This document shows positions 1-64,000 of a DNA stretch of 64,000 bases, piece after piece. The DNA lies in NCBI RefSeq assembly GCF_004010195.1, contig NC_057735.1, forward strand, positions 43,699,698 through 43,763,697, read 5' to 3'. Position 1 is the stretch's first letter, and the number at the start of each line of letters is the position of its first letter. The notes under the pieces are model-generated. The model made no database searches. It was not told the origin of the DNA and saw only the letters and a list, made by a program, of their open reading frames with translations. This DNA comes from Chiloscyllium plagiosum (taxonomy: Eukaryota). The translations under genes were made by a program, and so were the position numbers.

Positions 1-1051
1 GAATTTCAGTTTTAATTTCTTGAATTTTGCTGCTCATTATATTTTTCTGTCCTCTGATCTCATTGCCACTCCTTTCTGCAATTTTCCAATTAAATTAGTT
101 TACACTGTCTCCAACAGCACAAGCTCATCTGCCTATGAGAGCATCGGTCCTTGTTAAACGCAAATTCAAAATGTTCAAATTATACCACTGCCCTCTTCCA
201 AATGTCCCAACAACGTGAAAACCTCCCCCCTGCATTACTTCTCCCTCCATGTATTTACCTCTCCTCATTTCACCTCTACATTTAACTGGGGAGTAATCTG
301 AGACCACCGCTGACAAAGGCGTGTTTTAACAATCTTTTCCCAAATTCTAGAAACTCTCACTTCCATCTGCTTGCTCTTCCCTGCACCTGGTCAGTTACAG
401 AGGTAACAAATTATTTAGGAATCACATTTGCCATTACAGAAACACCTCTGAATGTTCATTAATGATCAAATCCCCAATAATTACTGCATTCCTACACTTT
501 CCTTTACCGTTGCATCCAGTCAAATCTCCCACAGTGCTGGGAGTTTAATTCCTCTTGCATTTCTCTGAGGTATCATCAACCTCTCGGCATTCAAACCTGA
601 AAATTGGTTTGCGAGAGCTCTTGAATTGGTGTACCCCTGCCCTGCTTTTGTCTTCATCCTACCCCATCTGTAGGTCACCCACATCTGCTCTCCTGCACCT
701 TTTCTAATGGTAGAGTGACCGTCTCCTGGAGTTGAGATGGGGGACATTTTCAAACTCCCAGCTGTACTCCAGTGATTCCCAAGGGAACATACAACTGGTG
801 ACATGTCCTGCTCAAAAGATAGTCTCTTAAGTCTCGTGATATTTTCACTCTATCTCACCTCCTCCACCCTCACTGATACTCATTGCTGTTTCTCCTCAGG
901 TTAATTCCCTCTGCTCTCACACTCTCGTTACCTACCTCTCCCTTTTCTCTCACTATTCTTTTTTTCATTCATTCCAAATTTTTTCTCATTCTTTTATTCA
1001 TTCACTCTTTCCTGTTTCGTTTTTCCTCATTGCTTCCTTCTTTCCTTTAAA

Positions 1052-1568
1052 TCTCTTTCACGCTTTCATTTTTTTTTACTTTTATCCCTTTTGTCTCACA
1101 TTTCCAAAAGCTACTTCCCTTCCTTATTTAGTTCTCTGTCATGTTTTTGTTCTTTCTCTCTGCCTTTGCCTCTCTCTCTCTCTCTCTCTCTGTCTGTCTC
1201 TTCTATTTTTCATTGGCTTGCCTTACTCTCACTTACTCATTTGTCACTGTAACTCCCGAAGTCAGGCTCAGTGGACAAAGTATTTGAATACCAGTATACA
1301 AGGATCATTTACCTCTTTCACGCTTTCTTTTTTTTTAACTTTTATCCCTTTTGTCTCACATTTCCAAAAGCTACTTCCCTTCCTTATTTAGTTCTCTGTC
1401 ATGTTTTTGTTCTTTCTCTCTGCCTTTGCCTCTCTCTCTCTCTCTCTGTCTGTCTCTTCTATTTTTCATTGGCTTGCCTTACTCTCACTTACTCATTTGT
1501 CACTGTAACTCCCGAAGTCAGGCTCAGTGGACAAAGTATTTGAATACCAGTATACAAGGATCATTTAC
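1052..1568. repeat. Near-perfect tandem duplication of a ~258-bp pyrimidine-rich unit containing a (CT)n tract
   Basis: 1052-1310 and 1311-1568 both read ctctttcacgctttc...gtggacaaagtatttgaataccagtatacaaggatcattta. They differ mainly in T-run and (CT)n length. Confidence 0.9.
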
Positions 1569-2124
1569 AATTTGATATTAATTTTCACAAATCCCAACTA
1601 CAAGTCTTAATGATTGTGACAGTTCTTCAGAAACATTAAGAGATATCACATGAAAGTCAATAGGATTTTACCTCTCAGCCAGTTGATTAATCATTCAGGG
1701 TGAAGCTATGGTATGAGGTCCAGCAGACACAACCTCCCTTTGAACAGAGTTTTCACCTGTCTACGGTGGAACAGGGCTTATTGTGCTTCTTGCTTCCCTC
1801 CCTGTCTGCACTGAATGTGATGTGTTTGTTCATCTCTGTTTTTTTTATGATGCATGTGTGTGTATGGTTTACCATGTGTTTATCTCCTGTCACATTCCCA
1901 CAGCCTGCCTTTTCTCAGTGAGTGTATACAGTCTGTCAGCATTTAAAGCAACAACAGCTTTCCCATTCAGTCTGGACCAGCCACTTAGCCATCGGAAATG
2001 TCGCACTCGCAAAAATACAACAGTTGTTTTATTATTTGGAAAGAGCTGTACAAATTGACCAGAACCTGGAATTCTCACAACACAGCCATGCAGTCCATCA
2101 GATCTGTGATGACTCTTTTGAGAA

Positions 2125-2625
2125 GTTTTAGCAGAAGGATGTTATTAAGCTGCAGAATGTTACCAGAATGGTGCTGGGAATGGAGGGTTCGAGTTATAAG
2201 AAGACACTGGCTAGGCTGGAATTTTTTTCACTGCAGATTAGGAGGTTGAGAGGTGTCCCCTTATAGAGGTTTATAAAATCATGAGATCCATAGATAAGGT
2301 GAATGGCAGGAGTCTTTTCCCTAGGGTGGAGGATTTCAAGACTGAGGGTACATTTTTAAGTTGTGAGGAGCAAGATTTTAAAAAGACACGAGGAGCCATT
2401 TGTTTATGCAGAGAGTAGCTCATGTGTGGAATGAAATTCCAAAGGAAGTGGTGGATGTGGGCACAGTTACAATGTTTAAAAGACATTTGGATAAGTACAC
2501 AAATAAGAAATGTTTGGAGGGATATGGGCCAAATGCAGGCAGGTGGGATGAGTTTAGTTTGGGATTATGGTCAGCATGGACTGGTGGGACCAAAGGGTCT
2601 GTTCCTGTGCTCTCTATGATTTGAT
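2125..2625 (+). mobile_element. CR1/HER1-type LINE 3' fragment
   Basis: Translates to the CR1 ORF2 C-terminus (FMQRVAHVWNEIPKEVVDVGTVTMFKRHLDKY), followed by the typical 3' UTR aagggtctgtt...ctatga. Confidence 0.85.
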
Positions 2626-3059
2626 GAGCTGTCTAGTCATTATCATTTCTTCATTTTTTTCCCAAAGTATGTTAAGGTTCTCTGTTTTTCAAATATACTT
2701 CCAATTCCTTTTTGAAATTTACTATAGATTCTGCTACCAATCACCTTCAGTAAGCACTTTCCAATTCTTACTAGCCGGCGAAATCAAAAGCCATGTCTCG
2801 TGACTGCTCTGGTTGTTGACCTATCTGCCAGTGGAAATCATTTTTCCCTATTGACTCTTATTGATATGCCTCACAGCTGTGAACATTATTAAGTCCCTCC
2901 TGATCTTCACTGCTTCTCCACATGACTAAAGTTCCTCATCCAGAGGTAAAAACTTTCCTCAGCTTGGCCATCTGAAATTGTAGTGTTGGGCATGGACATA
3001 TTATATTAGCAGCAGCCTAAACTGTGATAAATGAAGGTTGAGCATTTATGTCTTCAAGT

Positions 3060-3820
3060 GTCACTACAGGGGCTTTGCACAGTTAAAGGTGCCATCTTTG
3101 GGTGAGATGTTAAATTGAAGCTGTGCCTGCTCTGTCAAGGAAGTATAAATGTTTGGTGGTGTTTTTTTGAGAATACTGTTTAAGAAGATTTCCCCAGTAT
3201 TCTAACCAATGCTTAGACCTCAAGCTACATCACAAAACCAATTATTATGATTAATTGATGAATTGTTAACGGAGTCATAGAAATATACAGCACAGAAACT
3301 GCAATGCGGTTTGCACTTGCTGGGGGACTTTAATAGGTTGGCCTAAAAGGTTTGGTCTCACAGAGGATTTCAGATGATGGGGAGACCAGGTCAGAGATGC
3401 ATAGCACAGAACAGACCGTTTGGTCAGACTCGTCCATGCCGACCAGCTATCCTAAACTAATCTAGTCCCATTTACCAGCATTTGGCCCATATCCTTCTAA
3501 ACCCTTCTTATTCATATATCCATACAGATAAATGTTGTAATTGTACCAGCCTCCACCACTTCCTTTGGCAGCTCATTCCATACATGCACTACCCTCTGCG
3601 TGAAGAAGTTGCTCCTTAGGTCCATTTTAAATCTTTCCCATCTCACATTAATTATCAGGCAGTTGCTTTGATCTGTTGTAGGACCAATTTGAGCATGAAC
3701 TGACTGTTGCATTTCACGCTTAGCAATAATAGTTACACTTCAGAGATACCTCATTCGTAATAAAACTTTGTCATGGGGTCATGGAATGTGCTGCTTTAAT
3801 GCAATGCATTCTTTCTTTCA
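3060..3820 (+). mobile_element. Old DeuSINE (SacSINE1-like), interrupted by a CR1 3' fragment
   Basis: ggtgccatctttgggtgagatgttaaa...tccccagtattctaaccaat resembles the Deu central domain. The 3' part resumes at ~3645 and ends cattctttcttt. Confidence 0.55.
3392..3645 (-). mobile_element. CR1 LINE 3' fragment
   Basis: Minus ORF NFFTQRVVHVWNELPKEVVEAGTITTF plus reverse-complement 3' UTR. Confidence 0.85.
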
Positions 3821-4223
3821 AAGGATTGAATAGCCTGCTTAATGTTACAAATTATGTAATGAAATCCATTTCTATCCTCTGCACTGTGCAAGCCAAAATC
3901 AATACACATCAGGGAATTTGAGTTCCAGTATTAGTTACATTTGTTTTTTGTTAGTGATGGGGCAGAGCTTGGTGCGAAGTTTTCAGTAGGTTACCCAAAA
4001 CAGTTCAAGGGTCACGGGAGTGCAGTATAATGTAGAATCACTTGAAGTTGGTAAGATGGCTCGAGAGAGAGAATGAGGAACAAGGCAATAAGTTCCATGT
4101 AGAAAATGTGCTGCTGTTACCTGTGCTGCTGAGAAGTTGACAGGAATCCTTGATTCTTTGTAGATGGGATCAGAATGAAGTTCAAGGATCTTAAAATACC
4201 TTAGAAGCCAGTATAGAATGATA

Positions 4224-4530
4224 TAGTGTGGAAACAGGCTCTTCGGCCCAACAGGTCCACACCAACCCTCCGAAGAGTAAAGCACTCAGACCTATTCCCC
4301 GACTGCTCTACGTTTACTCCTGTCTAATACACCTAACCTACACATTTCTGAACACTATGGGCAATTTAAGCATGGCCAGTTCACCTAACCTGCACATCTT
4401 TGGACTGTAGGAGGAAACCCACATAGAAACAGGGAGAACATGCAAACTCAACACCTGAGGCAGAAATCAAACCCAGGTCCTTGGCGCTGTGAGGCAACAG
4501 TGCTAACCACTGAGCCACCATGCTGCCCCA
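4224..4530 (-). mobile_element. HE1-type V-SINE
   Basis: Reverse complement has tRNA-derived head GGTGGCTCAGTGGTTAGCACTG, V domain (tccaaagatgtgcaggttaggtgaa) and CR1-like tail gggccgaagagcctgtttccac. Confidence 0.9.
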
Positions 4531-5060
4531 CTGTCTGTCCTGTTAAATACTGGGGCTAGCGCTCAGAAAAAGGTCTGGGAGCCTCGTTAGTCTTGGAAGA
4601 AGCCTGTGAACTGTTACAAATGTAGTGGAGCAGAGAGTAGGATGATAGAAGCCCAAAGGCAGTATGCTTCATGCATGCGAGCAAGCATAGATTTGGGGAA
4701 AGCCAGGGGCAGTGCTAGTTTGGTGAAGGCAGCAGTCTATGGAAAAGCTGGACCTGTGTCTGTAAGTAGGTGCTGGAGTACAGTATCTAAATCTAGGAGA
4801 GTGTAGCCCCTGGAAAGGAGACTGATCGACCAGGCTATAAGCAGTCCATGACAGAATGGCTTTGCAAGAATTTCAAAGCCAGATCGTCAAATGTCAAGCT
4901 TTGGAATCCCTTGTGAAAGTTTAATAAAACTTGGTTGACCCACAATATCGGTAACATCTGAGGGGCAGGGGGATGCTGCTGAGAAATCTTTGGGATTTGT
5001 CTTAATTATATTTGTCATTTGTTGTGCTCTGTGATGTGTTCGACTATAGTTTGTCTGTTA

Positions 5061-5193
5061 GGTAAAAACAATGACTGCAGATGCTGGAAACCAGATTCTG
5101 GATCAGTGGTGCTGGAAGAGCACAGCAGTTCAGGCAGCATCCAAGGAGCTTCTCCCTGAATTGCTGTGCTCTTCCAGCACCACTGATCCAGAA
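5061..5193. mobile_element. Penelope-terminal-repeat-derived mini palindrome with 16-bp TSD
   Basis: Inverted arms 5095-5134/5155-5194 plus a one-sided ~34-bp extension. tatagtttgtctgtta occurs at 5045-5060 and 5194-5209. Confidence 0.8.
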
Positions 5194-7559
5194 TATAGTT
5201 TGTCTGTTACCAAATTTAACCCATGTTAATTCTGGATATTAAACTATAAGTTGTATATATAAATATATAGTAAATTGTTTTACTTCACTAGGTTTGTATA
5301 GTAAAGCTTTATTTTTGTTTTGTCAAAACTGTAGAGTCTTGTGGATTAATCTCTTAGTGGCTTTTCCCACTTTGCCCACTTTAAAGAAAAATTACTGGTT
5401 CCCTGGTCTGGGATTATAACAAGGATTTCAAAAAAGCAGAATGAGGAATGCAACCCATGCTGTTGCCTTTGAACAGCCATTCAGCACAATTATAATTCCC
5501 CATCTAAACATTTTCAATTCTTGGTCAGAACTTGCCATGACCAGCTGATGCTCTGGCATCCCACCAGGGCACCACTCCCAGGCCATTTTCATTCTGGTAT
5601 GATGAAGGGTGGGTGAGGGTGGGACAGTGTCAGCAGTGATGGTCATCAACAAGGTCAGTAGCACAATAGACAAATTAGAAAGCCCACTATAGCCACTCAC
5701 TGCCCACTGAATGGATCTTTACTAGTCAGAATCCTCCGCTCAGGCCGAAACACAACCAGGAGATGAAAGCAGTTCCAATCCAACTTGAAAATCCCCTTCT
5801 CCCAACCACCATGGCCACCAGGTTTCAGAAGAGGGGAGGTTGTTCGACAAATTATGGCAGGGTTAATCCAATGTGACGAAAACCCAGCAACTAAGGGATT
5901 GGGATTTTTTTTATTTTTAAACATATGAACCCGGACGTCAACATCACATTTGGCAGGTCGACACCAATCGCCATGCTTGGAACATTGGAGCAACTGCACG
6001 CAATTGTAGCCATACATCATGGGGAAATGTTGGCCTTGAGCCTTGGCTGTTCATTATCTGTTTCAACGACTTGAATGTGGGGAGTAAACATAATTGTTCT
6101 AAGTCTGTGAATGACACAAAACCAAATGGAGATATATGTTGTAAGGGTGATATAAAGAGGATTTAAGGGGATTTAGGCAGGCTGCGTGTGTGGGCAAGAA
6201 CATGGCAGATGGCCAATAACATGGATACATGTGAGTTAGAGAGTCATAGAGGTTTAAAGCATGGAAACAGGCCCATCAGCTCAATTTGTCCATGCTGCCC
6301 AGTTTTCGCAACTAAATTAGCCCCATTTGCCTGCATTTGGTCAATATCCATCCATACCTATCCGATCCATGTACCAACAAAATATTATTGAATGGCCAAG
6401 ACTTGAAAATTACAATGATCGCAATTTTGTTTTTCCTAGTTATTTGATTTAATTTGATTTATTAGGGTCACATGTACCTAGGTACAGTGAAAAGTATTAT
6501 TTTGCATGCAGTATAGGCAGATCATACCATACAAAGTGCCTAAGGGCAAGAGAAGAGTGAGGAATGCAATGTTACAGCTACAGAGAATGTGCTCAAACAG
6601 CAAGATCAACATTAAATTTAAAATTTGGGAGGTCCATTCAGAAGTGTGATAACAGCAGAGAAGAAGCTGCTCTTGAACCTGTGGCTTTAAGCCTTTAAAT
6701 CTTCTGCCTGACGGAAGAAGTTGGAAGAGATTATAAACTGGGTGAGAGGGGACTTTGATGATGTTGGTTGCCTTCCTGAGGCAGTGGGTTGTGTAGGTGG
6801 AGTCAGTGGATGGAAGGTTGGCTTGTGACTAGGCTGTGTTCAGTTATGGTAGTTTTGCTTTCATCATCAATTCTGGCCTCAGTAATGCATATGTTACCAC
6901 TTTGAAGTAAACCAAACCGAGGGGCACCAATATTGAAGACAATATACTTAACATTGTTTAGAAATGTAATTTTCAAAGGGCCCACTTGCTCTCTGGTACA
7001 ATGGATGCAGGAATTCTATGCAGCACAAATGTCTGAATCACAATATGAGGCCAAATATATAACTTTGCTTGAAGGAATTGATTTTGGCTGTGTGAAATCT
7101 CACACCTGGTAAAGGCTAGCTAAGTTTGGCTTGAGAATTGTGTTTATAAGAAATTTATTATGACATTGGTATTTATAAGCTGTTGTCATCCCAGTTTAAA
7201 ATAGATCCCACTCTCTTCATTGGAATGTAAATGGCAACCCAGACATATTTTCTCCCTAATTTGGAACAGATAATCTCTTGAGGCTGTTTTGATTTACAAG
7301 TGAATAGAACTTTTAATTTGCTATAATTGGTTGTTTCATCCAGTGTCTTGATGTTCAGGCCAGATTTCTCTGTAGCTTTATTATTAAGTAGACAATGTGA
7401 GGGCTGCAGAGCAACATGCTCTGAGCTGCACCATGTCCTGCTTCTTAATATGACACTAACGTGTGACTAATGAGGTCAGAAGGCAACCAGGTTTATGTCA
7501 AAAACTCACTTATATATTCATTAAATCCTGTCACAATAGCAGGCAGGCACATTCCAAGC

Positions 7560-8400
7560 ACCCTGTATCATTGATAAACCAGACTGAGATTGGTAAACCA
7601 ATTCTCAATAATCAAGAAATGCTGGAAAAACACCATTTGGCAAATTAAGTACAATGTAGGAAAGTATGAAAATGTCCACTTTGGCATATTACCTAAACGG
7701 TGAGTGTTTGCAGAGCTTTGAGATGCAGAGAGATCTGGGAGCCCTAATGCTTGAATCACCGAAGGTGAGTATGCAGGTACAGCAAGTAGTCGGGCAAGCT
7801 AATGGAATGTTACAGTCTATTACGAGAGGAATTGAATGCAAGAGTAGGGAATTATGCTTCAGTTATATTGCATTGGTGAGACCACATCTGGAGTATTGCA
7901 CAGTACTGATTACTGTACTTACAGAAGAATGTTAATGAATTGGAAACAGTTCTGAAGAGGTTTACTAGATTTATACCCAGAATGAGGAATTGCCCTATGA
8001 GGAAAGACTAGACAAGCCAGGCCTGTATCCTCTGGAGTTCAGAACAGTTACTTGGAACATAAGATCCTGAGTGGACTCGATCGGGTGAAAGGATGTTTCC
8101 TCTTGTGAGAGAATCTACAACTAGGCATCATAGTTTAAAAATAAGTGGACACCCATTTAAGAGTGAGATGAGGAAATGTTTTTTTCTACAGAGGGTATCA
8201 GTCTTTGGAATTCCCTTCCTCAGAAGCCAGTGGATGTAGAATCTTTAAATATTTTTAAGGCAGAGGTGATTACCAAGAGGATGAAAGATTATCAAGGAAT
8301 ATGCAGGATTGTAGAGTTGAGATTAAAGTCAGATCATATATTGAACTGTGGAGCAGGATCAAAAGGCTGAATGGTGTACTCTTGTTCTTTGTTTGTAGTT
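7560..8400 (+). mobile_element. CR1 LINE 3' fragment
   Basis: ORFs QRDLGALM...QANGML...ALVRPHLEYC and SLWNSLPQKPVDVESLNIFKAE. Confidence 0.85.
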
Positions 8401-8481
8401 TATAAATTCAGCAGGTCTGGCAGCATCTGTGGAGACAAGCACAGAGTTAATATTTCAAACCCGATATGGTTCTGATGTAGA

Positions 8482-9775
8482 GGTGTGGGTGTTGGACTGA
8501 GGTGGTCAAAGTTGAAAATCACATGACACCAGGTTAGAGTCCAACAGGTTTATTTGAGAGTACAAGCTTTCAGAGCGCTGCTCCTTCATCAGGGAGCTAG
8601 TGGGACGGGGCACATAGGACACAGAGTTTATAAGTAAAAGAACAAAGTGTCATACAATTGATGCGATGTATTAGACAAACCTAGATGGCTTTAAGTCTTT
8701 AATCACTTAAAATGGGATGCAGGTTTCACCTGACTAATATGTAAATTCCAGAACTTCTTTCAAGTCACTGCCACAAAATAACATAAGATTTTATCAGTGG
8801 ATTTAAAAAGGTGACATCTCAGCTCAGACAATGCATTATAGGTGTGTTTAGAGTCAGTTTATGTCCCAACTTGGAGTCAGACTGGTTTTATTTCCAAAGT
8901 AGGAAGTTATAAAATGTCACATGGACTGACTGCCTACAAATTGTGTGTTTTTTGAACAAATACAAATCTGTAAATGCACATTCACCCCATAGACTTATAT
9001 GTGTGTGTGTGAGTGAGGGAGCGAGGGAGAGGGAATGTGTGTGTGTGTGAGTGAGGGAGCGAGGGAGAGGGAATGTGTGTGTGTGTGTGTGAGTGAGGGA
9101 GCGAGGGAGAGGGAATATGTGTGTGTGTGAGTGAGGGAGCGAGGGAGAGGGAATGTGTGTGTGTGTGAGTGAGGGAGCGAGGGAGAGGGAATGTGTGTGT
9201 GTGTGAGTGAGGGAGCGAGGGAGAGGGAATGTGTGTGTGTGTGNNNNNNNNNNNNNNNNNNNNNNNNNNNNNNNNNNNNNNNNNNNNNNNNNNNNNNNNN
9301 NNNNNNNNNNNNNNNNNNNNNNNNNNNNNNNNNNNNNNNNNNNNNNNNNNNNNNNNNNNNNNNNNNNNNNNNNNNNNNNNNNNNNNNNNNNNGAGAGTGT
9401 GTGTGTCTCTTCAAGTGAGTGTGAGTGTGTGTGTGTGTGCATGAGAGAGCGTGCGTATGAGGGTCTGTGGGAGTGTGTGAGCATGTTTGTGGGTGAGAAT
9501 ATGTGTGTGTGTGTGTGTAAATAGTGTGGTGGGGTCACTTTGTAGTGTGACATGAAACCAAGGTCCCAGTTGAGGCCATGCTTATGGGTACCAAAACTTG
9601 GCTATCAGCCTCTGCTTGGCGACTGTGCGTTGTTCTGTATCCCAAAGTCCGCCTTGGAAGACATTTACCTGAAGATCCAAGGCTGATGTCCTTGACCACT
9701 GAAGTGCTCCCCCAGTGGGAGGGAACCTCACTGTTTGGAGATTGTTGCACAATATCCATTCATCTGTTGTTGTGG
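8482..9775 (-). mobile_element. 5'-truncated Penelope-like element (GIY-YIG C-terminus, 3' UTR with satellite, family B terminal repeat)
   Basis: Minus frames give LGEHFSGQGH, DLQVNVFQGGLWDTEQRTVAKQRLIAKF and GLNWDLGFMSHYK*. The terminal repeat at 8482-8600 has a hammerhead core. Confidence 0.75.
8997..9520. repeat. Compound minisatellite [(GT)n GAGTGAGGGAGCGAGGGAGAGGGAAT]n spanning an assembly gap (9244-9392)
   Basis: At least 6 units of ~38-42 bp are visible before the N-run. Confidence 0.95.
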
Positions 9776-10204
9776 CATCAGACTTGAAACATTTAATCCA
9801 CATCATACTCAAAATGTTAACTCTTCTTGTCTCTCTCTGCCAGATCTGCTGCGTTTCTCCAGTATTTTCTGCATTTCTTTTAGATTTCCAGCATCCGCAG
9901 TACTTTGCTTTAATCAAAATGGCCAGGCTGCTTTTGCATTTGACCCAGGATGAGGGTCAGGCAGAGCAAAAAAAAAATCAATCTTCCCACATCTCACACT
10001 TCATTAACTCCACTGAAATACATGGGCAATTTTCAAGTGAGCAGTCAAAGGTACCACTGAAACAAATTGGAGATTCATGAATAAACATGACATGCAATGT
10101 TATCTTACTGACAGACATTCAAGTGTCAGGGGCAGAAGTCACACTTAGGAACATAAGACATACGCTCTAGGAACAGACAAGACGTGCAGGCCCTTGGTTT
10201 CACA

Positions 10205-10310
10205 GAAAAGTGGCATCTCTGACAGTGCAGCACTCCTTCAGTACTGCATGGTGTGTCAGCCTGGATTATGTGCTCAACACTCTACCACTAGTGGGTCTTG
10301 AGCCCATGAT
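10205..10310 (-). mobile_element. DeuSINE (SacSINE1-like) 5' fragment
   Basis: Reverse complement ttgagcacataatccaggctgacac...cagtactgaaggagtgctgcactgtcagagatgcc. Confidence 0.6.
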
Positions 10311-10502
10311 TGTCCGTGTCACACTCATTTGGTAATAGAGAGTCCATAATCATGAAGGTTATCTCTGAGGTGAAATGTGAGGTTGCAGTTCTTTGAGCTT
10401 TGCTTTAATTTTAGGGTGATTCAGTTGAGGTTTTACCTTTCCATCCATCAATTGTTGGGGATTTGGTACCGATCCAGAGAAAACCTTTTAAGGAAAGCCA
10501 CC

Positions 10503-10805
10503 TGGCATGGTAGCTCAGTGGTTAGCACTGCTGCCTCACACTGCCAGGGTCTTGGGTTTGATTCCAGCCTTGGTTGACTCTCTGTCTGTGTAGAGCTTGT
10601 ACATTCTTCCCCTCTCTGTCCTCCAGGTGGTCTGGTTTCCCTCCACAGTCCAAAGATGTGCAGGTTAGGTGGATTGGCCATGGGAAATTGCCAAGAGTGT
10701 TGAGGGATGTGTAGGCTAGGTGGATTAGGCATGGGAGATGCAGGATTACAGGGATGGGGCGGGTCTGGGTGGGATGCTCTTCGATGTGGACTGAATGGTC
10801 TGCAA
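10503..10805 (+). mobile_element. HE1-type V-SINE
   Basis: ggcatggtagctcagtggttagcactgctgcctcac head and V domain. Confidence 0.9.
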
Positions 10806-11218
10806 CAAGCAACCCCCAGAGGGTGTGCAGCATCATCAAGTGAAAAATACTTGAGCAAGATGCAACCATCGACTGTGCCTCCTTCTTCATCTAACAAGTG
10901 ATTTCAGGAATTGCCTACAGAAGTGTAATTACTTGTTTAGCTTCTGACTTACTTAGAAGTTCTAGAATTGTCACAGAGTCATTGTCTTCTTCGTGATGTC
11001 CAACATCAGAAAGTAAATCTTCCTGATGGTACCTTTTCTGATGCTGTATTAGTGCAATTACGTATTTTACCTTATGTAAAGATTTATATTGAGCTTTAAT
11101 AGCCATTCTCCCAATCATTGCTGCTGTACTGGACAGTTTCCCAACCATGTTACAGATCTTTGTTATGACTCCCACTGGCTTCTCCATGTTTCCTGAAAAG
11201 GATTCTGTATTAGATCAG

Positions 11219-11432
11219 AGCTAAAAATCACACAACACCAGGTTATAGTCCAACAGGTTTAATTGGAAGCACACTAGCTTTCGGAGCATCGCTCCTACAT
11301 CAGATGGTAGTGAAGGAGCGTCGCTCCAAAAGCTACTGTGCTTCCGATTAAACCTGTTGGACTATAACCTGGTGTTGTGTGATTTTTAACTTTGTACACC
11401 CCAGTCCAACACCGGCATCTCCAAATCATGAC
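11219..11432. mobile_element. Family B Penelope terminal-repeat palindrome with 12-bp TSD
   Basis: Inverted arms (aaaaatcacacaacaccaggttatagtcc / ggactataacctggtgttgtgtgattttt). gtattagatcag occurs at 11207-11218 and 11433-11444. Confidence 0.85.
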
Positions 11433-13123
11433 GTATTAGATCAGGGTTGTATACTTCTTTACAATGACCAATGCTTATCTATTTTAAGTGGCCTGTTTTC
11501 CCCAGCTGTTTGCTCTGAGATATGTGAGATTTATTTGTGTGCCTCTCCTAGCTTTCTTTTCCAGTCATGGTACCTTTATTGCTATGATGCCCTATCAGAA
11601 CTCCAACCTTTATTTAAATTTCTGTCCTTTCGATCTGAATTACTGCACTTTTTAGGCTTCCTGCTTTGTCGGATTTCACGCACTTCTCAAGGTCTGGTCA
11701 GCTCAATGGCTTAACTCTGACTAGGGATCACTTCTACAGACTGATGTATCACAAGGCAACCTGTACCTCTGCCTCAGAGCAGCAGCTTTCCTTGGTTCTT
11801 GTGATTTCTGGAAAGTATGAACTCTTTCTGTTTCATTCTCTGAATTATTCTTCTGTGTTGGATTGCATGTCTCTGTAGTAGTTCACAGGAAATCAGACCC
11901 TGGAGTTGTCACAAATTTTAAAAATACATAAAATTCCTAATGTTTAGGAAATTCTAGTTAGACTGGAAAGGTGGTTATGCTCATCCATACAAGATCACTT
12001 TGGGCTTGAAGGAACCCAAAGTTGGCAGAAAGTACAGACCAGTTTCTGTACTTAACAAGGATTAGTATTTACCACAAGTAATTAGACTCTCACTACAGTA
12101 AACAGTTACGAACTATATTAGAATATATGTAAAACAACTCATTAAGATGCTAATCCCTTTATAAACTCCCCAATACATGCGCAAACACACAAAAACACAA
12201 ATATAGTCATGGACAAGGAAAAATTATGGGTTATGTATGGAAGGACAAACTGGGATAGTAATTTAGTGGTTCCTGTTTGCAAGGGTTGCTGAGATGATTC
12301 TTATGTTTTTCGGAACACTGTTTCTCAATCATCATTCTCCAGATACTTCCACTGGTTTTCAAGAGGCAGAGGGTGCCTGTGCACTGTTAAATTGACCCTG
12401 ATTTATCAATTGGAAGTCACAGCTGACAGTAACTGCTAAAGAAAAGATAGATTGATTTTCTTCAGGCTTAAAGTGGGTTTTATTGCAGAGAACAGAGATC
12501 TTCTGGGCTGGACGTGGTCTCAATAATTTCTCCGTATCTTGCTCACAGCACCAAGTGGTTCAGCTGCCTGAGACCCATACATGACGTTGGGAAGCAGGAG
12601 ACCTTTGTCATTGGTAACTGGTCACTCATCTACAAAACATCTGCTACACGTCAACCAAAGCCCATTTGTAGACAATCCTGCTGCTCCAGTTTCTTTGCAA
12701 CCACTGCTGTAACCCACAGCTGTGCAAAGCGTGTTCACAATGAATATCAAATTACCTTCTTTCAAACCATGCAGTATTCCACGGTTTTACAACAGTTCTT
12801 TTCTCACTTCAGTCCTCAATTTTCAAAAAACTCAAAAATTGCATGTTGCCACAAGGTTTGTGGGGCTTGGTATCTTCAACAATTAGCAGTATCTGTTTCA
12901 CTTGGCGCTTTCTGGAATACCAGCATGTTTGTTCTTTGCTTTTTCTTGAATTCCAATTTCTCTTAGATGCGCTATTTAGAGGCAGTATTGGTCACTGCTG
13001 TGCACTATACAGTGGCAGGGGCCCACTATTGCTAGCTTGTGGTGCTTGTGGGTTCCTTCAAGCCCAAAGTGATCTTGTATGGATGAACATGACCACTTTT
13101 CCAGTCTAATTAGAAGGTCTTGG

Positions 13124-13460
13124 GATGGCACAGTGGCTCAGTGGTTAGCACTGCTGACTCACCGCGCCAGCGACCCAAGTTCGATTCCAGCCTCGGGTGG
13201 CTGTCTGTGTGGAGTTTGCACATTCTCCCGTATCTGTGTGGGTTTCCTCTGGGTGCTCCGGTTTCCTCACACAGACCAAAGATTTGCAGGCTAGGTGAAT
13301 TGGCTAAATTGCTGATAGCATTCAGGGATGTGTAGGTTAGATGTATTAGTCAGGGGAAATGTAGAGTAATAAGGTAGGGGAATGGGTCAGGGTGGGTTAC
13401 CCTTCAAAGGATAGATGTGGACTTGCTGGACCAAATAGCCTGTAGGGATTCTATGATTCT
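13124..13460 (+). mobile_element. HE1-type V-SINE
   Basis: A/B-box head, V domain, (attctatg) tail. Confidence 0.9.
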
Positions 13461-13720
13461 GTGATGAACATCATGAAGTTTACAAATAAGTGTCAGCCAT
13501 TTGTTGGTCCATTTCGCAGAACAATGACTTGACCAATAAGAGTCAACCTGACGGGATTAAAATGTAATCTAAACCTGGCTGTTTCCTGTCAATCATCATT
13601 AATTGGTGCATTCCCCACACCAACACCTCAGCCAATCGGGCTTCACCTGTTAGCTAATTAGCACTCTCCTCTCATGTGTCATAAATATTGGTTTTCCCTT
13701 TTAATTGTTATTCCTACAAA

Positions 13721-13756
13721 TTGTCCTGATGAATGTAAGATGAAAAGTTTTGACAA
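13721..13756 (+). ncRNA. Degenerate minimal type I hammerhead motif
   Basis: TTGTC-CTGATGA-atgtaagat-GAAA-agtt-TT-GACAA, with a 5-bp stem I. Confidence 0.5.
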
Positions 13757-13829
13757 AAATGTGTTTTGTAAAGATATACTCAAATATGAAGGTTATTGCA
13801 TTACTGTGGTAGTTTGAGCTTTTCTTTTT

Positions 13830-14155
13830 GTCACAGGATGTCAGCACCACTGGCTAGGCCAGCATTTATTGCTCATTCATAAATGCCCAGAAGGCAGTTA
13901 AGACTTAACCAATTGCCTTGGGTCTGGAGTCACATGTAGGCCAGGCTAGGTAAGGATGGCAGTGTCCTTTCCTGAAGGACATTAGTGAGCCACATGGGTT
14001 TTTCTGACAATGAACAATGGTTTACATGGTCATCATTAGTCTTTTAATTTCAGTTGTTTTTATTGATTCCATCATGTGTTATGGCAGGATTTAAGCCCAG
14101 GTCCCCAGGGCATTACCAAGGCCATTGGATTAATAACTAGGCCATCACCTCCCCA
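13830..14155 (-). mobile_element. Second SINE family (tail shared with the LINE at 21.6-22.1 kb; possibly MetaSINE-like)
   Basis: Core cactaatgtccttcaggaaagga...acatgtgactccagaccc and tail caataaatgctggcctagccagtg. Another copy is at ~51020-51290 (+). Confidence 0.6.
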
Positions 14156-14269
14156 AATCTGAATGTGACCTACATTACAACAGAGACTGTCAGGAGCACA
14201 CTAGCCCCAGGTGCGTCTCCTACAAGTTCCTTTTTTGACTCAGATCAAGTCTGCACTGCACTCAGATAT

Positions 14270-14790
14270 AAGAAAATATGAAGTAGGAGAAAATGTAGGC
14301 CATTTGGCCCTTCAAACCTGCTCCACCATTCAACAGTATCATGGCAGATCTGTCGTGTTTCAAGTTCCATGTTGCTATTGCCTCCTGAGAACCTTTGATG
14401 CCCCAGTCTAACAAAAATTCCTGTCTTAAAAATATTCAATAACCACTACCTCGACAGGCAGAGAGCTCTAAGATCAAAACCCTCTGAGTGAAAAAAAAAA
14501 ATTTCTCAAATGGGTGATCCTTAATTTTAAAATAGTGTCTCTTTGTCTGGACTCACTCACAAGAGGAAACATTAATTCCATATCCACCTTGTCAAGAGCA
14601 TTCAGGGTCTTACAAACTTCACTCAAGTCATCCCTCACTCTAGTAAACTCCAGTGAACACAAGCCAAATCTGCCCAACCTTTTCCTGACAAGACAACCTA
14701 CTTATACTAAGCATTAATCTAATAAACCTCCTTTGAATTATGTTTAATACATTCACAACCTTCCTTAAATAAGTAGACCAAAACTGCACA
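14270..14790 (-). mobile_element. CR1 LINE 3' fragment
   Basis: VQFWSTYLRK...IQRRFIRLM and GLCSLEFTRVRDDL ORFs. Confidence 0.8.
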
Positions 14791-15021
14791 CCCAGACCCA
14801 CCCTATCCCCATTACCCTGCATTTCCCATGGCCAATCTGCCTATCCTGCACATCCCTGGGCACTCTGGGCAATCTACCATGGCTAATCCACACATATTTG
14901 GAATATGGGAGGGAACCGGAGCACCCAGAGGAAACTCACACAAACACAGGGAAAGCGTGCAAACTCCACACAGTTGGTCCCTGATACTCTGAAGCAGCAG
15001 TGCTAGCCACTGGGCCACCAC
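14790..15021 (-). mobile_element. HE1-type V-SINE (partial)
   Basis: Reverse-complement head gtggtggcccagtggctagcactgctg. Confidence 0.85.
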
Positions 15022-17316
15022 TCCACCATTTATTTGTAATTAACAATAGTCTTTGTTCAGTACAACAACCTAGTCAGTGGTTCCAGTTAACTTGATTCCA
15101 ACAGCCAGGTAAATCAAATACTGAAACCAACAAAAGCTCAAATCGAGGACTTTGTATTAAATTAGGTCATTGGATAATTATTAGATACTAAGATCATTAA
15201 CGTCATAGCAGCCCCAGGAGTAGCGGAGCTTGAGAATTAATCCATTTTTCCAAGTGGCTCGTAACATTTTCCAACAAGGTCAACTAACTGCCTTATACTC
15301 TCATTTAAAAAAAGAACCATGTTAAGTGAGCTATATCTCTCCATCCAGGTCAGTATAGGTGAAATCCAGGGGTTGTGAACAGAATACATATCAAGATTTT
15401 CCAGTGGAACTCATGGGGCTCTTTCAGAAACTTCAGGTGGATAACATGTGTTCCAGGACTTGTTAATCTATTTTCAGATAGCTTGCTACTTTAAACAGGA
15501 CAACTTGCATGCCAAACACATATACAGTAAGAGAATGACAGAGCTAAGTAATCCCACAAACAGTGGATCAGATCTAAGTTCTGCAGTCCTGCCATATCCA
15601 ATCATGAATGGTGTTGGACAATTAAACAACCCACTGGGGAGATTCACAATATCTCCATCATCAATGATGGAAGAGCCAAGCACATAGGTGCGATAGATAA
15701 GACTAAAGCAGAAGTGTAATTGGATGATCCATCTCAGCCTCCTCCAGTGGTCCTCACCATCACAGATGTCAGTCTTCAGCCAATTCGATTCACTCTATGT
15801 GATATCAACAAACAGTTAGAGACACTGGATATTGCAAAGGCTATGGGCCTTGACAACATTCTGGCAATAGTACTGAAGACTTGTGCTCCAGAATTTGCTG
15901 CTCCCTGAGCCAAGTACAGTACAGTTTCAGTACAGTTACAACTCTGGCATCTAACCGACAATGTGGGAAATTACCCATGTACGTCCTATAAACAAATGAA
16001 GTATTAATCCAATTACCGCCCCATCGGTCTACTCTCAATCATCAGTAAAGTGATGGAAGACGTCATTAACAGCGCTAACAAGCAGTACCTACTCAGCAGG
16101 TTGCTTAGTGATGCCCAGTTTGGGTTCTGCCAGGGCCACTCAGTTCCTGGTCTCATCACAGCCTTGGTTCAAACATGGACAAAAGAGCTGGATTCCAGAG
16201 GGGAGGGGAGAGGGACAGCCCTTGACATCAAAGCAGTAATCAACCCAATGTGGAATCAAGGAGTCCTAGCAAAACTGGAATCAATGGGTAGCACTCTCTA
16301 GTGATTGGAGTCATACCTGGCACATAGAAAGATGGTTGTGGTTGTTGGAGGTCAGAGATCTCAGCTCCAGAACACCTCTGCAGAAGTTCTTCAAGATAGT
16401 GTCCTCGGCCCAAACATCTTCAACTGCTTCATCAATGACCTTCCCTCCATCATAAAGTCAGAAGTGGGGGTGTTTGTCAATGATTGCATAATGTTCTGCA
16501 GCTTTAGCAACTTCTCAAATACTGAACTAACTGATGTTCAAATACAACAAGATCTCGACAATATCCAACTTTGGGCTGACAAGTGGCAAGTGACATTCAC
16601 ACCATACAAATGCCAAATAATGACCATCTCCAATAAGACACAATCTAACCACCGCCCCTTGATATTTAATGGCATTACCATGACTGAATACCCCCCTAAC
16701 AATATCTTGGGGCTTACATTTACCAGAAACTCAACTGGATTCACCATATAAATACAATGGCTGCAAAAGCAGGTCAGAGGCTAGGAATACTGTGTTGGAT
16801 AACTCACCTCCTGACTCCCCAAACCCTGTTCTCCATCCACATGGCACAAGTCAGGAGTGTGAACATTGAACATAGAACGTTACAGCACGGTACAGGCCCT
16901 TTGGCTCTCGATGTTGCACCGACCTGCAAAATTAAACTGATGCCCATCTAACCTAGACCGTTCCGTTATTATCCATATGTATGTCCAATGCCCCATTTAA
17001 ATGCCCTTAACATCAGCGAGTCTCCTCCTGTTGCAGGCAGGCCGTTCCACACCCCTACTACTCTCTGAGTAAAGAAGCTACCCCTGATACCTGTCCTAAA
17101 TCTACCACCCCTCAATTTAAAGCTATGCTCCCTCATGTTAGCCTTCAGCATCCGAGGAAAAAGGCTGTCACTGTCCAGCCTATCTAACCCTCTGATTATC
17201 TTGTACGTCTCGATTAAGTCACTTCTCAACCTTCTTCTCTTCAATGAAAACAGCCTCAGTTCCCTCAGCCTTTCCTCTTTAGACCTTCCCTCCATTCCAG
17301 GCAACATCCTAGTAAA

Positions 17317-17792
17317 TGCAAGGTTTGTGAAGTTTTGTAGCTCAGGTTGAGGTTTAGGGTGTAGGTTTGGTCACTGAGCTGTAGGTTTGATATCCAGATG
17401 TTCCATTACCTGGCTAGGTAACATCAGTGGCGACCTCCAAGTGAAGCGAAGCTGTTGTCTCCTGCTTTCTATTTATATCTTTCTCCTGGATGGGGTTCCT
17501 GGGTCTATCCTGGGACAGGCTAAGCAAAGACATGCCAGAGAATTCCTAGAGGCCTGGCACTCCAACCACAACGCCATAAACAAACACATAGATCTAGATA
17601 CCATCTATCAACCCCTCAGAAAACAAACAGGAAATGACATCATCACAAACCCCAGGAACCCCATCCAGGAGAAAGATACAAATAGAAAGCAGGAGACAAC
17701 AACTTCGCTTCACTTGGAGGTCGCCATTGATGATGTTACCTAGCCAGGTCTGGATATCAAACCCACAGCTCAGCGAGCAAACCTACACTCTA
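17317..17792. mobile_element. Penelope-like insertion (family D): inverted terminal repeats plus GIY-YIG C-terminal fragment, 11-bp TSD
   Basis: ORF ILGQAKQRHAREFLEAWHSNHNAINKHIDLDTIYQPL. atcctagtaaa occurs at 17306-17316 and 17793-17803. Confidence 0.85.
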
Positions 17793-18399
17793 ATCCTAGT
17801 AAACCTCCTCTGAACCCTTTCCAAAGCTTCCACATCCTTCCTATAATGCAGTAACCAGAACTGTATGCAGTTCTCCAGGTGCTGCCTTACCAGTGACTTG
17901 TACAGCTGAAGCATGATCTCATGGCTCCGAAACTCAATCCCCCTACCAATAAACGCCAACACACCATATACCTTAACAACCCTATCATCCTGGGTGACAA
18001 CTTTCAGGGATTAATGCATCTGGGCACCGAGATCTCTCTGTTCATCTACACTGCCAAGAATTTTACCATTAGCCCAGTACTCTGCATTCCTGTTACTTCT
18101 TCCGAAGTGAACTACCTCACACTTTTCCATATTAAACTCCATTTGCCATTTCTCAGCCCAGCTCTGTATCTTATCTATGTCCCTCTGCAACCCACAACAG
18201 CCTTCGGTACTATTCACAACTCTGCCTATCTTAATGTCATCTGCAAATTTACTAACCCATCCTTCAATGTCCACCTCCAGATCATTTATAAAAATGACAA
18301 ACAGCAGTGGCACTAAAACAGATCCTTGCGGCACACCACTGGTAACTGAGCTCCAGGATGAACATTTTCCATCAACTACCACACTTTGTCTTCTTTCAC

Positions 18400-18660
18400 A
18401 GAATCCCTACAGTATGGAAACAGACCATTTGGCCCAACGAGTCCACACTGACCTTTTGAAGAGTAACCCATTCCCCTAACCTATTACTCTACATTTACCT
18501 CAACTAATGCACCTAACCTGCACAGCTTTGGACTGTGGGAGGAATCCGGAGCACCCACGCAGAATGTGCAAACTCCACTCAGTCACCCGAGGCTGGAATC
18601 GAACCCAGGTCCCTAGCGCTTTGAGGCAGCAGTGCTAACCACTGAGCCACCATGCCGCCC
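18400..18660 (-). mobile_element. HE1-type V-SINE nested in CR1
   Basis: Reverse-complement head gggcggcatggtggctcagtggttagc. Confidence 0.9.
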
Positions 18661-21600
18661 TAGTTAGTGAATTTCTGATCCAAACCACTAAATCACCTTC
18701 AATCCCAAAACTCCTTATTTTATGCAATAGCCTACAGTGTGGAACCTTATCAAATGCCTTACTGAAGTCCATATACACTACATCAACTGCCTTACCTTCA
18801 TCCACTTGTTTTGTCACTTCTCAAAGAACTCAATAAGGTTAGTGAGGCACAATCTACCCTTCACAAAACCATGTTGACTATTCCTAATCAAATTATTCCT
18901 TTCTAGATGATTATAAATCCTATTTCTTATAACCATTTCCAACACCTTACCCACAACCGAAGTAAGGCTCACTGGCCTATAAATACCAGGATTGCCCTGA
19001 CTCCCCTTATAAAACAAAGGAACAACATTTGCTATCCTCCAGTCTTCTGGCACTACTCTTGTCAAAAATGAGGACTTAAAGATCGAAGCCAAAGGCTCTG
19101 CAATTTCCACCCTGGCTTCCCAGAGAATCCGAGGGTAAACCCCATCCGGCCCAGGGGTCTTACCTATTTTCAGATCTTCCAAAATTACTAAAGCCTTCTC
19201 TTTGTCAACCTCAATCTCATCTAATCTTGTAGCTTGTATCTCTGCATTCTTACTAACATTTCCCTTTTCCAATGTGAATACTGATGAAAATAATTCATGA
19301 AGCACTTCCCCTGTGTCCTCAGATTCCACACACAATGTCCCACTATTATCTTTGGTTTGCCCTTATCTTACTTTAGTCATTCTTTTATTCCTGATATTCC
19401 TATAGAAGGCTTTTGGGTTTTCCTTGATCTCATCTGCCAACTAATACTTATGCCTCCTCCTGGCTCTTCTTAGCCCTCTCTTTAGATCTTTTCTGGCTAA
19501 CTTATAACTCTCAAGCCCCCTAACTGAGCCTTCATGCCTCATCCTCACATGAGACTTCTTCCTCTTGACAAGAGCTTCAACTTCTTTAGTAAACCATAGC
19601 TCCTTCTCTCGACAACTACCTCCCTGCCTGACCGGTATATACTTATCAAGAACCCCCAGTAGCTGTTCCTTGAGTAAGCTCCACATTTCAAGAGCGTTCA
19701 TCCCCTGTAGTTTCCTTCCCCATCCTATGCATCTTAAATCTTGCCTAATCAAATCATGATTGCCTTACCCCAGTTATACCTCTTTCCTTGGGGTATATAC
19801 CTAAACCAGCCCATTGCTACTGTAAACATAATCGAATTGGGGTCACTATCACCAAAGTGCTCACCTACCTCCAAATCTAACACCTGGCCGGGTTAATTCC
19901 CCAGTATCAAATCCAATATGGCATCGCTCTTTGTTGGCCTGTCTCAGTACTGTGTCAGAAAACCCTCCTGCACACGTTGAACAAAAACTGACCCATCTAA
20001 ACTACTTGAACTATGGTATTCCCAGTCAATATTGGGGAAGTTAAAGTCCACCATAACAACTACCTGTTACTCTTGCTCCTATTGAGAATCATCTTTACTA
20101 TCCTTTCCTCTACATCCCTGAAATAGTTTGGAGGCGTACAGAAAACTCCCAACAGGGTGACCACTCCTTTCCTGTTTCTAACCTCAGCTCAAACTACCTC
20201 ATTGCATGAGTCCTCAAACTACCCTTGATTAATAATGCCACGCACCACCCTCTTTTAACATCTTCTCTGTTCTTGCTGAAACATGTAAACCCCGGAATCT
20301 GCAACAACCATTCCTGTCCCTCCTCTAGCCATGTCTCTGAAATGGCCACAACATCGAAATCCCAGCTACCAACCATGCTGCAAGTTCATCCACCCTATTC
20401 TTGATGCTCCTGGCATTGAAGTACACACATTTCAAACCAACACCCTGATTGCCAGTGCCCTCACGCGACCTTGTAAACCTATCCCTGACTTCACTATCCT
20501 CAACCCCCTGTACACTGGAATTATAATTCAGGTTCCCATCCCCCAGCTGCTTTAATTTAAATCCACCTGAAGAGCATTAGCAAATTTCCCCCCAGGATAT
20601 TGGTACCCTTCTGGTTCAGGTGAAGACCATCCTGTTTGTAGAGGTCCCACCTACACCAGAAAGAGACCCAATTATCCAAGAATCCAAAACCCTCCCTCCT
20701 GCACCATCCATGAAACTACGTGTTCAGCTCCACTCTCTCCCTATTCCTTGCTTCGCTAACACGTGGCGCCAGAGATGATAACTCTGTCTGTTCTAGCTCT
20801 AAGTTCCATCCTAGCTCCCTGAATTTCTGCCTTAGATCCCCACCTTTCTTCCTACCTATGTTGTTGGTGCCCATGTGACCACGTCTTGGGGCTGCTCCCC
20901 CTCTCCCTCAAGGATCCCGAAAACATGATCATAGACATCGCGAACCCTGGCACCCGGGAGGCAACACGCCAATCGTGAGTCTCCCTTGTTCCCACAGAAC
21001 CTCCTATCTGTCCCCCTAACTATGGAGTCTCCAATGACTAAAGCTCTGCTCCTCTTTCCCCTTCCCCCTTCCCTTCTGAGCAACAGGGACAGACTCTGTG
21101 CCAGAGACCTGTGCCCCACTGCTTACTCCGGTAAGTCGTCCACCCAACAGTATCCAAAATCATATACTTGTTGAGGGGAATCACCACAGGAGATCCCTGC
21201 ACTGCCTGCCGGTTCCCTTTCCTACCCCTGACGGTAACCCATCTACCTTCTTCATGTGACTGTGGAGTAACTACCTCCCTGTATCTCCTCTCAATAACCT
21301 CTTCCGTCTCCTGAATGATCCGAAGTTCATCCAGCTCCAGCTCCAGTTCCCTGACACGGTTCTCAAAGAGCTGGAGTTGGGTGCACTTCCCACAGATGCA
21401 GTCAGCAGGGACACAAGAGATGACCCTTACCTCCCACATACTGCGAGAGGAACATTCAACTGCCCTAACCTCCATACCCACTATCTAAATTCAAAAATAG
21501 ACTGCCGGAAAAAGAAATGAAACACAAAAGAAAGCACTTGTCACCTGACCAACATAAGCATAGAACTTCTCCTTTGTTTTGAGGAGGAGGAGGAGGACAG

Positions 21601-23169
21601 TGGGAGACACTACCAAGTAGTGTTTCAGGTAAAGATGGAATATTCTCCACTTGCCTGGATGGGTGCAGCTCCAACAACATTCAAGAAGCTTCCTGGGGAA
21701 AGCAACCTGATTGATTGACACCACATCTACAAACTCCCACTCCCTCCACCACTGATGCTCAATAGCAGCAGTGTGTATTATCTACAAGATGCACTACAGA
21801 AATCCACCAAAATTCCTCAGACAGCATCTTCCAAACCATCAACCACTTCCATCTAGAGGGACAAAGGCAGCATATACCTAAGAACACGACCACATGTTCC
21901 CCTCCAACCCACTCACCACCCTGATTTGGAAATATATCACCATTCCTTCACTGTTGCTGGGTCAAACTCCTGGAATGCCCTTCCTAAAGGCATTATGGGT
22001 CTACTACAGTATGTGGATTGCAGTGGTTCAAGAAGGAAGCTCATCACCACCTTCTCAAGGACAACTAGGGATGAGCAATAAATGCTGGCCCAGCCAGTGA
22101 CATCCACATCCCACAAATGCATAAAAATATTCTACAGAGAGTTCAGAGAGAGCCCGTCCTGCATCAGTCATTGGGGGAAAGGGATCACAATAGATTCTTA
22201 AGCAGTAACAGATCAAAGCATGCAGGGAGAAGGCAGGGGAATGGGCTTGAGAAACATATCACCCATGATCGAATGGCAGAGCAGACTCAAAGGACCAAGT
22301 GGCCGAATTCTGATGTAACCACCACAGAGGGACTTCAGCAGTATAAGAAGGTGGCTTACTGTCTCCTTCTCACAGAATTAATGATGAGCAACAAATACTC
22401 ACCCAGCTATCAACACTAACATTCTAAGAATGATTGAATTTTTATTTCAAAAGTTCAAATTGTAACACATAAGTCCCTGTCTCCTAAAGTCGCATATGAT
22501 GAAAGGTATATGAGACTTTGAACCACAGAATCAATAATGAATTCGGTTGCAACTAACATGCTCACTGACAACACGAACTGATTAATTGCCAGATTGAGTA
22601 AGTTGTTGCCATAAATCTGATTTCAGTACCTACACATGAAGATGAGGGGGAGAAAGCTGTTGTTACCTTTATCATCGATTTTGTATCGTTTCCTGAAAGG
22701 CCATTAACAATCCCTGGATATGAAGAGTATATTATTTCAGCAGTTAGAAGCCTAGAGGGATTAGCTCATGCAGCATTTCTATCACATCTCATGATTGCTC
22801 TGAGCTGTGCAGTAGCCTTTACAAAGTGAACTTGGACTGAGGTGGATCTCTGATTCTTCGCAGACGTTGCAGTGTTCCTCATGTCAATGTTCCAGGGTGC
22901 AGGTATAGATTAATGAAAGCAGCTTTCAGTCAATATCATCCCATTCTCTCTCATCGAGACTCCTGCTAAATGTACTTATAGTGTATGCAATGCAATGCAG
23001 ATCAGAATGGCTCCAGCTGCTATCTCTGCTTGTTTTCTATTCATTGTTGAGTCTAGGGAAGGGTGACTATGCTGAAGAGAGTTGTTGACGTTCTGGCCAA
23101 GTGTCCATTATTCACATACAGCCCAACTACATGGAGAATCCTGCCTGAGACTGTCATATCATCTAGGTA

Positions 23170-24190
23170 TGAAATAGCTCATTGAGTCTGCTCCACCATT
23201 CGACAATGGCTGATACATTTCTCAAACCCCATTCGCCTGCCTTCTCCCCATAATCCTTGATCCTCTTTACTGATCAAGAAGCGATCTACCTTTGTCTTAA
23301 AGACACTCAATGACTTGGTCTCTACAGCCTTCTGTGACAATGAGTCCCACAGATTAACCACCCTCTGGCTGAAAAGACTTCCTCTCATCTCAGTTCTAAA
23401 GGGTTGTACCATCACTCTGAGGCTGTGCCCATAGGTCCTGGTCTTTCCTCGTGCTGGAAACATCTTCTCAATGTTTACGGTATCCAATCCTCTCAGTATT
23501 CTGTAAGTTTCAATCAGATCCTCACTCATCCTTCTAAATTCCATCATATGTACAGACTCAGAGTCCTCAACTGCTCCTCATACGACAAGCCCTTCATCCC
23601 CGGCAACATTCCTGCAAACCTCCTCTGGAACCCCTCCACTGCCAGCACATCCTTCCTTCAATACACAGCCCAAAAATGCTCAGAATATTCCAAATGCAAT
23701 CTGACCAGAGCTTACTACAGCCTCAGCAGTTATATTCCTGTTCTTGTATTGTAGCCCTCTCAAAATGAATGCTAAGGTTGCATTTGCCTTCCTACCTGCC
23801 AACTGAACCTACATGTTAACCTTAAGAGAATCCCAAAATAGGACTTTGAAGAACCTTTGGGCTTCAGATTTCTGAGGTCTTTCTCCATTTAGAAAATAGT
23901 CTACATCTCTATTCTTCCAACAAAATGCATAATCTCACACTCTCCTACATTGTATTTCATCTGCTACTTCTTTGCCCACTCACCTAGCGTCCCCAAGTCC
24001 TTCTGCAGCTTCCCCGCCTTTTCGACATTACCTGTCCCTCCATCTATCTTTGTGTCATCTGCAAACTTAGCAATAATGTCCTCAGTTTCTCCGTCCAGAT
24101 CATTAATGTATAAAATGAGCAGTTGTGGTCCCTGCAGAACCCCATTACTCACCGGCTGCCATCCTGAAAAAGATCCATTTTTATCCCCAA
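23170..24190 (-). mobile_element. CR1 LINE RT/3' fragment
   Basis: LYINDLD...KFADDTK; QRVVNLWDSL. Confidence 0.85.
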
Positions 24191-24357
24191 TTCTGGACGC
24201 ACTGGTTACAAAGGTCCAACAACGTCTCTTCTTCTTCAGGCAGCTGAGAACATTTGGCATGATGGCGAATACCCTTGCCAACTTTTATAGCTGTGCCATC
24301 AAGAGCATTCTGTCTGGATGTATCACTACGTGGTGTGGCAACTGTACCATTCAAGAT
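24190..24357 (+). mobile_element. Rex1/Babar-like LINE fragment
   Basis: KVQQRLFFFRQLRTFGM...NFYSCAIKSILSGCITTW. Confidence 0.7.
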
Positions 24358-25160
24358 TGGCAAATACAATATAATGTGGATAAATGAGAGGTTATCCTCT
24401 TTGGTTTTGAAAACAGAAAGACAGATTATTATCTGAATGGTGCCAGTTTAAGAAAAGGTGAGGTGCAATGAGACCTGTGTGTCTTGGTGGAACAGTCACT
24501 GAAGGTTGGCACGCAGGTGCAGCAGGTGGTGAGGAAAGCTAATGGCATGCTGGCCTTCATAGTGAGGGGATTTGAGTATCAGAGTAAGGATGTCTTGCTG
24601 CAGTTATGCAGTACAGGGTCAAGAGTGTGGTGCTGGAAAAGCACAGCAGGTCAGGCAGCATCCGAGGAGCTGGAAAATTGACACTTCGGGCAAAAGTCTT
24701 ACATCATTCCTGATGAAGGCCTTTTGCCTGAAGCATTGATTTTCTTGCTCCTTGGATGCTGCCGGACTTGCTGTGCTTTTCCAGCAACACACTCTTGAAT
24801 CTAATGTCCAGCATCTGCAGTACCCGCTTTCACGCAGTTGTACAGGGCTTTGGTGAGGTCATACTTTTGAGTATTGTGTGCAGTTTTGGTCTCCTAGTCT
24901 GAGGAAGGATATTCTTGCTCCTGAGGGAGCCCAGCGAAGGTTCACCAGACTGATTCCCGGGATGGCAGGACTGACATATGAAGAAAGGCTGGATCGACAG
25001 GGCTTGTACTCACTGGAATTTAGAAGAATGAGGGGGACATGGCATAGCAACATATAAAATCCTGATGGGACTGTACAGGCCAGATACAGGAGGAATGTTC
25101 CCGACGTTGGGGAAGTCTGGAACTGGGGTCAAGGTCTGAGAATAAGGGGTAAGCCACTCA
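24357..25160 (+). mobile_element. CR1 LINE fragment with nested family A palindrome (~24617-24833)
   Basis: QVQQVVRKANGMLAFIVRGFEY. Nested inverted arms tgctggaaaagcacagcagg / tgctgtgcttttccagca. Confidence 0.85.
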
Positions 25161-25559
25161 GGCTTCCCACTAACCTTCACCACATTGTATGTTTGGAGGG
25201 AGCCTTGAGTCGATGGTAGTATTCCCATGCACCTGCTGGCATTGTCCTTCTAGCTGTGAGTGGCCACAAGGTGGGAAGGTGCCTTGTTATGAGAAGCAGT
25301 ATCTTGCGAATTCAGAGTCTGAGTCACAAAGAATCCAAGAACGGCATCAGTGTGCAGGAATGGAGACTTTATAAGTTTATGACAAATGAAAATATGAATC
25401 AAAAAGCATTTAAATCATTTTGATAATATTTTATGATGACAAGTGACCAGTTTTGACATTTATCCACTTGAGTCCGTTCCAATACTAACTGACCTAGGCA
25501 TCACCCTTGAAGAGACTGTTTAACATGCTGGCACCTGTCTAGATTTAGATTTTATTAAT

Positions 25560-26340
25560 GTCATAGAGTAAGAGAAATCTACAGCACAGAAAAAGGCCAT
25601 TTGGCCCACCATATCCATGCTGGTCAAAAACAACCACCTAGCCATTCTAATCACATTTTCCAGCTCTTGGCCTATAGCCTAGATTGCCTTGGAATTGCCT
25701 TCCCATTCCTGATGAAGAGCTTATTCTCAAAACGTCAACTCTCCTGCTCCTTGGATGCTGCCTGACAGGCTGTGTTTTTCCAGCACCACACTTTGTGACA
25801 TTGCAAGGGCGCATCTAAATGTTTAAATGTTTCTGCCCCTACCACCCTTGCAGGCAGAGTGCTTTCCGCATTCCCACCACACTCTGTGTGAAAAAAGTTT
25901 GTCTTTACCTCCTGTCTAAACCTTCCCCCCCTTCCCTTAAATCTATGCCTCTAGTCATTGACCCCTCCACCAAGAGTTTCTCACTGCCTACTCTATCTAT
26001 GTTCCTCATAATTTTATACACCTGAATCATTTCCCCTCTCAGGCTATTTAAGGAAAACACCCCAATCTGTCCAATCTCCCTTCCTAACTGAAACTCTGCA
26101 GCCCAGGCAACATCCTGGTAAATCTGCCCTGCACCCTCTCCCATGCAATCACATCCCTCCTATAATGTGGATTCCAGACAATACAGTAGCTGTGGTGTAA
26201 CCAACGTTTTATACAGTTCTACTATAACATCCCTGCTCTTAAACTCAAAGCCTTTGCTAACAAAGGCAAGTAACCCAAATGCCTTTTTGACCACTTCATC
26301 CACCTTCCTGATACCTTATTGGACCCACGTGCTTCTCTAA
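25560..26340 (-). mobile_element. CR1 LINE 3' fragment with nested family A terminal repeat (~25703-25800)
   Basis: LRGEMIQVYKIMRNIDRV. Nested cctgatgaagagcttattctcaaaacgtc. Confidence 0.8.
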
Positions 26341-26499
26341 CCCTGGACCACTACTGCCCACAGAAGATAGTCTCTGTCCCTAGTATTGTTAGAACAGCAC
26401 ATTCACAATACTTACCTTAGTACATGATTTGGAGATGCCAGTGTTGGACTGGGGTGTACAAATTTAAAAATCACACAACACCAAGTGTGATTGGAAGCA

Positions 26500-26534
26500 C
26501 ACTAGCTTTCGGAGCATCGCTCCTTCATCAGGTG
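26500..26534 (-). ncRNA. Minimal type I hammerhead ribozyme (family B), intact core
   Basis: CAC-CUGAUGA-A-GGAGC-GAU-GCUCC-GAAA-GC-UA-GUG. Confidence 0.8.
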
Positions 26535-27018
26535 ATTGTGGAGGGCTCAATCCTAACACACAGAATTTATAGCAAAAATTTACAGTGTAATGTAACTGAA
26601 ATTATACATTGAGAAATTGATTGTTAAGTCTTTCATCTATTTGAATAGCGTATAGTTTCACTTCTTTCATGTGTAAATCACAAAACCTTTTTTTAAAAAT
26701 TGCATTCTCAGGTTAACTGTTAATAATGGGTGATAGCTAGACAATATGTTGAATGTGTTAGCCCCCTGTGTTCTCTGTCTGACAGAGGGGGCTAACACCT
26801 TCAACATATTGTCTAGCTATCACCCATTGTTAACAGTTAACCTGAGAATGCAATTTTTAAAAAAAGGTTTTGTGATTTACACATGAAAGAAGTGAAACTA
26901 TACGCTATTCAAATAGATGAAAGACTTAACAATCAATTTCTCAATGTATAATTTCAGTTACATCACACTGTAAATTTTTGCTATAAATTCTGCGTGTTAG
27001 GATTGAGCCGTCCACTAC

Positions 27019-27053
27019 CACCTGATGAAGGAGCGACGCTCCGAAAGCTAGTG
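27019..27053 (+). ncRNA. Minimal type I hammerhead ribozyme (family B), intact core
   Basis: CAC-CUGAUGA-A-GGAGC-GAC-GCUCC-GAAA-GC-UA-GUG. Confidence 0.8.
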
Positions 27054-27129
27054 TGCTTCCAATTAAACCTATTCGACTATAACCTGGTGTTGTGTGATTT
27101 TTAACTTTGTACCTTAGTACAGAGCAAGC

Positions 27130-27640
27130 AAAGAATATATTTCATTTGAAGCATTCACAGTCTTTTTTGGCAATTGCTGTGTATCCCTATTCTTCCCAAA
27201 TGTGGCAGACTGTGTTCAGATGCAGCCATTCCCAATAATGTTACACATTACGCCACAAAAAACTCTGCTTCCCATAAGACTTCATCCAACCAATCCCAGC
27301 CTTTACTAATTGGACCGATTCGAATTCATAGAAAGCTGCCGGCTGGGTAGAAGATTTTTCAATATTATGTTGATTTCCAGTCCTAACACCTGTCTAAAGT
27401 TCTCCCACGGTATAATTAATGCTGTTGTCACACTAGTTATAGGAAAGGATGAATTTCTGTCTATTTCCATGCTGGTAGCTTTCCAAGGAATTCTGCCAAG
27501 GTTAACAACAGCACTACAGAGGCTGAAAGCTTTCGCTGAAGCAGTTGTAATCCCCTGGGCTCCATGTACAAATACTGACGGAGCCTTGTAGAACAAAGTG
27601 TCTTCAGTCAAGTGACAAACCAACCCTCTCAACTTTCAAC
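27130..27640 (-). mobile_element. Decayed Gypsy-like gag-knuckle/protease relic
   Basis: KAFSLCSAVVNLG (knuckle-like), NFRQVLGLEINIIL (DTGA-region-like), EFFVA*CVTLLGMAASE (protease C-terminal LLG). Confidence 0.35.
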
Positions 27641-27879
27641 GTGCTCTTTAGTTTGAAGCTGAGATTTCTTCCCTACACCACACATCTCAGCTGTGCAATT
27701 AACAGGTGCATCGTAAATCTGCAGATTTTTCATACGTGACAAAGGAGTAACGCACCAAAATCTTGTGGTTTTAAATAAACCTGTTGGACTATAACTTGGC
27801 GTCATGCGACTTCTGACTTTGTCTACCCCAGTCCAACACTGGCACCTCCATATCAGGATTCCCATGGAATCAGCTACAC

Positions 27880-28155
27880 TACACAGAGCCTATTATTCAG
27901 TCTAATACGTACAGTATTCTTTATCCACTATAATATATCCTGGTTCTGTCATTCACTCTAAAACATACAGGTTCCATCAATCATTACAATATACACAGAG
28001 TGTATCCTTCACTATAATATGCACAGAGTCTGTTATTCATTGCACTATATACATAATTTGTCATTCACTGTAACATATACAGGGTCAGTAATTCTCAAAA
28101 TATATACAAAGCCTGATATTCACTATAATAATCACACCCTATCATTCATTATGCA
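27880..28155. repeat. Degenerate ~30-bp minisatellite (tatacacagagtctgttattcactataa-like)
   Basis: Recurring ttcactataata / atatacacagag units. Confidence 0.7.
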
Positions 28156-28479
28156 GGGTTCATGGGAAAGTGAGTAACATCCATCAATCTGAGCCAACAG
28201 CCCTGGAACTAGGATTTTTTGGCTGAGAAAGGTATGCTCATTAAAAGACTAACCAGCCTATCCAATGCCATTGACAGACAGTAAGAGTAGGAGCTGTTTC
28301 TGGTTAGCTGAATGAAGGAAAGCATTTGGAACCTCTACCACCACTGTCCATAGCTTCAAGGTACAACTCGACTTTAAAAGTGTACATTGCCCAGCAATCC
28401 AGATTGCTGGGGGGGGAATCTGGATGACCAGTGTGGATCAAATTAGTGCTAACAACATCATTTTGCTCACTGTCCAGGG

Positions 28480-29740
28480 ATGCAGGTATAGCAGGCTATG
28501 AAGAAGGCAAATGGTGTATTGCCTTCATAGTCAGAGGATTTGAGGACAGGAGCAGGGACGCCTTGTTACAATTGTACAGAGGCCTTGGTCAGACCATGCC
28601 TGGAGTATTGTTTGTAGGTTTGGTCTCCTTTTCTGAGGAAGGATACTCTAGTTTTGGAGGGAGTGCGACAAAGGTTTACCAGATTGATCCCTAGGGCGAC
28701 AAGAGACATGCTTGAAGAGAGGCTACATCAGTTAGGACTGTATTGTAATTTGGAAGAATGGGGGACCTCATAGAAAACTGTAAAATTCTAACAGGACTAG
28801 CCAGGGTGGACAGAGGAAGAATGGGAGTCCAGAACCAGGGGTCACAGATTAAAGATATGGGGTAGGCCATTTAAGACTGAGATAAGGAGAAACTTCATTG
28901 TCCGCACAGTGCTCAGCCTGTGGAATTCTCTGCCTCAGAAAGCAGTTCAGGCCAAGCATTTAAAGTTTTCAAGAAGCAGCTAGTTCTTACAGCCAAAGGG
29001 ATCAAAGGGTATGGTACAAAACAGGAATAGGTTACTGAGCTGGATGGTCAGCCATGATCATAGAGTATGTGACACAGCAAGCTTGCAAGGCTGAGATCAG
29101 ATCAGCCACGATTGTATTAAATAGCAGAGCAGGCTCATGGGACTGAATCGCCTGCTGTTGCTCCTCGCTCCTGACGTATGTTCCACCTCCTGAAGCAAAA
29201 GAATCACCTTCCTTTCAGTAACATTACAGATAGAATGAGCAGTCACTTCTGCCCCCAGCATCTGTATTCTGTATTTATGGGTGAAATGGTTTGAGTGTCT
29301 ATGGGGAGCTATGAAATATCTGTAGGTTCAGCTGTTGCAAACCAGTATTTTCTGTAACAAATCTCATAGAGACTTATAAGATTCTAACAGGACTAGACAG
29401 GGTAGATACAGGGATGATGCTCCCGATGGTGGATGTGTCCAGAACTAGGGCTCACAGTCTGAGGATTTGGGATGGACCATTTAGGACAGGAAGAGGAGAC
29501 ATATCTTCACCCAAAGAGTGGTGAGCTGGTGGAATTCACTACCACAGAAAGTAGTTGATGCCAAAACTTTGAATGTATTCAAGAGGCAGCTAGATAAAGC
29601 ACTTGGGGCGAATGGGATCAAAGGTTATGGGGAGAAAGCACGATTAAGCAATTGAGTTGGATAATCAGCCATGATTGCGATGAATGGTGGAGTGGGCTCA
29701 AAGGGTTGAATAGCCTCTTCCTGCTCCAAACTTCCATGTT
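28480..29740 (+). mobile_element. Two CR1 3' fragments (28480-29170, 29365-29740)
   Basis: AFIVRGFEDRSRDALLQLYR, and two separate 3' UTRs. Confidence 0.8.
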
Positions 29741-30660
29741 TCAATGATATCATGAGCATGTCTCTTAAACATACAATGACATGTTGACCAGGAGACAGAG
29801 AAATCATCACTGCCAAGTTTTATTGTGACATTTATTTCTTACCATTACCTGCAGTTCTCTTCCACCCATTCTGGCTGAATGGTACATGTTCAGTCCTCAA
29901 AGACCTCCATTCACATCAGAAAACCACTGCTCCCACTTCAGACTGGTGTAATGATGCTTGGCATTAACTTCAAAGCCTCCACAGAGGCACCTTGGCCAAT
30001 ATTACCTGGACAGCCAGATTGCGACTGAATGGAGATGATCCAATATACAAATGGGGTCCAGACCTCTGAGGGAGGCATGACCAATAATTTGGTGTCAAAT
30101 GGAGGCCAATGTTTTAGAGTTAGGTTGGTGTCAGCGAAGAAGCAGTGGGTACCTCTGAAGAAGGAATTGTCAACTGGTGACTATTGATGTAATTCAATGA
30201 TGCAAGGCCAACCCAGAGCTAGCAGATAGCACAGGAGGAGACCCCTCACTTTATCCTAGGAAGCTTCAACATGTAATAGTATTGGCACAAACCAGGATGG
30301 TAGTGATCAATTAGATAGTAGTGGCAGATGGTGCTTAATTTAGATAAATGTGAGGTACTGCATTTTGATAAGGCAAACTGGGGCAGGATCTATATAGTTT
30401 ATGGGAGGGCCTTGAGGAGTGTTGTCAAACAGAGGCACCTGGGATGGAGGGACATAGTTCTTCAAAGTGACGTCGCAAGTAGACTGGGTGGTGAAGAACA
30501 CATTTGGTACACTAAGAGTCATAGAGATGTATAGCATGGAAACAGACCCTTCGGTCCAACTCGTCCATGCTGACCAGATATCCCAACCCAAACTAGTCCC
30601 ACCTGCCAGCACTCGGCCTATATCCCTCCAAACCCTTCCTATTCATGTACCCATCCAAAT

Positions 30661-31316
30661 CCAAGTTTGTGCGAAGATTTGCAGCTCGGGTGCTCGTTGT
30701 TGTGGTTCTGTTCGCCGAGCTGGGAATTTCTGGTGCAGACGTTTCGTCCCCTGTCTCGGTGACATCCTCGGTGATTGGGAGCCTCCTGTGAAGCGCTTCT
30801 GTGGTGTTTCCTCCGGCATTTGTAGTGGTTTGAATCTGCCGCTTCCGGTTGTCAGTTCCAGCTGTCCGCTGCAGTGGCCGGTATATTGGGTCCAGGTCGA
30901 TGTGTTTATTGATTGAATCTGTGGATGAATGCCAAGCCTCTAGGAATTCCCTGGCTGTTCTCTGTTTGGCTTGGCCTATAATAGTAGTGTTGGCCCAGTC
31001 GAACCCATGTTGCTTGTCCTCTGCATGTGTGGATACTAAGGATAGCTGGTCGTGTCATTTCGTGGCTAGTTGGTGTTCATGGATGCGGATCGTTATACTG
31101 ACCACTGCAGCAGACAGCTGGAACTGATAACCGGAAGCGGCAGATTCAAACCACTACAAATGCCGGAGGAAAGATCACAGAAGCGCTTCATAGGAGGCTC
31201 CCAAGCACTGAGGATTCACATAGACAGGGGACGAAACGTCTGCACCAGAAATTCCCAGCTCGGCGAACAGAACCACAACAACGAGCACCCGAGCTACAAA
31301 TCTTCGCACAAACTTT
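30661..31316. mobile_element. Family C Penelope-like insertion, inverted arrangement with GIY-YIG C-terminal fragment
   Basis: Starts aagtttgtgcgaagattt and ends aaatcttcgcacaaactt. The minus strand encodes IIGQAKQRTAREFLEAWHSSTDSINKHIDLDPIY. Confidence 0.85.
31205..31243 (+). ncRNA. Minimal hammerhead (family C), core intact, stem II weakened
   Basis: GCA-CUGAGGA-...-GAAA-CG-UC-UGC. Confidence 0.7.
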
Positions 31317-31589
31317 GAATTCTTTTAGTTTGGGGCATGCTCCATCTAGTGGCAATAATTTGGCTAATGCAGGTAGCATGAAGACTAGCTCTCGTAAACA
31401 TCTGGCACGAGAGTGAGTGCAGGATTTCAGTAACTCACAGGTCAGCGTGGGTTCAGAGTGGACAGAGTGCAAAGCTCAAGGCTAAGGTCAGAACAGAGGG
31501 TGGGAATTGAAGCTGGGGAGGAGAGCCAAGACAGAGGGGGAACAGCTGAACTCCCCAGTGGTCACAATGGAAAGCAAGGACTTTTCAAA

Positions 31590-32980
31590 GAAAGAATGAT
31601 GGATGTGGGCATCACTGGATCGGACAGCACTTATTGCCATTGAGAAGATGATGTATTCATTTGCTTTAGGCAGATACACAATGGAGTTCGGGGATTTTGA
31701 CCCAGCAACAGTGCAGGGAATAGCGATATATTTTCCAAGGAGAAAGTGAGCACTGCAGATGCTGGAGATCAGAGTCAAAAAGTGTGGTGCTGGAAAAGCA
31801 CAGCAGCTCAGGCAGCATCCGAGAAGCAGAAGAATCAACGTTTTGAGCATAAGTCCTTCATTAGGGTATTCCTGATGAAGATCTTATGCCCGAAACGTCG
31901 ACTCTCCTGCTCCTCGGATGTTGCCTGACCTGCTGTGCTTTTCCAAGTCAGGAGTTGAGGCTGGAAGGGGAACATGTGTTTTTGTGGCACACATGTTACT
32001 TGCCACTTGTCAGCCCGAGCTAGATATTATCCAGAACATGGATAATTGAACATGGACTGCTTCAGTATCTGCAACATCCCCACTTCTGACCTTATGATGG
32101 AGGAAAGGTCATTGATGTTGCAACTGAAGATGTTTGGGCCTAGGATACTACCCTGAGGAACTTCTGCAGGAATGTCCTGGAGCTGAGATGACTGACTCCC
32201 AACAACCACACCAATCTTCCTGTGTGCCAGGATGACTCCAACTGCTAGAGAGTTTTCCACCTGATCCCCGTTGAACCCTAGGGTTTTGCTAGGGCTTCTT
32301 GATGTCACACTCAGTGGAATGCAGCCTTGATGTCAAGGGCTGTCCCTCTCACTTCCCCTCTGGAATTCAGTCTTTTGTCCATGTTTGAACCAAGGCTGTG
32401 ATGAGATCAGGAGATGAGTAGCCCTGGCAGAACCCAAACTGGGCATCACTGAGCAGGTGCTGCTTGATAATACTATGGATGACACCTTCCATCACTTTAC
32501 TATTGATCGAGAGCAGACTGATGGGGTGGTAATTGGCCAGGTTGGCTTTGTCCTGCTTTTTGTGTACAGGACATACCTGGGCAATTTTCCACATTGTCAG
32601 GAAGAGCTTGGCTTGGTGGTGTAGCATGTCTGGGGGCAAGTCTTCAGTACTATTGCTGGAATGTTGTCAGGGCCCATTGTCTTTGCAATATCCAGTGCTT
32701 CCAGCCATTTCTTGATATCATGTGGAGTGAATCGAATTGGCTGAGGATTGGTATCTGTAATGCTAGGGGCCACTGGAGGAGGCCGAGGTAGATTATCCAC
32801 TCGGCATTTCTGACTGAAGATTGCTGCAAAAGCTTCAGCCTTGTCTTTTACACTGATGTGCTGGGTTCTTCTATCTTTGAGGATGGGTACATTTGTAGAG
32901 CTGCCTCCTCCTCCAGTGAGTTATCAAATTGTCCACCAACATTCATAACTGGATGAGGCAGGACTGAAGAGCTTAGATCT
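31590..32980 (-). mobile_element. Second LINE family fragment with nested family A palindrome (31742-31945)
   Basis: WKIAQVCPVHKK, NYHPISLLS, AQFGF, VPQGSILGP. The nested element contains CTGATGA...GCCCGAAACGTC at ~31872-31899. Confidence 0.85.
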
Positions 32981-32986
32981 AATCTA

Positions 32987-33650
32987 AGATGCAGATCGTT
33001 AGCTGTACCCTATATACCGACCACTGCAGCGGACAGCTGGAACTGACAACCAAAAGCGGCAGATTCAAACCACTACAAATGCCGGAGGAAAGATCACAGA
33101 AGCGCTTCACAGGAGGCTCCCAAGTAGTGAGGATGACACCTGGACAGGGGACAAAACGTCTGCACCAGAAATTCCCAGCTCGGCGAACAGAACCACAACA
33201 ACGAGCACCCGAGCGACAAATCTTCGCACAAACTTTGAACACCTACACAGCTAACGGTCCGCATCCATGAACACCAACTAGCCACGAAACGACACGACCA
33301 CCTATCCTTAGTATCCACACACGCAGAGGACAAGCAACATGAGTTCGACTGGGACGACACTACTATTATAGGCCAAGCCAAACAGAGAACAGCCAGGGAA
33401 TTCCTAGAGGCATGGCACTCATCCACAGATTCAATCAATAAGCACATCGACCTGGACCCAATATACCGACCACTGCAACGGACAGCTGGAACTGACAACC
33501 GGAAGCGGCAGATTCAAACCACTATAAATGCCGGAGGAAATATCAGAGAAGCGCTTCACAGGAGGCTCCCAAGCACTGAGGATGTCACCTAGACAGGGGA
33601 CGAAACGTCTGCACCAGAAATTCCCAGCTCGGCAAACAGAACCACAACAA
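32987..33650 (+). mobile_element. Family C Penelope-like insertion with tandem terminal repeats flanking a GIY-YIG C-terminal fragment
   Basis: Direct repeats ~33013-33237 and ~33462-33650. Between them is IIGQAKQRTAREFLEAWHSSTDSINKHIDLDPIY. Confidence 0.88.
33573..33612 (+). ncRNA. Minimal type I hammerhead ribozyme (family C), intact
   Basis: GCA-CUGAGGA-U-GUCACCU-AGAC-AGGGGAC-GAAA-CG-UC-UGC; predicted GUC cleavage after 33609. Confidence 0.85.
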
Positions 33651-33837
33651 CTAAAAGAACTGCACGAGCAATATTTAAGCATCTTACAAAGGTGTTAAAC
33701 ATCCTACTTTTTATTTTAGCAATAGATTTTATTTTGCTATCTAAGTGCTGCACATACATGGTACATTATTTCAACTTGAGTTGTGTATTAGTTCAGCTGA
33801 GGAACCTCTAAAGAGCCTTACCTTGGCAGCTAACACG

Positions 33838-34110
33838 CAGCACAGTGGTTAGCATTGCTGCCTCACAGAACCAGGGACTCAGGTTCGATTCCCGCCTTGG
33901 GTAACTGACTGCGTGGAGTTTGCACATTCTACCCGTGTCTGTGTGGGTCCCTGCCAGATGCTCTGGTTTCCTCCCACAATCCAAAGATGTGCAGGTTAAG
34001 TGAATTGGTCATGCTAAATTGCACATAGTCAGGGGTGAACATGGGGAATGGATCTGGGTGGGTTACTCTTCGGAGGGTCAGTATGGACTTGTTGAGCCGA
34101 CTTGTCTGCA
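33838..34110 (+). mobile_element. HE1-type V-SINE
   Basis: cagtggttagcattgctgcctcac head, B box ggttcgattcc. Confidence 0.9.
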
Positions 34111-34660
34111 CTGACTAGTCATCCCAATCTGATCCAGTGCTATTTGCCAGCATTTGATCCATATGCCTCTAAGCCCTTCCAATTTATATTCCCATCCAAA
34201 AGCCTTTTAAATTTTGTTTTGTACCAGCCTCTACCACCTCCTCTGGCCGTTCATTCCATACACATACCATGCTCTATCTGAAAAAGTTGCCCCTCAGGTC
34301 CCTTTTAAATCTTTCCCCACTCACCTTAAACCTATTCCCTCCAGTTTTGAACTGTCTTACCCTGGGAAGAAAGATCTTAGCTATTCACTCTATCCATGCC
34401 CCTAATGATTTTATAAACCTCTATAAGGTCACCCCCTTACCCTCCGATGCTTTGGGGAGAATAGCCCCGGCCTATTCAGCCTCTCCCTATAGCTCAAACC
34501 CTCCAGTGTAATATCCTTGTAAATCTTTTCTGCATCCTTTCCAGTTTAACAAAATCCCTTCTATTGCTAGGTGACCAGAAATGCTTGCAATATTTAAAAG
34601 CGATCTCACCAATGTCCTGTACAGTGGCAACATGACCTCCCACCTCCTATACTCAATTTA
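34110..34660 (-). mobile_element. CR1 3' fragment
   Basis: Reverse complement of the CR1 ORF2 C-terminal region (gattttataaacctctataaggtcacccc). Confidence 0.8.
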
Positions 34661-35789
34661 CTTAAGACATAAAACTGGTTGCTCTTCCAAGAGTTAAGTG
34701 AAGACTTGTTCTGGTCAGCAGTGTAGACCAATGCCTGTGTGTAAATTTCAACCTAGTTTTACGTGGAAATGTCCATTTCTGTCACTCCCTGGTGTCAGTA
34801 TTGTATAGCGCCACATGAGAAGAGGCATGCGGATGAGGTGCCAAGCAGGAGAGGGCAGGATTGTCACCTCTGTACTATTATTAACTGTAATACAAACCCC
34901 ATAGCTCTGATAAAGTTACCCTTCAGTTCAATGTTGAATTTAATCTAACCTTTGCCCTAATTCGTTTTAATTAAACTGTATCTTGTGTGACTGAGGGCTC
35001 ATGGCGCCATCAACAGGCACTTAATGTCATTACAGCTCTCAGCCAAAACCTGGAGCTGGCTCCTGTTCAGCTGGGTCTGAAGTGCAAAGAGACCTTCTGA
35101 AGCAAACTGCAGAAATACAGATCCACTTGGCTTTCAAACTCCCTGGATTTCTCTGCTTTCTAGTTAAACCAAGGGAGGAGTCTAGATTCAGGTTCTGCAA
35201 CAGCTCACTTTAGGAACTAACGCACACACAAGTGAACCTGCCAATACCACAGCTCACCATTATGGCATTACCAAGCATCTCTATCAGATTCTCACTATCA
35301 CCAGTCAATTATACAGAAACCTCATCACAGAGCGACCCAGCTTTCAAGTGTTGGTTGGTTTCCCACAAACTGGATTTATATAGTACCTCTAATATTAAAC
35401 CCGAACCACAAGAGCACATTAGGACAAACACATTTGAACTTTATTTCTTTATTTTTCTAGGTTATTCTAAGAATTTTAATATTGCATGTTTAAGTTTATT
35501 TTCCCTGTTTTTTCTACTTTATACCTAAGACAGCACCAGGAATGGTGACATTGTAAACTTTTCACTGTACTCCTCTATCTGAGCATACATGACAATAAAA
35601 CCTATTTCGAATCTAATGCTAATTCTAAAAGCTGAGCCAAACAGGTACTTTTTTTAAAGCATCTTTAGAAAGATTGAGGGTCTTAGGGAGGTAAGTCGGA
35701 GTTCTGGAGCCACTAAATTGGTGATGTGGAGGACAAGATTGGAAGAGCAGATATTGTTGGGTGGAGGGAGATTCTTGTGACCAGGCAAG

Positions 35790-36120
35790 TTCATACAATA
35801 CCTACTATCTGGAAACAGACCATTTGACCGATCAAGTATACACTGACTCTCCAAAGAGAACCACACCCAGAACCACTCCTCTACCCTATCCCTGTAACCC
35901 TGCATTTTCCATGGCTAATCCACCATGCTAGCACAACCCTGGACACCATGGGACAATTTAGCATGGCCAGTCCACCTGACCTGCACATCTTTGGACTATG
36001 GGAGGAAACCGGAGCACCCGGAGGAAACCCACAGGGAGAATGTGCAGAGTGGCCCAAGGCTGGAATCAAACCCAGATCCCTGTGAGGCAGCAGTGTTAAC
36101 TACTGAGCCACCATGACACC
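35790..36120 (-). mobile_element. HE1-type V-SINE
   Basis: gggaggaaaccggagcacccggaggaaaccc V-domain signature. Confidence 0.9.
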
Positions 36121-37171
36121 CCAAATTGGAGGCGAGTTTTAAATATTTTAACTTTAAAAATTAAAATTCAAAGTTTTGCTGGATTGGGAGCCAACGTGGG
36201 CTAATGGTGATGGGTGAATGTAACTTGGGGGTTCAGATACTGTACTGGGAGAGATCAACTAGTAGGGGGCACTGGATCAAACAAGTTTGGAGCTTTACCA
36301 AAGACACAGATTAGGGCTTCAGAAGATGGACTGAAGCTAGCAAACAGACGGGAAATATTTTGCATGTGCAGGGAAGGGGTGTATACGGGGTTAGAAGTTC
36401 CTCTCAATTCAAGAAAACTTGTGTTGTTGCGAAAGTTCTGGTTGATGTCAGCAGCTAAAAAGGAGAGATTTTGTGGCAAGGATTGAATATAACGATTTCC
36501 ACCTTTCCAACTCATCCAGAAAAACAGCCATTCAGGCAACATTGACTATGACTTGGCAGACAACACTTGAATGAACTAAGAACAGTCCCAGCTTGCTAAA
36601 ATGGTTTTAAACAAATGGTATGGTTAACCATTTAAGGATAGGTATGAAAAGGATGAGAAAGGATGCTTTTCAGTCCTTCCTGGGATGCCACTGATGAAGG
36701 TTATTGGAAAGCCAATTGGAGGGATTAAAACATGGAGCTGTGCTACAGACGGTCACTGATTGTTGTAAACATATTTAAGGAAAGGAAGAGTATTGGAGAT
36801 GGGATTGACCTAGTTTAAATGTTTTTTTTCCCTGTTTGAAGCATGCAAAACAAGCACATTTTTTGTGGAAATACATTTGACTCCCAAATACTGTGGCTAA
36901 CGTGAGGGAATGTCCCTAAAGCACCATTTGACAGTCTGAGCCACACTGGAATCAGAATTTTTAATACATCGTGTCAGAAGACCACACTCTAAGTAAAACA
37001 AATTACTGCGAATGCTGGAAATCTGAAATAAAAACAAGGATCGCAGCAAATCTGGTAGCGATTGTGGTAAAACTGGAGCTAATGTTTCAGTTCAAACAGT
37101 TTGCTTTGGAAAGCTGATGTCATTGGACTCGAAACTGTCACTGGTCCCGTCGCTGCAGGGTTCATTTAACC

Positions 37172-37295
37172 CTGTGTGTGTCCACAATACAGGTAGGATA
37201 CCCGATCGTCACTGCCTGCTATCATTTCCTTTGGCTGTGTGTCCACAATACAGGTAGGATACCCGAGCGTCACTGCTGCTATCATTTCCTTTGGC
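37172..37295. repeat. Two-copy ~60-bp tandem repeat
   Basis: ctgtgtgtccacaatacaggtaggatacccga.cgtcactgc.tgctatcatttcctttggc occurs twice. Confidence 0.9.
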
Positions 37296-37744
37296 CTCCA
37301 GGCAGCCAGCTGCTGAACATCAAAGATAAATGAAATACAAACAGGCCAACATTTTCAAGCCTGCAAATCTCAACAGACAACAATTTCAATGAGCTACGAA
37401 CGTTGAATGTTCCTTGAAAGAGACAGATAACAAAAAGGTGTTTGACACTCTTATGGGTCAGTAGCCCTCATCAAGGCTACTCTCTCCAGCAGAAGTCAAT
37501 GCTTAGCCAACCTCCAAACTGACACTGCAATAGTACCAGACCACCTCTCCAGATGAGATCAGCTCAATAAGGAAAGAACCATGACATGCACTAAATACCA
37601 CTTGTAACATATCACTGAGTGCTCATTTACCCTCAATTCACTGTAAATCTACAGTTCCTTCCACCAGATCATTACTCCACTAGTTCACCAATGGACGTAA
37701 GGAGAGGAAATATGCACACCACCAAAACTAGATTATGTATGTTG

Positions 37745-37925
37745 GGTGGACAACCAGGAGGCTGGAAGAACACAGCAAGCCAGGCAGCATCAGGAGGTGT
37801 AGAGGTCAATGTTTCGGGTGTAACCCTTCGTCAGGACCAGGTTACACCCGAAACATCGACTTCTCCACCCCCCCCGATGCTGCCTGGCTTGCTGTGTTCT
37901 TCCAGCCTCCTGGTTGTTTACCTTT
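37745..37925. mobile_element. Family A-related palindrome with a minus-strand hammerhead core (~37806-37835)
   Basis: Inverted arms. The minus strand reads CUGACGA-A-GGGU-UAC-ACCC-GAAA-CA-UU. Confidence 0.75.
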
Positions 37926-38107
37926 AAGTTATATCTTTCTGCTTTGTTTCCTTACTCTTAAATTATTCAAAATGGCATCAGATTGTTGCAACATTGGAAA
38001 AGCTTTTCACTGTATTTTACTGTCTTTCTCACTGTAAAAAGTGTGTTACAATAAAAGTCATTCAATTCAATAAATAGGATGAAGTTTAAAATCACACCAC
38101 CAGATTA

Positions 38108-38410
38108 TGATTAGATTACTTACAGTGTGGATACAGGCCCTTCGGCCCAACATGTCCACACTGACCCTCCAAAGAGTAACCCATCCAGATCCATCCCCCT
38201 CTGACTAATGCACCTTACACCACAGGCAATTTAGAATGGCCAATTCACCTGACCTGCACCATTGGACCGTGGGAGGAAACCGGAGCACCCGGAGGAAACC
38301 CACACAAACACAGAGAATGTGCAAACTCCACACAGTCGCCCAAAGCTGGAATCGAACCTGGGTCCCTGGCGCTGTGAGGCAGCAGTGTTAACCACTGAGC
38401 CACCAAGCCA
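38108..38410 (-). mobile_element. HE1-type V-SINE
   Basis: Full head/V/tail signature. Confidence 0.9.
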
Positions 38411-38811
38411 CAGTAGTCAATAAACTACTGGAAGCTAAGAGATCATTTAATAGCCAACAATAAATATTTAACAGAACAAATTGAAGGAGAACTTCAGCAG
38501 GTCAGGCAGCATCTGTAAAGAGTGAAAACAGAGTCAACATTTTGGGTCCAGTGACCCTTCTTCAGGACTCAAGAGTTAGTTTATAATCAGGATCGATAGT
38601 GGAAAAATAATACTGGATGGAATTACAATCAAATTGAACAAAAACTGAGCTCACAAGTGGTGCAAAAACAGTCTCATCTACACACAATAATCTTCTATTC
38701 AACTGTAGAACAGAAAACGCTGCGAAAAGTCAACAGGTCCAGTAGCATCTATGGAGAGGGAAACAGAATTAATGTTTCAGTGTAAGATATTCCATCAGAA
38801 CTGGATAGATT

Positions 38812-39113
38812 ATCGTCCAACAGGTTTATTTGGAAACACTAGCTTTCAAGATGCTACCTCTTCTTCAGGTGGGCGTGGAACATGACCATAAAACACAATT
38901 TATAGCAAAAGGGTTACAGTTTCATTGAGTTGTAATATGTGACACTAATGATCCATGACTCTAACCCTTTTGCTATAGGTTTGCGTCATATGATCATATT
39001 CCACAACCACCTGATGAATAGGCAGCACCTCGAAAGCTAGTGCTTCCAAATAAACCTGGATTATAACTGGTTTATTTTTAACTTTGTCCAGCACTGGCAT
39101 CTCCAAATCATAA
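38812..39113. mobile_element. Older family B palindrome
   Basis: Inverted arms with cctgatgaat...gaaagctagtg. atagatt occurs on both flanks. Confidence 0.75.
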
Positions 39114-39289
39114 ATAGATTGTTGAGGGGTCTTTGAGGCCCCCAATTTACAAACTGCTTACACGCAAATACAATCCCAGACAGTGTTAAAATGTTAAAAA
39201 CCCAACATATAAAAATTACCTTTATTTATAAATGGACTCCAGATCAGAACCCATTCGCAATCAGGGGACTGCATCTGTCTGGTAATGTC

Positions 39290-40545
39290 CTTGAAGATAG
39301 TAGAGTAATAGGGTAGGGGAATGGGTCTAGGTAGATTACTCTTCAAAGGGTCAGTGTGGACTTGTTGGGCCAAAGAAGCCTGGTTTCCATGCTGTAGGGA
39401 TTCTATAATTCTTTGAAAAGCCTGGAACATGCTAACAAAGCAGATATATCAATGTTTAAGAATCAACTTGACAGATCCACGAATAGGTGGAAAATAGAGA
39501 GGCACAGACCATGTAATAGCAACAGGTTTTTAGGTTTAAGAGCTGTAGAGTCAAATCAGACAATCCTTAGTGTGGAAACAGGCCCTTCGGCCCAATAAGT
39601 CCACACTGGCCCTCTGAAGGGCAACACACCCAGACCCATTCCCCAATTATCCTATGTTTACCCCTGACTAATACACCTAACCTACACATCCCTGAATACT
39701 ATGGGCAATTTAGCATGGCCAATTCACCTAACCTGCACATTCTTGGACTGTGGAAGGAAACCCACACAAACATGGGGAGAATATGCAAACCCAACAGTCG
39801 CCAGAGGCTGAGATTGAACCCAGGTCTCTGGTGCTGAGAGGCCAGCAGTGCTAACCACTGAGCCACCATGTGACAATGCAGGCTTGGTGATGCAAAGAAC
39901 CTGCTCCTATGCTGTCTGGTTCTCCACCTGTCAGTTATGCATTAGTAAGACTGCACCTAATACCTGCAATCAGATTACCTCAAGGATGGCAGGCAGGCCA
40001 GGCTGTTTTAACTCTAGCGTAGAGTCAAAAGTGACTAAACTGAAACATCCATGACCTTGAGACCCAAGGGAAAGTTGAATGCTTCCTCTGCTGGGATAAT
40101 CTAAAACTGGGTCATTTAAAAAATTAGGGGGGGAGGGTCACCCCCTAATGGAGATAAAGCTTTTACTTTGGGTTCTATAGTCTTTGGAATTCCCTTCCTT
40201 AAAATACTACGGATGCAGAATCTTCAGCAATAAGACTGGTTCAGTGGTTAGCACTGCTGCCTCAGCACCAGGGATCAGACTTGAATTCCACCCTCTGGTG
40301 ATTGTGTGAAGTTTGTACCTTCTCCTTATGCTGCATTGGTTTCCTCCCACAATCCAAAGATATGGATGCAGGCTACAGAAAATGTCCCATTCTATCCAGA
40401 GCTATACAGGCTCAGTGGATTAGCCATGGGAAAACACAAGGGTAGAGTTGGAGGTTGGGTCTGGATGGGATGCTGTTTGGAAGGTCAGTGTTGAGTCAAT
40501 GGGCCAAACTGCCTGTTTCCATACCATAGAGATTCTATAATCTTA
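39290..40545. mobile_element. Cluster of HE1 SINEs (39290-39410 +, 39568-39870 -, 40235-40545 +) and short CR1 pieces
   Basis: HE1 head/V/tail signatures. Confidence 0.8.
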
Positions 40546-41717
40546 TTAGTTAAGGCAGAGGTAAAGATTGATTATCAAGAGAGAAAGATTATCAGGGTTA
40601 CACAATATAGACTTGATGTTAGAAAATGAAAACAGTCATGATCTTATTGAATGGTAGCAGACTTAAAGTGGCCAAGTGGTCTATTCTATTCCTTGGTCAT
40701 TGGTGGCCAGCTTTCATTGATTATACACAAAGGGGCTGACAAGTGGATAGAAAATGCCCTTTCCATTAGCACTCAAGAGTCCATGATAATTAAATAATAA
40801 CTAATATAGAATGGAGTACTTTTTCAGAGGGGATGGCGTGTGTATGGAGCTTTGCCTGAAGAAGAGGAAGAAACCCTGAGCATATTTTAAAATATATGCC
40901 CTTCTAATCCCCTTAACCTGGAGGGTTCAAAATCAACAGCTGTAAGGTGAGGTCAAATTGAACAACTGTTTGCCACTCAGCATAGATAGCTTGACTATCC
41001 TCCTGTGCAGTATATCTGTTGCAACCCACATATAAACCATTACAGGGACCTCTCAATGCCCAGCCACTGAAGGTCATCTGCTGCCTTCAAAGAAATTAAT
41101 GGCATTATACTACTCAGGAGGAAGTGAGGACTCAGATGCTGGAAAAGCACAGCTGCTCAGGCAGCACCTGAGGAGCAGGAGAGACAACATTGAGCATCGC
41201 TGATGAAAAGCTTGAAACATCAACTCTCCTGTTCCTCAAATTCTGACTCTGGCTGTGCTTTTTCAGCACCACAATGACCATAATACATCTCGGGCAACCC
41301 ATATGTTGACAAATTCCTGACCCTGGTAATTCCCTCAATATCAGAGGGATTCATGTTAACTTACTTTTAATTCAAGACCTGAATTTGAGTTCAGGATTAG
41401 CACTAAGCAGATCAGGCGTTCCACTTGAGAGACTGAAGTGTCAGACTTGATCTTTGTGATGTCAGCTCTTGTCTAGTACCCATTACAGCTGGTCAGGGCT
41501 TGTACATATACTGAACAATAAACCCTAATTTTTCAGTCACTTTTCATGACTACCTGGTGTCCAGCTGGATTCAGACAGATCACATCACCTTATGCAGTGC
41601 AAGTGCAGTCTGGTCCTTCAAATAGAACCTTAACAGCTTCATGACCACCCCAGGACCTTAAACTGCTATGGAGTAGCTTCTTAACTGATCAGCAACACAC
41701 CAAATGCTGTACAACAT

Positions 41718-41723
41718 TTTATT
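41718..41723 (-). terminator. RPL10A: RPL10A polyadenylation signal AATAAA
   Basis: tttatt on + strand, 26 nt past the stop codon. A GU-rich element (TTTGGTGTGTTG) lies downstream. Confidence 0.85.
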
Positions 41724-41749
41724 CAAAAATATATTACAGCAAAAGCCAC

Positions 41750-41920
41750 TCAGTAAAGGCGCTGAGGTTTGCCCATGCTGCTCTTAATGTAGAGGGCACG
41801 CACATTCTGCCAATTCTTTTTCAGTAGTGAAACCAGGAAGTTGATTGCTAGATGAATGTTGTAGACAAGCTCCTCTTCAGTCATTTTAATGTGGCCCACT
41901 GCAACTGCCAAACACAGCAC
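41750..41920 (-). CDS. RPL10A: 60S ribosomal protein L10a (uL1), exon 6 (171 nt incl. TGA)
   Basis: [56 protein letters not shown]; acceptor ttttcttcccctcag. Confidence 0.98.
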
Positions 41921-42499
41921 CTGAGGGGAAGAAAGACGGATTAAACTACATTTCAGATGGCTCAACTCCTAAACAACCATACCAACTCTGAAGGAGTTTT
42001 TGTATCAAAGTCCAGATGAACAGCACTTCAACAGGAACAATCTAACTATTATGTCCCCTGCAGTCTACATCAGTAGATCATTCATATCTACTGCAGTCTG
42101 CATAACCCTCAGGCAACTCAAACCATTTTCTTCAACACCCTGTCATTGGCAAAGCAACGTGGTAACATTGCCAAACTCTGCAATAGTTCAGGGATATCCT
42201 TCCTGTCTCTGTTGAAGGCACTGGCTCAATTTAGCCTACTGTTGCATGATCATGTACTATGTTTCTAGTCAGAGGCAAACTAAATCTCATCTGAAAATCA
42301 CAAATTCCAACAATGTAAACAGCACCCCAGCATCAGCTGATTCAGATCCACGGAAATATCACCAATATTGTTACTGGGAATGCCAACACATTAACAGCAG
42401 TTCAGATTTTCAATGGCATGCAATATATAAATCACTCATTGCTGTCAGCTGAATCCCCTCTAGAAAGTTATACCACACCCTGGTCAGGCTGAGCTCCTA

Positions 42500-42781
<282 letters not shown>

Positions 42782-43149
42782 TTAAGCATTTATCCAATTT
42801 TCAAAGGTCACCTCTGAATCTATATCCATCTGGCTCAAGGCAGCAAGGTCACTAACACATACTGACCCTGCCTATGGCACATCCCAAGAACAAACAAAAC
42901 TGACTCCATAACAATTTGTCCCATCTCAAATTCTAACCAAAGGATTTCTCTTCTTGTCTTCTGGCTCACTGCTCTGCTTTAACCCCATTTCCATTGGAAG
43001 CACATTTCTCTTAATGTAAATGAAAACAAATCTCTTAGCCTGAACTGCTTTTGCAATCCAACTTCTACAGCCCATCATGACAATAATTCCTCCACCTGGC
43101 CCATTTGCAAATATTTTCAGCACCCTAGCTAAACTCTTTCCAATTTAAA

Positions 43150-43880
43150 GGCTCGTTTGATCATCAATGCTGAAAGTTGAATGTGACTATAGGAGGAATG
43201 GTTAGGTGGTTTGCATATGACACCAAAATATATGGTGTAGCAGATAAAGATCATATCAGCACAACAGGATCTTGATCAGATGCAACAACAGGCAAAGCAA
43301 TGGCATAGTTTAATTTGGATAAATGGGAGGGTCGTATTTTGCTAAGGCAAACTAAGGCAGGATTCAGAACCAAGGATGCAGGTGCATAGTTTCTTGAAAG
43401 TAGAGTCACAGGTAGACAGGGAGTGAATGCAGCATTTAACTGCTGTATAGGACAGTGGTGAGACCACTTTAATACCGTATATAATTCTGGTTACTCGCCC
43501 ATGGGAAGAATGTTGTGAAACTTAACAGTGTAGAAAAGATTTACAAGGATATTGCCAGGACTGCAGAGTTTGAAGCTTGGATAGGGTAAATAGACAAGGT
43601 CTTGTCCCAGGGGTGGGGCAGTCCAGAACTAGACTAATTGGACATAGGTTTAGGCTAAGAGAGGAAGATTTAAAAAGGGACAACCCTTTCTAGAGGGTGG
43701 TGAGTTTATAGAATGAGCTGCCAGAGGAAGTGGTGGAGGCTGGTACAATTACAGCATTTAAAAGGCATCTGGATGGGTATATGGAAAGGAAGGGGTAGTA
43801 GGACTAGATTACGTTAGCATATCTGGTCAGCATGGATGAGATGGACCAAAGGGTCTGTTTCCTTACTGCACATCTGACTC
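43150..43880 (+). mobile_element. Deleted CR1 3' fragment in RPL10A intron 4
   Basis: gaatgagctgccagaggaagtggtggaggctggtacaattac and 3' UTR. Confidence 0.8.
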
Positions 43881-44365
43881 GAACCACACGTGGTGTGAAC
43901 AGACTTGTCATTCAGCAAAGCAACAGAAATATTTTCAAAAACAAATGAATAAACCGAACCAAGTCCCAACACAGACAATTTGTCTCGTTTCATTTATCAG
44001 AGGTAGACGAGAATGAGCAAATCTGTACAACCTTTAATGGAGGCTTAACGGAGCTGAATAGGAGTAAATTCTACTGGAAATGGGCATGAATGTAACTTGA
44101 AAATAAATCCCATTTAGCCATCTGCAAGCTGAACAGTTCCTGGTCTATGCTGAATAGTCAATTTCAAATAAGTTAACGAATTTGCATTCAAGAAATTGAG
44201 ATGAATGCGCTGTTTTGTAAACAGATACACAGCCACTGAACTGCAAATGCTTCTGATCTGAAAGTCCTATTTAAGGCCTCTAACCTTTCGTAATTCCACG
44301 TTCAGGTGAATACCATGCATGATATTCGAACCAGTCCTAAGTGTCATTCTTAAAATTACTTCGGG

Positions 44366-45703
44366 CACATAGACAATAGGTGCAGGAGTAGGCCATTCTG
44401 CCCTTCGGGCCTGCACCACCATTCATTATGATCATGGCTGATCATCCTCAATCAGTATCCTGTTCCTGCCTTATCTCCATAACCCTTGATTCCACTATCC
44501 TTGAGAGCTCTATCCAACTCTTTCTTAAATGAATCCAGAGACTGGGCCTCCACTGCCTTCTGGGGCAGAGCATTCCACACAGCCACCACTCTCTGGGTGA
44601 AGAAGTTTCTCCTGNNNNNNNNNNNNNNNNNNNNNNNNNNNNNNNNNNNNNNNNNNNNNNNNNNNNNNNNNNNNNNNNNNNNNNNNNNNNNNNNNNNNTG
44701 GTCTCACCAGGGCCCTGTACAGTTGCAGAAGAACCTCTTTGCTTCTATACTCAATCCCTCTTGTTATGAAGGTCAGCATGCTATTAGCCTTCTTCACTAC
44801 CTGCTGTACCCTGCATGCTTGCCTTCATTGACTGGTGTACAAGAACATCCAGATCTCTTTGTACTGCCCCTTTATCTAAATTGATTCCATTTAGGTAGTA
44901 ATCTGCCTTCCTGTTCTTGCCACCAAAGTGGATAACCATACATTTATCCACATTAAACTGCATCTGCCATGCATCTGACCACTCACCTAACTTGTCCAGG
45001 TCACCCTGTAATCTCCTACCATCCTCATCACATTTCACCCTGCCACCCAGCTTAGTATCATCAGCAAATTTGCTAATGTTATTGCTAATACCATCTTCTA
45101 TATCATTAACATATATTATGAAAAGCTGTGGTCCCAGTACTGATCCCTGCGGTACCCCACTGGTCACTGTCTGCCATTCCAAAATGGAACTGTTTATCAC
45201 AACTCTTTGTTTCCTATCAGCTAACCCACTTTTAATCCAAATTAGTACTTTGCCCCCAATACCATGTTCCCTAATTTTGCTCACTAACCTCCTATGTGGG
45301 ACTTTATCAAAGGCTTGCAAGTCCAGATACACTACATCCACTGGATCTCCCTCATCCAGCTTCAGTTACATCGTCAAAAAAATTCAAGATTAGTCAAGCA
45401 TAATTTCCCCTTCATAAATCCATGCTGACTCTTGACCTATCCTGCTACTGCTATCCAGATATGTCCTAATTTCATCCTTTATAATTGACTCCAGCATCGT
45501 TCCCACCACTGAAGTCAGACTAACTGGTCTATAATTTCCTGCTTTCTCTCTCGCTCCTTTCTTACAAAGTGGCACAACATTAGCCACCCTCCAATCCGCA
45601 GGAACTGATCCTGAATCTATCGAACTCTGGAAAATAATCACCAATGCATCCACGAATTCTAGAGCCACCTTCTTCAGTACCCTGGGATGTAGACCATCAG
45701 GCA
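44366..45703 (-). mobile_element. CR1 RT/3' fragment in RPL10A intron 4 (contains gap 44615-44698)
   Basis: PDGLHPRVLK, NYRPVSLTS, GVPQGSVLGP, KFADDTK. Confidence 0.9.
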
Positions 45704-46056
45704 CATACTGATTACAATATCCTAGCAAGCCTAGAATGCCACAAGTGGATAACTGGGTCTCTTGTTCAGACTGATTTTCTTACTGATCATACAACCCTAT
45801 AAACCAAGATCACAAGCTACTGAATTGCACTCCTAAACATTCAATACCTTTAATTAACATACAATATGTAACTGTGCATGAAAATCAACACAATTAAAAT
45901 CTTATCCAATGATTCAAATATAGTGCTCAGAATCTAAACTGCAGCAGTTCTCTCCTGGCTCCCACCAAATAAATGCAACAGAAATGCAGATGTCAAACAT
46001 TTCCAAACTGAACTCCAGAATGCTCAGGTTCCAATTACAATTAGCCTCCAACTCAC

Positions 46057-46205
46057 CCAGCTTCTTGACCATTTTCTTATTTTTGTTCAGCTTCTTCAGA
46101 GCTTCAATGTCCATGTGAGGGAGGTCAGCAGCCTTCGCTTCATCACAGTGCTGCTGGTCACCAAGCACACAGATGGAGAACTTCGGCCGAGGGGCACTCT
46201 TTAAC
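46057..46205 (-). CDS. RPL10A: RPL10A exon 4 (149 nt)
   Basis: (R)[49 protein letters not shown]; bounded by tag / gtgagt. Confidence 0.98.
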
Positions 46206-46341
46206 CTAAACCAGCAGGACATCAGAGTCAAACTTCAGGATGTGGTTAAAACCCAGATCATTCAAAGGAAGCTTTTGTGAATGCCTTACCCTAGCTGGCT
46301 TCTCATGTGTCTTATCCACCAGCAACTTACTCCTTACAAAT

Positions 46342-46380
46342 GGTCGGCAGGATTGGCAATACTGCCTCCCCTAGCCTCCC
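46342..46380 (-). promoter_or_regulatory. Candidate L10ARE-like uL1-binding RNA element in intron 3
   Basis: GGGAGGCUAGGGGAGGCAGUAUUGCCAAUCCUGCCGACC folds as a hairpin with two GGGAGGC/GCC internal-loop modules. It lies just upstream of GTAAG donors. Confidence 0.6.
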
Positions 46381-46558
46381 CTCATGTTTTAAGACCCAGG
46401 GTACGGGTCCGTTCCAAACCCCTTGTGGAGTGGAACTACCCATGTTTTTCAGTAGCACAAGGTGAACAAAGAACATTTACTTGTTTGCAAATGGACAAAG
46501 CCAATCACTATTCACCAACTTGTGCACTGAGAACTGGGTTAGCAATAAGAAGCCGAAC

Positions 46559-46639
46559 CTGACAGTGCCAGAGAAACGCTTGTCCTTTTGAGGGTCATAG
46601 TTCTTCAGGCTGATCTGTAGCTCCACAGTCTCCAGGAAC
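46559..46639 (-). CDS. RPL10A: RPL10A exon 3 (81 nt)
   Basis: (K)[26 protein letters not shown](R); bounded by tag / gttcgg (weak donor). Confidence 0.98.
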
Positions 46640-47931
46640 CTAAACAGAAGATATTCCCATCAGCTATGCAGACAAAGAAAGATCAACTCACTATACAAAA
46701 CTTTTCAGCTGCCCAACAGTCAGATGTAGGAAAATTGGCCATTGTGGCACTATACATCTCAATGCCCTGATCCTACATGTCCTTTGATGTCTTGCACTTA
46801 ATGGCAAAGCTTTCACAGCCTTCTAGCTTAAAGAATTCCAAGATTCACTGCCCTGAGTAAAGTGGTTTGTCTTCATCTCAGTCCTGAATGGCTTATTTGT
46901 TTTACTGAGACACTGGCCCTCTGGACCTAGACTCCAAAGTCATGCATCTACATCTATGCTACATTAATGCCAAAAGACTACAACATCCACTTTAGGAAGC
47001 AGAGAGGGCCTCAACTCTCTCGCCTTGGGTGGTGACATATGGGGTTAGCCACAAGCAGCTTCAAAACAAGCAAGATCCGCAGCCGGACCAGCGTGTGACA
47101 AGTTTTTGTGTAAAAGAATAGACAGTGCTGGTAGAGAGTTTGACCAATGGTTAAAGCCAAGCCCAAACCCACCCTCAACACTCATCTAGTATCAGCCCAC
47201 CCAGGCAAGGATCACCGGAGAAGCAAGGAATTGGGTTGATTTCTCCTTCCTGGAAGAATGATGCTGAACTAAACAGTACAATCCTGCTCTAGCCTTTGCA
47301 GCTATGCTCCACTGGGGTTTACACAGTACTTATGGCACGCGGTAGACATGGTCATACAAACGCTACATGACTGCCAGGACTATGCCTGGACAAAACCCTT
47401 CTACAGACTGCACATCACTACTAAAGGAACTAAACTATATCACATGCAATTTCAAACATGGTAAAAGCAATAAATATTAAAACTGTCTATTAGGAGTTTA
47501 AAAAATAAATTGAAATTGTGTTCCAGGATACACAGCTCCACAAAGATTTGCCATGATTGAGGAAATTCCTCATCACAGCCCCATATTGTATGCCCTATAT
47601 TCTGAGACTGCCCCCTGGCTCTAGATCCCACAGCAAGGGGAACCATCCTTTCTACGCCTACATCTTTCAATTTTATAAGCTTCCAGGAAATCACCTCCCT
47701 TTCTCCTAAATGGGAGAGGTTAGAGGCCTGACCTCCTCTATCTCTCAAAAGGAACCCACATCTGAAGTCTGGTTAACCCCTGCTACACTCAGAGGTATAC
47801 CCTTCCATTGGCAAGTAGAAGAGAATTGCACGAATGGGTGCAGGTGCAATTTAAACAGCATTCTGTACAATTGAAACAATTTATTTGCTTCTGTATTCAA
47901 ATCCTTGTACGTGACAAAGCAGGAGACTTAC

Positions 47932-48006
47932 TTGCGAGGTTTCTGTTGGGATCCCTGAAGGACCTCTCGGACAGCTTCGTACAGGGTATCACGTGAGACT
48001 TTGCTG
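47932..48006 (-). CDS. RPL10A: RPL10A exon 2 (75 nt; 72 nt from 48003 if the CAG of the AAGCAG tandem acceptor is used)
   Basis: (S)SKVSRDTLYEAVREVLQGSQQKPR(K); donor gtaagt. Confidence 0.97.
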
Positions 48007-48129
48007 CTTCATCACAAAGAAAACATCACAACTTAAGTTCTGAAACAGCAATTCATCTAATTCTTAAACCATACCCTTGCATAACTGAACTCAATAGAAA
48101 TGATTGAAGGTGGGCTTTAGGCTAAGGAA

Positions 48130-48345
48130 AAAGTGAGGACTGCAGATGCTGGAGATCAGAGGCCTATCACCCCCACCTTGACCTCCCTCCACCTATCGCA
48201 ATTCCAATGCCCCTCCTCCCTACCTTTTATCTTAGCCTGCTGGACAGACTTTCCTCATTCCTGAAGGGCTTATGCCCAAAACGTCGATTCTCCTGTTCCT
48301 TGGATGCTGCCTGACCTGCTGCGCTTTTCCAGCAACACATTTTCA
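48130..48345. mobile_element. Family A Penelope terminal-repeat insertion with short inverted tail and 16-bp TSD
   Basis: gctttaggctaaggaa occurs at 48114-48129 and 48346-48361. Confidence 0.85.
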
Positions 48346-49300
48346 GCTTTAGGCTAAGGAAGTACCATTACGCATTCAAAACATGAATGGCCTATGAAGA
48401 GAATCAGTACCATACCAGCACTTCATTTTTTTTCAGATCTCCACCATTCACAAGACAAGAAGCAAGCTAATCAGCCTGAGTGTGCCATGTTACTTCATGA
48501 GATCTGCTAATCCGATTACCTTTAATTTAATTTCCCCATCATCCTTGAACCCTCTCTCATTGCAGTATGTCAGACTTCAAAATACTTAACCACCGAGGCT
48601 CCACAACTCACTGCTGAGGGATTTCACAGACTTACCAACTTCATAAAAAAGGAATTCCTAACCTTCATCCTAGTGAGCAATCCTTACTCAGATTACATCC
48701 TCTGGTTCCAGACTCTTCTAAAAGGAGAAACAAACTACCCAGATCTGCACTGTCAAGTACCCACCACCCTGCATAACAAGAATCTTCTTTCAGTAAGATT
48801 GCCTTTACATCCAGTAAATACAGGTCCAACCTAGTCAACCTCAAGTCAAACCCTCTATGCCATGGAATCAACCTAGTGAATCTTCACTGTTAATATGCCT
48901 TTCCCTCAATTAGGGGAAAATTGAAAACTGCATTGGGGTTGGCATTTAGGTTGACCTAAACGTTTTGGTCTCAGAGAATTTCAGATGATGGGGAGACCAG
49001 GTCAGAGATGCACAGCAAAGAGACTGCCATGCAGACCAGGCAGCCTAAATTAATATAGCCCATTTGCCAGCATTTAGCCCATACCCCAGATCTTTCCTAT
49101 TCATGTACCCATCCTGGTGCCTTTTAAATGTTATGGTACAAGCCTCCACCACTTCCCCTGAAAGCTCAGTCCATACATGCACCACCCTCTGCATGAAGAG
49201 GTTGCCCCTTGAGTCACTTAAATCTTTCACCTCTCAGCTTAAACCTATACCCTCGGTTGCTCGACTTCCCCAACCCAGGGAAGTCATCTTGAGTATGTGC

Positions 49301-49391
49301 TGATAATGTGTTGCTGGAAAAGCGCAGCAGGTCAGGCAGCATTCAAGATGCAGGAGAATCGACATTTCAGGCATGAGCCCTTCTTCAGGAA
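49301..49391 (-). mobile_element. Family A solo terminal repeat with hammerhead core (49359-49390), nested in a CR1 3' fragment (~49000-49450)
   Basis: Minus strand CUGAAGA-A-GGGC-UCAU-GCCU-GAAA-UG-UC. Flanks read agtatgtgc / agtatgcgc. Confidence 0.75.
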
Positions 49392-49949
49392 AGTATGCGC
49401 CCAGCCCATGCCCCTCCATGATTTTATAAACCTCTACAGTCAGCCCTCAGCCTTGGACAAAGTTAAAAATCTCACAAACCAGGTTCTGGTCCATAACCTG
49501 GTGCGCAGTGATTTTTAAACACTGTCCACCCCAAGCCCAACACCTGCACCTCCACGTCTCAGCCTTGGAGAGTGTGAGAAGTGCAGATGCTGTAAAGTCA
49601 GAGTCAATAAAGCATGGAACTGAAAAAGCACAGCAGGTCAAGCAGCTGAAAAGGGGGAAGTCAGCGTTTCAGACCAGAACCTTTCATCCAGTGCTGATTA
49701 AAAGGTGCCGACCTCAAACGTTGACTCCCCTGATGCTGCCTGACCAGTGACTCTGTGACCTGCTGAGCTCTGTCCAGCTCCACACTTACATCGCCACCCC
49801 TCAGCCTCCAGGGAGAATATCCCCACAGAGTGAGGAGACAAAACAAATGGAAGATGAATCGGGTGTACAGGAGTTATGACAGGGCTAGACCTCAGGGATA
49901 TGGACACTGTGTTGTGAACTGGAGGCTCTGGGCTATGGGGAGCCCCCCT

Positions 49950-50260
49950 GGGCCCTCAGTCACAGGAGCTGCCGGGGCCTGGAGACAAAACGGCACGGGA
50001 TTCCGCGGCAGAGACGCCATCGTTCCTAAATTCCGCAGTAACTTGTCGGTAAGGTCAGTGTGGGCCCCTCCGATGGCAGCCCGGAGCCGGTGGTGCGCTC
50101 TAACGGGGAGGATGGCGGTGGATTGTCCGAGCAGCCTGCGGCCTAGCCTGGCCTCACCTCATCCTGACGGTGACTCCGGTAAAAGAGGCCGCTCGCCCGG
50201 AACTGACCGCTTTTATAACCGGACCGGCTTCCGCCTCTCGCGAGGGTATTCAGCGATCAT
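49950..50260 (-). promoter_or_regulatory. RPL10A: RPL10A CpG-island promoter: TATAAAA (50217-50211), TCT/5'TOP initiator (50188-50181), ETS, CGCG and YY1-like sites
   Basis: TATA lies ~31 bp upstream of CCTCTTTT. CCGGAA 50197-50202; CTCGCGAG 50237-50244; GATGGCG 50111-50117. This is the only strongly CpG-rich stretch in the window. Confidence 0.9.
50158..50162 (-). CDS. RPL10A: RPL10A exon 1 coding part (ATG AG); exon starts ~50186
   Basis: Minus strand ...ctcttttaccggagtcaccgtcagg ATGAG|gtgagg. The six exons sum to 654 nt (217 codons + stop). Confidence 0.93.
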
Positions 50261-50681
50261 CATTTCTCTTTATAATTTAAATTAAAACGACGGGTTTACA
50301 TTTTATTTCTCGTGTTAAACTGAAGACAGCATTGAATTATGAAAATTTCTTTCCAGCTGTAAATTGTTGCTGTGCAACAGGAATTCCCTTCCCCTGGCAA
50401 GAGTCCCCTCCTCGGAAGGTCCGGGGGTTTTAAACCCCCACAGAATAAAGCAGCTTTTCCAAATATTAAGTTAACATACAACTGGTTTAAATTTTATTCA
50501 CATTTTCACACATAATTGAAACGGATTTCCAATTTACCTCACAGCTGCTAAGATTACACCTTTGCTTTTTATGTATTTCATGTTTACAATCCTTTTAAAA
50601 TGGGGATATCAGAATTTTAATACTGCTTCTGAAAAAGTTATATATTTGCCTTTATCTCATCATTAAAGCTTTTAAGAAACT

Positions 50682-50717
50682 CAAAGTTTGTGAGAAGATT
50701 TGTAGCTCGGGTGCTGT
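50682..50717 (-). mobile_element. Ultra-short family C terminus with 12-bp TSD
   Basis: caaagtttgtgagaagatttgtagctcgggtgct matches the 30661 terminus. ttttaagaaact occurs at 50670-50681 and 50718-50729. Confidence 0.85.
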
Positions 50718-51729
50718 TTTTAAGAAACTGCCTATAGTTACTTCTGCACCCTTATGGCCAGATTAAAAGGAAACTCGATTTTTTTTCTCAACAGATTATT
50801 TTAAGCTCTTTTTCTTTAAAGGGTAAGCAGATAACAACAGGTCTGTAACTATGATTTCAGTGATGAGAAAGCTTTTAGGAATCATAACATAGGCCAAAAT
50901 TAAGTTAGTTGCAGAAACAGATGAGTTAGGAGAAGCCAGCATGGTTTGTTAAAAGCACACTCAGTTTTTTGATGTTCTAAGGTAATGGAGAAATGGCTGA
51001 AATAATGAGGAGACAAAGTCCTCATGGTATCATTGTTGGAATGTTAATCCAGAGACTCAGGTGATGTTTTGTGGACACAGGTTTGAATTTCATCACAGCA
51101 GATGAAAATGTGAAATTAAGAGTCCAACGATGACCAAAAAACCATTGTCAGGAAAAATCTATTTGGTTCACTAATGTCCTTCAGGGAAGGAAACTGGCAC
51201 CCACAGCAATAAGGTTAGCTATTAACTGCCTTCGGGGGATGGGCAATAGCCAGTGACGCCCATATCCTGTCAATGAATAAATAAAAATAGGAAAAGGCAC
51301 TAGGAAGGTGCCACACTTGGCTTGTCACCAAGTTGATGCGGATGAAATTAAGGCACCATGGGTGACAGTAGTGATGAACAGATATTTATTGCAACACACA
51401 AGATGCTCTTGGCAATTGTTTGCTGTTTTTAAAAAAAGTGTTTGCTCTAATATATGCCTTATGCCGAAGGTATTTGGCTGTTAACAGCTGCCAAAAGATA
51501 TTGAGGTCATAAGGCACGAATATTATGTCTGTGACATGAGTTAGTGGTCCAGATTGCAATAATTACTTGCATTTAAATAATCCCTTAAGTCTAAACATGC
51601 TTCCCAGGAACACAATCAGAGAAGAATTAGTGAACCAAAGAATGGCCTGTTACAAAGTCCAAATGATTGTTCAAACAGGTTGGTTTTCTGGAATATCAAA
51701 AAATGAGGAAAGAGACCTGGCAAAAAGAT

Positions 51730-53270
51730 TTGGAAGGCAAGGTGAAGGCAGAGCGGTGGACGTTGCCTATATGGACTTCAGCAAGCAAGACATTTGTAAA
51801 AGGTCTGTATGGTAGACTGATTAGTAAGGTTAGATCACAAGAAATCCAAGGAGAGCTGGCCATTTGGATACAAAGTTGACTCAAAGTCGGACACAGACGG
51901 TGATGGTGGAGGATTGCTTTTCGGAATGGAGGCCTGTGACCATCTATATGCCACAGGGTTCAGTGCTGTGTCCACTGCTTTTTATCATTTATATAAATGA
52001 TTTGGATGTGAATATAGGAGGTATGGTTAGTAAGTTTGCAAAATTAGTAATATAGTGGACAGTGAGAAAAGGTTATCTCAGAGTACAACAGGGCCTTGAT
52101 CGAAGGAGTGGCAGATGGAGTTTAGATAAATGTGAGGTATTGCATTTTGGAAAGTCAAATCAGGGCAATACTTATACACCTAATGGTAGAGTCCTGGGGA
52201 GTGTGGCTGAACAAACAGACTTTGGGGTACAGGTTCATAGTTCCTTGAAAGCAGAGTCGTAGGTTGACAAAGTGGTGAAGAAGGTGTTTCATACAGTTGC
52301 CTTTATTAGCCAGTACATTGGGTAAAGCAGTTGGTATCACATGTGTGGTGCTGGAAAAGCATAGCAGGTCAGGCAGCATCCGAGGAGCAGGAGAATCGAC
52401 ATTTCAGGTAAACGCCCTTCGTCTGGAATGAGGCTATGAGCTGAGGAGCTGCTGAGATAAATGGGAGGAGGGGTGGGGCTGGGGGGAAGGTAGCTGAGAG
52501 TGGGATGGGTAGATGGAGGTGGGGATAATGGTGATAGATCAAAGAGGAGGGTGGAGTGGATAGATGGGAAGGAAGATGGACAGGTAGTACACGTCATGAG
52601 GGCAGTGCCGAGTTGGAAGTTTGGAAGTGGGATAAGGTTTAGGGAGGGGAAATGAGGAAACTGGTGAAATCCACATTGATGCCGTGGGTTGGAGCATCCC
52701 GAGGCCAAAGATGAGGCATTCTTCCTCCAGATGTTGGGTGGTTAGTGAGTGGCGACAGAGGAGGCCCAGGACCTGCATGTCCTTGGTGGAGTGGGAAGGG
52801 AAACTGAAGTGTTTGGCCATGGGGCAGTGGGGTTTGTTGGTGCGGGTGTCCTGGACATGTTCTCTGAAGCTCTCTGTAAGTAGGCGTCCTGTCTCCCCAA
52901 CATAAGGGATACCACATTGGGAGCAACAGATACAGTAAATGATATGTGTGGAAGTGCAGGTAAAATTCTGGTGGATGTGGAATATATACACTTGGGTTAG
53001 GCTAGTTCAAAACCAGAGGGAATAGGTTTAAACTGAGAGGGAAAAGATATAAAAGGGACCTAAGAGGCAACATTTTCATGCAGAGGGTGGTGCATATATA
53101 AAACGAGCTGCCAGAGGAAGTGGTGGAGACTGATACAATTACGGCATTCAAAAGGGATCTAGATGGGTATGTGAATAGGAAAGACTTTGAGGGATAATGG
53201 CCAATGCTGGCAAGTGGGACTAGATTTATGTCGGATATCTGGTCAGCATGGATAAGTTGGACTGAAGTGC
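51730..53270 (+). mobile_element. CR1 RT/3' fragment interrupted by a Penelope element
   Basis: AVDVAYMDFSK, PQGSVLCPLLFIIYINDLD. The 3' part resumes at ~53020. Confidence 0.85.
52341..52991 (-). mobile_element. 5'-truncated Penelope-like element: GIY-YIG endonuclease plus family A terminal repeat
   Basis: FTCTSTHIIYCICCSQCGIPYVGETGRLLTESFREH...MAKHF (GIY-YIG with CCxxC insert). Confidence 0.9.
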
Positions 53271-53984
53271 TGTTTGAAAACAGTACGAAGTAATGTTTTA
53301 TTAAATTTTGCACTAAAGTGCTAAATTGAAATAATTGTAATCCACCAACATTGTACAATCCATATATTTCAAATGTGTGGTAATTATAGTTTAATCTTGC
53401 AATAAGATGATACCTGTTTCAGTTTGTTTTCAAGATTGCTTCAGGGGAGGAGAGACTGAGTTACAGAATTTCACAATATCAAAGAGAATTCCTTAACAAA
53501 ACATTGGTTGAAAACCACTGCCTTATCCTGTCCTTAATTAAGTCCTACTCATTACTCAAGCTAGTGCTGATTGACATCTGCTGATCCCCCTTCCATTAGA
53601 CATGGAAATTACTATAGAATTTCCTCTTTTTAAACAATGTTTAAATAGTCGATAGTCACAAGTGAGGTGCTGGAAGACTGGAGGTTGGCAAACGTGGTGC
53701 CACTGTTTAAGAAGGGCGGTAAAGACAAGCCAGGGAACTATAGACGAGTGAGCCTGACCTTGGTGGTGGGCAAGTTGTTGGAGGGAATCCTGAGGGACAG
53801 GATGTACATGTATTTGGAAAGGCAAGAACTGATTCGGGATAGTCAACATGGCTTTGTGTGTGGGAAATCATGTATCACAAACTTGATTGAGTTTTTTGAA
53901 GANNNNNNNNNNNNNNNNNNNNNNNNNNNNNNNNNNNNNNNNNNNNNNNNNNNNNNNNNNNNNNNNNNNNNNNNNNNNNNNNNN

Positions 53985-55835
53985 AAGACTGAGGCACAGA
54001 ATTTTATAGGACAGCCTGGATGTTGGCGCAGACATGTCCCTCACTTGTTACTCAGATGTTACTGATATGCCATCACTCAAAAGGAAGCAAAGTTTGAATG
54101 GGGCGATGAAGAACACAGAGCATTGATGGCCGCGGAAGAGGCCGTAGCACTAGCACTGCCCCTGGCCCCTCAGATACCTGGCCTTGCCTTTGAATTACAA
54201 ATGTCAGTAGTATAAGATGTAGCCATGTGGAGCTTATGGCAGAGACAAAACGGGAAAGCGATACCTTTGGGGCTTCTGGTCCAGAAAGATGACTGAGGCA
54301 GCTTTGCATTACATTTCAAAAGCAAATTCTGGCCTGTTACTGGAACAAAGTGTTCCTCAGACCTGAGTTACCAAGTCTGACAGGGTTGTAATCTGGTGTA
54401 GGGACCCATTATAGCGAGCCCAACAAAGCTCCATTGGGGCGGCATGGTGGCCCAGTGGTGAGCACTGCTGCCTCACAGCACCACTGTCCCAGGTTCGATT
54501 CCAGTCTCGGGCGACTGTCTGTGTGGAGTTTGCAATTTGCACATTCTCCCTGTGTCTGCGTGGGATTCCTCCCACAATCCAAAAATGTGCGGGTCAGGTG
54601 AATTGTGTTAGGTGCATTAATCAGAGGGAAATGGGTCTGGGTGGGTTGCTCTTCGGAGGGTCGGTATGGACCGGTTGGGCAGAAAGGCCTGTTGCATACT
54701 GTGGGGAATCTAATCTGAAAATAGAAATGGTACATAGTCAATCAAGCTGAGATTGGAAAGGAACTATTTGCCAAACCCGATGAACAAATAACTGAATACC
54801 CACCATCTCTGACCTGAACATACCTGCATCTCCTGTTCAATGGGGTGTCCCGTGTAAACAACTGCCTGAAGATGCCAGTCACTGTGTTTGGTTCACTGCT
54901 GGATCAGCCACCTGGAGGGCTGGCGGAAGGCGGTGGAGAGCGGCTGCGTTTAAAGCCTCCACACAGACGATTATCTGCAGGGAAGGAGATGGAGGGATTG
55001 AGCCAGTATGCTGAATTCGCAGCTGTTTTCCTACAACTAGAGAGAAGAGAGTCAGTGTTTGTACATTTAAACTGACTCATGGGCTGTGGCTATATGGATA
55101 CTAACTTCTCAGTCACATTCTGGAAGATTGGTGGAAAGCCCCTGTGGGGAACAGAACTATGGAAACAAATATGGGCGAAGGGAATTACTGTGCAGCACAT
55201 TGATGCACATATGAAAGATTGTTCAAAGTCAATGGCACAAAATAACCTGATCAAATCTGGCAGATGGACAATATTGGCTCATTACTGTTACAGCAACATT
55301 ATCAATATCTGTTAACCATGTTGGACACCTACTCTGGGTTATTGTTAGTTTTCCTGACAACCACAGCAAATCAGAATAACATTGTTAAGGATCTCGAACC
55401 ATTGATATCCCACTATGGTGAACCATCAGATATACAATCAGACAATGGCTCACACTTTACAGGTCAACAGGTGCAGCATTGAACTGTAGACAAAGAGATA
55501 CATTGGATGTTCCACAATCCTTACTAGCCTCACCAGCTGGTCTTGTAGAACACATGAATGGGTTATTAAAATAGCAAACTAAATTATTGACCCTGAATCA
55601 TATGTTAATGGGATTGTTCAAAGTGCTGCCGCAGATATTGTACAACCTGAACAATCGGCCTCTGAAAGGAGGGGGACCTATGAGTAGATTGTTTGGAGGA
55701 GGTGGCCAGTTACATCCTCCCAATAAACCTACACCGTCCGATGACCTTTGTACAGGGGGAAAGGTTTGGGGACACTACCCACAACACCCTCCTCAGCCTT
55801 GTGAGGTACGTGTCCATGGACAAGGTGACATCTAA
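53985..55835 (+). mobile_element. Endogenous retrovirus pol remnant, class III (ERV-L/S-like): RT connection, RNase H, integrase
   Basis: EAQNFIG..WRRHVPHL, FEWG, SLWQ, WGVP, WFTAGSA, SQYAE, DSWAV, WKIGGKPLWG, HIDAH, WQMD, DTYSG, IQSDNGSHF, GLVEHMNGLLK. Frameshifts and stops are present. Confidence 0.85.
54437..54715 (+). mobile_element. HE1-type V-SINE nested in ERV pol
   Basis: gggcggcatggtggcccagtgg head; (ctaat) tail. Confidence 0.9.
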
Positions 55836-56264
55836 AGGATATTAATAATGGAGCAGGAAGTACCAGATTGTATAGGCATTGGGAAGTAAATGAAAAGATA
55901 GTGATATGTAAAGATTGTACGCTGATCAGATACAATTTGTTCACAGTACCATGTGGATTATTATGGATGGATGCTGCTGTGGATATCACATCAGTTTACA
56001 TGGGCAAGGGATATATGTGGTTGCTGTGAGGAAATGGTGTGGTCAGATTGAGAGACTAACGGAGTGTCGGACAACTTCACTTGTCGATCAGGAAAATCGA
56101 TGTGTCTTTGAACAGTATACTGCAAAATGCACATCGTGTGGATTGTAGGGAGCACAGGGAAGTACATCTGCAAACTGCATGGTGAACAGAAATGGCTTGT
56201 AAGAAAAAACAATGCAAGTATGCAGTTAATGAATAGAACCTGGTTGACACAATGCCTCCACTAT

Positions 56265-56299
56265 CACCTGATGAAGGAGCATCGCTCCGAAAGCTAGTG
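56265..56299 (+). ncRNA. Minimal hammerhead (family B), intact, in a solo terminal repeat 56255-56388
   Basis: CAC-CUGAUGA-A-GGAGC-AUC-GCUCC-GAAA-GC-UA-GUG. Confidence 0.8.
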
Positions 56300-57822
56300 T
56301 GCTTCCAATTAAACCTGTTGGACTATAACCTGGTGTTGTGTGATTTTTAACTTTGTACACCCCAGTCCAACACCGGCATCTCCAAATCGGGACTAGATTG
56401 GGTTGGGATATCTGGTCGGCATGGACAGGTTGGACCGAAGGGTCTGTTTCCATGCTGTACATCTCTATGACTCTAATGTTCCATGACCTCTTCCCAATTC
56501 TAAACAAACGTGGCAGAAGTTAGAGCAAGACTTCAAAACCAACAATACAATAGTGATCATCTATCTTTAGTGATGTTGGATACAAGCTAGGATTTAGGGG
56601 CAGAATTAGGCCATTCAGCCCCTCGAGACTGCTCTGCCATTCAATAAGATTTTGGATGTCGTCTCAATCCTGTTTTCTTATCTGCACCTGCACGGTATTT
56701 CAGTGCTCTGTACAGGTGCAAGAAAACATTCCCACTTTAATATTGATTTTTTTCTTGCAATAAGTATCAACTTTCATTTGCCTTCCTAATAACCTACTGC
56801 CCCTGCAAACTAACTTTTTATGATTCACGTACCAGGACATCCAAATCCCTTTGTGCCTTCACTTTCTGCAATCTATCCCGATTTAAATAATAGTCTGCTT
56901 TTCTATTCTTCCTGCCAAAGTGGACAGGATCACATTTATCCTTGTGATACTCCACTTGCCAATGTCTTTGCCAACTCACTGTCTCTATTCCTGTGCAGAT
57001 ACATTGCCTTTTCTTGATAACCTACCTTTCCTACCCAGTGCGGTGTCATTGGCAAATTTAGTTGCCATACATTTAGCTCCTGCATCCATGTCAATTATGT
57101 AGATTGTAAATGGGAAACGCCCTAGTACTGATCCCCACAACTAGATACAGTTTGTGGAGGTGCCAGTGTTGGACTGGGGTGGACAAAGTTAAAAATCACA
57201 TGACACCAGGTTATAGTCCAACAGGTTTATTTGAAAGTACAAGCTTTCAGAGCTAGTGGGGCAGGTACATATGACGCAGAGTTTATAAATAAAACATCAC
57301 AGTGTCATACAACTGACGCGATATATTAGACAAACCTAAAGGGCTGTTAAATCTTTCCACTTAATGGTATGGTCCACTCCCTAGGTCCTTACTATTAAGT
57401 GCATAAATCATGCCCTGATGTGCCTTTCCAAAATACAGCGCCTCATGTTTATCTAAATTAAACTCCATCTGCCACTCCTCAGCCCATTGGCCCATCTGAT
57501 CAAGATCCTGTTGTAATCTGAGTTAACCTTCTTTGCTGTCCACTACATCTCCAATTTGTGTTCTTTCATTCCTGAGCCTGGGCTTGGGATGGGCTGGGAG
57601 TGGGAGGTTGTTACTTAAACTACCAAATCAAACAGAGATCACACTTGGACACATAATTTTTGAGGCTTGTCCTCAACGTATACTAAGCTTACTCTCAAAT
57701 CTTTTTGCAGAATCAATAAATTTAAACACAAATTTCAGATTGTCATTTAATCCAGTACCTGCTGTAAATTTTCAGTCTGGGCTGGTACCCCTTTAATTAC
57801 ATCCTTTGATTGTTAGTTCCAC

Positions 57823-58372
57823 TGTGATTGGAATGAGGACCAGGTAGATCTCATTAACTATGAGGTCCCTGATTGGGGTTGTTAACCAGAGCTGACCAGG
57901 GAGCCCTGGCTGACAGATATCATTAGATTAGATTAGATTACTTACAGTGTGGAAACAGGCCCTTCAGCCCAACAAGTCCACACCGACCCGCCGAAGCGCA
58001 ACCCACCCATACCCCTACATTTACCCCTTTAACCTAACACTATGGGCAATTTAGCATGGCCAATTCACCTGACCCGCACATCTTTTGGACTGTGGGAGGA
58101 AACCGGAGCACCCGGAGGAAACCCACGCAGACACGGGGAGAGTGTGCAAACTCCACACAGTCAGTCGCCTGAGTCGGGAATTGAACCGGGGTCTCTGGCG
58201 CTGTGAGGCAGCAGTGCTAACCACTGTGCCACCGTGCCGCCCACACACAGGATATTCAGAGTCTCCTCATTCTAGGGATTGGATCTGAGCTGGCTGGTCC
58301 ATGCAATGTAGACCTGTCAATAAAGGTGTGACTTGGGTGACAGGATACTGGCCTCTGTGCAGTTATTTTACA
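57823..58372 (+). mobile_element. Probable short solo LTR with a nested young HE1 SINE (57923-58242, minus)
   Basis: TG...CA ends with AATAAA ~50 bp from the end; no TSD seen. The HE1 is full length with a (TTAGA)n tail. Confidence 0.5.
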
Positions 58373-59359
58373 GGGCATAATCAATTTGCAAATTATTTGT
58401 AGAAGGAGATTACAGGGTCAAAGTATTCTGTGACTCCACCCAGCTATGACTTTGACCTGATGTTATCACACAATATACCAGAAAACAAAAATCATTTTAC
58501 ATTGTTGCAGAGATTGGCTTTTAAAGCAATCCAATTCACCTTATGACTATATTTAGTACCACACATGTTGCCAGTGGTTCATGGGGATTATCTAAAGAAA
58601 GTTCCCCTGAGCCTTACTCGCTAAGTACACCACTTGTTGTGTCAACCAGCTAGGCAAAGCAGAAAATGCAGCTCTGATCCCCAAGCTCTGCTGAGTTCAC
58701 TGGTCTCAACAGGACAACCAGTAAATCTGACTGCACCTGGGCTAATGAGGAGGAATACTCCCTACATGTGAGTATTATGCAGCAACCGGAGAATGGTAAA
58801 AGACTATCCGTACAGACAGAGGCGATGTGCTTAATTTGCTGTTCATAGTTAGAGATCCCAGAAACAGTGGAGAAACTACCCCTGCCAATTGTGAATATGA
58901 TTTGTAAAATTATGACAAATGTTAATATGTCCACATTAAGTCTTTTTAATTATCTGTTGCATTCAAATACTGGTTACCTCGGGACTCAATTCCCATGCTC
59001 TCCTGGCCCTCCTCCTGTTTTGTGCCCTCTGTAAATTTGACTTCATCCATAATTCTGCTGCCTGTATTCCCACACAGACTGAGTTCACTCATCACCTGAT
59101 GCTCCCTGGCATTCAGGGCACCATGAGCTGTGGCCAGGAAATCAGCTTGCCCGGTGCCATGTACATAGTCACCTGGACATCCAACATTGCACCAGAGAAC
59201 CTGCTCTCTCTGAACCTCTTACAGCTATTTTATCACTGGTCAAAGTTAACTTTCTGCCTACAGATAGAGTTTAGCCCTTTAGGAGGTGATTGCTTTCACA
59301 TGGTATCAATCAAGCCTGAATTCGTGCTCCCACAAATTGCCAGGTAGACCTGTAGGAAT

Positions 59360-59705
59360 ATTGGGCAGTTCAGCGGTTAACACTGCTACCTCAGTGCCAG
59401 GTGGCTCAATGATTAGCATTGCTGCCTCATGGCACCAGGGACCTGGGTTTGATTCCAGACTGTTTGTGAGGAGGTTTTCACATTCTCCCAGTGTCTGCAC
59501 GGGTTTCCTCCCAGTCCAAAGCTGTGCAGGTTGGATGGATTGGCCATGGCAAATGGCCCCATAGTTTCCAGGGATGTGCAAGCTAGGTAGTCTAGCCATG
59601 GGAAATGGGGGTCACAGGGATAGCATCTGGATGGGATGCTCTTCAGAGAGTCAGTGAGAACTTGATGGGTCAAATAGCTTCTTTCTGTAGGAATTCTATG
59701 ATTCG
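59360..59705 (+). mobile_element. HE1-type V-SINE (duplicated head)
   Basis: Two successive head-like motifs followed by V domain and tail. Confidence 0.8.
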
Positions 59706-59857
59706 CATATCATATGACACCTATCATGTTTAGCAGATAGAATAAGATTCACATGGATCTGTCTCATAGATGATATCTTCTGTGACTGCGACAAGGGAAA
59801 ACTAAAACTATTAAAGCATTTACTGCACCATCCCGCTCCTCTGATGTCTCTCTATTA

Positions 59858-60075
59858 TCAAGAGTGTGGTGCTGGAAAAACACAGCAGGTCCGGCAGCAT
59901 CCAAGGAGCAGGAGAGTCAACGTTTCGGGCAAAAGCCCTTCATCAGGGATTGCTGATGAAGGGCTTTTGCCTGAAATGTTGACTCTCCTGCTCCTCAGAT
60001 GCTGCCTGACCTGCTGTGTTTTTCCAGCACCACTCTCTCAACTTTAATCTCCAGGAGGTGCAGTCCTCACTTTCC
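59858..60075. mobile_element. Family A palindrome with back-to-back hammerhead cores
   Basis: Minus 59917-59947 CUGAUGA-A-GGGC-UUUU-GCCC-GAAA-CG-UU; plus 59953-59982 CUGAUGA-A-GGGC-UUUU-GCCU-GAAA-UG-UU. Confidence 0.85.
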
Positions 60076-60289
60076 CCTCTCTACTACTGTGTACATAAAC
60101 AAGACAACTGTCATCTGTTTCCAGTCTTAGCTGTCTCACAAAGATCATGTTTTTGTCCCTGCTCTGTTAACACTGGTGACACACAAGGATCAATTCTTAT
60201 GGTCCTCCTATTTCTTATTTACATTCTACCTTATAACACCATCATGCAGAGATACAGTTTGACCTACTCTTGGGAAATAAGGCATGGCA

Positions 60290-62880
60290 GGTGATTGAGG
60301 TGTCAGTGGGGGAGCACTTTGGGGCAGTGACCATAATTTTAAATACGACCATAATAATAGTGATGCAGAAGGAGAGACCGGATCTAAACATTGAAGTTCT
60401 AAATTGGAGGAAAGTCAATTTTGACAGTATTAGGCAATAACTTTCAAAAGTTGATTTTCACGTAGATGTTTGCAGGTAAAGGAATGGCTGGAAAATCGGA
60501 AGCCTTCAAAAATAAGACAATGAGAGTCCAGAGACAGCATATTTCTGTTAGAGTGATACGCAAGGCTGGTAGGTGTAGGGAATGCTGGATGACTAGAGAA
60601 ATTGAGGGTTTGGTTCAGAAAAAGAAGGAAGCATAGGGGTGGCACAGTGGCACGGTGGTTAGCACTGCTGCCTCACAAAGCCAGAGACCCGGGTTCAATT
60701 CCCGCCTCAGGCGACTGACTGTGTGGAGTTTGCACGTTCTCCCCGTGTCTGCGTGGGTTTCCTCCGGGTGCTCCGGTTTCCTCCCACAGTCCAAAGATGT
60801 GCAGGTCAGGTGAATTGGCCATGCTAAATTGCCCGTAGTGTTAGATAAGGGGTACATGTAGGGGTATGGGTGGGTTGCGCTTCGGCGGGGCGGTGTGAAC
60901 TTGTTGGGCCGAAGGGCCTGTTTCCACACTGTAAGTAATCTAATCTAATATGTCAGGTATAGACAGGATAGATCAAGTGAATCCTTAGAAGAGTATAAGG
61001 GCAGTAGGAGTATACTTAAGAGGGAAATCAGAAGGGCAAAAAGGGGACATGGGAGAGCTTTGGTAAATAGGATTAAGGAGAATCCAAAGGGATTTTATAA
61101 ATACATTAAAGACAAATGGGTAACTAGGGAGAGAATAGGGTCCCTCAAAGATCAGCAAGACAGCCTATGTATGGAACCACCGAAGATGGGGGAGAGACTA
61201 AATGAGTAAATGAGTATTTACTGTGGAGAAGGATATGGAAGATATAGAATGCAGGGAAATAGATGGTGACATCTTGAAAAATGTCCATATTACAGAGGAG
61301 GAGGTGCTGAATGTCTTAAAATACATACAACTGAATAAATCCCCAGGATCTGATCAGATATACCCTAGAACTCTGTGGTAAGCTAGGCAAGTGATTGCTA
61401 GGCCTCTTGCTGAGATATTTTGTATCATCAATAGTCACAGATGAGGTGCTGGAAGACTGGAGGTTGGCTAATGTGATGCCACTGTTTACGAAAGGTGGTA
61501 AAGACAAGCCAGGGAACTATAGACCATTGAGCCTGATATCGGTGGTGGGCAAGTTGTTGGAGGGAACCCTGAGTGACAGAATTTACATGCATTTGGAAAG
61601 GCAAGGACTGATTAGGGATAGTTAACATGGCTTTGTGTGTGAGAAATCACATTTCATGAAACTGATTGAGTTCTTTGAACAAGTAATGAAGAGGATTAAT
61701 GAGGGTAGGGCGGTAGGCATGATCTGTATGGACTTCAGAAAGGCATTTGAAAAGGTTCCCCATGGGAGAGTGTTTGGCAAGGCTGGATCTCATGGAATAC
61801 AGGGAGAACCAGCTATTTGGAACACAACTGACACGAAGGTAGAAGACAGACAGTGGTGGAGAGTTGCTTTTCAGACTGAGGCCTGTGACCAGTGGAGTGC
61901 CACAAGGATCGGTGCTGGGTCCACTACTTTTCATCATTTATATAAATGATTTGGATGTGAACACGGGAGGTAAAGTTTGTAAGTTTGCAGATGACCCCAA
62001 AATTGACAGTACAGTGAACAGCAAAGAAGGTTACCTCAGAGTACAACGGGATCTTGATCAAATGGGCCAATGGGCCGAGGCATGGCAGATGGAGTTTAAT
62101 TTAGGTAAATACAAGGTGCAGCATTTTAGAAAGGCAAATCAGGACAGGACTTATACACTTAGTGGTAAGGTCCTAGGGAGTGTTGCTGAACAAAGAGACC
62201 TTGGAGTGCAGGTTCATAGTTCCTTGAAAGTGGAGTCGCAGGTAGATAGGATAGTGAAGAAGGGGTTTGGTATGCTTTCCTTTATTGGTCAGAGTATTAA
62301 GTATAGGAGTTGGGAGGTCATTTTGTGGTTGTACAGGACATTGGTTAGGCCACTGTTGGAATATTGTGTGCAATTCTGTTCTCCCTCCTACCAGAAGGAT
62401 GTTGTGGTTCAGAAAAGATTTAAAAGGATATAACCAGGGTTGGACGGTTTGAGCTGTAGGGAGAGGCTGAATAGGCTGGGGCTGTTTTCCCTGGAGCTTT
62501 GGAGGTTGAGGGGAGACCTTATAGAGGTTTATAAATTCATGAGGAGCATGGATAGAGTAAATTCACAATGTCTTTTCTTTCCGGTGGGGGAGTCTAGAAC
62601 TAGAGGGCAGAGGTTTAAAGTGAGAGAGGAAAAATTTAAAAGGGACCTAAGGTGCAACTTTTTCACACAGAGGGCGTTGCATATATGGAATGAGCTGCCA
62701 GAGGAAGTGGTGGAGGCTGGTACAATTACAACATTTAAAAGGCGTTGGATGCGTATATGAATAGGAAGGGTTTGGAGATTTATGTGCCAAGTGTTGGGAA
62801 ATGGGACTAGATTAGGTTGGGATATCTGGTCAGCATGGATGGGTTGTTTCCGTGCTGTACAGCTGTATGACTCTATGACA
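60290..62880 (+). mobile_element. CR1 LINE ORF2 (EN end to RT to 3' tail) with nested young HE1 (60637-60948 +)
   Basis: SDHN, EDWRLANV, NYRPLSL, GVPQGSVLGPLLFIIYINDLD, KFADD, 3' tail tatgactctatga. Confidence 0.92.
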
Positions 62881-63187
62881 TGTACAGTGACAAAGGTCAG
62901 CTCTACCTCACCATCATTCCTCAAAGCTCCTCCACTTAAGCTAAATTATCATTCTGTTTATCAAATGTCCAATATCGGATCAACAGTGAATTCCTGTAAA
63001 TAAACACTGGGATTTTGCTAAAAAAAGACTCATTGTCTCAGGATTCCATCTTGTACACATCCAGCATAAGCACAAGAAATTTCAAACAACAACAATCTAT
63101 ATTACAGGAGGAAGGGGAATGATCATTGGTTGGCAAGGCAACTTTGATTGGTCAAGGCATTGCCAGAGAAAGCAACAGGGGACTAGA

Positions 63188-63515
63188 GCAGCACAGTGGC
63201 TCAATGGTTAGCACTGTTGCCTCACAGCGCCAGGGACTTGGGTTTGATTCCAGCCTTGGATGACTGCCTGTATGGAGTTTGCACATTCTCCCCATGTCTG
63301 TGTGGGTCTCCTCTGGATGTTCCGGTTTCATGCCATGATCCAAAAATGTGCAGGTTAAGTGAATTAGCTGTGTTAAATTTCCCAGAGGTTAGGTTATTAG
63401 TTGGAGTAAATATAGGGTAACGGAATTGGTCTGGGTGGGTTACTCTTTGGAGGGTCAGTGTGAACTTGTTGGGCTGAAGGGCCTGTTTCCACAGTGTAGG
63501 GATTCTAATTCTAAG
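63188..63515 (+). mobile_element. HE1-type V-SINE
   Basis: Head, V domain and (attcta) tail. Confidence 0.9.
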
Positions 63516-64000
63516 CAGTTCCCCAGGTTCCGGGGTAATCCAATAAAGTGCAAGGCTTGAACAGATTCCTTTTGTTTGCAAAGAACAACTTCATGCCTTT
63601 GAATGTATGCATCACATAGAAAGCACAAATGAACTCAACTGATTATCTTATATTGGATGGCTGCGTAACTATTACTGCACTCAGGAATACATTGACGTGA
63701 AATAGAAAATACAGACAAACAAAAACAACCATGCAGCATAATGACTTGCTACAATATGTTTATTAGATGTGTTAACACAGAGTCTGGGACCTTCCAGTCC
63801 ATGACTCAGCATCACATGCTGCTTTATGGGTATGACCTGGCGCTGGTGGCCTGAATCACTTGTTTATTTTTTATAACTGCTTTATGATTTATAAAGGTCT
63901 TCACGCAGCAGGGCTAATGGCCGAATAATAAAAGCAATGATGAAGCTTTTGAATTTCTCTGATTGATAAATCCAGTTTATAACATTGCCCTAAACAGACA

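Follow-up and report, generated by a model that had tools for sequence, protein, structure and literature searches.

Minimal hammerhead motifs of Penelope-like terminal repeats in a shark genome: regular copy ends and a possible route of insertion

The window analysed here is a stretch of 64,000 nucleotides of the Chiloscyllium plagiosum genome (contig NC_057735.1, positions 43,699,698 to 43,763,697). It is populated by repeat copies that bear, or once bore, a minimal hammerhead motif (Table 1), in which the core CUGANGA, GAAA and UH is combined with helices I and II and lacks helix III, a combination found here as against reversed or Markov controls. Positions within a copy are numbered from C3 of the core, taken as 0, and the predicted cleavage site lies at +28/+29. 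A descriptor that requires the stems finds six perfect motifs and three with one mismatch, and none in each of ten Markov controls; a looser descriptor gives nine matches in the window and none in the reversed window. The core pattern alone matches at 16 sites, 14 of them repeat-borne and two (50320+ and 46099-, the latter inside a ribosomal-protein exon) there by chance. All core bases are intact at the 14 repeat-derived sites, and some 20 further copies are decayed or cut short; the count of about 20 motifs in several families, made beforehand in a sequence-only reading, is if anything low. Among 31 tail-anchored copies of A, B or C type, with decayed and truncated ones counted, one is without any part of the hammerhead. 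Beyond these 31 come a pair of D arms, the lone copy at 13726 and one more, decayed, near 38800.

Table 1. Hammerhead-bearing repeat copies and associated ORF pieces in the window (hammerhead positions are those of C3)
Positions	Feature	Strand	Remarks
8509..8846	Family B 3' end	-	Hammerhead 8592 with weak stem I and intact core
9520..9700	Family B ORF, broken end (endonuclease C-terminus)	-	Upstream of 8592 copy, across microsatellite and 149 N
11216..11428	Family B head-to-head unit	both	Short arm - with altered A9 (11303), long arm + truncated at +4; target duplication of 14 bp
13590..13790	Family E, old repeat	+	Hammerhead 13726 with stem I of 5 bp and decayed stem II
17350..17776	Family D head-to-head unit around presumed Poseidon-like endonuclease piece 17486-17638	both	Hammerheads 17427-, 17727+ with deletions
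24624..24830	Family A head-to-head unit, short and long arm	both	Both cores damaged
25700..25794	Family A solo copy	+	Lacks G12; 5' end near -10
26420..27111	Family B head-to-head unit, long arms 96% complementary	both	Intact hammerheads 26531-, 27022+; 12-bp target duplication
27734..27858	Family B solo copy, decayed	+	Begins at 5' edge of hammerhead
30660..31319	Family C head-to-head unit with endonuclease piece 30758-31096 (-)	both	Hammerheads 30771- (U4 changed), 31208+ (intact)
31739..31945	Family A head-to-head unit	both	Intact core 31872+, damaged hammerhead 31864-
32991..33651	Family C, two copies in direct order	+	Hammerhead 33127 damaged, 33576 intact
37761..37906	Family F (A-related) palindrome	both	Intact hammerhead 37834-
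38495..38567	Family G (A-related) copy	-	Stems I and II 5 bp each, G12 lost
38807..39114	Family B pair, old	both	Intact cores 38868-, 39011+
41137..41272	Family A palindrome, decayed	both	Internal deletion
48124..48348	Family A copy (+, 48168-48348)	both	Short inverted long-end piece on 5' side
49299..49391	Family A solo copy	-	Intact core, CpG decay; 5' end -3
49574..49688	Family A-related old copy	-	
52346..53006	Family A long copy with 3' UTR and GIY-YIG piece (has CxxC) 52539-53006	-	Hammerhead 52425 (U4 changed)
56255..56388	Family B young solo copy	+	Intact hammerhead 56268, poly(A) hexamer downstream
57155..57253	Family B copy	-	Cut within stem II
59865..60073	Family A head-to-head unit, short and long arm	both	Both 5' ends -4; intact cores 59946-, 59953+

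Families A, B, C and D have the stems and four-nucleotide palindromes first ascribed to them; both copies of D, placed at 17.4-17.7 kb and called decayed, carry core deletions, and the motif given at 13721 is real, this being the start of its stem I. The helix III region of that copy is longer and decayed, and the copy is part of an older repeat family with 40 scored matches among 1306 candidates (73-83% identity, itself excluded). The sampled intact motifs, 53 in 578,743 bases, share an unpaired base between positions 9 and 10.1 (49 of 53) and the palindrome at positions 15.2-16.2, which read CG in 30, CA in nine, GC in six, TG in three and otherwise in five; the CA and TG forms probably reflect CpG decay. 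Stem I is just 2 bp in 25 of the 53. Five motifs folded as monomers did no better than their shuffles (z -1.2 to 0.2), and thus folding energy neither supports nor refutes the motifs.

Genome-wide, the general pattern has 166,352 exact core matches as compared with 218 in the control (A 96,993; B 18,482; C 3,987), which agrees with the very large number predicted from this one locus, and extrapolation suggests some 10^6 copies. The density in the window is only modestly above the genome level, with nine strict matches where the sampled bases lead one to expect about 5.8. In an Rfam scan of the window no hammerhead model matched with an E value of 1 or below, presumably because the motifs have no helix III. 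It returned instead five microRNA matches, all below the gathering score and four of them on the 59.9-kb palindrome, in keeping with the view that such motifs are usually mis-annotated.

The motifs lie in the pseudo-LTRs of elements with a reverse transcriptase (RT) and a GIY-YIG endonuclease, as the ORF ends, an RT piece and an ORF start at separate loci show. One sampled locus (L175) has an RT piece (RVT_1, E 6.5e-4) together with a C-type end, and at another (L166) the tail runs on into an ORF start; every long candidate is split by N runs. No gap-free full-length element was recovered among the sampled loci, and the long 'open frames' among the loci listed proved to be N runs. Direct inspection found shared sequence continuing past the long end at L166, L017, L022, L027 and L064; an automated search of 179 copies had found none and was therefore insensitive. 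The proposal that A to D are each joined to a GIY-YIG fragment stands in part: a homologue of the family A piece matches Pfam GIY-YIG with E 8.3e-5, and family B is joined to an endonuclease end gap-free at L115, but in the window the B join crosses 149 N and the Pfam evidence is weak (A, E 0.07; C and D, no match). The D piece has 63% amino acid identity to that of C. In A and B the motif is 400 nt or more downstream of where the ORF ends and, on its other side, well upstream of the ORF start. In C and D an ATG and open frame follow directly on the first core box; in C the endonuclease frame stops within loop II, as the ORF end at 33239-33592 does, and the ATG of the next ORF begins at A9. 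By their motifs we tentatively assign A and B as Neptune-like and C and D as Poseidon-like: Neptune has a Zn-finger-like motif near the endonuclease, and the CxxC of A precedes its YxGET motif, while C and D have the ATG at stem II as in PAc, the Poseidon element of Anolis.

The sequence-only reading had supposed a very large ribozyme repertoire; that this repertoire is a working one gains no support from the ageing of the copies. All 11 core bases are kept in 82 of 222 sampled copies, and G12 changes like other CpG sites (A, 14/97 compared with 44/226; B, 10/37 compared with 23/147). Outside CpG, core positions mismatch their references less than tail columns do in A (22/699 versus 256/4417, p 0.003) and C (2/130 versus 35/323, p 0.0005), with p 0.12 in B; this speaks against pure neutrality, in a test that mixes subfamily change with later decay and was therefore replaced by comparison of arm against arm. 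The latter is cleaner and of low power, and gives differences at 11 of 242 core positions (4.5%) as against 181 of 2762 elsewhere (6.6%; p 0.27). Genomic copies thus decay with no detectable protection of the core.

Family B is transcribed: a poly(A) single-cell RNA library has plenty of its sense RNA, and there 827 and 119 reads have sense-biased poly(T) loose ends at +57/+60, and AATAAA or ATTAAA is found in 41 of 47 B copies. This places the poly(A) site some 28 nt downstream of the cleavage site, in reads that could stem from few loci. That one poly(A) run, which can miss cleavage ends, had no place where many RNA molecules begin or end, and no backward joint with RNA reads, of the kind made by circular RNA, was found among the 15 joints listed of 70.

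The 3' ends of each family fall into two classes separated by some 35 nt (about +88/+124 in A, +85/+121 in B and +74/+111 in C), that is, the optional 30-40-bp tail which, like an inverted 5'-truncated copy and a target duplication, marks endonuclease-bearing Penelope-like elements; all three marks are found here. Close neighbours within 1 kb (n=70) are head-to-head in 51 cases and direct in 13. One long and one short arm are paired in 72 of 77 head-to-head pairs, where 50% would be expected (p 1.3e-16), and in 38 of 42 from the window and random sample; the C unit at 30660..31319 is the one long+long exception. A target duplication of at least 9 bp flanks 59 of the 77 pairs, 3.7% of 300 mismatched controls and only 25 of 100 solo copies. 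Of 23 A pairs, 18 have the same loop II in both arms, where chance would give 0.21. The head-to-head units are single insertions. Their arms frequently differ widely in 5' position, with spacers up to 23 nt. A MITE reading was set aside on the unequal arms, the lack of a spacer and the continuity with retroelement ORFs. Long as well as short copies occur in all loop-II subfamilies of A, and therefore the palindromes are not non-autonomous families of their own but arise as by-products when each autonomous family inserts. Nor is the suggested predominance of retrozyme-like derivatives supported, given the ratio of direct to head-to-head neighbours and a window with no head-to-tail tandem array.

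The 5' ends are equally regular in A and B, about half of whose products end within -10..+10, at the 5' edge of the hammerhead. The rate per nucleotide in A is 0.093 at -5..0 (47 of 84 ends), 0.011 at +26..+32 and about 0.003 upstream of -20; in B it is 0.061-0.075 at -10..0 and 0.003 at +26..+32. Neither has an excess at the cleavage site. Contigs of DNA join at A -4/-5, and nested exact counts fall from 40,338 (start 0) through 24,047 (-4) and 12,134 (-8) to 7,596 (-12), still dropping at the last step (63% kept, partly subfamily variation); the ends are spread over a zone rather than one point. A hidden subfamily as the cause was rejected on 43 unique flanks among 44 solo copies. Family C has no such pile-up, 15 of 19 copies reaching beyond -20; four C-type ends at -2 come from divergent relatives and were left out of the count. 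The 5' pseudo-LTR reaches -22 in L166 and about -50 or more in L064, and hence some templates are longer than a transcript starting at -4.

These are minimal type I hammerheads, probably of the dimer type, in the pseudo-LTRs of several endonuclease-bearing Penelope-like families, and we consider it probable that insertion involves priming on two strands at two start sites with run-off at the 5' end. Selection on active master elements would keep the motif, and genomic copies would mostly be short, non-replicating products of insertion that then decay. Reverse transcriptase would have two internal start sites to choose from, 75-127 nt beyond the core on its 3' side, as the 3'-end classes indicate, and the endonuclease would cut the target strands 10-17 bp apart, as the target duplications indicate. 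The far site would serve for extension of one strand and the near site for that of the other, two-strand priming being suggested by the observed pairing of arms, and the products would join at their 5' ends to give one long and one short arm. In A and B, extension would run off the end of an uncleaved transcript that begins at the 5' edge of the hammerhead; this is the simplest reading since about half of their copies end at -10..+10 with no excess at +28/+29. A B transcript that ends at the poly(A) site near +57 would have a short terminal repeat and with it two copies of the hammerhead, which could pair through the four-nucleotide palindrome and cut. An extended version for Neptune-type elements is tentative and rather doubtful. 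It takes the short terminal redundancy (from about -4 to -8 to the B poly(A) site at about +57) as LTR-like and holding the hammerhead, with one protein dimer priming both target strands at two start sites near the 5' end of the transcript. About half of insertions would be 'strong-stop' run-off products joined head-to-head, longer copies would depend on a jump onto the 3' repeat or else on a circle made by the hammerhead, and the genome would hold roughly a million such footprints. If true, the Penelope cycle and the place of the hammerhead in it could be read from sequence alone.

Long and short arms, a shared subfamily and one target duplication would likewise follow from a single priming event with snap-back or template switching, in which resolution by the endonuclease leaves one tail and the pile-up reflects a DNA intermediate cut at the ATT of A (-4..-2), or stalling of the polymerase. 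Self-priming has been argued for rotifer Penelope elements (PMC3846280), and the available part of the Anolis work has the protein preferring ATT in its own pseudo-LTR (PMC11167929), a triplet that A has at its modal end. However, B piles up over -10..0 without a fixed ATT, stalling should give an excess on the 3' side of the ribozyme structure, where there is none, and a clean snap-back has no need of unequal 5' positions or of spacers of up to 23 nt. We regard this as rather unlikely.

A large, largely functional repertoire, with retrozyme-like or palindromic non-autonomous families that spread by self-cleavage and circular RNA and shape host RNA, could draw on the at least 166,352 intact cores, the abundance of B sense RNA, the lower mismatch of core positions and a few isolated two-copy, partial direct tandems with two intact motifs (L064, 334 nt apart; L054). 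Against it, direct neighbours are few, four internally deleted tandems have four different breakpoints and so are not one family, copy ends show no excess at the cleavage site, and G12 decays freely. The head-to-head orientation leaves hammerheads unable to dimerise in cis, and such a unit folds into a single hairpin (-165.5 kcal/mol) with the motif buried; published monomers were uncleaved and dimers weakly cleaved, as far as the accessible text of PMC4209133 goes. The idea is very improbable. We give hardly any credence to the core being kept for non-catalytic reasons, as protein-coding sequence (C), promoter or protein-binding signal: the open frames after the first core box of C and D would suit it, as would the lack of effect of hammerhead mutants on insertion in vitro (PMC11167929, in part), yet A and B have the same 11 bases and bulged base outside any ORF, and the palindrome is swapped between CG and GC along with unrelated stems.

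The elements can be set beside known systems. Minimal hammerheads in metazoan Penelope-like pseudo-LTRs were described by Cervera and De la Pena in 2014 (PMC4209133), and the motif kept here across unrelated families is of that kind, as had been recognized: the available text gives the same core, the bulge between 9 and 10.1, G10.1-C11.1, a palindromic 15.2-16.2 and many sequence families per genome, mostly as single truncated copies with some opposite-strand pairs. Stem I is shorter here, often 2 bp, and that text names no cartilaginous fish; its counts, about 4,000 in coelacanth and 9,000 in Xenopus tropicalis, form a rough ratio to the count reported here, obtained with a different pattern. 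In one vertebrate genome more than 1.6 x 10^5 intact cores escape Rfam and are easily mistaken for microRNA hairpins. PAc (Frangieh et al. 2024, PMC11167929), so far as its accessible text describes it, likewise has two internal start sites that define the tail, an ORF start at stem II, both target strands cut and extended, and insertion from uncleaved RNA, the hammerhead not being needed in vitro. That text reports no strand difference in start site and does not address site pairing, whereas arms here differ in 72 of 77 units, and it covers neither Neptune-type elements nor the distribution of 5' ends. Insertions of Penelope, Neptune and rotifer elements (PMC8557442, PMC3846280, PMC2377424, in their available parts) are similar in 5' truncation, an inverted truncated 5' copy, a 30-40-bp tail on one end, target duplications, and a promoter and start site within the pseudo-LTR. 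Those structures are known from few copies; here, unlike there, the dominant product is a 200-bp unit of two pseudo-LTR ends, with 5' ends clustered at the hammerhead edge. Searches of the main texts of openly accessible papers found nothing on shark Penelope hammerheads, long+short pairing statistics or 5' ends at the hammerhead edge. Transposition of Penelope-like elements and the role of their hammerhead are described as open questions in the accessible parts of PMC8557442 and PMC11167929, and the pairing, the 5' pile-up and the nearby poly(A) site make sharp predictions that both 5'-end mapping and the in vitro system already at hand can address. Animal non-LTR retrozymes, going by the available part of the preprint (bioRxiv 10.64898/2026.07.22.740005), also derive from pseudo-LTRs, carry type I hammerheads and include one chondrichthyan; they are head-to-tail tandem units, whereas the copies here are mainly solo or head-to-head. 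The kind of ribozyme is thus already known and is no new class of RNA, and the regular copy ends are a useful natural data set on Penelope insertion.

Under a strict descriptor that requires the core, stem II and stem I, the window contains six perfect hammerheads and a further three with a single core change, as against none in each of 10 Markov control sequences, which bears out the identification of minimal hammerheads in Penelope-like elements made in the sequence-only reading. An Rfam scan of the window did not detect a hammerhead. A pattern for the core only gives 16 sites in the window, 14 of which are accounted for by repeats. Alignment to 53 natural reference copies taken from other loci yielded 31 copies anchored by their tails (17 of A type, the related families F and G included, 10 of family B and four of family C); outside these lie two arms of family D, a copy of the older family E at 13726, and a further decayed copy. 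The helix-III region of family E resembles a 6-nt palindrome instead of one of 4 nt, and the core-like box listed in the table may represent either another family in decay or a chance occurrence. Each of families A–D had also been held to be joined to an endonuclease fragment; this is so directly for A, C and D, whereas the join of B spans 149 N in the window and is gap-free only elsewhere in the genome, in locus L115. Pfam scores on the endonuclease pieces of the window are weak. A homologue of the family A piece exceeds the GIY-YIG cut-off, and the C-linked piece in another locus, L175, matches RVT_1 (E 6.5e-4), under the curated cut-off.

Features of the window and of loci sampled elsewhere in the genome (L numbers)
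Feature	Position	Strand	Remarks
Perfect hammerheads, strict descriptor	27022, 33576, 56268	+	
Perfect hammerheads, strict descriptor	38868, 37834, 26531	-	
Family A head-to-head unit	5060-5194		Tail only, without hammerhead; apparent 11-bp target duplication
Family E	13590-13790		Older repeat; copies 73-83% identical to each other
Core-like box	36691	+	Stem I 3 bp; no second copy within window
Ribosomal protein L1/L10a-family exons	41800-50300	-	Pfam Ribosomal_L1, E 1.2e-4 for 45914-46234
Abundant short repeat family	10499, 13122, 33826, 54436, 59401, 60636, 63185		Also inverse copies
Internally deleted partial tandems	L064:2135-2656, L017, L022, L027		Order: tail, ORF start, jump to 3' UTR, hammerhead, tail

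The gene of the L1/L10a-family exons is presumably RPL10A. Between these exons and a GC-rich segment (49.8-50.3 kb) lie a number of copies of families A and B, at 48.1-49.7 kb, probably within an intron. The 5' part of the abundant short repeat we take to be tRNA-like, and many other fragments of the window to be LINE-type reverse transcriptase. Four unrelated microRNA models of Rfam match a palindrome at 59904-59995 at 31-51 bits, under their cut-offs; such palindromic units could be mistaken for microRNA precursors or enter double-stranded RNA pathways.

That the number of motifs in the genome is very large, as had been proposed, is upheld by a search of the 3.556-Gb assembly, in which a general core pattern matched 166,352 times compared with 218 in the control; exact patterns matched 96,993 times for A, 18,482 for B and 3,987 for C, and never in reversed controls. 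A random sample made up of sixty 10-kb stretches at fixed positions on 20 large contigs (578,743 non-N bases) held 53 strict motifs, against two in the reversed control, and 164 tail-anchored copies, which extrapolate to some 3 x 10^5 and 10^6, respectively, genome-wide. The density of the window (nine strict, 31 tail-anchored) modestly exceeds the genome average.

Every family has two 3' ends, approximately 35 nt apart: numbering from C3, which opens the CUGANGA box (= 0), they lie at ~+88/+124 in A, +85/+121 in B and +74/+111 in C. The Penelope tail has been described as the outcome of two internal sites at which reverse transcription starts (PMC11167929), and the two classes of 3' end found here are this tail; in locus L166 the long end continues into the ORF start, and the tail is therefore the start of the element body. 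In head-to-head units, where two inverted arms are joined at their 5' ends, a long arm is paired with a short one 72 times out of 77, where 50% would be expected (p 1.3e-16; exceptions, four short+short and one long+long) in a set that includes pattern-picked units, and in 38 of 42 when only the window and random sample are considered. Target duplications of at least 9 bp, mostly 12-16, surround 59 of the 77 (controls 3.7%); among solo copies the proportion falls to 25 of 100 (control 3.3%). Both arms have the same loop-II type in 18 of 23 family A units (chance 0.21), and a small inverted piece occurs at the 5' junction of 15 of 107 solo A or B copies (control 0), 12 of these pieces ending in the other 3'-end class. 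A tail on one end has been described qualitatively for Penelope-like insertions, and no count of its frequency was found in the parts of that literature searched (PMC8557442, PMC3846280).

The 5' ends of family A are concentrated upstream of the predicted cleavage site (+28/+29). The chance per base that a copy ends is 0.093 at -5..0 (47 of the 84 copies reaching that zone), 0.049 at -10..-6, 0.024 at +1..+10, ~0.003 upstream of -20, and 0.007-0.011 further downstream, cleavage site included. Family B is similar (0.061-0.075 at -10..0; 0.003 at +26..+32); no such pile-up was found in family C, 15 of 19 copies extending past -20. Flanks are unique in 43 of 44 solo copies with a 5' end at -12..+10, and DNA contigs have joints at -4/-5 of family A. 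Nested exact counts for one A subfamily fall genome-wide from 40,338 (0) through 24,047 (-4) and 12,134 (-8) to 7,596 (-12), with no plateau yet at the last step. Family A copies most often end at -4/-3, where stem I begins; this position coincides with ATT and presumably supplies the A of an initiator-like word flanked by pyrimidines. ATT is the cut reported to be preferred by the Anolis endonuclease (PMC11167929), and promoters of Penelope type are described as lying within the pseudo-LTR (PMC2377424, PMC8557442). Since 5' ends would otherwise gather at +28/+29, the templates for insertion in A and B are not cut by the hammerhead, in agreement with the report that insertion in vitro mainly uses uncleaved RNA (PMC11167929).

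Four sequencing runs were mapped onto L066:8000-9620, a locus with a long copy each of A and B. In a single-cell poly(A) run, X15, of which ~2% was read, 4,493 reads mapped at 88% likeness and hence derive from many copies. Poly(T) read ends fall at B +57 (827) and +60 (119), where the mapped copy has no A-run, ~12 nt downstream of a hexamer that reads AATAAA in 27 of 47 B copies and ATTAAA in another 14. Coverage on the 5' side of the B motif is strongly skewed to one first-mate direction (442 versus 28), which we read as sense RNA; reads span the B cleavage site uninterrupted, and no sharp start or end of molecules was seen among those listed for this poly(A) library. Polyadenylated, uncleaved family B RNA, from one locus or from many, is thus present in this library, which could miss cleaved ends and start sites. 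Family A displays a mild strand bias only, and its loose ends, as far as listed, lack poly(A); AATAAA is present in the tail of one A subfamily (10 of 127 A copies, e.g. L003, L011, L030), and no poly(A) hexamer was found in the remaining A tails.

To what is directly observed (pseudo-LTR location, two 3'-end classes, long+short pairing, target duplications, the 5'-end zone and the B poly(A) site), we would add a scheme in which both target strands are primed on uncleaved RNA, each from a different start site, and the products run off close to the RNA 5' end before joining head-to-head. The unit transcript would have a motif at either end, and dimer cleavage there, perhaps with circularisation, could yield longer, more-than-unit copies. 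The 5' pseudo-LTRs of L166 and L064 extend beyond -4, which counts against the simple run-off form, and the main rival, one priming event followed by snap-back and an endonuclease cut, accounts for most of the same facts.

Most genomic copies are unlikely to cut themselves. Stems are unrelated between families, yet 11 core bases and the palindrome are kept, as is the bulged base in 49 of 53 sampled motifs; the conserved core noted from sequence thus stands, and argues that selection on master elements maintains the motif. The decay of the copies is near-neutral. Among 222 copies (the 403 distinct ones after removal of 168 that a pattern or protein search had selected and 13 that adjoined N or a locus edge), all 11 core bases survive in 51/152 A, 21/51 B and 10/19 C. 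G12, which lies in a CpG, mutates at a rate like that of other CpG sites (A, 14/97 versus 44/226, p 0.34; B, 10/37 versus 23/147, p 0.15). Mismatch to the references is lower at non-CpG core positions than in tail columns (A p 0.003, C p 0.0005, B p 0.12), a comparison in which decay is confounded with subfamily change and alignment bias. Between the arms of 49 unascertained units, assumed identical at insertion, differences number 11/242 in the core and 181/2762 elsewhere (p 0.27; CpG, 7/38 versus 85/306, p 0.25), so that inserted cores have no detectable protection, modest protection being compatible with this test. Same-family neighbours within 1 kb (n=70) are head-to-head in 51 cases, tail-to-tail in six and direct in 13; each strand of a head-to-head unit holds a single sense motif, and its predicted fold is one hairpin (-165.5 kcal/mol). 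In published work, cleavage was absent in monomers and weak in dimers (PMC4209133), and the Anolis motif is reported to cleave only in the presence of protein (PMC11167929). It is the scarcity of direct neighbours, the hairpins, the core decay and these published results that make self-cutting unlikely; neither a functional reading of the large repertoire nor the retrozyme-like nature proposed earlier finds support, and no retrozyme-type tandem arrays were found in the window. The partial tandems have a different breakpoint in each case, and all their jumps land within ~200 nt of the ORF start. That of L064 has two intact motifs in direct order, 334 nt apart, and is a candidate cis dimer.

The ribozyme belongs to a kind described in 2014 and is not a new class of RNA; the value of the present copies lies in how many there are and in three regularities that open Penelope transposition to testing. 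Coelacanth and Xenopus are reported to have ~4,000 and ~9,000 motifs, using a different descriptor from that applied here (PMC4209133). In families C and D (window 33576 +; L133, L137, L175, L053) the hammerhead overlaps coding sequence: the endonuclease ORF ends within loop II, and the next frame, which runs through the tail, opens with an ATG at A9; hammerhead and coding sequence overlap likewise in the Anolis element.
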